Assembly (NCBI GenBank): GCA_977862235.1
Contig: OZ374557.1
Span: 682,001 to 746,000 of the forward strand
Origin: Dudresnaya verticillata
Lineage: Eukaryota
Length of the DNA: 64,000 nt
Direction: 5' to 3'
This document shows positions 1 to 64,000 of the stretch, one piece after another (the first letter of the stretch is position 1; each line of letters begins with the position of its first letter). Below the pieces are notes generated by a model. The model saw only the letters and a list, made by a program, of their open reading frames with translations, was not told the origin of the DNA and did no database searches. The position numbers and the translations under genes were made by a program.

Positions 1-465
1 CGAATCCGAAAAGGCTGGGGGCAAGCTTCAGCGCGAGCTGTTGCTTGCCCGCTTTACTGAGCCGTCGATGGCCGACGGTCTTAAATACCCTCCACTATGT
101 GCACTACGACTACTTGTACAGTAGGTGCGCCCCACAACACCAAAGCGGGAGGTGTGCGCGCGCGCCTATACACGTGTCGACACGTCCGGGTAACGGTTAC
201 CCGTGGGCGCGCGCGGGGCGTAACGGGCAGCGGCCCTCTCAACAGCTCGATGCCGGAGAGCGTCACAGGGGCGCACCGTGTGCGGCACGGCGCGCGGCCG
301 CTGCCGGTAGCAATGCGGTCGACCGCTACTAATTCAACGAAAAAACTAAGGGCACGCTGCCCAACCACGACTCGCCAGCGGGCGTCATTGTGTGCACCCC
401 TACAGTGCAAGGCTGCCAGCATACCTTACAGCCGCTGCTGGTAGGGTGCTGACAGCTATACTACA
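1..465. mobile_element. Terminal part of an LTR (ends ...CTACA) inserted into a Gypsy pol fragment
   Basis: GC-rich non-coding stretch ending in CA at 465. From 466 the sequence abruptly matches the pol region of element A (gttgaaacgaatcgaggaag vs gttgaaaagaatccaggaag at ~11688). Confidence 0.5.
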
Positions 466-2065
466 TAGACGTTGAAACGAATCGAGGAAGTGCGTTCCTC
501 TGGCCGTGCACGTGACGGCGACCCAGGTTTCTGAACCGGGTAGTAAGTTAGTTGTTTGGGCAACTCTCACGAGTCGCGAGTTAGGTAGGGGAGGTACCTC
601 CATGGGCTCGCCAGAGTTCGTGGCTCTCGGGATACCGCACCGACGTCGTAGAATCGGGAGTACCGAGCCATCCCGTAGCGCGATGTGTTGCTTGCGTACA
701 CGCAACGCTTCGACGTGGGTATCGATACAGCTCATCCTAAGGTCATATCAACGGCTAATGCCTTGAATACGACGAACGGTTGTTGTACCGTGTAGGAGCC
801 AATTATGACGGTCAGGGAGATCATTCCCATAGTTGTTAAGCGGTGACTTGACGCGGATGTCAAATTCACGATCGATCGGGTCGAAGATATCTTCTTCCGT
901 TCTTTCAAAGGGAGTGCGTCGGCTCGGATGAGATTTGGGCCCGCCCCAGTGTCCAAGACTGAGAGCACTTGAGTACGTTTTTCAACAGAAATCCCCACGG
1001 ACGCGACAACTTTATAGTTGTATCTCGAAAGAGAGCAAACTGGGTCCTTAACATACTCATGATACTTATACCCGGGAGGTAGGCCCACGGGGGCGTTCTA
1101 AAATCTTCTTTGGAAGAGAAGGCGGGGTTTCCCGCGACACCGATCGGTTGGTAGAGGAGAAGCTTAAGAAGTCACTTTCCTCTGAACGATCGGGGGTTCC
1201 GATACGACTGGGGTTGCCCAGTGAACCGAGACCGGTTCCCCCTAGCTAGTTTTTCGCCCTGCTAGCAGGCGACCGCGGAAGCGGTGGAGGCGGCGGAAGG
1301 GTTCGTGACCCTGGTCTTGGCGAGCGTGGCGCCGACGGTGGGTGTCTGGGAGTGTCAACCGGGTGATTAAGTCCCGCTTGGAATTGGACATGTCCGTTCC
1401 TGCCTGGGGTTGACCCCAAATTTTGATGCCTGCCTAGCGGCGGCCCACTGGCCCATCCTGACGATGCGTAGTCGCGGTGGGCCCCACGGGTATATCCGTT
1501 TGCGAACTCGGGTAGGCGCCCTATGGTGGCTAACCATGTCTTTTGCTCGCGCGACAGGTGATAAAACTGTCGGCGTTTTAGCGCCTCAAATGATGGTTCA
1601 TCCGTGCGAGCCAGATATGGGCAATTCGGTTTTTTGTGGCCCACGCCATAGCACTCGAAACGTCATCAGACTCCTGAATCATCGTGTCCATTTCAGAAGA
1701 AATCTTCTCGATGTAGACATCCTTGCGTAAGTACGCAGGAGGTAATTAATGGCTTCCGGCGACTCATTGAAACCACCATTGTCGTCGCCTGTGGCATCGA
1801 AATTGGCTTCGAACATGTCCTTAGCGTATTTTTCCAAGAACTCTGGGATAACCAGAATGGCAGCGCCTTCACTAACTTGGGTTTGATCCAACTGTCGTTT
1901 CAACGTGGCCAGAAAGCCAATTATGGAAACTCGGTCACTCCCATCAGAGCGGCGACTCCTCATTACGGATTTAACCCGTTTAATCTTCTTGGACGTGGCT
2001 TCCGTTACTTCCGGTCCTCGATATGAATCGACATTCAACAACCGATAGCGTCGGTACGAAAGAAC
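466..2065 (-). pseudogene. Gypsy gag/protease fragment, same family as element A
   Basis: Gag (LSYRRYRL; ORF 1679-2041), zinc knuckle FECYGVGHKKPNC, and aspartic protease SVLDTGAGPNLI (732-1088). Peptides are near-identical to 11655-12854 (KYHEYVKDP.CSLSRYNY; PYLARTDE.SFEALKR). Frameshifted. Confidence 0.9.
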
Positions 2066-2069
2066 CTAT

Positions 2070-3194
2070 CTACTGGTTACTGCTCGCAGCCAGCTATGGC
2101 TTGGTTAATGCAAATGCCAAGTGGCAGTATCACTCCGACTCCAGCAGGCAGTTGTCCATATACCCCAGCTGTTTTACCTCTGCAAGGATGGTGTAATTAT
2201 ACTTTTGGTCGCGAAGGTTGTCGATGACCTTTTAATTGCTGGTATGGATACTGCCAAGAAATGGTTCGTGGAAGCACTATTTACGTTTTACGTCCTCGGA
2301 ACAATTGTGCATCTCCCTGGCACATTTTCCTTTTTTGGACTCACCATCTCTCAAGATGACGATGGTGTAATAACCATATGTGCGAAGGATAAGCTTGAGA
2401 AGCTCCATCCATACGCATTTGGTCGTATGCGCAGAAAATAGTTTGATGCAGAACTTAACTCAGTTGAGAAGTTTTAATTTGGCTCTCTGAATGGATCTTT
2501 TGGGTTCCTGGGACAGAACGTTAGCCCTTTTGCAGCATTCTATTCAGGCTTCATGCAGCAAAGAAGGTCAACACCTACTGTACGCGGCATAGTTCGTCAA
2601 TTTGGTTTATTGAGAAAGCTCAAGAGTATGGGTTCTACCACAAGGTTTTGCGTTCCTGATTCTGGTACCTTTCCAGTTCCAGTTGTCGTTTTTTCTGATG
2701 CAGGTCATCCCACAGCCCATGGACAACTTGGTTATATTGCTGGTTTTCTTATTAAAGCGCACTTCCATGTTCTTGGTTGGAGTTCTCACCTGTCAAGGTG
2801 GCCGGCAAAATCTAGCGCCGCTGCTGAGGTAATGGCGGCAAGTGAGGCACTTGATGATTGAAAACTCATTGCGGCAGCTTATTCTACATTGCTACAAGGA
2901 AACATTCATTTAAGCCTGGTCGTAGATTCTAAGGATTTGTTCTCATCCCTATCTACCTGTCGGTGTCCCGAAGATAAATCAATAACCGCTGATGTCCAGC
3001 TAATTCGCTACAACTTTGAAACACATGCGCTCAACTCTGTTATCTGGATTCCAGGAAGATTGAACTTCGCAGATGTACTCACTAAGGTTGATAGTCCTCT
3101 TAGCGACAGCCTACAACTTATGATGTTTGACGGTGTTCTGCCCTTTGACTTCAAGCAACACGAGTCGCGCACTTCCCACAGATCGCTTGGATAA
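2070..3194 (+). pseudogene. Copia RT C-terminus and RNase H, 5'-truncated and degenerate
   Basis: YGLVNANAKW and KVVDDLLIAG (RT); FSDAG, VVDSKDLF and WIPGRLNFADVLTK (Copia RNase H). In-frame stops are present. Confidence 0.9.
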
Positions 3195-3213
3195 GCACTT
3201 TTAAAAGGGAAGG

Positions 3214-3677
3214 TATGAATAACTTCGCTTGCAGAGCTGTTCAAAGTCTTTGGCAGAACTGTTCTGTTTTATCATTGTACTGTTCAAGATGTAATTACTG
3301 TCGTGCTTGTTATGTACGTAGTTAAAGCTGTTGAGCTGCTACCCTGCAATGTCCGCAATATCTTCTCTAGCGGTTGAAGCATGTAGCTGTTTAGTGCAAG
3401 CTGTTACTCTACAGTAGTCCTGTTATTTGGCTAGTTGTTCTGCGGACTTTGGTCTATTTATGTTGGGCAATTGTAGCACATTCCTAGACCCAGCCATCGA
3501 CACACATACCCACACACATCAACACACACAACACCATTTACCTACTCCTCCATCCAGCAACTCATTCTACCTCTATTCACTTTCTACCAGCCAACTACAA
3601 CTGCGTGTTTCCCTCCCTTTATTAACTCTTCCCCCTATCGGTGCGGCTTCTGGAGTCGACGTCAGCCACAGCTCACA
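3214..3677 (+). mobile_element. Copia 3' LTR, preceded by a polypurine tract (3203-3213)
   Basis: AAAAGGGAAGG lies just after the RNase H stop. The LTR ends are tatga...tcaca, a degenerate TGTGA/TCACA inverted repeat. Confidence 0.65.
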
Positions 3678-3970
3678 GTAGTTGTCAGGTGTGCCATAGG
3701 TGTCGATACCCTGCCCAGGTTTCACGCGTCTCAGCGTTCGTCGGCTCCCAGCTGCTTTGTCAAGTCGCGCTCGTCAGCCTCGTGGCTTGTCTTTGGAGCC
3801 GACGGTCAGGCTCAAGAACGTTTTCCGCGCCGGAGAAGGTTTCGTAGGTCGCGCTCACTGGAAAAACCGGTTTTGGAGCCGACAGTCAGGTAGAAGAACG
3901 GCTTCCGCGCCGTAGGAGTCATCAGGTCGTGCTCACCACCTAGCAGGGTTAGCTCTGGGGCCGACGCTAA

Positions 3971-6058
3971 CCAAGGAAATGGTCTCCGAACCTTAGGATA
4001 TTTGATCCCCGGACGGTTTGGAAGTCGTTGGGGGTACTCGTTCGCCATAGCGAAATGGCTCCGCCACACTTCGCGTATGGGACGGCAGGCTCGAGTGCCA
4101 GTATCTTGGGACATGAGGTGGATGCGGCTGGCGTGCCAATAGCGATCTCCCACAGCCGCGATTGGCTCTTGTGTACCGACCTAACACATCTAAAGATGCG
4201 GGCGGGAGCTAGTCGCGAGGAGGTTCTCCGCATCGGGGGGAGGATGGCTCAAAGCCGTGTTTGTAATAGCCTCATGGGCACGTTCGTTGGCATCCTGACC
4301 GGTACCACCCGGTTCCTCCCGCGCCTTGACGGCGATGCAGGCACTCTGCAATGGGACCTTGCCTATGTGCGCTTCAGGTATGAGATTGCGTGGAGCAATA
4401 CCCTGAGACAGAAGTTAATTGCCCAAGCCGAACTACTGCATGAGATCCATCAGAGTGGACAGTGGGACCTTCGCATGGTAATGCATGAACGCCCACTCAT
4501 ACGTAAGGGTCGGGATAACTTCCCTTATACTATGGGCCGAGTAGTGCGGTTGGACGAGTCGTCCAATATTAAGTATGCGCTCGATACCCCACAGACGGCG
4601 ATGCCGTTAGAACACTCCCGCTTCGAGCGTAAGCAGCGTCATAAGACTGGGTGTCTCATCCCTTGCCATTGCCAAGAGGTGATGGCTATTAAGCCGAAGT
4701 GGTATAACGGGAAGTACCCCTAGATTCCAGACGATCATAAGGATCTCGAGGTCTCATACTCAATGCCCGTTGGAACTCCGACTATCGTCGCTTACCTCGG
4801 TCTAGAAATGATTGCTAAGGCCATGGATGACAGTGTACTTTGGAGTATCTTCCGCCATGAGTGGATTGTTCTCGTCGTACAGACCTTGGTCTATGAGGCT
4901 CGTCGAGGCCTTTTGCATTTCATAGGCCAACCATTGTGCGTGGCCATTCGGGCTCTGAGCCCGACAGCTCTTACGGCGGATGCAGAAGAAGCCAAGGACT
5001 TAGAAGTCCTGCTCGTATTCATAGAGCGCATCCGCTGGAGCGAAATGTCTAAGAGGAACCGACAACTTCCGGATAATACCGGGCATCTAACTCCGGTCTT
5101 CGACTGTGGAGACTGGGTGGATTTTGATCCTCAGAAGTGGCATCCACTCTTACCAGAGTACCTAATTCAGCCGGAGCCATCAGAGACTCAACCCCTGGTT
5201 ATTGATGAGGGAATTAGTATAAACGGCGTCACTTCTGGTTGAGTTAGTTCCCATTGGTGAGACTCGGGTCCTCAGGCCCCTGAGCAGGTTCCGGTTTACG
5301 ACGAGACAGTCGGTGGGCAGCCACAGGGACCTTATGACCCGCCTGCTATGGGCTATTCGAAAGCCGAACACGTTATTAGAGACGTCTTGAATAGGCGCGG
5401 GTTAGCCACCCGGCTTGCTTGCCATTGGGACATGCGTCATCTCAACATACATAGTCCGGCAGACTGGGTGGAGGAGGTCATAGTGGATTATGAGTCCAAT
5501 TGGTTGCAGATGCCGGGCCCGACCGACGAGATGGAGCGTCTGCGGGCCCACTTCGACGCTCTTCCTCCCCTGTCGGGCCGTTCGTGGGTCGGGGACGTGA
5601 AGCCGCGTCGCGGCATTGGCCACGCTGGCGCGCCTGGCATCAAACAAGAGTCGACTGCAGTCGAAGAAAAAGACCCTCGAGCTAACACGCGTGACGATCC
5701 CGCCGCGATTCCGCGTGAGGAGTCGTCCGCCACCGCCATGCAGACCACAGCTTCAGCCTTTATGTCGGTTACCACGCCTTCGGTGTCGTTCGTTTCAACT
5801 TGTACTGCGATAGCAGCGGTGGGGGCTCCGACCCTTCTGGCACCGACTACGGGGGTACCCGGTTGTGCCCCCATGGGCGAGTTCCTTGGGGCAGACTTTC
5901 CTCACCGTGGCTCTCAAGACACAGAGGAAGTGTTGACCGGGGTTACCGCAGTCGTACCTGTGCCACATATAAGGACGCTGAGGGCTCAAAGCTCGCTGTT
6001 GACGGGCAGGATGGCGCCTCTCAAGCGAATAAGGTCGCAACCTCCTCAGATGACGTAA
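3971..6058 (+). pseudogene. Antisense accessory ORF of element A (unknown family, copy 1)
   Basis: ORFs 4028-4723, 4763-5242 and 5348-6058 share one frame and are separated by stops. Motifs RFERKQRHKTGCLIP, VLWSIFRHEW and CGDWVDFDP align with the other copies. Confidence 0.7.
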
Positions 6059-7890
6059 TTGTCAAGACTGAATTAGTCATCAAGGAGGAGGACGAAGAGC
6101 AGCCCGCTGCAGTCGGTGTATTAAGGAGCGGCTTAGAAGCTATGGACATCGATGAAACTGCGACTGGCAGTCGGGTTGCTAATGAGGAAGCGGGGACCAG
6201 TCTCGGTCGGGGTTCCCGCCGCTTGGGACGTGGACGTCGCATGATACTCGAAGTGCGTCGTGTCGTCATTTCTCATACGGCCCCGCAGCCGGACCCGCCT
6301 CTCGGCGAGTAAGAGGTCATCGACCTGCTGTCCGATAAAGCCGTTTGATGGCTTATAGCAACCCACCTTTCCCTAGTGTCCGCTGCAGCGGGGCTGCAAG
6401 CCATTTTAATTCGCTTGCCTTGGGCAAGAGCGGCTTAACCGCTAAAGTAAATTCCTGATGTTGTTATTCCAGTGTGGCTGAGAGCTGATCTCAGCGCCCT
6501 TATTTTTCTTGCCGTTAGCGCGGCCGCATGTCGACGGGTTGATTCTCCAAAGGCCCGCTTTTCAGATAGGCAAATCCGATGCGCGTACTACCGTTTGGGT
6601 CAACCTCGCACCTCAAGCTGGCAGCTCTCCCATGCATCTTGGCGCAAATATGGACAGTGCTCTTTGGATGGGCTAACTCACAGAAACTGTCGGCACTGTT
6701 GGGAGTAGGCTGGCACCACAGCGCGCACCGTGGCACCGAGTCCTTGGGACGAATTTGATTCGTGGCTCATTCCGCCTTCTTGAGGGGAGCAGGGCGAGTG
6801 AGAAGACGCCAGCAGCGACCCATCCCCCTCTACAGTAGCAGAAAGGGTTACTGTAGCGGTGGAGCGATTTTGCGCCAACTCACGGCGTGCTTTGTTTGAC
6901 GAACTCTAATTCGCGAATGAGGGATTCAGATGGGATTCAGATGAATATGATTCGTGAATAATTGCGCAGAGGAATTTGATTCGTCGTCCAATCCGCCTCC
7001 ATGCTCTTGGATGGTCGGGGATTGAAACGGCACCAGCGAGGTCCCTCGTTTCGTTGTTACTCTGGCTCTGACCTTCCGTAGAGGGGGGTAGACCATATTC
7101 ACAGCCTACATCTCAAATAAGGGGCGGGAATTCTCACGCCTTCCCCTAGACCGTGTCGTGGTTGCTAGGTACCAAAACGTCTTTCCCTGTCGACGACTTG
7201 CGATCCGTTTGGTTGCAGAGCAATTGGTTAACCCCATTGGATATAGCCCGACAGCCGTTTTGACTTCATGCACCGGGTAGCGTTTCTAATAGACCTTCCG
7301 GTCTTCCGTTTACCCCCATTGGAGAGCTGATCAGCTCTATTGGTTTCGACTCCGGTGATCTGGCCATGGCCATTAGCGGTTCTAATGGCGGGCGGAGATG
7401 CCGGCCCGCTATAGCGCTATAGGTGATGTGGCGATAAAGCCATTTTCAATAGCAATCGCGAAACGCACAGCTACTACTATAGTGGTTTAGGGAATTGTTC
7501 TCTCTAGGTCCTGAGCCTTACAATCATCTTCCAGCCTTGAGTTTCCAACTCATCTATCCATTTTCTTGAACTTCCAGTTCATCCGTTCCACATTCTTGAA
7601 CTTCCAGGTTCATCCGTTCCACATCCATCCAAACATCCATACAAGGCTTCCAACCTTCTGTGCTTCTATCCATTTCCGATTTCCAAAAGGGGTCAACCCC
7701 ATTCAGTTATAATAGTATACATGGGCATAGCCATTGCTATTCCGTGGACAGGTTCGGCGATCCGCAACCGGACGTTACATTCGCTTTCCTTATAAGGCTT
7801 CTGCCTGGCCTAGGGTGAAGCACACAAGCGTGCCGTGGTGTAGAACAGAGTCATGACGCTTGAGTTATCATCAGACTGGTCGACCTGTGG

Positions 7891-10800
7891 TTATTCCAAG
7901 AAGGAAATCCCCTTCGCGCGTTGATACCGTTTGACTAGATTCTCTGGGAGGTGTTCTCGCGGTTCCCATGTGTCCTGTGATGCAGGGCACTGGTACCAGC
8001 GCACCTTGTACAGTTTCGACTCGGAGTCGTAGTCGACCAATTTGTCATAAACATGCTCCCGTGGCGGGGCTTTCTTGAAGCTCGAAAACGGACGACGCGG
8101 GGTCGTCCCATCTGCATTAGGGGAGATCAGCTCGCCATGTGCTTGAGGAGAGCTTAGGCCCTGCGTGACCATTGGCCCTGTATCGTTCAGACCAGAAGGT
8201 GTGATAACCTCATCGCGAGGGGGTACGGTGGCAGAAACCGGGCCAGCGCCATTATCGATATCCTCGATCACTTCCCGAGGAGGGGTGACCGTCTGCGCAC
8301 TTGCTTGTTCCGTGCCCGCTTCCAGCTGCTCCTCTCTTACAATATTCTGCGATGGTACGACGCCTGGACGATTGGTGGTTATTGACTCAAGAGTTGGTCC
8401 TGCTGGCTCCACATTTCCAGGAGTAGCCTCCACAATGGGTGGGGCTAGCCCTAGAGCTTCAAGCTCTTCTTCCGGTGATGGGGCCAGAGTGACACGGTCC
8501 AGAGAGACTGATTCTCTTTCACCATTACTTTCCAACACGACAGTGTGCGTTCCTCTCTCCAGGATCTTTAACGGGCCGAGAGCCTTTGGAAACAATTTTC
8601 CTTCTCGTGCCACCCCCTTGGCGTCTTTCATTTTCGTCTCTCTCTCGAGAAATACCCAGTTACCCGGGCGTAACTTCTGATTAGTCAGACGAAAACGATT
8701 GTTGAAGTTGACTTCACATCACTGTTGAGCCATGCGTAGACATTGCGACGCTGTGTCCATCAACTTCTCGAGTCGCGCGGTTAACCGCTTCTTGACATTA
8801 ACCGCTGGCACGTTCGCAACGTCTAACGACTCTTCTTTCTCCATTAGAAGGGAAGTAGGCGGGTTGGATAGAACCAAATCAACGGGCGCGAGACCCGTTG
8901 CACGATGAACGGTCGTGTTATATGCGTACGTCAGAGCAGACGTGAATTCATCCCAATCTTTTTGGTCTTCAGCAATGAAATGCCTCAGCCCTGCTAACAG
9001 GGTATGATTAAACCTTTCTGTTTGTCCGTTCGTCTGCGGATGATAAGTCGACGTAAACAAATTCCGAATCTTGAGAATGCTACAGACGGCTATGAAGAAC
9101 TTAGACGCAAACTGCGAACCATTGTCCGACAGGATATAGCGGGGAAGTCCGTAGGTGTCCATCCAATGTTCGCAGAACGCTTTCGCCACAGTATAAGCTG
9201 TTACCGTTTTCAATGGTATAGCTCGAGTAAGCTTTGAGAAGCGGCCCGTCATCACGAGCAGATACCCGTTGTCCTTACTCGACCGAGGTAGCGGCCCTAG
9301 GATATCAATCCCCACGAACTCTAACGGCATTGTAGCCGAAAACAACTTCATATGGGAAGCGTGTTGTCGTAGCTGAACACGTTCCTGTGCACATTTCACA
9401 CAGTTTAGAACTGTCGCATATACCGCGAGAGCCATGCCAGACCAGAATACTTGTCGGCGCAAATTATGATACATCCTTGTCCCACCGGGGTGACCGGCCA
9501 TCTCCGGGTAGTGCGCGAGATGTAGGGCCCCCGTTCTTGGAGTACTCTAGGTATCACTACCTGTCGTGTCTTATCTATATAAGACCGTCGGACTAGCAGT
9601 CCTCGTTCATCTTCCAGATAGCAGCCTGGCTTGCCGGAATCGATGGCGAGTTTGATACCCATACAGAATTGATCGGTTCGCTGAGAGCGAAGAATCTCCT
9701 CCACGGTGAGCAGAGAAAGACTCTTTTCGTCCACGTATTTCTCCACCACGTTGGCTATTAATTGTTCATCCTCGAGTAGCAACTCGATTGAATCATCCTC
9801 GGGTTCCACCTCCCAGCTCTCCAAGGGTCTGGATAGGGCGTCCGTTCGCGAATCGCTTTCAGACGAAAGGTCGCGAAGATCCGTCCGGTCGCTGTCAGCG
9901 ATTACAAAGCAAGGAATCTCCAAATCTGGTTCCCAGTTGGTAAAACCGTAAGTAGGTAATCGAGAGACGGCATCAGCTATCTGATTCTTCTTTCCCTTAC
10001 GGTATTGAACCGTGAAGTCGCATTCGAGGAGTCGCAAGCGCCAGCGCGCTAATCGTCTGGATGCATCCGTCATACTCATCATCCACTTGAGTGCCTGATG
10101 GTCGGTGTACAAGTCAAAATGCGACCTTTCTAAATATGGTCTGAGCATTTGGGTGGCCCAAACCACCGCGAGGCATTCCTTCTCGCCGACGGAGTAATTC
10201 CGTTCTGCCTGGGTCAGGCCTCGGCTCCAAAACCCGATAGGGTGACGTGTTGCATCTGGTTCCATTTGCATAAGGGCACACCCTATCTGATAGTCACAAG
10301 CACCGGTATCCACAGATAGAGGTCTATCTTCTGTCGAGAGTCGGAGAATCGGTGGCGCTATTAGTTCCTTTTTCAATAACTCGAACGCTTCGCGTTGTTG
10401 GCAATTAAACGGAGGTAGTTCGAATCCCACATCCTTACGAAGAAGTCTATTAAGCGGTGATGCGACTCGTGCGAAGTTCGGCACAAAGCGTCTATAGACG
10501 TTGCACAACCCAATGAACGTCGTAATTGTGTCTGGTTCTTGGGCTCTTTGAAACCTTCGATGGCTTGAGTATTCTTCGTAGCTACTTCCAGTAGTCCTGG
10601 GCGTATCACACGGCCTAGGTAATCCAGGCTTTTTGTGAAGAAGTTGCACTTCTTGAGCTTGAACGATACTCCCGCTTCTTTCAATACTGAGAGTATTTCT
10701 TGAACATTGCCTAAGTGTTCGTCGACACTCTTTAAGAAGATTATGATATCATCGAAGTAGACGAGACAGGACTTCCATCGGTAACCCGATAATGGGATAT

Positions 10801-12365
10801 CAACGGTTCTCTGAAAGGTCGCCGGCGCGTTGCACAATCCGAATGGCATTCGGCAGAACTGGAAACAACCTGCATGACAGGTAAACGCTGTTTTGGCCTT
10901 GTCTTCCGCTGCTACGGGTATTTGCCAGTAGGCCGAATTTCAATCGAGAGTTTTAAAGTACTGGGCGTCGCCCAATGAATCTAAACACTCATCCGTTCGA
11001 GGTAGAGGATATGAATCCTTGATTGTGATCGAATTCAGGTTCCTGTAATCGAAACAGAAACGGAGAGATCCGTCAGGCTTCTTAACCAGTTCTACTGGGC
11101 TTTCAAAGTCCGAGCGCGTAGGCTCTATGACTCCTTCCTTGAGTTTTTTATCAACTTCGTCTTGTTCCGCTTATCGCGCTTTCGGTCCTGACCGATATGG
11201 TTGCGCAAAGACGGGTTTGGACCCGTTCATGAGCTCGATACGATGCTCTGTAACCTTGATGGTCCCAAGTTTCCCGCTCCACATGTCAGCGAAAGGCCGT
11301 AACATTTTGCGGACGCGGCGTCTGTCAGACGGCGAAAGGTTTACTGCTACGTCGTCGACCATTGGGTTTTCGGTAGCTGTTTTAACGCCTGGTTTCGAAT
11401 CGGTCGCGCCGAGAGCAGCAGTTAGCCCTGCCGCCGTACATCAAAGGCTGTTTCTGCATGAGGACGCGAGTCTTTTGACGTCAGAACCGGGTTGTCAGGG
11501 ACATGGTCGATGGAAACCGAATAAACCGGCGTGGCCGTGGGAGCGGGAACAGCTCGATCAATTACTTGGTTCTTGTTTAGTCGCCGCACGCGAGAAGAAA
11601 CGTTGGCGATCTTTACGCGGAACAGAACGTTCTTTTGAAGCTTGACGATTCCGTTCATGACGACGACTTGTTTACGGTCGTACAGCCGTTGAAAAGAATC
11701 CAGGAAGTGAATTCCTTTAGCCGCACCGCACACGTGACGGCGACCCAGGTTTCCGAACCGGGTTTGAAGTTAGTTGTTAGGGCAACAATCACAAGTCGTG
11801 AGTTAGCTAGAGGAGGAACCTTCATAGGTTCGCCAAAGCTTTCAGCTCGTGGAATCCCGCATCGATGGCAATGAATAGGGTGCACCGAGCCGTCTCGCAG
11901 GACGACGTGTTGCTTGCTCACTCGTAACCCGTCGACGTGGGTATCGAAATAGGTGCAACCCAAAATCATATCCACGGCTAAAGCCTTGACTACGACGAAC
12001 GGTTGACGAACCGTATAGGTCCCAATCCTGACGGCCAGGGAGATCATCCCCAAGATAGTTAAACGATGGCTTGATGCTGAGGTTAAGTTAACGATCGAGC
12101 GGTTCGATGAAATCTTCTTTCTGTCTTCCAAAGATAGCACATCTGCTCTGATGAGGTTAGGGCCCGCGCCCGTATCCAGTACTGAGAGTAATTTCATTAA
12201 ACGTTCAACAGAGGTCCCAACGGATGCGACAACGGTGTAGTTGTATCGCGAGAGCGAGCAGATTGGGTCCTTAACATACTCATGATACTTAGACCCGGGG
12301 GGTACGCCCACGGGGTGTTCTAATATCTTCTTTGGAAGAAGAGGCTGAAGATTCGATGAAACCAA
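7891..12365 (-). pseudogene. Element A pol: protease, RT, RNase H, integrase, chromodomain (frameshifted)
   Basis: LDTGAGPN; MPFGLCNAPATFQR and YFDD; YSVGEKECLAVVW; GHPG, IDILGPLP and YHPQTNGQTERFN; YKVRWYQCPASQDTWEP. Confidence 0.95.
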
Positions 12366-14830
12366 TCAGTCGGCTGAGGAAGCGCTTAGGAAGTAACATT
12401 CCTCCGAGCAATCGGGGGGTTCCAATATGACTGATACGACCGGGGTCGCCCAGTGAACTGAAACCGGTTCCCCTCTAGCTAGTTTTTCGGCCGACTAGCA
12501 GGCGACCGCGGTAGCGGTGGAGGCGGCGGAACGGTTCGGGACCCTGGTCTTGGCGAGCGTGGCGCCATCGGCTGCTGTTGCGGCGCGTCCACTGGGTGGT
12601 TCAACCCTCCTTCAAATTGAACATGGGTATTTCTACCGGGGGCCGGCCCCAAACTTTGGGGAGGTCCTCTCGATGGCCCTGCTCCACGTCCTGACGATGC
12701 ATAATCGTGATGCTCCGTGCGGGTGATCCCGTTTGTAAATTAGGGCAGGCGCCAGATGGTAGCCAACCATGCCTTCTGTTCGCGAGACAGTTGGTAAAAC
12801 TGCTGGCGTTTTAAAGCCTCAAATGACTGTTCATCCGTACGAGCCAAATACGGGGCTCGTATAGGCCGACGGCGCGAAGCGGCACTGCACTTAGTCAAAA
12901 AGCCGTTCTCACGTGAACTTGCTATTTCCTTTATTCCTATGCAGCCCACCCCCTCCTTAATCATACACCTCCCTCTCTCCCCCCTTCCCCTACCTCTTTC
13001 ACCCGTCCCCTGTTATTTCAACAGTTCCGTTGCTTCCCGCAAGAGCTGTAGATCGGCTTCTTATATGTCGATTGCGGCGCCATCTGCGCCTTGCCGCAGC
13101 GCGCGATGCGCATCAATCCACTCTAGATGACTTCATTCAGTAGCGTGGTACTCTATTCTGTAAGTAAATGTGCTCCCATACTGTAATGTGCTTTGTCATA
13201 CACATCCGACATTTGGATTCTCGCGATAACTGAACAGAAACCTGTCGACCGTCATTATTCATTTATCGCGAGTTGACTGTAGTCCCTCTTTGTGCTTTCC
13301 TGTACCCACACTATATGAAGCATCGTGCCGTTGTACTGTTGAACACCACCGCACACTGTCAGAAGTTGTGAAATCGGCATTTTTTGAAGTTCGAAGCATC
13401 GTGTTCGACCGCTGCAGCAAAATAACAAAAACGGCTAGCAGAAATCATATGTTTAGCTATTTCGTAGAAAGGACCCAAACCGGTGAATGCGGTTCCGCTG
13501 CAACAAACGAGTAGTTTCGCTTCCGCTGGAAATGCGAAGTTGGTGTTGTCCACTGCTTCCACTGCATGCAGCAAGAAAAGGAATGTGCGAGAGTGGAGCT
13601 CTTTGAAGCTCAAGCAACACCGTATTATACAGTAGCGAAGCTTTACCATGTGAAGTCCGCGAAATGTCCACATCCATTTTGGCGAGGATTGGACCACTTG
13701 TCCTATTTTATGTGATCTGTTTCCTTTATCCTAGCGAAGTGATTCGTTAGTGCCGAAACTGGGTTTCGCCTGAGCTTCGTTCACTCGTCAGGGAGCCGAC
13801 CCTTAGTTTCAAACATGCCCTTGATCCCTGTGGGCGGGCTGTCAGTCAGGGCTTTGCGGGCTCAGTAAAATGTTGCGCACATAAAAATTGAGTGGCATCG
13901 TCAATAGCAGAAGGGCTATAAATATACTCGCCCGCGGGCGTGTCAATCAAGCTCAGCGACTGCTGCCAGCCATCGTACCGTATCGTACTCAACTGCCTCA
14001 ATTGCTTCCAATCATCCCACGATACTGTACCGCGAATCACGTACCGCGAAAGAAGTGTCACAATTGCACCATTCACAGAGAGTGACGATAAGCAGCACCT
14101 TCTGGCACATGTTATTTGCTTCCAATCATCGCAAGATTCCTGCAACTATTTCCCAGCTACGTCCAGCTTGTGATTCACAGCTAAGGCACATGTAATTGCA
14201 ATAATACCTTCTGGTCACTGGTAACATCGATCCTTTCATAACTGTATTACTTTCTTGCAGGCAAGCCATGGGATATCGCCTGCCCTTACTGCCCTTCCAA
14301 TCATTGCACAACGATGGCGCCAATAAAGCAGCAAAATTGTACCTGTCGCGTCAAGCCTCCAAAGAGCTTAAAGTGGGCAACCGGTCCGGTTGCCTCGCAA
14401 CAAGTGCGGTTGCTACCAGCCAGCTTCCGTTGTCCTAAGATATTGCTACTGTAGAAGCCTTCGTACTGCTGACATAGCAGCAAGCAGGGCGAGAGTGTCA
14501 CAGGGCATACAGTAGATACCGGTTGATTCTTATCCAAGCGAAGGCCTTTATTCCATACTTCCTCGCAGCAGGAATTACGATATTCACCTCAGTGGATAAA
14601 AAAAAAAGAAAAGACAAGATTGAGTCACACTCCCGCCCGGTATTTATGTCGTTCGAGCTCATGTCACGGCGTAGCATTGTATGTGGGAACCAAACGGAAC
14701 GATCCCCGCTCCCTGTGGATGAAAACCGGCGTTCCAGATATAGCTGGTCCTTTGTTGTCGCGTTGCAATTGCCTGCTCCGCGTCCACAATGCGCTGGAGC
14801 GCTCGCATCCGCGCCTAGCAGCGCTACGGG

Positions 14831-15628
14831 ATGCCGCCGCCGCGCCGCCCACCGCCCAGCGATTACGCGCCGAAACCGGACTATCCGACTGCAGGGCGCA
14901 GTCCGAAGCTCGAGGTCTCGTTCCTGCTCAACCAACAGGCCACAGCGCAGTCTTCTTCGTCGCCCTCCTCCACACATGCACCGTCAGGAAGTAGCTCGCG
15001 CCAGCGTGCAGAGCAACGTGCTCAGCCGATCTCGGCAGGCGGGCATAGGAGGTTCCGTTGTGAGTCTTGCTCAGCTACCTTTGCCCAGAGTCATGATGCT
15101 TTGAAACATAAAAGGTAAGTAATCTCACTCAATCAAGTTCAGGTTGCCGTCCTCGGGCATTGCTTCTTCTTTTCTCGTTTCTTACCTCTGGATTTTCTCC
15201 ACGATACGCATTGTGGCCACTTGCGTTTCTTTTGGGTTCCTGCTTTTCATTGCTAGAACGGTTCATGAAAAGTTGCGTCCGTATACATGCGATGTGTGCG
15301 GTAAGAGCTTCGGGGAGAAAGGTATGTGTGGGACCCTTTTGTAGCATCGAACCCCTCCGCGCGCCCGGACTAACTCTTTCGTCTGTCTGGTGCGTTTACA
15401 GGAAACCTCAGTAAGCACAAGAAGTCTGTTCACCTCAATGAGCGCCCGTTTTCGTGCGAGTTTTGCTCTTCTTCATTTGCCTTTAAGGATGGTCTGCAGA
15501 GGCACCGGTCGCTTGTGCACTACGATCTGCGTCCCTTTGTATGCAAGAAATGTGGTGCGGACTTCAAACAGATATCTCAGCTTAGGAAACACCGGTGTCC
15601 GCCGCATGGGCATTCGTCCTCGGGCTAA
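14831..15628 (+). CDS. C2H2 zinc-finger transcription factor; exons 14831-15114, 15257-15321, 15402-15628 (start codon uncertain)
   Basis: Splicing at GTAAGT..CTAG (15115-15256) and GTATGT..GACTAAC..ACAG (15322-15401) joins four fingers in frame: CESC..HKRTVH, CDVC..HKKSVH, CEFC..HRSLVH, CKKC..HRC. Linkers are RPY/RPF-type. Confidence 0.88.
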
Positions 15629-16135
15629 AGTGTGCAATGCTGAGATACAGAGGGATAATGAGAGAGAATGCATGGTTCGGAATGGCGAATCAGTCTTGGA
15701 AGGAGAGATGGTATGTGCGAAGGAATGGGCTCCACTCCCCAACATCATAGGCGACAACTTCGGTACAAGACGGCAGGCAGGAGCGCGAATAGCCCGAATT
15801 TGGGTGATGTCTATGAACTACGGCGGTCACAGGACCACCCATTTCAACTTCTGAACAGAAAGTGGCGCTAGGGTCCATAATATCAATCTAACTCCAATGG
15901 ACTCATTACAACCACGAACCACGCAGCATTACTACCCAATTCTCAAAAGAGGGCCTAGAGAGCAGGAGTTACGCGAGTAAAAGGTAGTAGATTTACGAGC
16001 CGTTTCCTGCGCAAAAGCATGGAACCATCCGGTGGCTACAGTAGCAGAGAACAAAAACGTGGATAAGAACTGAGGTACTTCCAACGGTACGGAATACTAG
16101 CGCTTCGTATTCGTGAGCATGTAGATTTCCATTTA

Positions 16136-17314
16136 TTACACGCTGTCCGCAAGGTTATCGCGCTTCAGAGCTCCTTCATACTTCTTCTTCTCAGGAATGG
16201 TCTGGAACCTTCCGTGTCCCAGCTTCGAAGCTGTGTCCACAAACTTCAAACTGATCTCTTCCTGCGCAGCCCGAGAAGTCTGCGTGTACAAGCTCTTCCT
16301 AAGGGTGATGACACGCTTCCTTGTTCCAACCACTGACCCCTTTACCATGACCCAATCCTCCTTGATCGAACCATAATGCGGGAAACCTCCGACAGGAGTG
16401 ATGCCCTTCTGCGTGAGGTCAAAATCAGTAGTGGCACCCTTCGCATCATCCTTTCCACCGATGCGATAGATTTTCAGATTGGCCTGAGTCCTGTGAAAGT
16501 AGCCACGCTGTCCAGCACGGGCAACAGTATAGCCAACTCGGGCCGGGTGCCATGCCCCGATACAAGCGACCTTGCGCAAACCACGATGAGTCTTCCGTGG
16601 TAAACGAGTAACACCCCACCGGGTAACGACACCCTCAAATCCGTGTCCCTTCGTGACTCCAATACAGTCAATCATCTCATCCTTCGTGAAGACAGCATCA
16701 ATATCAACCCAGCGCTCGAAAAGACCCTTCGCATATGCTACCTTTTCAATGACGCTTCCCCCATTGATCTGGACCTCCATGAGGTGGGCCTTCTTCTGGG
16801 CAATGCAGATCTTTCGAATCTGGGTATGAACAAGCAGACGAATAACTGTGCAGTGTTTCACAATCCTCTCAAGCTCCACGTCGATACCGCCTACTCCCTC
16901 GGAGTGCTTCTTGGCGTACTTTGTAAATGCCTTCTTCTTGCTGCGATACCAGTTCTTGTAGAATCGACGTTTGACCTCGTCAGACAGATGCTCTGCCCAG
17001 ACCGTGGTAAGGGAACGCAGGCCATACGGAGTCTCGACGTAACCCACAACACCGACGGCGACAACAGGGGGGGTCTCTATGACAGTAACTGCCTCAACGA
17101 CCTCCTTCTTGTGAAGCTTAGAGCCCGGCTTGTCAACGTCGCGCACGATGTGAGTCATTCCCGCTTTGTATCCCATAAAAGCGGTGAGGTGACACGGCTC
17201 ACTCGGGTCATCCTTAGGGAAGGCCTTTACTTTGCCACGATGGCGAGAGGCACGCTTCTTCGGCAGGAAAGCCAAAGACCCATGACGCGGTGCTTCAAAC
17301 TTCCGATGAGACAT
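16136..17314 (-). CDS. RPL3: 60S ribosomal protein L3 (uL3), intronless
   Basis: [29 protein letters not shown] and [11 protein letters not shown] motifs; full length at 392 aa. Confidence 0.99.
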
Positions 17315-19378
17315 TGCTCCTACTTTGTTGCGACGTTAGCTGATCCTCGTTCCTGGAGGTCAGATAAGACAGTCCTGCGGAAAACGAAAGTCGGATGTTG
17401 TCAACGTCCCGGATCGAGGACGATCGTGTTTTGAACTTCTGCTAGGTGTTTATGCCTGGGGCAGGCGGCGCCGTCGCAACGGGGCACGGCGGCGAGTGCA
17501 CAAAAGTGGGAAAATATTTCTCGGACGAGAGGCTTTTTTTAGTAAAAACTTCAAGGTTTTGCAGTCAAAAGCAGTAATTGGATCTTCGCGATCGGATTAC
17601 AAACCCAGGCCGGCTGGCCGGCGAGTGCGTGAAGCTCACCAGAGGAGACGGAGCTTCAACACTAACCAATCACTTCCCACTAGGACATGGAAAACGGACA
17701 CTAAGTGGGCCAATTGGACCAATCCCTGTAGAAAGGAGTGTAGACATTTGGAGGACTTCACTTTGTAAGAGCTTCGCTATCGCACAGCAGTCACTGTAAT
17801 GAGTACCGTGCCTTATCTAAGAAAGCCTAAAACACAGATATACTTTTCGGGAGACATCTGTATTCTTCAATCTGGATGAGGGTGCGGTAACGATAGCACT
17901 GAAAAATGGATGGGTTCAAAATTGTGAACCACTCTATTGTACAGCTGCTGTATGAAAGGAAGCTTCTGGTCTTTAGTTTTCTGTTCTCCTTTCTCATCTT
18001 TTTCCCGCGGTACAGTACTACCCAAACACTCGACCCTTCCTCGGTCGCCGCCGTTCTCCCGCGAGCTCCCCGCGAGCTCCCTAGAGCATCTTACAGTAAA
18101 CGACCCTAATTTCTACGCCTTACAGTGCTGCCAGCGCTCTAATCCTGTCACTGTAATTACTTGGAAAGGCGGCGCCGTAGGATAGACTAGGGTTACTGGC
18201 GACGCGCACGCGGTGTAAAGAAGGGGAGAACGCCGCGAAGGAGGTGGCAGAGAGGGCGAAGCGAGGGCCGGAGCGAAGTCAGAGGGAACAAATATGCCCC
18301 GCCCCGTCCAGGTCCGAAGGCAAGTAAGGTACGTTTGTGACCTTGGACGTCACAAAGGTGACGAAAGGTGACTTGTTTTCTATTGAAATTATGCGTCGCC
18401 TTTTTCCGCAGTAGCGAAGCGTTCATTTACACATCTTTCAAGCCGAAAGGAGAGGGACAGACGAACATGCGAGCAAGCGCACCTCTGTCAGAGCCGCACA
18501 ACAAGTTCTGCCTCCTGCGTTTCGGGTGCGGACTACACTGTGCAGCCTGAAGCATGCCAGCCAAGAAATACTGAAGTTATTAGCTTTACGTTCAATGAAA
18601 CACGTTTAAGAGCGGCATCGTCTTTTTCGGAGTTCGAATCCTACAGTACACGTGGTTTATCAGGACAGGCGAGACTATAGCAGATGGACCACGCTACCTG
18701 GTCGACAAGGCATCAAACGTCCCGCCGTGAACCATCTGGCGGCAGGGCAAGTCACGGGAGATGCAATGGTCGAAAAGCTCGTTCAGGTGAAACGCCCAAA
18801 ACTTATGCTTAAAGGTCGCTCGCTGCGGGCGCGTCCCTTACACCACGAACCATCAGGGGAACGTGAACATTGCATCCCAACAACCTTGTAGCCGTCAGGT
18901 TCTGAGAAGGCGTCAGTACATGAAGCCTGCCATTGAGTTACCGAGTAGGTTTGCATCGCCATCTGTGCTCTATATGAGCAGATCCTTCAACCACCTCTGT
19001 TGGGGCTGCTGGGCTTGCGGCAATCAGAGGAGACAAGGCCACCTTTTAGTTGACGATGGCTAGATTGCGATGCCATGCCTTATTACCTGCGTCCTCACGA
19101 TGCAATGGTCCGCGAACAGGGCACGGAGAGTGCATATCGTCAAGCTGTCACTCCACAGATTGCCTCACTGTACCGCGGCAAGAGTCATGTTCTGAAGGGG
19201 CTTGAGGGGATACTTCATACTCGCGAACATGCATAGAAAATGAGTGTCACAAGGTTAAACCCCTTCCAATGCGAGTTGCGCAGAAAGATGAGGAACATAA
19301 TGTAGAAGGCTATACGCAAAAGTGATCACTACAAATACGAAAAAGAGAAGAGGTACGTGACCACGCACACAAAGTGCA

Positions 19379-21081
19379 TTAATTCACACGAGGAATCTTG
19401 GTGAACAGGGGCGCTCTTTGACCGAGCTCGGCTTCTTGAAGCAGAGACCGTTCCGAGCAGCTCGGATAGTAGAAAATGTATAACTTCTGGAGGAAGGAGA
19501 GCCAGGATACCCATGAAAGCAACTCAACTGTGATCTCACCTCGTAGAGATGTGGTAGACTCTACAACAGGCCGAGTCGTCTTCGTCGGGGCATATGAGCA
19601 GGCCTTTGCAATATATAGAATCCGCACTTGTGCTTCTGAAAGAGGAGTATCCATTAACGCAGAATCAGTGAGCGCATTCATGAAGTCGACTGTGAAATCA
19701 TCTCTTCCTTGGAAAATTCATATACAGAGTTGATAGTATCCTCGTCGAAGTAGTCCACCATCAGCATTGTCATCTTACGGAATTCTTTCGCCATAAGCCT
19801 GTTGCGGTTGACACCAGCGAATACAATCCCAACTAAACACTTTGTATCTGGCTCAATGCCGCACACGATGGCATCAAGGTTAAGGCATATGGACTCCGCA
19901 ATAGCCCGTACTGCCCGGGTATGGTTGAGAAGCCCAAGAATTGGAAAGGAGTGACCAACAGTTTGCATAAGATAGTCGCCAATCTGGGGCCATGACTTCG
20001 GAATCTTCTTTGTTGCCGCATTATCGTACGAGATAGCGGCCGGAATATGACGAAGCATGGCTAGATTTGAAAGCAGGGTATCGCCTCTCTGCGGGGAAGC
20101 GTCACCCTCTTGAAGGTACATTTCAGGGCCAACTGCGACGTGCTTCCCCTGCGTCCAGCCACTGGCCTCCAGAACGTCGATGCCCTCCTCAATAGCAGCC
20201 TGCTCCATGTCCGTGCCGAGTAAGCTCATGAAAGTGGTGAGATACCCAACCATGCTAATGGCTAGAACGACCCACTCCACATTGGATGGAGAGAGGTACT
20301 TGAAGAGACTACGGCGGTCCTCTTCCACGAGGTGGTTCGGAAACGAAGACATGTTGAGGGCAACTTCAACAACTGCCGTCTCACGCTTGGTGAGGCTACG
20401 TGAACCCGTGAGGGCAGCAGCGTCGACACCGCGACGCAACGCGAAGTTGCACGTGTGCAACGAGCAGTAAGCGCACTGACTGCTGCGCGCAGAGTAGTAC
20501 GTCGCCATTGCAATAAGGTCAACAGGTGCAGCCACACCCCAAAGCAAGAACTGAATGTTGATTGCGTTCGGTACCAGTAGATTATACGTGGTGAAGGCTG
20601 GCGGGAACATCTCCATAATTCCGTCTGACGTCGAAACGACCCCAATAAGCGCCTTGACCAGCACAAGAATAGAGTGATACCGCTCATCAAGACGTGCAAG
20701 CGGAACCGCATGCGGAGAGAGAACCTCAGCGATGGACTTCAGCTGGGTGGATGCGCCGTTTGCGGGCTTGGGGCAAGACCTGTTGGATGGCTACATTGCT
20801 CCTGTCTGGAGCATTTCCTAGGAGGCGGCCGTGCATGTCACAGAAGAAGCAGATGCGGAGGAAGGAGCTGAGGTTGAAGGGGCAGTGGAGGAGGCCGACA
20901 CCGCAGATAACGCGCGTGGCAAGAGCTGTTGGGGCTGCGGCAAAGAGTGCACACGCTCTGGCAATCGCCGACGGACAACGGATGCACCCCGCCGGTTTGT
21001 CTTCGACGACATCCCGGGCCCACTTGATTTCGGCATGACGGTAGCGGCCAGGCCTCTGCTGGAGTTCCGGAGCTTGATCAA
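19379..21081 (-). pseudogene. AhpD/carboxymuconolactone-decarboxylase-like CxxC protein, apparently disrupted
   Basis: SARSSQCAYCSLHTC motif and an AhpD-like helix VEWVVLAISMVGYL. A second similar lobe (VELLSWVSWLSFLQKL) is reached only by a frameshift near 19705. Two in-frame TAGs lie upstream (~20793, 20818). Confidence 0.65.
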
Positions 21082-21292
21082 CAGGCTTGAGTTGTCCTAC
21101 GGGTAGGGCGTCGTAAGATGAACAAAAACAGCTTCGGGAGTGACTCTATCTGGTTGGCTTGGCGCCTCCAATACCTGGCTCTCTGGGTATCCCATGTTTT
21201 TGTCCGTAAGTACGAACCTGTCATTACGCTTTCCGCTTTCTCATTGGCTGCTTATTTCTTTCTTTTCGAAATTAAATTTCGTCTGCGAATCG

Positions 21293-21451
21293 GGCTGGGG
21301 ACCAATACACCCATGGCGGGGTGGGTGTGTATCATATCGCCGGGTAGCCAATCAGCGGTGTCCGTACTCACGAATAAATCGGTCCCACGGTGCACATACT
21401 CACGCCCTGACCGGCCAATACATTTACTCCGTACTCACGGATTGACACTTG
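21293..21451 (+). repeat. MULE left TIR
   Basis: ggacca..cacccatggcggggtgggtgtgtatcata..tccgtactcacgaataaatcgg matches the reverse complement of 52731-52900. Confidence 0.92.
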
Positions 21452-21789
21452 TAAAATGATAAATGGCCAGAGTGCTTCCGTGACAACTCCGACGGTGACG
21501 TGACGGAATTCAAATTCCGAGCGCGCAATAACACCCGCCCAGTCCGTCGGCACCACCCTCGGCAGCCCACACACAATCCCCATCACCCCCCACCGGTTCC
21601 CGGCCCGTACACCATCGGACACGCTCTTATCATTTCTCACCACCCTGCAGCTCCATGTCCATCTGGAACCCAGCTGCGCCATCGACGCAGGTCCTCAACC
21701 GGCTCCGTCGCACTCAACCCATCCAATCGCAGTGTTGTCGATCCACTGCGGCCCACATATCGAGGTAACCGGATTTTTGATATCGACCC

Positions 21790-22227
21790 ATGACGCCACC
21801 GATAGCTGGCTGGAAATCGCTCTACGAGCGAAAGAAGCGTTTCATCGAAAACCTCTGCGCCGTTGAATGCATTGTCCCCGAATCTGACGCCCACCGATTG
21901 GGCAAGATGTACGAGTCAACTGACAAAACAGAGAAGGCGTCAGCATCTGGAAACACTTTTTGGATTCGGTTTACGAGACCAACGTCGTGTCTCACATCGT
22001 CAATGCTCGAATACTTCATTTGTGAGCTGCAGTTCCCTGAAAATAGATGTGTTTCATCTGGAAGATTAAGTGCTGAACTTTTGTCTGCTAGTGTACAGTT
22101 TGCAAAAGAGAAAAAGTCATTTGCACCGCGTGAGGGGATGCTTTAATACGTTAAGAAACTATTAAGTTTGAGTGAGACAAAGGACAATTTGATCTTTGTG
22201 TTTATTCCATTATGTATCGACAACGTT
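21790..22227 (+). pseudogene. Ulp1/peptidase C48-like protease of the MULE, 5' part
   Basis: CLTSSMLEYFI, then (after one TAA) LIFVFIPLCIDNV, which ends exactly at the element B insertion. Confidence 0.8.
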
Positions 22228-23060
22228 TGTCGTGCAAACGTCGTACTGAAGACGGAGAACACCTCCGGGCCGTTCGGGAGCCCGGTGGGTAGCCGCTAAT
22301 AGCGAACTTGGTAGAGCAGGTTGAACACGCCTAGGGCGGACTGTAAACACCCAGGGCGAGCGGGCAAAGGGGCAAAGAAACCCAAAAGGAAACACGTTAG
22401 CAACGGTTAGGAACGTGGAAACACGGATAGGTAGACGCTTATGCTTCCGGGCAGCGGTAGGGTGCGCGCTTTCGCGGAAGGGAAGTCTAGACCCAACCGG
22501 CTTGCCAGGGCTTTACTGTTACGTCCTGGACGAGGTACCTAAGTAATACTACGGAGCCGCGGCGCGGCGGCTGCATGACGTAGTGCGCGGGAACCCGGGA
22601 CGCGTGTCGCGTGGAGGTGCGCCTGACACGTCCCAGGACAATGCAGCCGTTTTGCGCCGGAGCGTGCGTCTTACAGAGTTGCGCTGGTCCGGTGCTGTAG
22701 GCGATCCGGATTCGGATCGCGATTGGCACCGTATTACAGGTGTGTTTCCCTTACCGCGGATCCCGATGTTCGATCTGGATGTCGGATCCGGATTCGATCA
22801 GGATCCGGGCCAATCTGACAGTCAACTCCCTTACATCTCGTTAATCCCGATGCCTCATCCAGATCCGCTCTGCAGCGTCGCGCCGTACAGTGCGTCGGGC
22901 GTTCGCGGCGCTGGTTTGTGGCACCCGCGCGTCCGTAGCCAATCGTCGATGACGTGTTCGCGCCAACGGCGAATGAGCCGTTCCAGGTGACCGTCCGTCG
23001 GCCGACGAGGTTCTCGGCGCCCATGGCGAGGAAATAAAGCCCGGTCCCCCGTGCGCCACA
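22228..23060 (-). repeat. Element B 3' LTR (PPT at 23061-23073, minus strand AAGCGGGGGGTCG)
   Basis: Direct repeat of 34276-35102, about 2% diverged by manual count. Confidence 0.97.
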
Positions 23061-23403
23061 CGACCCCCCGCTTAGACGCGAACACATTCATCGACTCAGT
23101 CGTACCGCGCAACCTCCATCGGCTGCGACTCCGCTTGTGGCGTGTGTTTTTTCTCGGCGTTGCCATTTTTGCGACCAGTCTCGCCTGAAGCGGTCGTTTC
23201 GATTTCAGCGTGTTATCGACCGACGTCAATGCTTCACCCGGGGCGTGTGTGACAGTGCTCCCAAGCGGCCGTTTTGCTTTCGTCGTTGACGTTCGGCGAT
23301 CCTCGTCCAAGGCGCGCGTGTTATCCCCTCGTCGACGACGTTATTGCACTGGGTGTTGAGTCCCTTATCGTCAGTGACGTGCGCTTAAGTTTCTGTTGTT
23401 GAC

Positions 23404-25542
23404 GTGATGCCCCAGTACGATGGGGCGCAGATTGCGCCCCCTTCATCGATGCCGGTATACCCGTCGTTGCACGCCTTTGTCGGAAAGAGTCCGCGCGACC
23501 ATGCGCGCCTCTTTGGGAGGGCGCCGTGGTTCGACCCGGCCGCGTTGGGAAACGAAGCGCTGATTGCGCATTACGCCATCGGCGATATGTTGCCGGGGGA
23601 ACTCCCCTTCGCAGTCGTCTATTCGACGGAGTGGCGGACGCGTTGCGCGGTCCCGAAAGAGTGGGTGCATGCGCACCTGGGTCAGTCGCGGGCAGACGCG
23701 CACGCCCGCTTCGTCGTTGACGTGTATGGCCGCTTCGGCCGCTTCCCGGGGACCGACTTGGTCCGGTTGTCGCTGGGGTTGGATGCGGCGTTTTTCCGCA
23801 CACACGGCGAGGCCGGTTATGGCTATCGTCTGGCAGAACTGCCATTGACACATATCACTCCGTCGTTGGACACTCGCGTCAGAGACGATGTCTTGGTGAT
23901 GGGTGTGCGCTTGCGAGCGGAGTTTCGGTATTCCCACCGAGCGGGCACCTTCTACTGGGAGAGGTGCATTCGCTGGGAGTGCGAGTCCCGGCGCCGCAAG
24001 GGCGTGCTGGTGCCGTATCAGGATACGCAGATTGACCGCTTAGAGCGTACGAAAGTGTCGAACTGTTTCGTCAAGTTACCGCCACTGTGGCGTGAGATGG
24101 AAGTGTGCGAGAGCTTCGCTGCCGAGTTACCCCCGTGCGTCACTTACGTGGGCTCGGAGCTCGTAGTGAACGCGTATTCGCGGTGGTGGTTCGTCTTTCA
24201 GACGGAGTGGGTTGCCAACATCGCTTATGCGTGGTTGTGGGAGGTGTACGATACCTTTCGGATGTACTACCTCTCACCACGTATCGTAGCGTTTTTCAAC
24301 GATTTGGACCTCACCGAGACGCTCGGCGGTCAGCGGAACCTCCGCGAGTTCTGGGACTTACGCCAAGTGGCGAGCGAGATCGACTGGGATAACCCCGTGG
24401 TCGACCCTCTGGAAAACAGCCGCCGGAAGGCGCGTCGTCCGCGTTTCGCGATGAGCCGCAACCACCACGCCTGTGGCGACTGGACTTGGTACAATCCTTG
24501 GACCAAACGTCGAACGACGGAAAGCATCGCTGAACGTCATCGACGTACTGACCGGTTTGTACCGTCGGGCCATCCTCGTGGGCTACTGCCCTCGTGCGAC
24601 TTTGTCGGAGATTTCCCTCCCCACTTGGCCGTGTTAACAGCCGAGGAGGACGCCTTTCACGCTTCCAGCGCCGGGGTGCACACGTCTGGGACGGGCTTCG
24701 CGACGCCTATGGCGGTTGAGCCGTCAGCTTCTGCTGTAGAATCGCCTGTGGCGTCGGATGTAGCAACTGCGGCTGGGCAGTCCCATACGCCAGTGGCGGT
24801 TGCTCCCAACGAGGGGAACGCAGCCGTCGCTGACGATGATGGTGACGCTGTCATGTCTGCCCCGGTGCAAACACCCGCGGTCGTGGCAGTGGCGTCGCCA
24901 TCAGTCCCAAGCGTCCAAGACGGTGTTGCAGTATCTCCGGCTGTGCCGACTTGGAACTCCGCACAGCGCGATGTGGTCCTTTCGCTCCTGTGGGCCGCAG
25001 GCGTCGAGCCTAGCGACCCGAGCGGCTCGCCCTCGGATTGGTGGGCTCGCGTCTTAGCGACGGTTCCAACTTCGGTGGCGGCGCCTGTGCGGGGGTCAGA
25101 TGCTCTGCCGGTTACGGCGCCTAATGGCGGGAGCGCGGTGGGCTCTTCGTCTACGATGATGCCTTCCAGTGGCGAAACGCCTACGGCGAGCAAGGTTGTC
25201 CCAACGTCATCGACGGGGAAAATCCCCGATGCGCCTAAGGCGATCATTTCGGAACCTGCTCCGAAGGCGGTTAGCATCCCGAGGACGCCTCGGGCGAAGG
25301 ACAAGGATGGCCTGTTGATGCCTAAGGAGATTTCATTGTGCTCGACGCCTGTGGCGGAAGAGGCTTCGCGGTCGCCGAAGCCGGCGGCCGCGACAGTCGT
25401 TCCCACGCCCAAGGCGGCTAACAAATCCGATGCTTCGCCCAAGGCGCAAGTGGATACCACAGCCAAAGGCGACGACGGTGGCCAGCGCCTCGCGGCCCGC
25501 GGCCACGCCGCCTTGTCCAGCTCCTACGTCGCCGACGGATGA
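23404..25542 (+). CDS. Antisense accessory ORF of element B (unknown family, copy 2; open for 712 codons, ATG at 23407)
   Basis: W/Y/F/R-rich N-terminal ~400 aa that aligns closely with 56064-57500, followed by an S/T/P/A-rich tail. It may extend to 25633 via a late indel. Confidence 0.85.
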   Translation: MMPQYDGAQIAPPSSMPVYPSLHAFVGKSPRDHARLFGRAPWFDPAALGNEALIAHYAIGDMLPGELPFAVVYSTEWRTRCAVPKEWVHAHLGQSRADAHARFVVDVYGRFGRFPGTDLVRLSLGLDAAFFRTHGEAGYGYRLAELPLTHITPSLDTRVRDDVLVMGVRLRAEFRYSHRAGTFYWERCIRWECESRRRKGVLVPYQDTQIDRLERTKVSNCFVKLPPLWREMEVCESFAAELPPCVTYVGSELVVNAYSRWWFVFQTEWVANIAYAWLWEVYDTFRMYYLSPRIVAFFNDLDLTETLGGQRNLREFWDLRQVASEIDWDNPVVDPLENSRRKARRPRFAMSRNHHACGDWTWYNPWTKRRTTESIAERHRRTDRFVPSGHPRGLLPSCDFVGDFPPHLAVLTAEEDAFHASSAGVHTSGTGFATPMAVEPSASAVESPVASDVATAAGQSHTPVAVAPNEGNAAVADDDGDAVMSAPVQTPAVVAVASPSVPSVQDGVAVSPAVPTWNSAQRDVVLSLLWAAGVEPSDPSGSPSDWWARVLATVPTSVAAPVRGSDALPVTAPNGGSAVGSSSTMMPSSGETPTASKVVPTSSTGKIPDAPKAIISEPAPKAVSIPRTPRAKDKDGLLMPKEISLCSTPVAEEASRSPKPAAATVVPTPKAANKSDASPKAQVDTTAKGDDGGQRLAARGHAALSSSYVADG

Positions 25543-26901
25543 TGATGGCTATGAGGCGGCTCTTCGCGAGTCCGCCGAAGGCGATGAGGCGGAAAGCCCT
25601 GGTACGCCGAAGGCGGCTGAAGGTAGCGGTTGATTTCTCGTCTGCGACGGTTTGGCGGGCGCGAGAGTGCGTTTCATGAGCTTGGTCGCTCCTTGCGGGG
25701 CGACCCAAGCGGGGAAAGTAAGCGTCTAGCGACGATGACGGCGACGTTAACGTAGCCACATAGTTAGCCTAAGTAATCGAAGCGATGTTATCGAACGCAT
25801 ATGCGTATTAAACATCTTCGTTACTTTCGCGTGTTACCTTGCTGATCCCTCGTCGTTGTGAGCCCTGTGCCGTAACCCGCGTCCGCCGTCGGGCGCCCAT
25901 TTGAGCGTTTGAGACGTTGAGGGCATGTCGCGCGTGCATCGTATTCCTTGCATCGTTCATCCTTGACGTACTCCGGCCGAGGGGGTGGTCCACGTATGTT
26001 ATCGTCGTAAACCGCCATCGTCGTTGTTGTTTGGAGTTCCTGCGACTCGTCTTTGACGTTAGGGGCAACGCGCATAATCGGCCTCTCTAATTGCCCTTGG
26101 CGTCTTGTCGTGAAACTTGGGCACGGGGCCGGCTCGTCGTTGATGGGAAGAGTTAACCGCTCGTCTTGGACGTGGTGAGTGGAGGTGGCGTGCGTTGTGA
26201 AAACGCCGTCACGCGTCGCCTTGCGTGGCGCCGGCGGTTAGTCGCCGACGGCGTTTTCCCCAGCCATCTTCGTCTTGACTCGTCCTCGACGCTGTTACGA
26301 CGAGTTTGCTACGGCCCCGGCGCGGAGTCGTCGCTCGTTCTTCCTAGGGTGCGGCCGTCTCCCTCCTCGCTGCGGGTGCGACGCGTCGTGTACGGACGGC
26401 GTAACCGCCATTATTCTCGTCTGCGACGCTCTCGCGCCAGAGTCTCGCGTCCTTACGTTACCCTTTTCTGCGTAATCATTACGTCTCTTTCTTCTTCCTT
26501 GGCGCCTGCGGCGTGCGGTATATCGTACCCCTTGTAAACGGCGGCGCATTTCTGCGAAGTCGGAGTGTGGTGGCGGCCGACGTGGGTCACGTAGCTTGCC
26601 GTTCGGGACGGCTAGCTTCGCGTCCTCGCGAGTAGTGGTAGCGGGACTTCCCTTCGACCGTTCGGAGCGACACTTGGCCATTCGCGAGGCGTCCGTGGCG
26701 AATAATTATTTTTGTTATTTTTGTTTTTTCTTCCATGCGCTGTCACCCGGAGCCAACGTCTGGCACTTTTGTGGTGCCAGCGCTTCGGCTCATCTCGGCT
26801 GACAGTCCCGTTGTGGGGTGTGCGTATGAGGATCCGTCCTGAGCGTGCTTCCGCCTTTGGCGTTCCAGGACGCCAGTCCGTTCGTGATCGGTCGGGGCGT
26901 A

Positions 26902-29900
26902 TTACCCTAAACGAGCGTCGTCGATATTCAGTGGAGGATCCGTTCGCTTTTGGCGGTGGTACCGCACGATATGCGAACGGGGTAGGTTCGACACCGGTTC
27001 CCACGTGTTCGCTGTGGCGGCGTATCCGAACCATTTCACGAAGTAGAGGTTCTCTCCGTCATCTGCGAACGCGTGCTTCTCGATCCGATCGATGAAGTAC
27101 TCGCCTTCGCTGTCAGCGACTGGTTGCTTACGTTTCGCTTTGGGCGGGTCCTTCGGCTGCCTTGGTCCTTCGCCGTGGGCGTCCAACGATCCTGTGAAGC
27201 GTACTCGACGCGAAGATCGCCGTGGGCGGGTAGCGTCCCGTATAGCCGAACGTACGCCTTCGGCGGGAGATGCGCTTGCGTCTGGCGTTTGCGCTCCTGA
27301 CATGGTCGGGGTTTGACCTTCGCCCCTTAGCGTAGCCTTGGTTACGTCGGTGGCGCTCCTAGTCGGGCCGGCCGGCGGCGTTGCCGGGATATGCCTGGCG
27401 ACGCCGAGTCGGGTGCGGACGCCTTGCGGTTGGTCGTCGTCTGAGACGGACTGCGATGACTCACTACCGGGCCCGGCCGCGAACGGAGCCCACTCGGCCA
27501 AACCGCGGACGGAAGCCTGTGGCGAACGGTCGCCACGCATCTGTTGATCACTCCCACCCGGGGGTGTCGCTGTAGCGGCGTTCGTCTCGTCGAGGACGAC
27601 TCCTTGGTTTGGTGGCGTCCCATTAGACGGCGGACCCGCAGTCGTGGGGGTGTTGATTGCGACGTGACCCGGAGGGGTCGGCGTCCAAACCACGCGGTCC
27701 CTTGACAGGCGTTCGAGTTCGTTACGTCCTTTGTCGACGGTAATCGTAACGTCTTCGACGCTGATCACTCGGTAGAGCCCATCCGCCACTGGCGCCAACT
27801 TGTGCTTGCGCTCCGCTTGATCCCTCGAGCTGCCTCTGGCGAAATACGCCTTGCGTACAAATACGAAGTTTCCTGCGACAATTTTCTCGGCACATTTCCG
27901 TAGTCGGGCCTCGAAATTTCGCTTATAGCGGGCTTGCGTTTGCACCAAGGTCGCTGTCGCGGTGCTCATCAATGCGGTCAGCCATGCCCTCCACTTCGTG
28001 TAGTATTGGCCACCGGTGGAGACTCTTTCCAGCGACGGCTCCGCTTGGAGCAACAGCGGGAGTGGTGGCCGAGAGTACCAACTCGAACGGCGATAACTGT
28101 GTGGACGAGTGAATCTGCGTGTTGTAACCAAAATGCAAAGCGTCTGTGAATATATCCCAATCGCGAGGGTGGTCCGCCACTTAATGACGCAATGATTTGA
28201 GTATCGTCCGGTTAAACCGTTCTACCTGTCCGTTACACTGCGGGTGATACGTCGTGGTGAAGAGATTCTCGACACCCAGTAGACGACAGACGTCCTGGGA
28301 TAGTTTGGCGACAAACTGCGGCCCATTATCTGACAGTACGCGCTTGGGCGGGCCATACACGAATACCCAATGTCGAACTAACACTTTTGCGATTTCTAAA
28401 GCCGTAACTGTACGCAAAGGTAACGTCCTGACCAGCTTCGAAAAGCGGTCGACGATTACAAGGAGGAACTTGTTTCCCCGTTTCGTGCGTATGAGTTCTC
28501 CAAGTATATCGATACAAACGAACTCTAGCGGCTCGGTAGCCGGGAACAGCTTCATCTCCTTCACGTTCTTTCGTAGCGAGACGCGGTTCTTCGCGCAAGT
28601 AACGCAGTTGCGAACAGTTGCGTAACAATCTACCGTCATGGACGGCCAATAGAATTCGCGTCGGAGTTTCTGATACAACTTCCTTCCTCCGGGATGTGCC
28701 GCTAACTTAGCGTAATGCCTGAGGTGTAGGAGGCGTGCGCGTAACGCGAATGGCACAACGGTTTGTGGCCGGGCCTCTACGGTTCGTATGAGTCGTCCTT
28801 GCTCGTCCATCGCGAACGGTATCGACTCTCCGTCATCGAGACGCTTCCGAATTTCAGTACAGTACTCGTCGTTGACCTGAGCGTGGATCAGCTCTTAGTA
28901 CGTTACCTGAAGTAAGAGCGCCTCGTCCGATGAAGGCGTGTTTGCGACGAGTAGCCGGTCGAAATCTTCGAAGTCTCTTTCTAAAAAGTCGACTTCGCCG
29001 TCGGCGCCAGTCGCACCGTCGGTTGACTCCTGATGTTCGTCCTCGACGTGTCCCCCATGGTAACACGGAACATCGTCGTCGATCCGTTCAACCGCCTCGT
29101 CATTCGTCTGTAGACGTGAAAGTGCGTCAGCCTGAGTATTCAGGTAACCCTTCTTGTACTTAACGACGAAGTCGAATTCCGACAGACGCAATCGCCATCT
29201 CATCAAACGTCCTGAGGGGTCACTGATTTCCATCAGCCACCTCAGCGACGAGTGGTCCGTGTGTACGGTGAACGACTCCATCTGGAGATACGGACGCAAC
29301 GTTGTAACGGACCACACTACTGCCAGGCATTCCTTCTCTGAGACGGAATAATTACGCTCTGGAGCGGTGAGTGAACGCGACCAGAAACCGAGCGGCTTCC
29401 GCTCCCCACTGGGCTGTGTCTGGAAGAGAGCGCACCCGACTTGATAGTCGCTGGCGTCACAATCGACGGAGTATTGTAAGCCTGGCTGCGGTAGCGCCAA
29501 TACCGGCGGACTGGTTACGGCCTTGACGAGAGTGTCGAACGCGGCCGCTTGTACTTCGTCAAATGACGGTAGTGTGAACTCTTGCTCCTTTCGGAACAAC
29601 TTATTGAGGGGCGCCGCGACATACGCGTAACGCGATCTCGAATCGTCTATAGACGTTACACAACCCGAGGAAGCTGCGTAGCTCCTTCTGGTCTCGCGGG
29701 TGCTTGGCTTTGCGCAAGGCGGCGGTAACCGTTCGGTCGACTTCCAATCGTCCTGGACGTATCACGTGCCCCAGGTAATTGACAGTCGGGGTGAAGAAGT
29801 CGCACTTGGCCAACTTCAGGGTCACCCCGGCCCGGTGGAGAGTTGAAAGAATCTCGTCAACGTGACGGAAGTGCGTGTCAACGTCCTTGGAAAAGATAAT

Positions 29901-31600
29901 AACGTCGTCCAAATAGACGAGGCACGAACGCCACTTATACCCGGCGAGTAATATGTCGAGAGTTCGTTGGAATGTGGTCGGGGCATTAGTCAATCCGAAA
30001 GGCATACGCTTATAGCGGAAGAGACCGGCGTAGCACTTGAAGGCTGTCTTGTCGCGGTCCCGCGGAGCAATTGGCACTTTCCAGTACCCGCTATTGCAGT
30101 CTAGGGTGGTGAAGACGTTGGCATCCCCTAGACCGTCGATGCACTCGTCAATCCGTGGTAACGGGTACGTACCCCGCACGGTTACTGCGTTTAGTCGACG
30201 ATAATCAACGCAAAAGCGAAGAGTACCGTCCTTCTTCGGGGCGAAGACGACTGGCAACGCCCAAGGCGATTGTGCGGGTTTGATAACCCCTTGACGCAAC
30301 ATGCGATCGACCTCCGCTTGAGCGAGCTGTCGTTGTTTCGGGCCGGTGCGATACGGTGGTGAAGAGATCGGGCGGGAGCCGGGGAGTAAGTCGATGTAAT
30401 GCTCCGTGGTCGCTATTTCTCCAAGTGAGCCGTCCCACATTGACGAATAGCGGCGCAGCATCTCCTTCAACCGGCCTTGATGCTCAGCGGACAGGTGACT
30501 CAAGTCCAAATCGTCAACTGACGGAGGCTTGGCGAGCGTCGCTTCGATAGATTTAGCGAAAGTGCCCGGCTTTGCCGCGACGCCATCGTTCGTTTTAAAA
30601 CGAAAATCTTGCTTGGCTTCCTCGTCCTGCGCTTGGCCTTCGGCGATACCCAATACATCGGCCAGACTTATGTGACTGGGGAACACTGCTGTTGGATGTG
30701 GTAACGCCAAGGCCACGACCTGCCCTTTCCCGAGCGATTGCGCCCGAGGCGAGAAGTTGGCGACCAGGATGCGGAACGCTTTGAGCGGCTCCACCTGGGC
30801 AATCCCGTTCGTAACGAGCATGCCTTGCCGATCATACATCGTTCCGAACGGCTGGATCGTTATCACTCCGGAACGTTCCGTGGTAACAGAGACCCACTTC
30901 TGCGCCTGATACGGGATGATGGTACGTTCGGTTGAACGAATCTTGGGCGAAGTCCTCCCTCCGGCTTGGCCGTACTCTTGCTACGGTGATAACGGCGGGT
31001 ACGACGGCGGCCGACGAAGCGGGCGGCGTGTGATCGGGACTCGGGTCCCGTCGTCAAATTCAACCTCGCGACTTCGCGGATATATTGCTTCGACAAAGCG
31101 GTCGCAAAAGTCGCAACCGAGTGTGACCGGCGCAGCGAGCCGTTCACATACGATTAATTCCAATTTAACGACCCGTCGTCCGAGACGTACGACCAAGTCA
31201 ATGGTTCCGCGCGTCTGTATTGCCTTATTGTTGGCGTCGGAAATAACGGGCAGGCTCTTAGCGACAATATGCGAACGCGCTTCTAGCAGGATCTCGTTAA
31301 TACGGATGAAGTTAGGACCAGCCCCGGTGTCGATGACAGTAAGTTTACGGGCCAAGGTATTGGTGGTGGTGCCAAGGTCGGCGTACACCTTATAATTTTG
31401 CTTGGCCATTACGAACAACTGTCCTCGCCCCTTCGGGGGCTGGTACCTGCGCCATGGGCGTTTCAGTGACGTCAGCGACGGTTCTATTCGCCCTTGGGCG
31501 TCTTCCTTAAGTGGCTTCGGGCCCTCCTTCCGTGTCAACACCCGAGACGGGGGCCTCTCGTTTGGTTGTGACACCCCAGTGTCAGGAGTCGGTGCCCGGA
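26902..31600 (-). pseudogene. Element B pol (PR-RT-RH-IN-chromodomain), several frameshifts
   Basis: IDTGAGPN; RFCVDYRRLN and YLDD; YSVSEKECLAVVW; YHPQCNGQVERFN; YFVKWFGYAATANTWEP. Confidence 0.97.
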
Positions 31601-34149
31601 TTAGTTTTTTGCCTCCGGCGGTGGTTGCGCTATGTACCGGTTTAGCATCGTCGGATGGCGTTCGGCTGCACGCGGTGCAAGTCCCGCCCTTGGCGATGAC
31701 GAACGCGCGGCGCGACGAGCTGTTTCCTTGGTGGCTTGTTCCTTACAACGGTCGTACGCATCAGCGGGTACTCCGTTCCTCTCAGTCTCCGTCAGGCCCT
31801 CGTATTTGGCGACGACCTTCATAAAGTCACTCATTCGTAAGAAGCATTCCGGTGCAATGTGGCCACGCGCATAGCACTGATGGCAAATAAGTTGTCGCCG
31901 TAAGTCTTGACGAGGAGGCCCTCGGTCCTGCCATCCGGGCCTTGCGCGGTGAACATGCGGGGCATATTCTGAATATGTTACGCTACATTCGAGCGCCCAA
32001 AGGCGAGAGCGGGATCCATTTCTTCTTCGTCTTCGACGTAACTGTCTGTCGGTAATGCCAAAGTTGGTATCGAGAGTTGTTCGTGGACTAGGTACAAGTC
32101 GCCATCGGCGTGCGTTTCGACATCATCGTCGCGGTGGCTAACGTCTCGGAATTCGACGGACGACTCCGCCAGCATGGCGCGTGCCGCTGGCTTCGGGCTC
32201 TTCGTCGGTTGACGGTTGACCGCGACAGCGGGTCGTACGTTGCAAGCGACTTGTGCCGGCACCAATATATCCTGTCGACCCGAAGCCTGTCCGGCCCTGC
32301 TGTGTCGCGCGCGATGCGCGTCGCCTTCGTCTTGTGCGAAGTGCACCAATCGTTCGAACGATAACCCCGCCCTTGGCGTCTCTTCGCGGAAGCGGGCAAC
32401 CAGCGATCGTATCGAGGGGTCGAGTCCGTCAATGAATAGGGTCATTTTCTCCCAGTCGGGATCTACGTTGCCGCAACGGATACACGCTCCAGCGAGTCGC
32501 ATGCCGTAGGCAGTTTCATCTTCGGACCGCTTCTGTGCTGTCGAACGTAACGCCAGTACGGCGGATCGAATCGCGGAAGGCGTTGCGTACGTCCGGAGGA
32601 GGTATTGTACCGCCTCCGGGTATGAAGAGACCCTGCCTCGATGGCGTGTTGACGTCGACTTGACGGATCGGAACTGCGTTGACGCCATACCTCGTAAGAA
32701 GTATGGCAGCGCTACGAACGCTTGAGCTTCGCTCATTTCTAGCGTATCGGCTTCATCCGCGAAACGCGTAAGGAACTCGAGGATTAGGACCGGGTCGTCG
32801 CCCGTGAAGGCGGCGTCCTTCATCGTCAACTCTAGATGTTTGATGTGGTCCTTGACCTTCCCTGTTTCACGTCCGGAACGTTTTTGCCCGACGTCTGTTA
32901 GACGGTAAGTACGATACGACAAGAGTCGATCGAATAAGGGGTTGGAGGGGCGTAGCTCTTTCAATCCCTTGAACCGTTTGCCGCGTGGCCTTACGGCCCC
33001 GCCGTGGGTTGGATACTCTTCGTCATCCGTTGAAGTACCTGACGATTCTCCGTCACTCGACGAGTCGGAGGAAGATGAGGAATCTCCGTGACGTCGTCGA
33101 CGGTTCGTCTTTCGCTAGTGGCGTTTCTTTCGTTGGTCGCGATGCTTGCGGCCTTTTCGGCGGCGACGATCTTCGTCGTCGCTCCCGTCCTCAGACGATG
33201 GTGGTTGTCTTTGACGCAACTTAGCTAATTCCAATCGTTCCAAACGAGTCTCCAGGCGATTAAAACGCTCGTGCGAACTCAGTTCGGACTGCGAGTTGAT
33301 CGTTATTGTAGCGGGTTGCTTGGTGTTGGTACCCGGGTTCGTCATCAGACGGTCAAGGTCATTTCGTAACCCCTGTAGGGCTCCGTCTCGGCCCTCCTCT
33401 AGCGTCTGTAGACGGCTGCAGATTCCCCCGACACTGTTGTCGAGCATTTCCGCAAATCGCGCTAACAACGCATCGTCCTCAATGACGCAAGCTTCTCGGA
33501 TGCGGTCGCGGGGAATCGTGAGATTACCCACGCCAGCGGACGCAGGAGATGCTGCGGGCGAAGGTCGTGTTGGGCTTTGTCTCGCCGGGCTTCGCTGCAC
33601 TGGTGACGACTCTGCGTTGCCACGTTGACCAGACGGCTCTGCCGGAGAACATTCGGCACTGCGGTGAGGCGTGGGACAACAGTCCCTCGCAGGTCGGGAA
33701 TCGTCGACGACGTCCAAAGGCGCTAAAAGGCTTCCATCGTCCTCAACGTTTCCGGTTGGTAGTTGTTGTTGTGGCTGTGAAGCCGGGGTTGGTTGTTGTT
33801 GTTCCTCGGCAAGGCCGGCTTGTGTTCCGTCTACGACGCGTTGCTGCTCCGCCTGGACGGTGTCGGCGGAGTCAACTTAAGTGTGGTAGGTATGGAGGGC
33901 GGAGCCTTCCGGGACTGAAGTACGAACGACGATCGGATTCGGCGGGGGAGCAGGTTCTCCCCTGTTGAGCGAAGCGTGTGACACGTCATGGTCCGGCGGT
34001 GCCGTAAAGGCTGAGGCAATCTCCGGGCTGACGTGACGACCAGATCGCATCGTCATGGGTTGGGCCGGTCCCGACGGTGGCATAGTGCCGGGCGTCGAAG
34101 ACGGGCGTCGGGAGGATCCACGCGGTAACGGTGGTCGCGGTGGACCCAT
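31601..34149 (-). pseudogene. Element B gag, disrupted
   Basis: LLSYRTYRL..FTGDDPVLILEFL core (31978-32964), CCHC knuckle CHQCYARGHIAPEC (~31845-31890), and the end PPPEAKN*. Confidence 0.88.
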
Positions 34150-34254
34150 GATTGTTTCGAAGAGGTAGGCGAACGTCGTGAACGATGGACAGAACGTCAG
34201 GGTGACGGTTAAGCGATCGTCTCACAGACGTTAAAGTTCGTAGAAACGTAGCAG

Positions 34255-34273
34255 CTTCTAGGTCGGGAGACCA
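34255..34273 (-). promoter_or_regulatory. Primer-binding site of element B (TGGTCTCCCGACC)
   Basis: TGG-initiated sequence 2 nt inside the 5' LTR; the same 19-mer follows the 5' LTR of element C. Confidence 0.8.
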
Positions 34274-34275
34274 GT

Positions 34276-35102
34276 TGTCGTGCAAACGTCGTGCTGAAGA
34301 CGGAGAACACCTCCGGGCCGTTCGGGAGCCCGGTGGGTAGCCGCTAATAGCGAACTTGGTAGAGCAGGTTGAACACGCCTAGGGCGGACTGTAAACACCC
34401 AGGGCGAGCGGGCAAAGGGGAAAAGAAACCCAAAAGGAAACACGTTAGCAACGGTTAGGAACGTGGAAACACGGATAGGTAGACGCTTATGCTTCCGGGC
34501 AGCGGCAGGGTGCGCGCTTTCGCGGAAGGGAAGTCTAGACCCAAACCGGCTTGCCGGGGCTTTACTGTTACGTCCTGGACGAGGTACCTAAGTAATACTA
34601 CGGAGCCGCGGCGCGGCGGCTGCATGACGTAGTGCGCGGGAACCCGGGACGCGTGTCGCGTGGAGGTGCGTCTGACACGTCCCGGGACAATGCAGCCGCT
34701 GTGCGCCGGCGCGTGCGTCTTACAGAGTTGCGCTGGTCCGGTGCTGTAGGCGATCCGGATTCGGATCGCGATTGGCACCGTATTACAGGTGTGTTTCCCT
34801 TACCGCGGATCCCGATGTTCGATCTGGATGTCGGATCCGGATTCGATCAGGATCCGGGCCAATCTGACGGTCAACTCCCTTACACCTCGTTAATCCCGAT
34901 GCCTCATCCAGATCCGCTCTGCAGCGTCGCGCCGTACAGTGCGTCGGGCGTTCGCGGCGCTGGGTTGTGGCACCCGCGCGTCCGTAGCCGATCGTCGATG
35001 AAGTGTTCGCGCCAACGGCGAATGAGCCGTTCCAGGTGACCGTCCGTCGGTCGACGAGGTTCTCGGCCCCCATGGCGAGGAAATAAAAGCCCGTGCGCCA
35101 CA
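34276..35102 (-). repeat. Element B 5' LTR
   Basis: Direct repeat of 22228-23060. Confidence 0.97.
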
Positions 35103-35107
35103 ACGTT

Positions 35108-35599
35108 CACTGGGGTTTGGTTATGGTAGAGGCCAATTTAGGTGTTCCCACAAACCAAGCCACGTCTTTCACCTCAGGGAAAGGCGTTGTGAATTGGGGC
35201 GATAGCTATGGAGCTGTTCCACGAAATGGCGTTGCGTTTAATGTCCTTCAAGTGGTGATCAAGTGTCTGAGGATATGCTTTCCGTGTGTTGTTTACGATT
35301 GCAGTCCGCATAATTGGATGACTCACAAGCATCTGTGGCATCGAATGAATTTTGGGCTCCAAAAGGACGGATACAGTTGCGGTTTCTACGTCATTGCAGC
35401 CATACTGGTTTTTTGCCCTGTCGACAAGAGAGGAGAGTTTCGTTTCATCGAAGATCTACCCTATGTGCTGTTCTACAACCGCTCGGCCACCTTTGATTTA
35501 AAAATGCGTGTCTGCGCGTATTGTACAGACATACACGTACTATACTGTTACGGCTCTCTTCAGACCGTCGTTCAGTCAAGAAAGACTTTGACCGCATGA
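35108..35599 (+). pseudogene. Ulp1/peptidase C48-like protease of the MULE, 3' part
   Basis: HWGLVMVE (catalytic His), WGDS (Asp) and LQKDGYSCGFYV (Gln, Cys). In frame with the 5' part once element B and one TSD copy are removed. Confidence 0.85.
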
Positions 35600-35690
35600 T
35601 AGGAGTCAAATTATGGAATTATCCAAACCAAAACACTGTGGAATCGCTTTCCCGTTCCATTCTAATTCGAGATACTGAATCGGATAAGCT

Positions 35691-36365
35691 TGTGGTGAAA
35701 CGGCCGTTTCGGAGTGCGGACGACAGTTGAGCCGACTCGCGCCCGGCGCACTGGTGAGCTGGCGCCAAAAGCCGAAGCGGAGTACAGTGACACAGTAGCA
35801 CTGTATGCCCTGCTGGAGTCTGCACGCACCACCAATAGGAGCCAAGTAGTTGATTTATTTGTAATTAGGTAATTATAATCATGCTGTACAGTACGTAGTG
35901 TCAGCCGGCCAATGAGAATGCCGAGCACGTCCGCAACGGTGACCGGGACCAGTAGGGCCGGACCCACCTGGTGGACCAGACCCATTGGGGTCTGGCCCAC
36001 ACGGACCGGACCGCGGGGCGTATCTCCCAGTATATTAATGGGTGGCCACCGCGAGTCCTACAGTAAACGGGTACGCAACCCTGGGCAAAGTGACTTACCC
36101 TAAGCCTTACCCTCATCCTCCTTTACGGTTTCCCCTCGCCAGCCCCGTGAACGTATTCCTCTTACCTCCGTCCCGGTGTAGTTGTCCTGGCACTGTACCG
36201 TCTCCCTTGTCTGTTGCGTCCCTTTACTCCTTACAGGTGTTGCCGCTCGAGGTACTCCCTTCGGTCTACGAACTAAGCTCTACCACCCCGATGCCGTGTG
36301 AGATCACTCCTTATTGGGATTGCCTGATCAGCTCTCCTTATAGGTGTGCCTTTCACCTCACCACA
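35691..36365 (+). repeat. Element C 5' LTR
   Basis: Direct repeat of 44948-45622 with about 13 substitutions by manual count. Confidence 0.97.
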
Positions 36366-36529
36366 TCTTTTTGGTCTCCCGACCTAGAAGACCGTCAAGG
36401 TAGAAGAATCTCCGTTGGACTCCGCTTCGGTAGGAGATCAGCTTTGTGACAACTCCGTATTGGTGTAAAGGCAGGACAAGGCAAAACACTCGTTGAATCC
36501 ATTTTGGTAACCTAAGAATAGAAGAACAC

Positions 36530-39117
36530 ATGGCCCCTACCGTATCGGATCAAGGTGAGGTGCCGTCAACCGCGAGATCACGCCGTGGTGACGATAACAC
36601 CGTCCCGGAGGTGCCCTCTACTGCGAGAACACGCCGCAGTGAGCCCACCGAACCGGAGGTAGCCTCAGCTGCGAGAACACGCCGTGGCGATGCTGCCGAC
36701 CTGAACCCCGGTATGGAGAACCCCGAAGAACTCCTTAAAGGTGTAGCCAGTAAGCTCTCTAGATCCCGACCTGGTTCAGACACTTCCCGCAAGGGTATAT
36801 CCAAGCCAGGTGACTCCAATCGTGTCCATTGGATACTTTCGGAGGTCATCCCACGGGTGTTGAGCATCTCCGTATAGAGGTGCAACCCAACATGGTCAAG
36901 GAGGTTGATACCACGCTCGCCGACACCGTTCCGGTCATTGTTAGCTCCTACCTGGAGAAACACCTTCCAGAGTTGGTACAGACGCTCATATGTGAGGAGC
37001 GTCAGGCGTTGGAGATCGAGCAGATGCTCATCCCCGGACAACCCCTACCGGGACCCAAGGAGTAGCCCTTTTCTGGACCTACACCGATACGGAATAACTT
37101 CCCGGTCAAGGGAGAAACGACGTGTATGCCAGAAATCCCCACTCAGGTGCTTCCGCCTGATCCGGTAAGGACAGCGGCAGCCCCTGGGTTACCTACCCAA
37201 ACTCAATACACCGAATTGGATCCAACACACCAACCCCAGCCGAATCGGAGTATGGTCTCTGGGCCCGCAGAAGTTCCTGCGGGGGAACGTATCACCGTGC
37301 CGGTGGCTTCGCGTAGAGGCAGTGAGCACTCCGATGGTGACTTCAAGAAAAACCAAGACCGGGGTGGTAGAGACAGTGCTGACAGAAAGGCCAAGGACTC
37401 CCACTCCGATAAGGAACGTGACCGTTCGCAACGGAGCAAACGCGCTTCGCGACGGGGCAAAGAACACTCCGGTATGGAATCTGATGATAGCCAACACCGC
37501 AATAGGAAGAAGAATAAGCGCAAGTCGCGCCATAGGCGCCGAAAAGGGCATGACTCCTCCCATTCCTCCGGCTCTGATACGAGCTACTCCGATATGGATA
37601 GGGACGAGCGGCGTCGGGCCAGAAAACACGACGCCAAACACCGAGAGGTCGACAGGCCACTCCCAAAGGTGATCCGGCCCCTGAACGACAGGTTCGTGAA
37701 GGCGCTGGATTTCCGAACATACCGACTGGAGAAAAAGAGTTCATACTACAGCTCGAATTTTTCCCAGAATATGGGACGCATCCGCAAAAATCTGGAGGTA
37801 CAAATGAAGTCCCACTCCTTTAACGGTACAGACCCCATCACGATCCTTGGATTTCTCGCGAAGTTCAAGGATGCGTGTAACATCAACTCCATTTCGGAAG
37901 GAACCGCACTGTGGTGTTTCCAGTTTTTCTTGAGTGGACAGGCTGAAGCTTTGGTTCAGGCCCGTCTCGCTGGTGGCACCATGGCGGTCGACGAGGAGCA
38001 AGCAGAGATGCTTCGCACCTATACCGAAGTGGTGAACGTTTTGCTAAGGACTTATGCTACCGATGAGGTGATTGCCGAAGGGTATTCAGACGTAACGTCG
38101 TTTCGACAAACGTCGGCCTTAACGGAAGAGCAATTCTCCAACCAACTTTGGACTAAGGCACTCCGATGCGGTACAGTATTCTCCGACAGGTCCCTCAAGT
38201 CGCTGTTTGTGGAAGGACGCCTCCCGGGAACGTGTCAGCAGATGCGCAATTATCTGGCAACACACCCCCATATGGATTACCAAGCCATCACCCGCTACGC
38301 TAAAGGGCTTGGAGAATCCCATCGGGCAACCAGACGCCAAACCTCAGCGGTGCACGTCTTCGACGGAAAACCTAAGAGTCAGTCACGACGTTCGGGCGTT
38401 CTGTCGATTGGTTCTACATCGGGGTACACCTCCTCGGAGTATCCCGCTGAATTGGAGGAGCACGTGCTCGCCCTGGAAGGTGGCGCGGGTCGAAGCGCCG
38501 GCACCTCGTCCGGGGTTACGTTTACTACAGCGTACTCTTCCCCACCGAGTAGTATCTACCCTACTCCGCCTCGGACTCCCAACCTTCGCCCACCAGCGCC
38601 ACGGATGCCACCACCCCGGAAACCCCGCTACGGACCGGCTGATAGCCGCTACGGCCCCGCCACACACCGTCAGGGGACCACCGGGCAGCATTCCAGCCAT
38701 ATTGGACACCCCCACGGCAGCACGCCTCCCCGTCAAGGGCAGGGCGAACACCGTATTGGAAAACAATCCCCTGCTGCAGAGCATACGTATCACACCTCAC
38801 CGGATGTCAGACGCCTCTATGGAAGCGGCTACTGTCGCTTGTACCTCTCCCCGAACCATGTAATTTGTCCATATCTGAGCGACACCGAAAGGGGTCCCCT
38901 GATGGAAGAGCGTGAGCGCAACTATCAGGCGATCCTCCTCAAGCGGCAGGCCTTCGCCAAATCCAATACGGGAAATCGTCCGCCGGGTAACTACCAGCAA
39001 CGCCCAGCGCGGGGGCTGACTGTAGATGGTGGTGCGGTTGGCGAGCCCCCAGCTAATATGATGGAGGAGGCGCTCATGGCGCACCCCGACTCGGAAAACG
39101 TCGCCGGAGACGTGTAA
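36530..39117 (+). pseudogene. Element C gag (N-terminus disrupted; 663-aa open core)
   Basis: LDFRTYRL..FNGTDPITILGFL..LLRTYAT is homologous to the gags of A and B; degenerate knuckle CRLYLSPNHVIC. Confidence 0.88.
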
Positions 39118-42100
39118 GGGCGTCCCCGTCTCCTCAATGCGACGTGGTACGCCCACCAGCACGGGCTTTGCCGGACTGTCAGCCCGCCACCATTACGGAG
39201 TACCCCCTTGATTTTGTTCCAGAAACCCCCCTTGAATTTCCACCACCCGGTGATTCTGTCTGTGTTCTACAACGGCAGAATTATAAAATCCAGATTACCG
39301 TGGGAAGGAGTAATGACCTCATGTTACCTCTCATCACCGTATTGGATTCTGGTGCTGGGCCAAATCTCATTAACGCCAGACGGCTTCCACGCCACTGGTT
39401 ATCTTTGATTCGCCCCGCTGCCAGTCCACCTTTACGGGATGCGTCCAATAGGTCGATACGCCCGCTTGGTGTCATTCAACTTTTTGTCCGTATCGGAGAA
39501 TTGCGTACTCGAGTCCACTTCCTGGTGGTCGCGAACCTCGCTGCTCCGTGTATTCTGGGAACCAGTTTTATTGATCGCCACTTTCAAGGCGATCCTCCCA
39601 CCGGCACGGAAAGTTGTTTTTCATCACCACTCCCCGGTTTCGCTCATGGGACAACCAGACACTCCAAAAAGGTGGCTGGTTCTACTCTTTAGGGCCGCCC
39701 TGTGTCATCCGCTTCGGTATCGCAAAAGCTCCGACAAGCAAAATCCCTTATTATCCCCCCTATGACCCAATCCCTTGCATTGGTCACCACTCCTACCGGT
39801 GGTTTGTGCTTTCTTCAAAACCATCCATAAGCACCTCACCCTTATGGCTAACGGAGTTATCGATATAATCCCTAACAAACCCTATAAGGTGTGGCTGACT
39901 AGTTTTCCCCCCAAACCGGTGCGGTTACCCAAGTCTACCATCCAGGGCCTCGCTACTGCTGCTCCCTCTGCCATACTCACCGTTAACGGTGTACCTCCAT
40001 TTAAGGAGGGGGGAGGACATATTAATTACTTTCCTACTCCTCCTAATGAAAGCAGCAAGGCTACACCCCAAGATGGATTCAAAGGAAACACCGTATCGGA
40101 ATCAACTACAACCCCTGACACCGATTGGAAAGATAACATCCGTATTGGTGCCAAGGATGAAAAACTCCGCGCTAAGGTGGTTACACTCCTCGAGGAGTTC
40201 AGCACTATGTGGAACGGCGAGTTAGGAAATATAACTGCCGCGAAACACCGTATTGAATTAATGCCTGGTGCCAAACCGGTATATCAAGCACCATATCGGG
40301 CAGGAATTAAACAGCGCGAGCTGGAGAAGGCAGAAGTGGATCGTATGTTGTCCGCTAAGGTGATCGAGCCATCCGCTTCGGAGTGGGCCAGCCCTGTGGT
40401 CTTCGTTCCTAAAAAGGACGGCTCCATGCGGTTTTGTGTCGATTACAGGCGTCTTAATGCTGTCACTGTTCGGGATTCATACCCTTTACCCCGAATGGAT
40501 GAATGTATCGACTCCCTTGGAGAAGCTACAGTATTCACCACCCTGGATTGTAATAGTGGCTACTGGCAAATAGAGATCCCCAAGGAGGAGCGTGACAAAA
40601 CTACCTTCACCAGTCATTTTGGATTATACCGCTTCCGGAGAATGCCTTTTGGGCTCAAGAACGCACCCGCTACTTTCCAACGGGCGGTTGACATCATCCT
40701 ATCTACGGTGAAATGGCAATTTGCCTTAGTCTACCTGGATGATGTGATTGTATATTCTAACACCGTCACGGAGCACTTCGAACACCTTAAGGAGGTCCTC
40801 ACGCTACTCCGTTCCGCAGGTGTAACTCCGAAATTACCAATGTGTGCCTTCTTCGACACTTACGTACAGTATCTGGGCCACATAGTGCGCCCGGGCCAAC
40901 TGGAAGTGGAACGGAAGAATATTCTCGCCGTTAAGGAGGCTAAGCCACCTTCAAACCAAACGGAGTTGCGCTCTTTTCCAGGATTATGTAACGTCTATCG
41001 ACGCTTCGTTCCCAATTTCGCACGCATCGCTTCGCCACTCAATAAAAAAACCGGCAAGGGTCTGGTATTCGAGTTTGGAACTCTCACCGAAACGGAGTTT
41101 AACGCCTTTGAGGAGTTAAAGAGACACCTAATCTCTCCTCCAATATTGGCTTTACCCCGCCATGGTTTCAATTACACGTTGGATACTGACGCTTGTGATT
41201 ACTAAGTTGGGTGTGTCCTTCTCCAGGAGGAACCTAGTGGAGATAATCTACCAGTGGGTTACTGGAGCCGAAGCCTAACCGATGCGGAGAAGAATCACAC
41301 AACCACTGAAAAGGAGTGCCTTGCTGTAGTTTGGAGTATGCTAACGCTACGCCCCTACCTTTACGGTGAAAAGTTTATACTCCGTACGGATCACGACGCA
41401 TTACGCTGGATATTGAGTCTAGCCGATGCGTCTGGACGCTTAGCAAGATGGCGCCTACGCCTATCGGAATTTGAGTTCGAGGTACAATACCGCCCTGGAA
41501 TCAAGCACCAATTCACAGACGGTATGTCGAGACTCCGAACAGGTGGTGTTAACAAAGCTGAGTTGGATGAGGAAGTGCCTTGCTTCGTTATGGAATCGAC
41601 TCCTAATGGTGTAGTGCAACATGGTGTGCGACTAACCAATTGGAAACAGACCCAGCAGCCGGATGCCGCGAGCAGCCTTTTCCTAGGCGTTGAAAGTGGA
41701 GACATCGAAACGGATACTATGCCTGAAAAGGATACCGTACCACCCACTCCACTCCAGCAAACGGTCATCCAACAAGAGGATATGCGCAATGAGACCCTTA
41801 CCCGTGAGGAGTTCATAGCCGCTCAAGCAACAGATACTTTCTGCAAGCTTAAAGTCGAATCGGTGGGATCCCCTGGATCACAATTTGACAACGACCGACA
41901 TGGATTTCTTGTGCGCAAGTCTGCCCTCGACGGCGCACTCCAAAAGGTGGTACCGCAACAGATGCGTGGCAGGGTCCTGTATCTCGCCCACTACACCCTC
42001 ATGTCGGGACACCCTGGCGGAATTAAGATGTACTACACCTTACGGAGAGACTACTATTGGCCACATATGGCTAACGATGTATTCGAGACCGTTCGGAGTT

Positions 42101-43506
42101 GCCGCTCATGTGTCAAAACCAAGGGCTCGCGGCTTAAGCATCAGAAGTTCATGAAGCTATTTCCCGCGAGTGGCCCACTGGAGTTTGTCGCTACGGATAT
42201 ACTGGGCCCGCTGCCGAAAACCAAACGGGGATACGTCTTTGTACTGGTCATCACCGATCGGTTTTCTAAACTAACACGGTGCATCCCGTTACGGACGATT
42301 ACAGCCGTCGTGGTGGCGAATGCATTTTTAGACCATTGGGTGCATGCGTATGGAGCACCTATATTTGTACTCACCGACAATGGAAGACAGTTCATGGCGA
42401 AGTTCTTCGACGCTATCTGTGCCCTACTCGGAGTGCGGCATTTGTTGACCGCTGCCTATCACCCGCAAACCAACGGGCAAGCCGAGCGGTTTAACAAAAC
42501 CATAGCGCAGCGCCTCCGACACTACGTCGAGGATCACCACACCGATTCGGATTTATACCTACAGCCGTTGACCTACTCCTATAATATGTAGGTACACCGG
42601 ATTACGGATACTACTCCCTTTGACCTGGTGTTAACTCGACACCCATCGGATATTATTGTGCGTGGCACCCCTGTGGAGTTGGAAGAAACCGTTACGGAGG
42701 GGCGTATGACTCCCGTACTCCAAAAGCGGGGAACCAGGCGGCGTTTGCGCTATGCCCTACAGAAGGCGCAGACCAAGCAAACTACAGCCCAGTTGAAGTC
42801 GAAGGCCCTCTTCGACCGTAAGGTGCGTTTCCGACCGGTGGTTCGCGGTGGCGATCAAGTCTACGTAGATCGCCCGCCGCGTAATCTACGACCCACCGAA
42901 CGGAAGGAACGCGACCGATTGGGTCAAGGCCCTGACCACGTCGGTGAATTTGCGGAGCAAATGAAGAAGCTCCTCCCAAGATCGACAGGCCCCTACGAGG
43001 TTCATACCGCAACGGACACTGTAGTCACTATTAAGAAGGATGGCGTCCTGATTCCCATCAGCATCGATCGCATCACTAAGGTACCGATTGGAGTTCCTGT
43101 GCAACTGGCGCCGCTATTGGCTCCGTCAGTTACACCATACACCGACGTGGACGGTACAGTACCCCGGCAGACGGGGGGCACTACAGTAGTACCCCAAACA
43201 CCAGGTGGTATTACTGTAACGCCCCAAACGCCAGGCGGTATTCCTACCCCCGTTCCGGAGACAATTGACGCCGACACGGAGTATGTTATCGAGCAGATCG
43301 TGGAACACCGCGAAGATCCCACGGGTATGACCTACAAGGTGCGTTGGTACGGCTACCCACCAGACCAGGATACGTATGAACCCGCCGAGGAATTGCCACA
43401 GAACTTTATTCACCGCTATTGGAGTCGCAAACGCCCTCCCGCAGCATCTCCGCGGCGTCGGCGGGAACTGACGCGAGTCACACACACCGAACCGGAATTG
43501 GGATAG
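39118..43506 (+). pseudogene. Element C pol (PR-RT-RH-IN-chromodomain) with frameshifts and two in-frame stops
   Basis: LDSGAGPN; YLDD; TTTEKECLAVVW; YHPQTNGQAERFN; YKVRWYGYPPDQDTYEP. Confidence 0.97.
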
Positions 43507-44947
43507 CGGACCGCTCCTATTGTACGTCCCTAATACGGCGTACGAAACGTGCCCTGAGTGGTTTCCCCAGCGGAATGACCCTGGAGACCATTTCCGGTGG
43601 GACGCCAAGGTCGTGTGCACCGTTTCGGTAATGTGGGGTCTATCGTGTCACAAACACTGGTATTGGAGTGGGAAGTGTGTCGGGGCAACTGCTACGCGAC
43701 ATCGGCATATCACCACGCGCTTTGCCCGCCATTTCCGCCTCGATGGTGTTGCATGCCGCAAAATTCGGCATGACCCCTGGACTCACGGTCACCGAGCCCT
43801 TGCCAAAGGGGCTTCACTCCATATTGGTATGCTCTTCCTTGGTGCCAAACTGGTACCAGCCCGGTTCCCCCGCTGCTTATGCAATTTGGGGCATTGCGCT
43901 GCAAACACAGACATGGGAGTGGAAGCTTGCGGTCGCGTGCGCACGCTGGCTCCAAAACAGGTGTACTGTCACGTTCCGGCTTGCTGCATCGGGCGCGCCG
44001 CCACTTTCTTGGAGTATAGAGCCCTGGCAACTAGCTCCGAACAGTTACCACGGCCGCATACACCGTTCTGGTATCGAGGGAGACGATACCCGGAAGTTTC
44101 CGCCTCTCGGCGACTGTGCGCGTACCCTTCTGGAGTCCGATTCCGGTCTACCGCCGTCGCTTCAAGCACAGTTTTTTCGGATTTCCACACCACTGGAGCT
44201 CAGGTTAATATATTAATGTTGACATTAATCTAATGTCTTTTCTTAACATTAATATATTAACTAATATATTAATGTTAATATATTGAAATTAATATATTCC
44301 GCCGGGACGGTGCTGCCCGTGCAAGAAGGGCCGCGTCCAAGAGTCGGAAAGGAACAAGCTTTAGGCTTCGCACACGATGTCGTTGGGATGTTGTGACACC
44401 GTTTCGCGCCACATGTGAGCAATTACCGAAAAATCGGGCATAGCTTTCCCCATGTTGTCAACAGCCACTGCATGGCACACCGTATTGGAGTATGTTTCGG
44501 TACTGGCTCCGCCAAAGGACCCCGGGCGTCTCTGGAATATGTTTCGCTCAAACGTCGTTATGGTTTCTGTGCTGCGTCCACACCGCGACACTGGCTGGAA
44601 GTGAAATGGAGCGGGAGACCAAGTTCAAATTTCGGCATGGTTTCCTCATACCGTTAACGGCCACTACAGCGCACATCGCAAGGGATTATTTGCGAATCCG
44701 ATTGGAGTCCTTCGGTCATTGATCGCGAACCACCTGGTGGACCCGCACTCTATTTTGGTGTGATAGACTTTGGCTTTGGGTATACGCGCGAGGCAGATTT
44801 TTCCGAAACGGGGATGGCACGGTGACCACACCCGATCACAGCAGCCTGTTACGGAGCCGTTACGGTGTGAATGGAACGAAACCAATACGGTCTGGACGAA
44901 AACCGAAGCGGGCGCACGAGGACGTGTCGCCATTTAAGGAGGGGGTC

Positions 44948-45622
44948 TGTGGTGAAGCGGCCGTTTCGGAGTGCGGACGACGGTTGAGCCGACTCGCACC
45001 TGGCGCACTGGTGAGCTGGCGACAAAAGCCGAAGCGGAATACAGTGACACAGTAGCACTGTATGCCCCGCTGGAGTCTGCGCGCACCACCAATAGGAGCC
45101 AAGTAGTTGATTTATTTGTAATTAGGTAATTATAATCATGCTGTACAGTATGTAGTGTCAGCCGGCCAATGAGAATGCCGAGCACGTCCGCAACGGTGAC
45201 CGGGACCAGTAGGGCCGGACCCACCTGGTGGACTAGACCCATTGGAGTCTGGCCCACACGGACCGGACCGCGGGGCGTATCTCCCAGTATATTAATGGGT
45301 GGCCACCGCGAGTCCTACAGTAAACGGGTACGCAACCCTGGGCAAAGTGACTTACCCTAAGCCTTACCCTCATCCTCCTTTACGGTTTCCCCTCGCCAGC
45401 CCCGTGCACGTATTCCTCTTACCTCCGTCCCGGTGTAGTTGTCCTGGCACTGTACCGTCTCCCTTGTCTGTTGCGTCCCTTTACTCCTTACAGGTGTTGC
45501 CGCTCGAGGTACTCCCTTCGGTCTACGAACTAAGCTCTACCACCCCGATGCCGTGTGAGATCACTCCTTATTGGGATTGCCTGATCAGCTCTCCTTATAG
45601 GTGTGCCTTTCACTTCACCACA
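44948..45622 (+). repeat. Element C 3' LTR
   Basis: Direct repeat of 35691-36365. Confidence 0.97.
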
Positions 45623-46138
45623 AAGCTGTTGTCTGTTACGGGTACCCCCCGCAGCTCCCTGAGCTGCGATCGCAACATCGATGTTTGGATCATCTTGAGG
45701 GCAAGAAGACTGCCGAGGAGAAACGTCCGTCCGTTCAGCAGTTTGTAATGGACAGTTCGAACTACCGCGCGGCCGCACTACCAGTAGTACAGCACAATGG
45801 TGCGGCAGCCCGTCCAGGCTGTAGCCAGGATTGCGGCAAAGAAAATGCCCCAACAGCCCAGTAAAAGGCTCATGCTCTTAATTGTAGTCTGGGTTTATTC
45901 GATAGCGACGACGAGGATGACCTCAGGGTGAGTCTGCCGTCGTGAAAATCGCACTCTGTGCGCAGAAAAGTCACTAAACCTCAAGGGAAGACGGGAAAAG
46001 CTATACTGGATTCGAGTTCGGAAAACTCCAGCTCGCACGCATCACGAAGCCCGAGCAGTAGCGTCGCGGCTATCCCACGTTCCCCACCCCGGAGCCCTTC
46101 ACTCTCCCCGATTCTGGTTTTACCACCTCGCGTCACGG

Positions 46139-49100
46139 GTGTCAGGAAAGATCGCTTTCTCGTGTGCACAACTGCGAGCTGTGCTGATTATGCTGCTTCC
46201 TTCTCCCGTACAGGGTTCTTCTTCACAAAAACACTACGTTAGGAAGGTTGAGGGGGATGAAAACCACGACGTCAAGGCACGATTCCGTTGCGTGCGCCAG
46301 GGAGCTCCACATGGGAAGAGGGATATTTGTAAGGTTTCTTTTGTCTGCCACCAGCGCATTAATGGTAAAGGATGGGATGTATGGGCTGGGTTGGAGGATG
46401 TACACTGTTGCCATAACCATCCAGCAGAGCTGAACCATCCGAGGCATATGTACCAGAAAAAGATGGATGAATACTATAGAGACAATGAACTTGTTGCCTA
46501 TCTACCACCACGAAGCACGCCGCCTCATAGTACGATCAACCTCAATCTCAGGCCGATTCGTGCTGGGCACCATGGCCCTAAATCGCCGTCCAGCGGCTCC
46601 TGCCCGGATGCAGTATTTCACGTGAAATGTTCATCCAGCGGCGCTAGCCCGGATGGTGATTCTATCAAGACCCGTTTTGCAGCTGTATCTCGCGTTCGCC
46701 AAGGTCCGGTAGTGCTACATGACGCCATTGAGAGCGACGACGAAATCATTGATCTTGTATGTACACTGCGGCATTCCGTGCCGCAACAAGGCGACAAGGA
46801 TGACGCTTTATCGCCTGGGGTTGCAGAGAAGGAAACAGTATAGAGATAAGTGCGATTGATACGCCAACCTTTGACCTTATGATGACATTGACTGCTTTCG
46901 TTGAACATCTAGGCTCGCATACCACCGGAACAGATGTCAAGAAAGGGATATTGGAAATTTGTGAGGGATTTGGGCTGGACTGTGCGGTACAACAATCCGA
47001 CTACACGAAAGCAAGAGACGGAGGACGGGGTGCTTCAAAACTTGTCTGTATTGAGAATCAGTGTCCTTTTGAAATCAGAGTGACGAGTTCACTGGTTGCC
47101 CATGGAGTCAGTACAGAGGGCGAGAATGAACTAACCTCTAAGGTGAGGACCTACTATATCGACTTTTCTGCTGATGACCATAATCACGCTCCACGGACTC
47201 ATATTTTTCGGTCTAGGTTGCCTAGTGAGGTGTTCAACGAGGCTGATGAAATGCACAAGAAATGCTTTGTTTCGTTTGCCGACATAGTTCGCTTCTTAGA
47301 GCATAAGTATGGGTTCGTCTGCGACAACCGTAGATTTCGAAGGCAACTCACAAGGCACACTGCTCAGGGGAATCCTAAAGAGCTTGTAGCTCAGCGCTTG
47401 ATTCACGACTTAATGAATATTCGTAATAGTGACTCTGGGGCATTCTGTCAGCTCCTTCAACGACAAGAAGACAGCACTCTTCTCTCCGTTTTGTAGTCCC
47501 ATTCCGAATGGAGATCGTATTACTATCGTTATGGCGTACTGCCGGGCATATGTGTGGATTTCAAAGCCAAAGGGAATGAGTACCTCATGAATCTCGTTAC
47601 TGTGAATGGCCGCACCAACTGTGGAAGAGTATTTACTGCCATGATGGGTTTTCTCAGTGATGAGACAACAGAAACCATTCGATGGTTCTTCCGTATGTTC
47701 AAACAGTGCTACAGTACCCCTCTGGCCATGGTTGCTATGGACCAGAGTGCTGCCTGCATGGATGCTTGTCGTTGTATTCTGCAAAGTAGCTATGTTACCC
47801 TGGACGAGTGGCATCTTAACCAGAATCAGAGAAGAAACATTATGGTCCATCTTCAATCCATTCGTCGCACTAAGCTTTACGACGTGATGTCCGCGCAGTT
47901 GTTCATCTTGAGGAAATCAGATATTGTGGAACGGTTCGAACAGCGTCGCACTGCGTTTGATAACAAGTATTTTAGGGCCTTTGAGATGCCGCCACCGAAG
48001 TGGATTAACTACCTATATTACGGTGAATGCAGGACGCTCATTGACTGTTTCAACAAAAGAGCCTGCGAATAACCCTTTCTATTCCAAGGTAGTGGTTACA
48101 CAGAAGCATCCAACTCTGAATACAGAGAAGTTGTCGCTGGGAAGAAGATAGCGATGGAAATTGTACCGCAAGTTATGAAAAGGGTGACGGGGAAGCGGAG
48201 AATTGCCAGAGCCGCGGAGAAGGTTAAAATTCGGTCTTCAGCATACTGCGCCAAGTTTGAAACGTCCTGTGGCATCGGAAGGGTACGGGCCATGGAACTT
48301 TGTGGCAGATATACAAAGTACTGCCTAGACATGTTCTTCAATTTAAGTATATTGAAATCTACAGATTTTGCCGCTTTTTGAGACAAGAGTGGAGCGTAGG
48401 GACGTTACATCTTGCGCAATGAACCCGCGTAGCCGGCGAAGAATCCCGCGTGGAGAGCAACGGGTCGCAGTGTTTCGAGTCGGGTGGAGGAGGTAAGGCT
48501 CGCGTCATACACACACTCATCCTTCCCAATCCCACCCCCAGCCCCATTGCATCCAGCCGAAAGCAATAATGCGACTGTTAGTCGTCACGTTCAGGCAACC
48601 ACCGAGGGTGATATCGTATCCGAACTTTCAGATGGCGAAGAGTAACGACCACAGGCAAGCTTATTTTCGTCCCTCATCGCTTTGAGTCAGAGACTGGAGG
48701 GCCGCGGGCTGCGACGTGCGGAGTTGGGGACGGGAGTTGCAGCTCCAGAACCATCCGCTGTTCACAGTAGTGAGCATGCCGCCGGGCCCGCGATCGAAAT
48801 AGTTGGTGATCAAACGAGGAACAGACTAGAAAATATAACGGATCTAGGTGTTGCACTGGCTACCATAGAGGAAGAGCATCAGTTAGTTTCCTACTGCATA
48901 TGCTAAGAAGTCGTTGTGCTGCGAACTGAAGAGATGGGACAATGTACTCGTGCACATGCAGGCTTTCAAGAAGTTCAGGTTTCCCATTTGCCCGTATGGT
49001 GCGGACGGCTTTGGTGTAGGAGGAACTCAGGGTTCTTCAACCATCGGTGACTAGTTGCGTGGGAAACTCATTACCAATTGAAGATCTTTTCCAAACTTAT

Positions 49101-49697
49101 TGGGAACGGGATGAGATTAACCGATCACAAGAGGACATTCAACAAGAAAGAGATAACCTTCATCGGAGATGGGCAATCGCCAACGGGCTTCACACTGACG
49201 TTGGGGAAGTTTTGCAGGGTGTACGGGATCAGGTCAATACGCGTCAAGACGGGACAGCGATCATCAGTCACGAAGTTGTGGGGGTTGACGATGCGGATAT
49301 TGAGGCTGAACAACGAGAGAGAGAGGCTCGAAGTGAAGCCAGCAGGCAAGTATCATGGGATGGAGCCGTTAGTGTGTGCAACGAAATGCATAGGTTAGCC
49401 TCAAATTCTGGAGGTGAAATGGTCAGAGAGTTTATGATCTTTCTTAGGAAAGGTCATGACATGATGAGGGAAGGTAGATCTCCAATCAATGCAATTCCAC
49501 AAGCGTACACCGGCACTGGAAATGCACCGGCACCGGCACAAAGAGGTTCCCGTAACGCCTCGCAGAGTTACAAACCACGAAATCAACAAGTTGGAATCAG
49601 ATACAATGAATATACGTGGCCGGGATTTCAAACCGTCATGATGAGGGAGGTGGATGTTCGGGGGTTGGTGAGATGCAAGATCCGCTCAGAAACCTGA
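46139..49697 (+). pseudogene. MULE transposase region: FAR1/WRKY-like zinc domains, DDE core, degenerate SWIM
   Basis: C..C..HNH domains (RFRC..DICK..HNH; LVC..CPFEIRV..HNH). DFKAKGNEY, GFLSDETTETIRWFF, MDQS, DEWH and TEASNSE give the D, D, H and E positions. SCTCRLSRSSGFP lies at ~48947-48990. Stops and frameshifts are present. Confidence 0.88.
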
Positions 49698-49832
49698 ATG
49701 TCGTGTCAGGCATTAGAGGCCGTGGACAAAAAGGATCAGATCTGCAAATGAAGGGTGGGGAAGGAGGAGGAGGCAGGGCACAAGTGGCCCTTCAAGAGTG
49801 TTTAGTCAACCGGGTGAAACAGATCAGTAAAG

Positions 49833-52000
49833 TTACAGTCTGCTTTTGCTGCGTGCCGTGGGACGGCCAGGATTAGTCACGTCTGTGGATTGAGAGGGCT
49901 CCGCCGCACTGCTGGCTTCAGTCACTTTAGAGGATGGCCTCTCTGAGGAATCGGAAGGTTTTTCCTGACTCTCGGCGGGAATCGGCTCCGCAACCGTTTC
50001 AGCCGAAGGCGTTATAGCGGGTACTTCATTGCTCGCGGCGGGTGGCCCTCCCGGAGTGGCGATTTCCTTCCCAGCACCCGGGTGCTGGGCCCCGCACCCC
50101 TGCGTCGCTTTTGAGCCGGCTTCACTCGCTGCGCCATTGCCAGCAGCAGGTGGAGCTTTCTTAATAGGAGCTGGTATATTACCACTAGCAGTAGGTGCTG
50201 TTACTAGACCAATAGAAGCTGCAGCAGAAACAACCACAGCGGATCCAGAGGCCTTAACTGCCGCCGCGGACTCTGCGGGTAAAACCGGAACAGCTTCTTT
50301 CTCAGAGGCGGGCGTGGCCGCAGCGCTCTGTTTTTGTAGCTGCGGACGGGGAGGTGGAAGACTCGCATGATTGAATGGGCGGGGGCGAAGGGCCGATCCA
50401 GACCCAGCGGTATTCCCTCTCCCATCACCAGGTGCAAGTCCAGATGCAGAAGCACCTCCTCACGACGGTCTTCGGGCCCACCGACCGTTCCCTGGTTGAC
50501 ATCGTTGCGACCATCTTGGTCAAGGTGACCTTTGTAGCTGCCGCCTGGGCCAAAACCCCGGAACTGGTTCGTAGTCCTCCCGATAGCGCTGTTGAAGCGA
50601 TCCTTCTGCTGCACGTAGAAGTTGTCGCCAGAACTCCCATCATTATCCCGACATGGCCCATCATAATACCCAGTAGACGGACCAGGTAGATACGGGTTGT
50701 CTCGGTGGTCTCCATAGTTCGGGGGCGGTGAAATGTACCCATTGACAATGTTCTCATGGTAGATGGCCTCCTCGTGGGCCATCGGTGCAATCAGCTTCTG
50801 GGTATCCTCGTCATGGACAAACTCAATCAGCATCCTTCGCTGAATCTTGAACATCTCGACGCGCCTCTGCGCCGCCTCGAATGCGGGATCATCCGTTGAA
50901 GTGTAGGAACAAGACTGGCGAACGTATATAAAAAACCGCACATGGCGAGTACGGTCCAAGGACCGAATACGATTCCCCTGATCTACGAAGTCAAACTTCC
51001 ATACGCCACTCTCTGCCTTCACGTAGTGCCCATGATAATCCTGCCACCAAAGTCCAAATCGGTTAGTAGACAGACGCTCCATGGCATCCACGATGTCGCG
51101 CCCAGGTTCCATGTCCTCCTGATCCACATCCCAGACCCTCTCACGTGCAATAATTGCATTCACTTGGTCCGCAAACCAACTTCTCTGCTTCTGCGATACC
51201 TCCTTTAACGAGCTGCGCTCCCTGCGGCGCTCATCCTCACACTCATTCTGCGATATATTCTGAAAGCGAACGTGGCGCTCGTGGCTTCCTTGAGTGGAAA
51301 AGCCACCACCATGTCGAAATCCATTGCCACCCTCGCGACGTACCCCGCCATTTCGGTCTTGTGTGCTATCTTGGCCGCCCCCACCGTTGTTGTACCCATT
51401 GCCATTGTAGAAGCCACGATCGTTGTTGTAGACACGATCGCTGTTGTAGCCACGGTCGTTTTTGTAGCCACGGTCGTTGTTGTAGCCATCATCGATGTCA
51501 CCACGACCGTTTCTGTATCCACGGTCGTTGTTATAGGCACGGTTTCCGCGGTTGTTACTGTACCCATGGTCATCATTGTAGCCACGGTTGTTGTAACTCC
51601 CGTTGCGGTCATGACCACTACCACGCCCATGCCCACGCCCACGCCCACGATAAACGCCATAGTTTTCTCCATTGTGCTTATCAATTCTTCCATCTTCCTG
51701 GAGCATGTTCTTGAAAGGGAATGTAATGTAGTTCACAACCTGGCGGAACGTCGTAGGGTTGCTCCTGTTTACAAATACGTCTTCTGCCCTCTGATACAGA
51801 TTAGAAGAAGGTGCCATTGCAGGGCGATATTGAACGCCAGACGACTTCGGAACCTGAACCCTTGGTGGTTGGGATTGGATCTGGTTCCGATCTTGTGCTT
51901 GAGAACGCACCTGAAGCGTTTCCTGCATCGCAGCGGCCCCGTTACGGTATTCTTGCTGCAGTGTAGCTTGAAGACGAGTAGCATTAGCGGCATCGTTCAT
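49833..52000 (-). CDS. Second, convergent MULE gene: RGG and (R)GYNND low-complexity protein of unknown function
   Basis: 598-codon ORF 50204-52000. The A/P/S-rich frame ending at 49833 is probably its true C-terminus via a frameshift near 50460. Confidence 0.65.
51395..51600 (-). repeat. 18-bp tandem repeat encoding YNNDRG
   Basis: Roughly ten imperfect gccacg(g/a)tcgttgttgta units. Confidence 0.85.
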
Positions 52001-52730
52001 TGCAGAGTTGTGCGCAGAATGCAGCGCAGCAGCTTCTTGAATGCTTGGTTTCCTCCAAAAGCGGTAGATATCCCTGGAACGATGAGCGGGTTCGTTGCTG
52101 TGAGTCCCGGAACGCCTAGTAGAGATTGCTGAGTTTGCGGCGTATAGTTAGTCAGCGGAACGATCGTTTCGGCCTTATCTCGATGTAGAAACGCGCCCGA
52201 AGGGGTTCATACGATCGGCGTATTGGTAATGAAGGCGTTGCCAGGGGTTGGTCTGACAAGAGGGCCAATAAATGGGATGAGAGCACCGGAAGCGTTGGAT
52301 CCAGTAATGGGAACACCATTAACGCCAGTGCCGCTACCGTAGATGTAGTTTGACTGCATGGCACGCACGCTATGAAGGCGTTCGAATGCGAGATGAGGGT
52401 GTGCGTAGAAGCGCGGGTTGTGAGAGAGGAGGGATGATGTACGAAGCGGGAGTCAAGGTGCCGAGGTGGGTGTGCGAGGGTGGGTGGGCGGGCGGGGTAT
52501 TGGCAGGCGGGGGTGGGAGCGGCGTACGGATATTGGGAAAAGCGCAGATCTGGGCTCGATGCGAAAGCGCGCCGGCGGCGGCTCACCCAGCTCAAACCGT
52601 GTTTGGCTCTTTGCTGCCCGCGTGCCAGACGTCACGCGTTACGCCGGCACAGCGGCCGCGCACTGCACCCACACCCACCTACACCCAAAGTGGGATTCGG
52701 TTCTTACGCGAGATGGATGGGTACCCAATC

Positions 52731-52900
52731 CAAGTGTGAATCCGTGAGTACGGAATGCAATGATTGGCTGCCTCGTTCTCTCGCGACTTCGTGAGTATGC
52801 GCGACGTGGCCCGATTTATTCGTGAGTACGGATCACGCGGATTGGCTATCGGGCGGTATGATACACACCCACCCCACCATGGGTGTGGTGGTCCAGAGCC
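52731..52900 (-). repeat. MULE right TIR
   Basis: Reverse complement of the left TIR; three cgtgagta motifs. Confidence 0.92.
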
Positions 52901-53229
52901 TGCGAATCGTCCCTTTTTGACACCTCGGGCAGGAACCATGGTGTTGAAAGTCTATCTAGATATGAACTGTTGCTGTAAGGGAGGAGCTTTACGCGACACG
53001 GTTAACGTTCGTGTACCTCCGCGCGAGCTCCCGAGTGAGCTCGCCAGTTGCCCAGTCAGCGATTACCTTTTATGTCATGGTGCTGAGAGTAAACCGGGCT
53101 CGGAGGGGGGCAGAGTGGCTACTGTTTTTATGGTAGCATCGCGAACTGAGTATCGATCTCCGTCAGTCGGACCGCGCTTCTCTTGGTTCTAGTTTACTTT
53201 TCGTTTTCGCTGTCGCGTTTCTCGACCGT

Positions 53230-53537
53230 CACGGGAGATTCCAATCGAGAAGACAAGAAGCGCATCCCGAAGCTTCAAGGGTCTACGGATTATGCTGTCT
53301 GCCGCATCTGCATCCTCGAACTGCTAACCAGGGATGATGTGCTAGAATCCGTCACTGAGAATCCTCCGCCTGACTCTACATCTGTCGCTGTGCGTAATAA
53401 GTGGAAGAATTACAACCGCAAAGCCCGTTCTCATATTGTTCTACACTTCCGAGAAGAACCGATCATCTCCGTAAGCGGCATTACTCGGGAAGGAGGTTTG
53501 GCGAAGGACAATTGGGGCAAGCTTGGTGAGTCCTCCC
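53230..53537 (+). pseudogene. Copia gag N-terminal fragment
   Basis: IPKLQGSTDYAV..KWKNYNRKARSHIVL resembles the Copia gag N-terminus (UBN2-type). It is cut by an LTR at 53538. Confidence 0.6.
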
Positions 53538-55697
53538 TGTAGTGCAACACCCAAAAACGGGGATTGCCCCCACCGTGTTCGACGCGGTCTCCCGCGGTTA
53601 GGTAGCAGGCTCCATGCGGTGAGGCGGGCGCCTGTGTGGTGGTAGAACAGCCGAGACACGGGGTGTTCCATGGTTATAGTGTGACCGGGGTCGACTGTAA
53701 ACCCCCGATCCACCTGAAGTGCCGTAGTGCACGTAAACGTAGCGACGGCGATACACGCCGGTAGGATGGCGCGGAAGAGGGACTCAGAACAGGGTACGTA
53801 GCCCGAGTTGCCTGCGGTGGTGACACAGGAAGCAAAGTCGGGGGTACCCGCAGGTTCAGAGACCAACTTGGCGCTTTACTGTGAGAGGGGTTCACCCCGT
53901 ATACTACGTATCCCCCGCGGGAGGTGCGCGCACGTGTCTGGCGCCATGCGCCTGACACTTGGCATGCGCGCGCACCATGAGCTCACTAAAATATCGCGCA
54001 AAAATATCTAGCTGTGGTATGACGAGCGCTGGGGCGCTGTAAGGAGCCAAGTGTACACGCGACGCCTGTAAGGCGTGGTACACACGATTGAGATGGCTCG
54101 TTGCCATTGGACAATTAACTACGTAAGCACTATGAGCGCTGAGTGGTGGAGACGCGCCATGATTTCACTCCTATTTTGCGCACGGCGCATTATAGTGACG
54201 CCGTACGTACGGAAGCGGTATGAACGCTCATTCCTATTTTTAATCGCTAGTGTAACTGTTAGTGTACAGTATTAGCTCACTGTTAGCATTATAGCTCTAG
54301 CTGAGCGGGTAGTATGTGGTGTAGTGAAAGGCACACCTGTAAGGAGAGCTGATCAGGCAATCCCAATAAGGAGTGATCTCACACGGCACCGGGGTGGTAG
54401 AGCTTAGTTCGTAGACCGAAGGGAGTACCTCGAGCGGCAACACCTGTAAGGAGTAAAGGTCGCAACAGACAAGGGGGACGGTACAGTGCCAGGACAGCTA
54501 CACCGGGACGGAGGTAAGAGGAATCCGTGCACGGGGCTGGCGAGGGGAAACCGCGAAGGAGTATGAGAGTAAGGCTTAGGGCAAATCATTTTGCCCGGGG
54601 TTGCGTACCCGTTTACTGTAGGCCTCGCGGTGGCCACCCATTAATATACTGGGAGATACGTCCCGCGGTCCGGTCCGTGTGGGCCAGACCCCAATGGGTC
54701 TGGTACACCAGGTGGGTCCGGTCCTACTGGTCCCGGTCACCGTTGCGGACATGCTCGGCATTCTCATTGGCCGGCTGACACTACGTGCTGTACAGCATCA
54801 TTACAATTACCTAATTACAAATAAATCAACTACTTGGCTCCTATTGGTGGTGCGCGCAGACTCCAGCAGGGCATACAGTGCTACTGTGTCGCTGCACTCC
54901 CGCTTCGGCTTTTGGCGCCAGCTCACCGGTGCGCCGGTCGCGAGTCGGCTCAACCGTCGCCAGCACTCCACAATGGCCGCTTCACCATATTGTACCCTTC
55001 CGGCTCCCGCCGTATTTATTAGGCCCCTGAGTAGCAGGGGTCCCGCACTAAATGGGCAGCGGTGTGTGCCTTGGGGGTTTTCCCCTTTGTTGGACTCTCA
55101 CGGTATCGCCGCTACAACCCCCGTTAGGCATTTACAAGCCGTGCTACTTACGACGACTGCTCCAAGCAGTATGGTTCGCCTTCCCTTTTCCCCCTCTTTT
55201 GCAGGGCTTGCAGCCCACTCAAGTCTCTACCACCCCTTTTGGAGCTACCAACCACGCGAGTGGGATCACGCTTTCAGGACAGCTGTCGTGCTGTGTGGCC
55301 GTCTACTCTGGCTTGAAAGCCATTCTACTACGCTAGCGTAGAAATACTACTATCGTACTGTAAATCAGTCTAAACTAAGGGTGCGCATTACTGGTGCGCA
55401 CCCGAGCGAGGATTCCCTCGGGTATATTCGGCGCGCGTGTTGCGCGTGTACCCGTGGAGACGTGTCGCCCGTGTGTGCTGTTGGCGCGTGCTGTACGGGC
55501 CCGCGCGCACCGTGCCAAGGGCGCGTTACCCATTGGCCGGATCTCGTACGCGCAACATCCGCGCACAGGCCCATCCAAGCTGTCGGTTATCGGTGTATGC
55601 TATAGTCGCGGGTGATCCGCGTGTACCGTCGTCCGCTCACCGCGCGAGCGGGTGTAGCGATATAAAACGGGGCTTACCCCCGGGGCCTTGCACCACA
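53538..55697 (-). repeat. 3' LTR of truncated Gypsy element D (~1.48 kb), interrupted by a solo LTR
   Basis: Terminal inverted repeats TGTAGTGCAA / TTGCACCACA (9/10). Immediately followed by tcaccccctcc, a minus-strand PPT (GGAGGGGGTGA). Confidence 0.75.
54315..54989 (-). mobile_element. Solo LTR of the element C family
   Basis: 675-bp reverse-complement match to the C LTR; flanks TAGTA/TTGTA (4/5 TSD match). Confidence 0.93.
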
Positions 55698-56063
55698 TCA
55701 CCCCCTCCGAAGAGCGAACCCGCAGTGCCGGCCCTCATCCTCCAGTGTCATCCCCCTTTGTGCGGAGAGTCCTCCGATTGTATCGCGCAGCGACAACCCC
55801 GCCGCCGTCTTGACGACTCGTCTGTTGATTGACCGCGGCTCTCCGCTTTCCAAAACGGGACATGCACTGCGCTTGTGCGTGTGTTCCCTCTTCGGGGTTG
55901 ACCCCTGCGCGTGCCACATCGTTGAGCTGTCGTTGCGGCTCCCCGCGCACCCGCGTGCCGCATCGCAACTGCCGATTGGCGTCTCTTCTGAATCTCACCG
56001 AGACCTGCCCCCGTTCGTGCTACGTGCTCCCCTTCTTCGTGTAATCCCACTCAGCGTGCCATC

Positions 56064-57965
56064 ATGAGCCAACCGCCGTCACCGTCGCAGCGCGCCACCG
56101 TCGAAGAGGAGTACTTCTCCGAAATCAAACCCAACGTGGCAAGGGTGGCGATACCCGCTGAAGGTCGGAGCCAGTCGTCCGCCACGTTGCCAGTCGCGGA
56201 GCTACCCGCTGTGCCGAGGCGCCGGTTGGCGACATTGTCGGCGGTGCCGTCACCGATGAATCAGACAAAGAGTTCAGAGTTGCACCTACCCACGCCTATG
56301 CCAGCGGCTGTATCGACACCGCCATCGGGGTCATCCTCGTCCCCGCCGGTTATCGAATATCCAATACCGGCGGAGTTCGTCGGCATGATGCCGAATGACG
56401 ACCTCGACCTGTTCACCAGGGCCCCGTGGTTTCATCCACGCGATTATCGTAGGGCGGACATCATCGACCGGTATGTCCTCAACGGGTATCTCCCCGGGCA
56501 AATCCCCGCTGCTGTCTTGGATACGAAGTATTGGCACCTTCACGGGACGATACCCGTCCATCATCTCAATGACAGGAACCAGCCGCTCGATGCGGTCTTC
56601 CGCGAATGGGTGCGGCTGTTGTACCGCTGTCGCACGCGGACTGTCGTCCGTGCCCTCCTCCCGCCAGATCACAGCGTTGACTACGCGGTTTTCCGCACAA
56701 ATGGCGAAGTCGACTACGTTTGGTATCTCGCGGACCTGTACTTGCCGCAGTCTTGGCGTGGACGAGAACCGCGAGTTGAACAATCAGCGATTCTGCTGGG
56801 CATTCAGCTTCGGAACGAATTCCGTTATCTGCGTAAACGCGAGAACTCCTTCTGGGAGAAGATCCACTTCGAACGTCGCGAACGCTCGCGGTTGGGAGTT
56901 TTCGTCCCGTATCCACATGTCGAAGCGGCTCTCCTTCGGATGACTTACCGTAGACGCCACTACGTGAGTATTCCCTGCACTTGGGCCCTGGTACAGTCGT
57001 GTGAGGGATTCCTAGTGTAGTTACCCAACGTGTTTGGTTACTGTATGAGCGAGTTTCTTCGCGATCCCAAGACTGGGCTATGGACGGTGGCTTTCACCGA
57101 GTTCGTCGCAAAAACAGCCATGCACTGGCTCTGGGAAACATAAGACACCTTGCGCCTTTCGTTTCTACCCCCGACAATGACGTCGCTCATTGCGCAGCTG
57201 GATCTGCGGACGGTCCTTGGTGGTCAAGCTAATGACGACGAACTTCGCAGGCTGCTGCGGTTTCATGACGCCATTAATTGGAAAGACCCCCCGGTTGTCC
57301 CGCTTGCGAATCACAAACGCAGTCGCCTGCGGATGAATTTCTCGCCTGGTCTTCATCACCCCCATTGCGGGGACTTCGTATGGTACGACCCTTGGCGGCG
57401 TCAGTTGGTTGGCGAGGAAGAGGCACGGTATCACCGCTACAATCCAACCCTGATGCCTGCGGGCTACCCTTTCGGGTGCGTCTACGACGCCCTTGAACAG
57501 GGTGTCGCGGAAGAAGAAAGCGGAGACCTGATTGATGAGAAGGTGGGCGCCCACGGCATGGACGAAGTCGCAGAGCCGCCTGCTTCTTACGAATATTTGG
57601 ATGGGCCGCGTTCCCAGGCGCAGCGGGAGCTACGTGGTAATGCGTCGCCTTCCACCCCAGGAAGAGGGACTCGAGTCCGGGTGCTTCCGAATACGGAGGT
57701 GACTCCGAGTTTGCCAAACACTCCCAGCGTTGCGCCGTCGTCGGCTCTTCACACGCCTCAAAATCGACCGTCTGTCGCCCGCGCACCTGCCACGATTCAC
57801 ATTGTCATGTCCGATTTCTTACGGCGTGCGGGGGTGGACCTCGGGTTAAATCTATCCGAGTGCGAGCTCCGCGAGTGACTCCAGGTACTAGCGGCTGCTC
57901 CACTTGCCGGCGACAACGCTGCATCTCCAGTGGGGCAAATGCTGACGAACAGCGAGACACAATGA
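56064..57965 (+). pseudogene. Antisense accessory ORF of element D (unknown family, copy 3)
   Basis: 56064-57020 and 57150-57878 share one frame with in-frame stops, and are colinear with the B ORF over ~400 aa. Confidence 0.85.
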
Positions 57966-59959
57966 TCGTTGAAGCGGGGGATCCCCCGGATGCGGCGCCA
58001 GTGGAGACTACTCTCAGTGGGGCGACTGCTCCCGCAGGAGGCGACACGGCGGCCGATAATGAGGACGGGCCGAGGGTGATATCACCGCTGACCCTATGTT
58101 CGCTTGGATGAAGCGCAGGGATTAGCCGCGTCCACCAGCACCCACTGTGCGGACATGTAGTAGTAATCGAAGCGGTCGATCCGCGTGAAAATGTTCGTTG
58201 CTTGGTCAACGTGAAATAAAACCAACTTGCTTAGATGACGATCTCGCTGCATTAGTTAGTTAGCATTGCCGGTGCCACTCGAGGTGCCGCTTAAGCGTAC
58301 AAGCGGCGTACAGTTGCCAGTAGGTGTGCAGCGTGAGGTCTGTTAAAGCGGAAGCGAAGTCGTGGCCCGTAGTGTAGCGTGCGTTAAGGCCCATCATCAA
58401 AGGCGCTCTGTGTCGGGGCACTTAACAATAGACGAAGCGGTTCATCCACGTTTTGGATACTCGTTGACTAGCAACGTTGCTGGGTTAACCGCCGTGTTCG
58501 CTATTAGCCTCAACGTGCCCTTGTCATTCCAGAAGATGTCGCGATGGCGGTCGGCATGGTGAACCACGGGAGATTGGCCATTGGGTTTCAATGTGACCTA
58601 TGGCTATCTCATTCTACTGCATCCAGTGCGACGTTTTGCCAAGGCGACTCACTTGGAGCGTCCCACGAGCCTTCGCCAGGTCTGGGGGCGATAGTCGAAG
58701 CAGTTGGTCTGCGTAAATACGTTCGTTGGTTCTCAACGTAAATGACAAAGCCCGCTCCCATTGCCTGGGGGATTTCCTTCCAACCGTCGTTACCGCAAAA
58801 ACGGGCCCGTTGTTTTCCCTGTGAAGTCAACAGTAGTAAGCGAATCAGTCTTCCCACGTTTGAATATCCGTGGTCCGCCAATGTGTTAAAGTTACCGCTA
58901 TAGCATGCGTCGCCCAGGTATGGCAGTGGCTCTTAGTAAAGCGGGCTGCCCGAGTGGATGTTTTCATAGAAACAGAACCGACGCGTTCAAGTCGATCGTG
59001 GCGATTAGTCTGTGTAAGCGTAGTCAGGAAGCGGGTTATCCGCGTATTAAGGTTCATCTTTTCCCCACGTTTCTTCGCTCCCTCGCTCCCATGCTGCCGT
59101 GACCAGCTTTGATATGGACACATGTGCTGTGTACGTCGAGCTCGGTTAGGGGCAGTAGGCTTATGTGGGATATGTTTAATCCACGCGTAAGGATGCGCGT
59201 TGACAGCGATATGAGTAGAGTATCGGTTTGAATCCGCGTTTCCATTCCCATGCCATAGCCACGCCGATGCCAACCTCTGGCCAGTGATTTCAGCGTGTAG
59301 TGGTTAATCGAATTTTCCACGGTCGTTACCCGTTGAATTACAACATCACCTCCTCTTCCTTACCATTTTGTTGGCGCCACTTTCGACTAGGAGGCGGCCT
59401 AGCCGACCATAGCGCGATGTAGATTGCTGGGTGTTCCCAATTTAGCCTTTCGACAATATCGGGTATTCTAGTGAACTTTTACGCAATTAGAAAAGACTCG
59501 TCGCGGTATAGATGGGAAATTCTATCTATACTGTACTGAAACATTGTATGTACTTACTGAATACCGAACCGGTAGAGATCCTCTTAGCCAGTCGTCTGGC
59601 ACGATCTCCGAGGGTTTCCGGTAAGCGACTAGCGCCCGGACCTCTGAGTCTTCGGCAAACCCCTGTTTCTTCGAGTTCGGTGTCTTCGTGTTCGTGACCG
59701 CGGATACAGGCCAGCCTCCCTTTTGATAGCCCCGCGCACCCGGAGTCATCCCCGGTGGTCGATCGCTCGAGTTCTCTGTTCCGCGCACGAATACGTTAAC
59801 ACCGTGGTCCTTCGTGTTGGTCGCTCCGCTCTACCACGCTACTACCCCATTTCCTTTCTCCGTTTTCCCTTAGGCTACGAGGCCATACGTTAGGCTCCGA
59901 GGCCATCCCTTACTGTGCGAGACTTCCCCGCGTCTCCGTGGACATTCGTTATACCACAA

Positions 59960-60280
59960 TAAGGGTCTGGACCCGTGGTGGAATCGGCCCTGCTGGTCAC
60001 AATCTCCGACACGGACATGCGCAGCATTATCATTGGCTGGCCACTACTCTACGCACTGTACAGATACTCACTTAAATTAAAGAATAAATAATACAAATAC
60101 TCCGCTACGGTTGGTGCGCTTCACTGACAATACAGCAATGCGTACCAGAGCACAGTAATGCATACAACACCAACACGGTTACACGTTGCCAAATCATCAG
60201 CATGGCGCGCTGCCACATCTTCCATTACGGTTGGCTCGCCGTTGCCGCACCGCAGGCGCGCCACGGCTCACTTCACCACA
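59960..60280 (-). repeat. U3 end of the 3' LTR of truncated element E (diverged relative of family C); left boundary not found
   Basis: cttcaccaca|gaccccctccttaaatggcg matches the reverse complement of the C PPT/LTR junction, and the internal sequence resembles the C LTR. Confidence 0.75.
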
Positions 60281-60414
60281 GACCCCCTCCTTAAATGGCG
60301 CCACGTCCCCGTGCGCCCACCATCACGGATTGCCTTCTCTTCCACACCCACACACTCAACTGATACGGCTACCGCTCTCAACTTTCCCTATTCCTCCTTG
60401 CGCGTTCTTCCAGC

Positions 60415-63106
60415 GTGGCAAGGGAGAAGAGCAAACGCTCCCAATCTCCCTTTCAACCGACACGGCGTGACCGCGCGACTGCGACGACAAAGGCGCCGGG
60501 CATGCCTGTCTTTACGGATGCTTCGACTCAAGCGCAGACTTCTTCCTCTGCGGCTGCGGCTCGACCCACAACACGTCAGCGTGTGGACGTCGCTGTGACG
60601 GAACCTTCGCAGGTACCATCAGTGGGCCGTGCCTGGTCGGTCTACGATCCGAATCGGTTTGCTTCTCGTGCTGTTACAAGCACCGCGCTGCCAAGGAATT
60701 CAACGGCCCCCCGGTAACGGAGAAGCGTTAACTAAGGACGGTGATGATGAGGTCCGACGCGGTGGCGAGGAGCTCAGCTTGGCAGACCTGCCATCCATTC
60801 CGTTACGGACGCCCTCGACTCCGATCTCAACGCCGGCGTGGAGTATGGGGGCTAGCCTGCATCTGTCTGTCAGAACTCCGAAACGGTCGCGCGTGCCAGC
60901 GCGAAGCGCCACGCCTGCCCCAGGCCCTTGGATGCCGATGTCTCTAACCAGTAGCGTTGAGGGCCGTGCCCCAACTAGATACTGGCCAGGGCACCATTTC
61001 GATCGCCGTGCAGGGCGCCCGGCGAGATCAGATTCGGAACGGGCGAAGATGACACCGCAGATTACAGTGTCTTACATCATCGAGGGTTACCCAACCGTTT
61101 TGGAAGTCTGACGATATCAAACCGTTTTGGAGTAGCCATTCAAGGAAAACCAGCGTATTGGCTTTGTTCCGAATCTGCGGGCGTTTGTGTGGCAAAGCCG
61201 GTGGGGGCATAGCTACTTTCAAGAGCGCACCACGACAGTTTCGGATTTGTTGTGGTACCGGTGCCATGGAGAAGTTGAGTATACCGCGAAGGTGAGTCGC
61301 TTGTTGGCCAAAGCTTTCCGTCTACGGGATGCGCCGATCGTGGTGCAGTTCATCCGGTTCGACCCGCCGTAAGACCAATCGGTGTAATGGTTCGGCTATG
61401 CCGATGGGTGGAAGGACGACGCTGCAACAGAACATCGACCGCGGACGCGCTCCCATGAAGGGATGCAGGTGGGCTTACCCATCCTACACACGTGGAACAC
61501 CAAGGAGTTCTTCCATCTTCCGTATCGGATGCGACGTACGCTCTACCTCACAGCTCCGTCATGATGGGATAGCTATGAGGTAACCCGTTGGCTATCCGTC
61601 CCCACACCTTCCGTTCAGGCTTACTTCTCGGCGAGCCTGCTCAACGAACGGGAGTGGAATCGCGAGCATCCGAATGGAGAACGTCCCCCGAATCAAGCTC
61701 AGCTCGACGTACTGTGGCGTATCTTCCGACCGAAATGGGCAATACTGGTGCTATTCTCATGGCTCCAGGTTGCCTATTACGGAGTACGGCACAATACCAA
61801 GTTATCGGAGTGGCGATGCTTCCCGCATGATGAAGATGATCTACTCGGCGCAAACTGTGTAAGCATATTTCAGCTAGCCGTCACGGTGATCGACCTCATT
61901 CGCCAAGTTGGCATAGCTGAGTTGGTGACGGGGTCGGCGTACCCCCTAGATAGGGTGGAGCGCCTTTTATCCGTACACGGAGAGCAGGATTGGAAGCACA
62001 CCCCGGGCTTCTTGGGGTATAATTGGGATGAGGACCGTATCCTATCGGTACCCCCACTTAGGCCCGGGGTGCGCGAGCCGTATTTCCTTCATCGGGAAGA
62101 CCCTCGTCCGGAATGGTTGGTAGGAGAGGTGCAAGCCTATCGGGGTTATGCGCCTCGTAAAGCACCAGGGGATGCATACCGTGACGGTTTGGAGGCGGCC
62201 GAAGATTGGGGGCGTTGTCAAGAGACGGTGGGGTGTTCGCGTGCAATCGACCCGCGCGACTCCGTCACGCTGAGGCAGCAAGAAGCTGTCCCCTTCTTGG
62301 ACGAACAGGAGGAGATCATGCCCGTCGCAACGATGGCAGCGGAGATCGAGAAGGTGGTCACTCCAGTCCGTCCGGGCGGCGCCGTGCCCATGCCACGCGA
62401 TGTTGGTCGCAAGACTACTATTCCTGTAACGGACAAGGCTCTGACGCCCATGGAAGTAGTTCCTTCTATTGTTTCGCTGCCCAAGGCCACGTCGCCATCT
62501 AAGCAGCTGGCTCCGAAAGAGCAGATCGTTTCGGAAGCGGCACCAAGTGCTGGGCCGGCGGCATTGTCTCCTGCGACGCAAATTCAGTCCAACGTGGAGC
62601 CGCCCCCCGCAAGTTCTTCATTGCCGGCACTCGCACCAGTGGTGTGTGAGGCACCGGTCACCGTAGCGGAGGTGGCTCCCAAGCGCCCAAGTGCCGACCT
62701 CGTTGGCGACAAACCTTCGGCGCCTTCAGCGATTCTCGAACCGTTACAGAAGAGCGCTGTCGCTTCGGCAGAGAAGGATACGGAGCTACCTCCTTGGAGG
62801 GAAGTAGCCTCACCCGAGTTGGAATTATCCGTGCTGGTGATTTCCTTAACGGAGCGTTCCGTCGAGGCCGGAGTTGTCGGTAGGCCGTCGTTATCCCCAA
62901 AGGTGGAGGTGCAAGAAGATGAGGATCCAGCCGTCACGGTTCCGGTTCACTTAGCCGCTACGGAGAGCGGGTTGCAGGTGCTTAGGGGCATTTGCCGTAC
63001 GCAGCGATTTCCGGTGCCGGATTCCGTTCAGGATGCATTAACCTTAACGGAGTGGCTGGTGGAGCAAGTAATTCGCCTCCGCACAGTGGTTCGGCGCCAG
63101 CGCTAG
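60415..63106 (+). pseudogene. Antisense accessory ORF of element E (unknown family, copy 4)
   Basis: 60629-61111, 61187-61372 and 61748-63106 share a frame. Motifs DLLWYRCHGEVEY and VLWRIFRPKWAILVL; P/A/S/E-rich tail. Confidence 0.72.
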
Positions 63107-63574
63107 CGTATGGATTGTGCGATGTGCACCCTAGCTGGCAACACGCAGTGTCCATTCCAATCGGACCCGGAGGAGGGAACCTTTATGCGAACTGGACAGG
63201 GGGTAACGGAGAGGATACAATCACCCCACTCCGAAACGGCGTCGTCGCAACTATTAAAGTTGCGATCCCCTTAACGGATATGAACATGCCCTTACCTTAA
63301 TTCTGTTTTTGTAATCGTTGGCTTTTCTTTACTTTGTTTCTGACGTCGGAATAGCTCTTGTGCTGAGTTTCACCCTCCATGCGAACGTGGAATTGAATGT
63401 AACTACTGACAATATTCAGTGACAATTGACACTGCATGCCTGCATGCTTCTCTATCTTGACCACCCATTTATAATCTCCGGCCAAGGCTGGGCCAGATTG
63501 ACTTCGCTCGACGTTCTGTGCACCTGCCCAAGTTGAGCGACACTCGAAGGTTTTTTCTTTTTGGAGCTTTTGCT

Positions 63575-64000
63575 TCAAATCGATTTATTTCGCGTCCCGC
63601 CAACCCAACCTTCCGGTTTGACTTCTAGCCGGTTGGTAGTCAGTAACTTCCAGAGAGGGTGCGAGTCTCCTACAATTCCTGTCGTTAAACCATCAGCAAC
63701 ATTTTGAGTACCGGGTATCCAGGCTAAGTAGCGAAGTTCCTTGCGTGCATGGCTTTCCCGAATTGCAAAAATACCACTCTGAAGGCGTTTCTCCAATGTC
63801 GAACTGTCCTTGGCAACTATATTAAACAATGTCTTGGAGTCCACATAAGCATCAATGTCTAGCGCTTTCCCAAGAATTTCCTTCATCATCTCTCTCACTA
63901 TGTATGCATTATCAAAACCATACATCAAAGCGTGAAATTCGGGTGCCATAATGGAACGAGTAACTCGTTTGCATCGGGAACTGCCGTAATGAATAATGTT
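63575..64000 (-). pseudogene. Copia RNase H C-terminus (element continues beyond the window)
   Basis: YVDSKTLFN, LEKRL and WIPGTQNVADGLT. Confidence 0.88.

What the first reader, a model, noticed from the sequence alone, without database searches (positions are those of the whole stretch)
3971..63106. Unrecognised family of antisense accessory proteins shared by four diverged Gypsy elements
Seen: four ORFs (A 3971-6058, B 23404-25542, D 56064-57965, E 60415-63106) lie on the strand opposite the element's sense strand. In A and B they are downstream of integrase; in B, D and E they start just inside a PPT/3' LTR boundary. They share colinear motifs: DAAFFRTHGEAGY (B) / DYAVFRTNGEVDY (D) / DLLWYRCHGEVEY (E); RWECESRRRKGVLVPY (B) / HFERRERSRLGVFVPY (D) / RFERKQRHKTGCLIPC (A); WWFVFQTEW (B) / LWTVAFTEF (D) / LWSIFRHEW (A) / LWRIFRPKW (E); CGDWTWYNP (B) / CGDFVWYDP (D) / CGDWVDFDP (A). 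Each ends in a disordered S/T/P/A tail. Known: antisense 3' extra ORFs occur in plant Tat/Retand non-chromovirus elements. I do not recognise this domain, it has no obvious signal peptide (not env-like), and the two carriers with visible pol are chromoviruses. Inference: protein conservation across elements with dissimilar LTRs implies long-term selection for a third retrotransposon gene, for example an anti-silencing, targeting or regulatory factor.
Basis: partly seen in the sequence, partly recalled or inferred. Interest (0 to 1): 0.9.

Follow-up and report, generated by a model that had tools for sequence, protein, structure and literature searches.

The report
Backwards third gene in seaweed retrotransposons
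Gypsy retrotransposons in what is likely a red seaweed carry an extra, backwards-facing gene from a large unnamed protein family with a predicted well-folded core, which likely helps the element resist silencing by its host.

Summary
ORFs A, B, D and E are homologous (profile scores 146, 400, 371, 35 bits; shuffles at most 5.4). B-D codon-position identity of 51/56/30% shows protein-level selection. B is intact (711 aa) inside a complete chromodomain-bearing Ty3/Gypsy element, antisense between pol and the 3' LTR. D and E sit behind the same type of PPT/LTR boundary but have no pol; A's link to its pol is positional only. The family is large: 1,676 representatives at 50% clustering, no Pfam match, and the only organism-named members are Gracilariales, including five near-identical dispersed copies in Gracilariopsis chorda. 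It has a ~380-aa core that AlphaFold2 folds confidently (pLDDT 93.9), a disordered tail, and a previously unnoticed three-helix tail module (44 of 87 tails). Element C, a full relative, lacks the gene, so it is accessory. The position is a known kind (Retand/Grande/Boty antisense ORFs); the protein family appears undescribed. Best mechanism, inferred only: a nuclear nucleic-acid-binding anti-silencing factor (about 40%). Expression and linkage outside this window are untested.

The parts
22228..35102 (-). Element B: complete chromodomain-bearing Ty3/Gypsy element carrying the antisense gene; gag-pol interrupted by several stops/frameshifts
   Evidence: LTRs 22228-23060 and 34276-35102, 18 differences in 826 aligned sites, identical 5-bp TSD ACGTT; RT, integrase, chromodomain by Pfam
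23061..23075 (-). PPT of element B
34255..34273 (-). PBS of element B, identical over 19 nt to that of element C; tRNA not identified
23407..25542 (+). ORF B, intact, 711 aa, antisense to gag-pol, ATG 347 nt inside the 3' LTR boundary
23455..24615 (+). Conserved core domain of B (~380 aa, mainly helix and ordered loop)
   Evidence: profile 392 bits; AlphaFold2 pLDDT 93.9, pTM 0.91
24961..25062 (+). Three-helix tail module of B
   Evidence: 27 bits; model of a relative's module pLDDT 87
26905..31742 (-). pol of element B (protease, RT, RNase H, integrase, chromodomain)
4055..6058 (+). ORF A, decayed (3 in-frame stops), member of a distinct subfamily; tail module at 5360-5455
   Evidence: 146 bits; 12-row clade with SH-aLRT 100 in a quick tree
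7891..12365 (-). pol with chromodomain next to ORF A, 5'-truncated, no LTR pair found; same-element link to ORF A is positional only
56064..57878 (+). ORF D, decayed (2 in-frame stops), 35% identical to B; partial tail module at 57804-57848
   Evidence: 371 bits
54995..55712 (-). 3' LTR remnant (ends 55697) and PPT (55698-55712) of element D; TATA-like heptamer at 55661 on the antisense strand
60900..63106 (+). ORF E, most diverged and decayed (start uncertain; 5 stops in this span counting from 61109, 6 from 60596)
   Evidence: 35 bits, 20 and 24 bits with independent profiles
59560..60296 (-). 3' LTR (ends 60280; left end approximate) and PPT of element E, related to those of element C
   Evidence: about 70-74% local identity to the C LTR, 93% over PPT region
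35691..45622 (+). Element C: complete chromodomain-bearing Ty3/Gypsy relative with no trace of the gene (internal control)
   Evidence: LTRs 98%, TSD AAGCT; no profile hit in six frames

Best explanation
These ORFs are copies of one selected accessory gene that lies antisense between pol and the 3' LTR of chromodomain-bearing Ty3/Gypsy elements in a likely red-algal genome, and its protein likely works in the nucleus as a nucleic-acid-binding factor that shields its own element family from host silencing. Shown: homology, protein-level selection, position and orientation (complete for B), dispersed multicopy relatives in Gracilariales, dispensability (element C). Predicted: a globular ~380-aa core with an Arg-rich helix, a disordered linker and a small three-helix module. 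Inferred: its own antisense transcript from a promoter at the U3 end of the 3' LTR or the ~350-nt leader; binding of element DNA or nascent RNA by the core; oligomerisation or partner recruitment by the tail module; relief of silencing for elements whose chromodomain would steer them into heterochromatin; action in trans, allowing loss in C.
For: Gene status: homology; 51/56/30% identity by codon position over 375 codons; 86 of 136 identical residues use different codons; 1,676 representatives; pLDDT 93.9. Transposon-like copy pattern: 5 G. chorda proteins 87-95% identical in the core on contigs of five different lengths; one 90% cluster has 33 members, many truncated. Not env-like: 6 of 102 proteins reach hydropathy 1.8 over 19 residues, 3 of 68 have a hydrophobic N-terminus. 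Nucleic-acid hint: the most basic window of the core is a predicted helix, B 187-202, with R/K in 66-92% of rows at five positions. CpG hint: CpG observed/expected is 1.25-1.49 across element B and 1.10-1.19 in D and E LTRs, against 0.84-1.13 in gene-less C; transitions between C's LTRs are CpG-biased (6 of 90 vs 5 of 288 sites, p 0.025) and those between B's are not (4 of 202 vs 6 of 306). Analogy from papers: Grande GENE23 is nuclear and has its own antisense promoter (PMC7264820); red-algal DNA transposons carry chromatin-modifying accessory genes and VANC is a self-binding anti-silencer (bioRxiv 2025.02.11.637652).
Against: No direct evidence of function or expression. The core is net neutral (median charge +1) and many conserved Arg are matched by conserved Asp/Glu, so they may be structural salt bridges. 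Nuclear signals are weak: K(K/R)x(K/R) in 10 of 75 tails vs 5.2 in shuffles (max 10); SUMO-interaction motifs in 4 of 75. The CpG contrast is post hoc, rests on two LTR pairs, B vs C p 0.074, and ORF A's region is not CpG-rich (0.88-0.95). C transposed recently (LTRs 98%) without the gene. DNA context was seen for none of the database relatives. B's open frame is not evidence of selection after insertion (0.84 stops expected by chance).
Confidence: 0.4

Rival explanations
1. It is an accessory protein acting after transcription: binding the element's RNA to suppress RNA silencing, export it or aid packaging (Rev-like or viral-suppressor-like).
For: Arg- and aromatic-rich core (R 10.7%, W 3.8%, Y 4.4%), RG[GR] motifs in 29 of 75 tails vs 15.9 in shuffles (max 27); such a role is proposed for Tekay 5' ORFs (PMC11728184).
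Against: No GW/WG enrichment (129 vs 138 in shuffles); no RNA-binding Pfam domain in 50 proteins.
Confidence: 0.22
2. It is a cofactor of integration or nuclear import that binds Gag or integrase and steers or escorts the pre-integration complex.
For: Long-term linkage to elements with a targeting chromodomain; folded core plus disordered linker plus small helical module suits an adaptor.
Against: Element C integrates with a perfect TSD without it; it is on the opposite strand, so not co-translated with Gag-Pol.
Confidence: 0.13
3. It is a mobile accessory gene shared among red-algal transposon classes (for example the domain-less Plavaka gene PAG1) or an enzyme of unknown chemistry that rides these elements.
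For: PAG genes move between TE families in Florideophyceae and PAG1 has no known domain; near-invariant D126, R131, E135, E191, E232, E240, Y247 could form an active site; A belongs to a deep subfamily whose carrier type is not proven.
Against: In this window 3 of 4 copies abut a Gypsy-type PPT/LTR boundary at similar spacing; no conserved Cys/His or recognisable catalytic motif.
Confidence: 0.17
4. It limits its own element (copy-number control), through the protein or through antisense RNA that triggers silencing, and the protein is secondary.
For: Antisense orientation would make double-stranded RNA with the genomic transcript (discussed in PMC7264820).
Against: Strong protein-level conservation is not needed for an RNA effect; carriers have amplified to multiple near-identical copies.
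Confidence: 0.08

Closest known systems
Antisense 3' additional ORFs (aORF-3R) of Retand/Tat elements: Grande gene23, RIRE2, Retand TRP28 (PF04195)
   Same: Antisense ORF between pol and 3' LTR, conserved across families, function unknown (PMC11963269 parts 1 and 3 of 5 read; PMC7264820 parts 1-2 of 3 read).
   Different: No TRP28 match; carriers here have a chromodomain; named relatives are red algae, whereas TRP28 is reported only in flowering plants.
Boty antisense ORF (brtn) of Botrytis cinerea / Sclerotinia
   Same: Antisense 3' ORF in a non-plant Gypsy element (PMC7264820; passage in bioRxiv 2021.04.13.439636). That Boty bears a chromodomain is recalled, not checked.
VANC anti-silencing proteins of VANDAL transposons and the related MAIN/PMD domain (PF10536; Ogre extra ORFs)
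   Same: Transposon accessory protein with globular domain, disordered region and helical oligomerisation part; the model for the proposed mechanism (passages of PMC13547354; PMC6317226).
   Different: No Pfam match to PMD at E 0.01-0.1; carried by a retrotransposon; no functional data here.
Plavaka accessory genes PAG1-3 of red-algal DNA transposons
   Same: Red-algal TE accessory genes; PAG1 has no recognised domain (passages of bioRxiv 2025.02.11.637652).
   Different: PAG2/PAG3 have methylase/SET and ParB/2OG domains, not seen here; PAG1 could not be compared (its sequence is in supplements not seen).
Tekay chromovirus 5' additional ORFs
   Same: Extra conserved ORF in chromodomain-bearing Gypsy elements, predicted nuclear (passages of PMC11728184).
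   Different: Those lie 5' of gag and are mostly disordered; this one is 3', antisense and has a large predicted folded core.

Membership tests
Antisense 3' additional ORF (aORF-3R) of an LTR retrotransposon | Between pol and 3' LTR, opposite strand, within an LTR pair | tested here: met
   Complete for B; PPT/LTR boundary only for D and E; positional only for A
Antisense 3' additional ORF (aORF-3R) of an LTR retrotransposon | Protein conserved across diverged element families | tested here: met
Antisense 3' additional ORF (aORF-3R) of an LTR retrotransposon | Present in most copies of a family | not testable with these tools
   No genome held; one copy per family in the window
Antisense 3' additional ORF (aORF-3R) of an LTR retrotransposon | Own antisense transcript | not testable with these tools
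   No reads could be laid; only TATA-like and AATAAA-like words seen
Retand TRP28 / Ogre PMD / Athila ORF1 proteins | Pfam PF04195, PF10536 or PF03078 domain | tested here: not met
   0 families for the 4 window proteins (E only from 61565) at E 0.1 and for 46 of 46 relatives at E 0.01
env-like ORF | Sense orientation with signal peptide and transmembrane segment | tested here: not met
   Antisense; hydropathy scan
VANC / MAIN-PMD anti-silencing fold | Structural homology to VANC21 | tested here: inconclusive
   whether 9LNK was among the chains compared is not known
VANC-like anti-silencing factor (by function) | Sequence-specific binding and demethylation of own element | not testable with these tools
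   Only the indirect CpG contrast
SAP/HeH/LEM or UBA-like module (tail; resemblance recalled) | Profile or fold match of the three-helix tail module | tested here: inconclusive
Plavaka PAG1 | Sequence homology to PAG1 | not testable with these tools
Chromovirus clade (carriers) | Chromodomain at integrase C-terminus | tested here: met
   PF00385 in A, B, C pol
Chromovirus clade (carriers) | RT phylogeny within chromoviruses | not tested
   No reference RTs at hand; chromodomain Gypsy lineages outside chromoviruses exist (PMC12477816 passage)

The most novel reading that the evidence does not exclude
Red-algal Gypsy elements encode a dedicated anti-silencing protein of a new fold, the retrotransposon counterpart of VANC, diversified into hundreds of lineages in an arms race with seaweed chromatin defences and shared in trans with gene-less relatives.
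Probability: 0.25. Interest if true: 0.85.

Novelty: new variant of a known kind. Interest (0 to 1): 0.66.

Why it matters
The role of antisense ORFs in LTR retrotransposons has been an open question since Grande and RIRE2. This family offers a conserved, confidently modelled domain with near-invariant residues, an intact natural copy, and a natural gene-less control element, so the question can be tested. It also means that some 'hypothetical' genes in Gracilariales annotations are likely transposon genes, and it may point to how red seaweeds silence transposons, which is little studied.

Full report
Setting. The window is a nest of LTR retrotransposons around a few host genes, including an intronless ribosomal protein L3. 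No whole genome is held. The host is inferred to be a florideophyte red alga because the only organism-named relatives of the proteins are Gracilariales; it was not identified.

The four ORFs are homologous. Broken frames were read with X at stops. B-D align at 35% over 378 aa (E 1e-64), A-B at E 5e-9, A-D at 4e-6, D-E at 2e-4; B-E alone is not above shuffles. A profile from 121 database relatives scores B 400, D 371, A 146, E 35 bits, with shuffles of A and E at most 5.4. Because those relatives were found with a query that included A and E, I repeated the test with a profile made of B, D and four relatives found with B alone: A 70 bits, E 20 bits, shuffles at most 2.6 and 8.6, best unrelated chunk 5.9 of 420. 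E is thus a real but distant and decayed member. B-D nucleotide identity by codon position is 51/56/30% over 375 codons: third positions are saturated while the protein is kept, the signature of purifying selection. The ORFs overlap no pol frame, so this is not a shadow.

Anatomy of the elements. B is a full element on the minus strand (22228-35102): LTRs differing at 18 of 826 sites, TSD ACGTT, PBS, gag, protease, RT, RNase H, integrase, chromodomain, PPT. The 711-codon ORF runs antisense, starting 347 nt inside the 3' LTR boundary and ending 1.36 kb from the chromodomain frame. D has the same kind of boundary at 55697 with its ATG 367 nt inside, and E at 60280; B, C, D and E all have a G-run PPT followed by TGTGG. 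D and E have lost gag-pol. The leaders of B and D share a 39-nt pyrimidine/GT-rich stretch above all 100 shuffles, 1 of 6 leader comparisons. A lies 1.8 kb from a chromodomain pol in the same relative orientation, but no LTR pair was found and a PPT-like word at 6831 lies between them, so A's link to that pol is unproven. Element C (35691-45622) is complete, recent (LTRs 98%, TSD AAGCT), shares B's PBS and E's PPT and LTR family, and has no trace of the gene: the gene is accessory, lost or supplied in trans.

The family. A profile search of 1.84 billion representatives found 1,676 at E 0.001 or better, 737 at 1e-10, 172 at 1e-30; only the best 150 were seen, and many are fragments, so the count overstates the number of families. 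Of 25 clusters looked up, 3 carry an organism name, all Gracilariales: two Agarophyton chilense proteins and five Gracilariopsis chorda hypothetical proteins on contigs of five different lengths, 87-95% identical in the core. Another cluster has 33 members, many truncated. This is the copy pattern of a transposon gene, although no flanking DNA of a relative could be fetched. No Pfam family matched the window proteins or 46 of 46 relatives scanned. In a quick tree of 85 cores, A falls in a separate 12-row clade (SH-aLRT 100), B and D group at 93, E is a long unplaced branch; the window thus holds deeply diverged lineages side by side.

The protein. AlphaFold2 on a 122-row alignment gives pLDDT 93.9 and pTM 0.91 for B residues 13-410: 185 helix, 25 strand and 188 ordered loop residues. 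Near-invariant residues include D126, R131, E135, E191, R195, E232, Y247, W261; there is no conserved Cys or His. The most basic segment is a helix at B 187-202, but the core is net neutral. There is no transmembrane or signal-peptide pattern. It recalls SAP/HeH or UBA-like modules, from memory; the tests were inconclusive. Fold comparisons are given under Tried and rejected.

Mechanism. Shown: a selected, dispensable, antisense gene of these elements. Inferred: a separate antisense transcript (TATA-like words near the U3 end in B and D, AATAAA-like words downstream of B, D, E; weak), a nuclear protein that binds element nucleic acid through the core and recruits or oligomerises through the tail module, relieving silencing. 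The reasons to prefer this are analogy (nuclear Grande GENE23, VANC, red-algal PAG2/PAG3), the chromodomain that would place these elements in silenced chromatin (aromatic-cage residues, positions recalled, look intact in B and C and partly lost in A), fast divergence, and a weak compositional hint: carriers B, D, E keep more CpG than gene-less C, whose LTR transitions are CpG-biased (p 0.025) while B's are not; B vs C p 0.074, and A does not fit. Against: weak nuclear-signal enrichment, neutral charge, no expression data. I put this at about 40%, with RNA-level action, integration cofactor, shared or enzymatic TE gene, and self-restriction as rivals.

Comparison with what is known. [quoted passage not shown] REXdb covers Viridiplantae only and names PMD, TRP28 and Athila ORF1 as the main extra-ORF domains (PMC6317226, passages). 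Tekay chromoviruses carry 5' ORFs (PMC11728184, passages). The Bostrychia preprint describes accessory genes of red-algal DNA transposons and has no occurrence of 'antisense' (passages; supplements not seen, and they hold the PAG1 data). Passages of PMC12477816, PMC13547354, PMC6431247, PMC3350952, PMC9861306 and bioRxiv 2021.04.13.439636 were also read. Nine literature searches listed no description of this family; subscription papers and Repbase entries for Chondrus elements were not searchable and could mention the ORF.

Verdict. It works like an antisense 3' accessory gene and meets that class's positional test, but it is not a member of the characterised protein families by sequence. New variant of a known kind, with an apparently undescribed, large protein family; interest 0.66.

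Noticed in passing
window 54315-54989 (-): Likely solo LTR of the C family (94% to C LTRs, TSD 4 of 5) inserted at or in the 3' LTR remnant of element D.
   Followed up: yes
window 43507-44930: 3' region of gene-less element C: two overlapping sense-strand ORFs (253 and 194 codons) without a significant Pfam match and an AT-rich palindrome at about 44204-44300.
   Followed up: partly
window 13633-13801 and 17608-17779: Inverted repeat pair (70%, 175 nt) flanking the intronless RPL3 gene at 16136-17314; two small elements or old terminal repeats.
   Followed up: no
window 21293-21451 and 52731-52900: Two copies (78%) of a short dispersed repeat in opposite orientation.
   Followed up: no
window 19678-20790 (-): 370-codon ORF without Pfam match, with a CxxC motif resembling AhpD-like proteins (resemblance recalled).
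   Followed up: no
window 50204-52147 (-): 647-codon ORF with an 18-nt tandem repeat coding N/D/R/G/Y-rich units; no Pfam match, possibly a Copia-type gag.
   Followed up: no
window 45932-49700 (+): Decayed MULE transposase (PF10551).
   Followed up: no
window 2220-3200 (+) and 63330-64000 (-): Copia-like RT/RNase H fragments by eye (no Pfam hit); they cut off elements A' and E.
   Followed up: partly
window 467-2065 (-): Second, truncated relative of element A (76% to 11684-12854) with a gag remnant.
   Followed up: no
window 12945-12958 (-): PPT-like word of the C/E type with no LTR behind it, where element A's gag breaks off.
   Followed up: no
window 5719-6346 (+): A second frame overlapping the end of ORF A reads like the family's acidic tails, suggesting a frameshift in A's tail.
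   Followed up: no
L001: Bacterial sugar-catabolism operon fetched as a false positive of the motif scan.
   Followed up: yes
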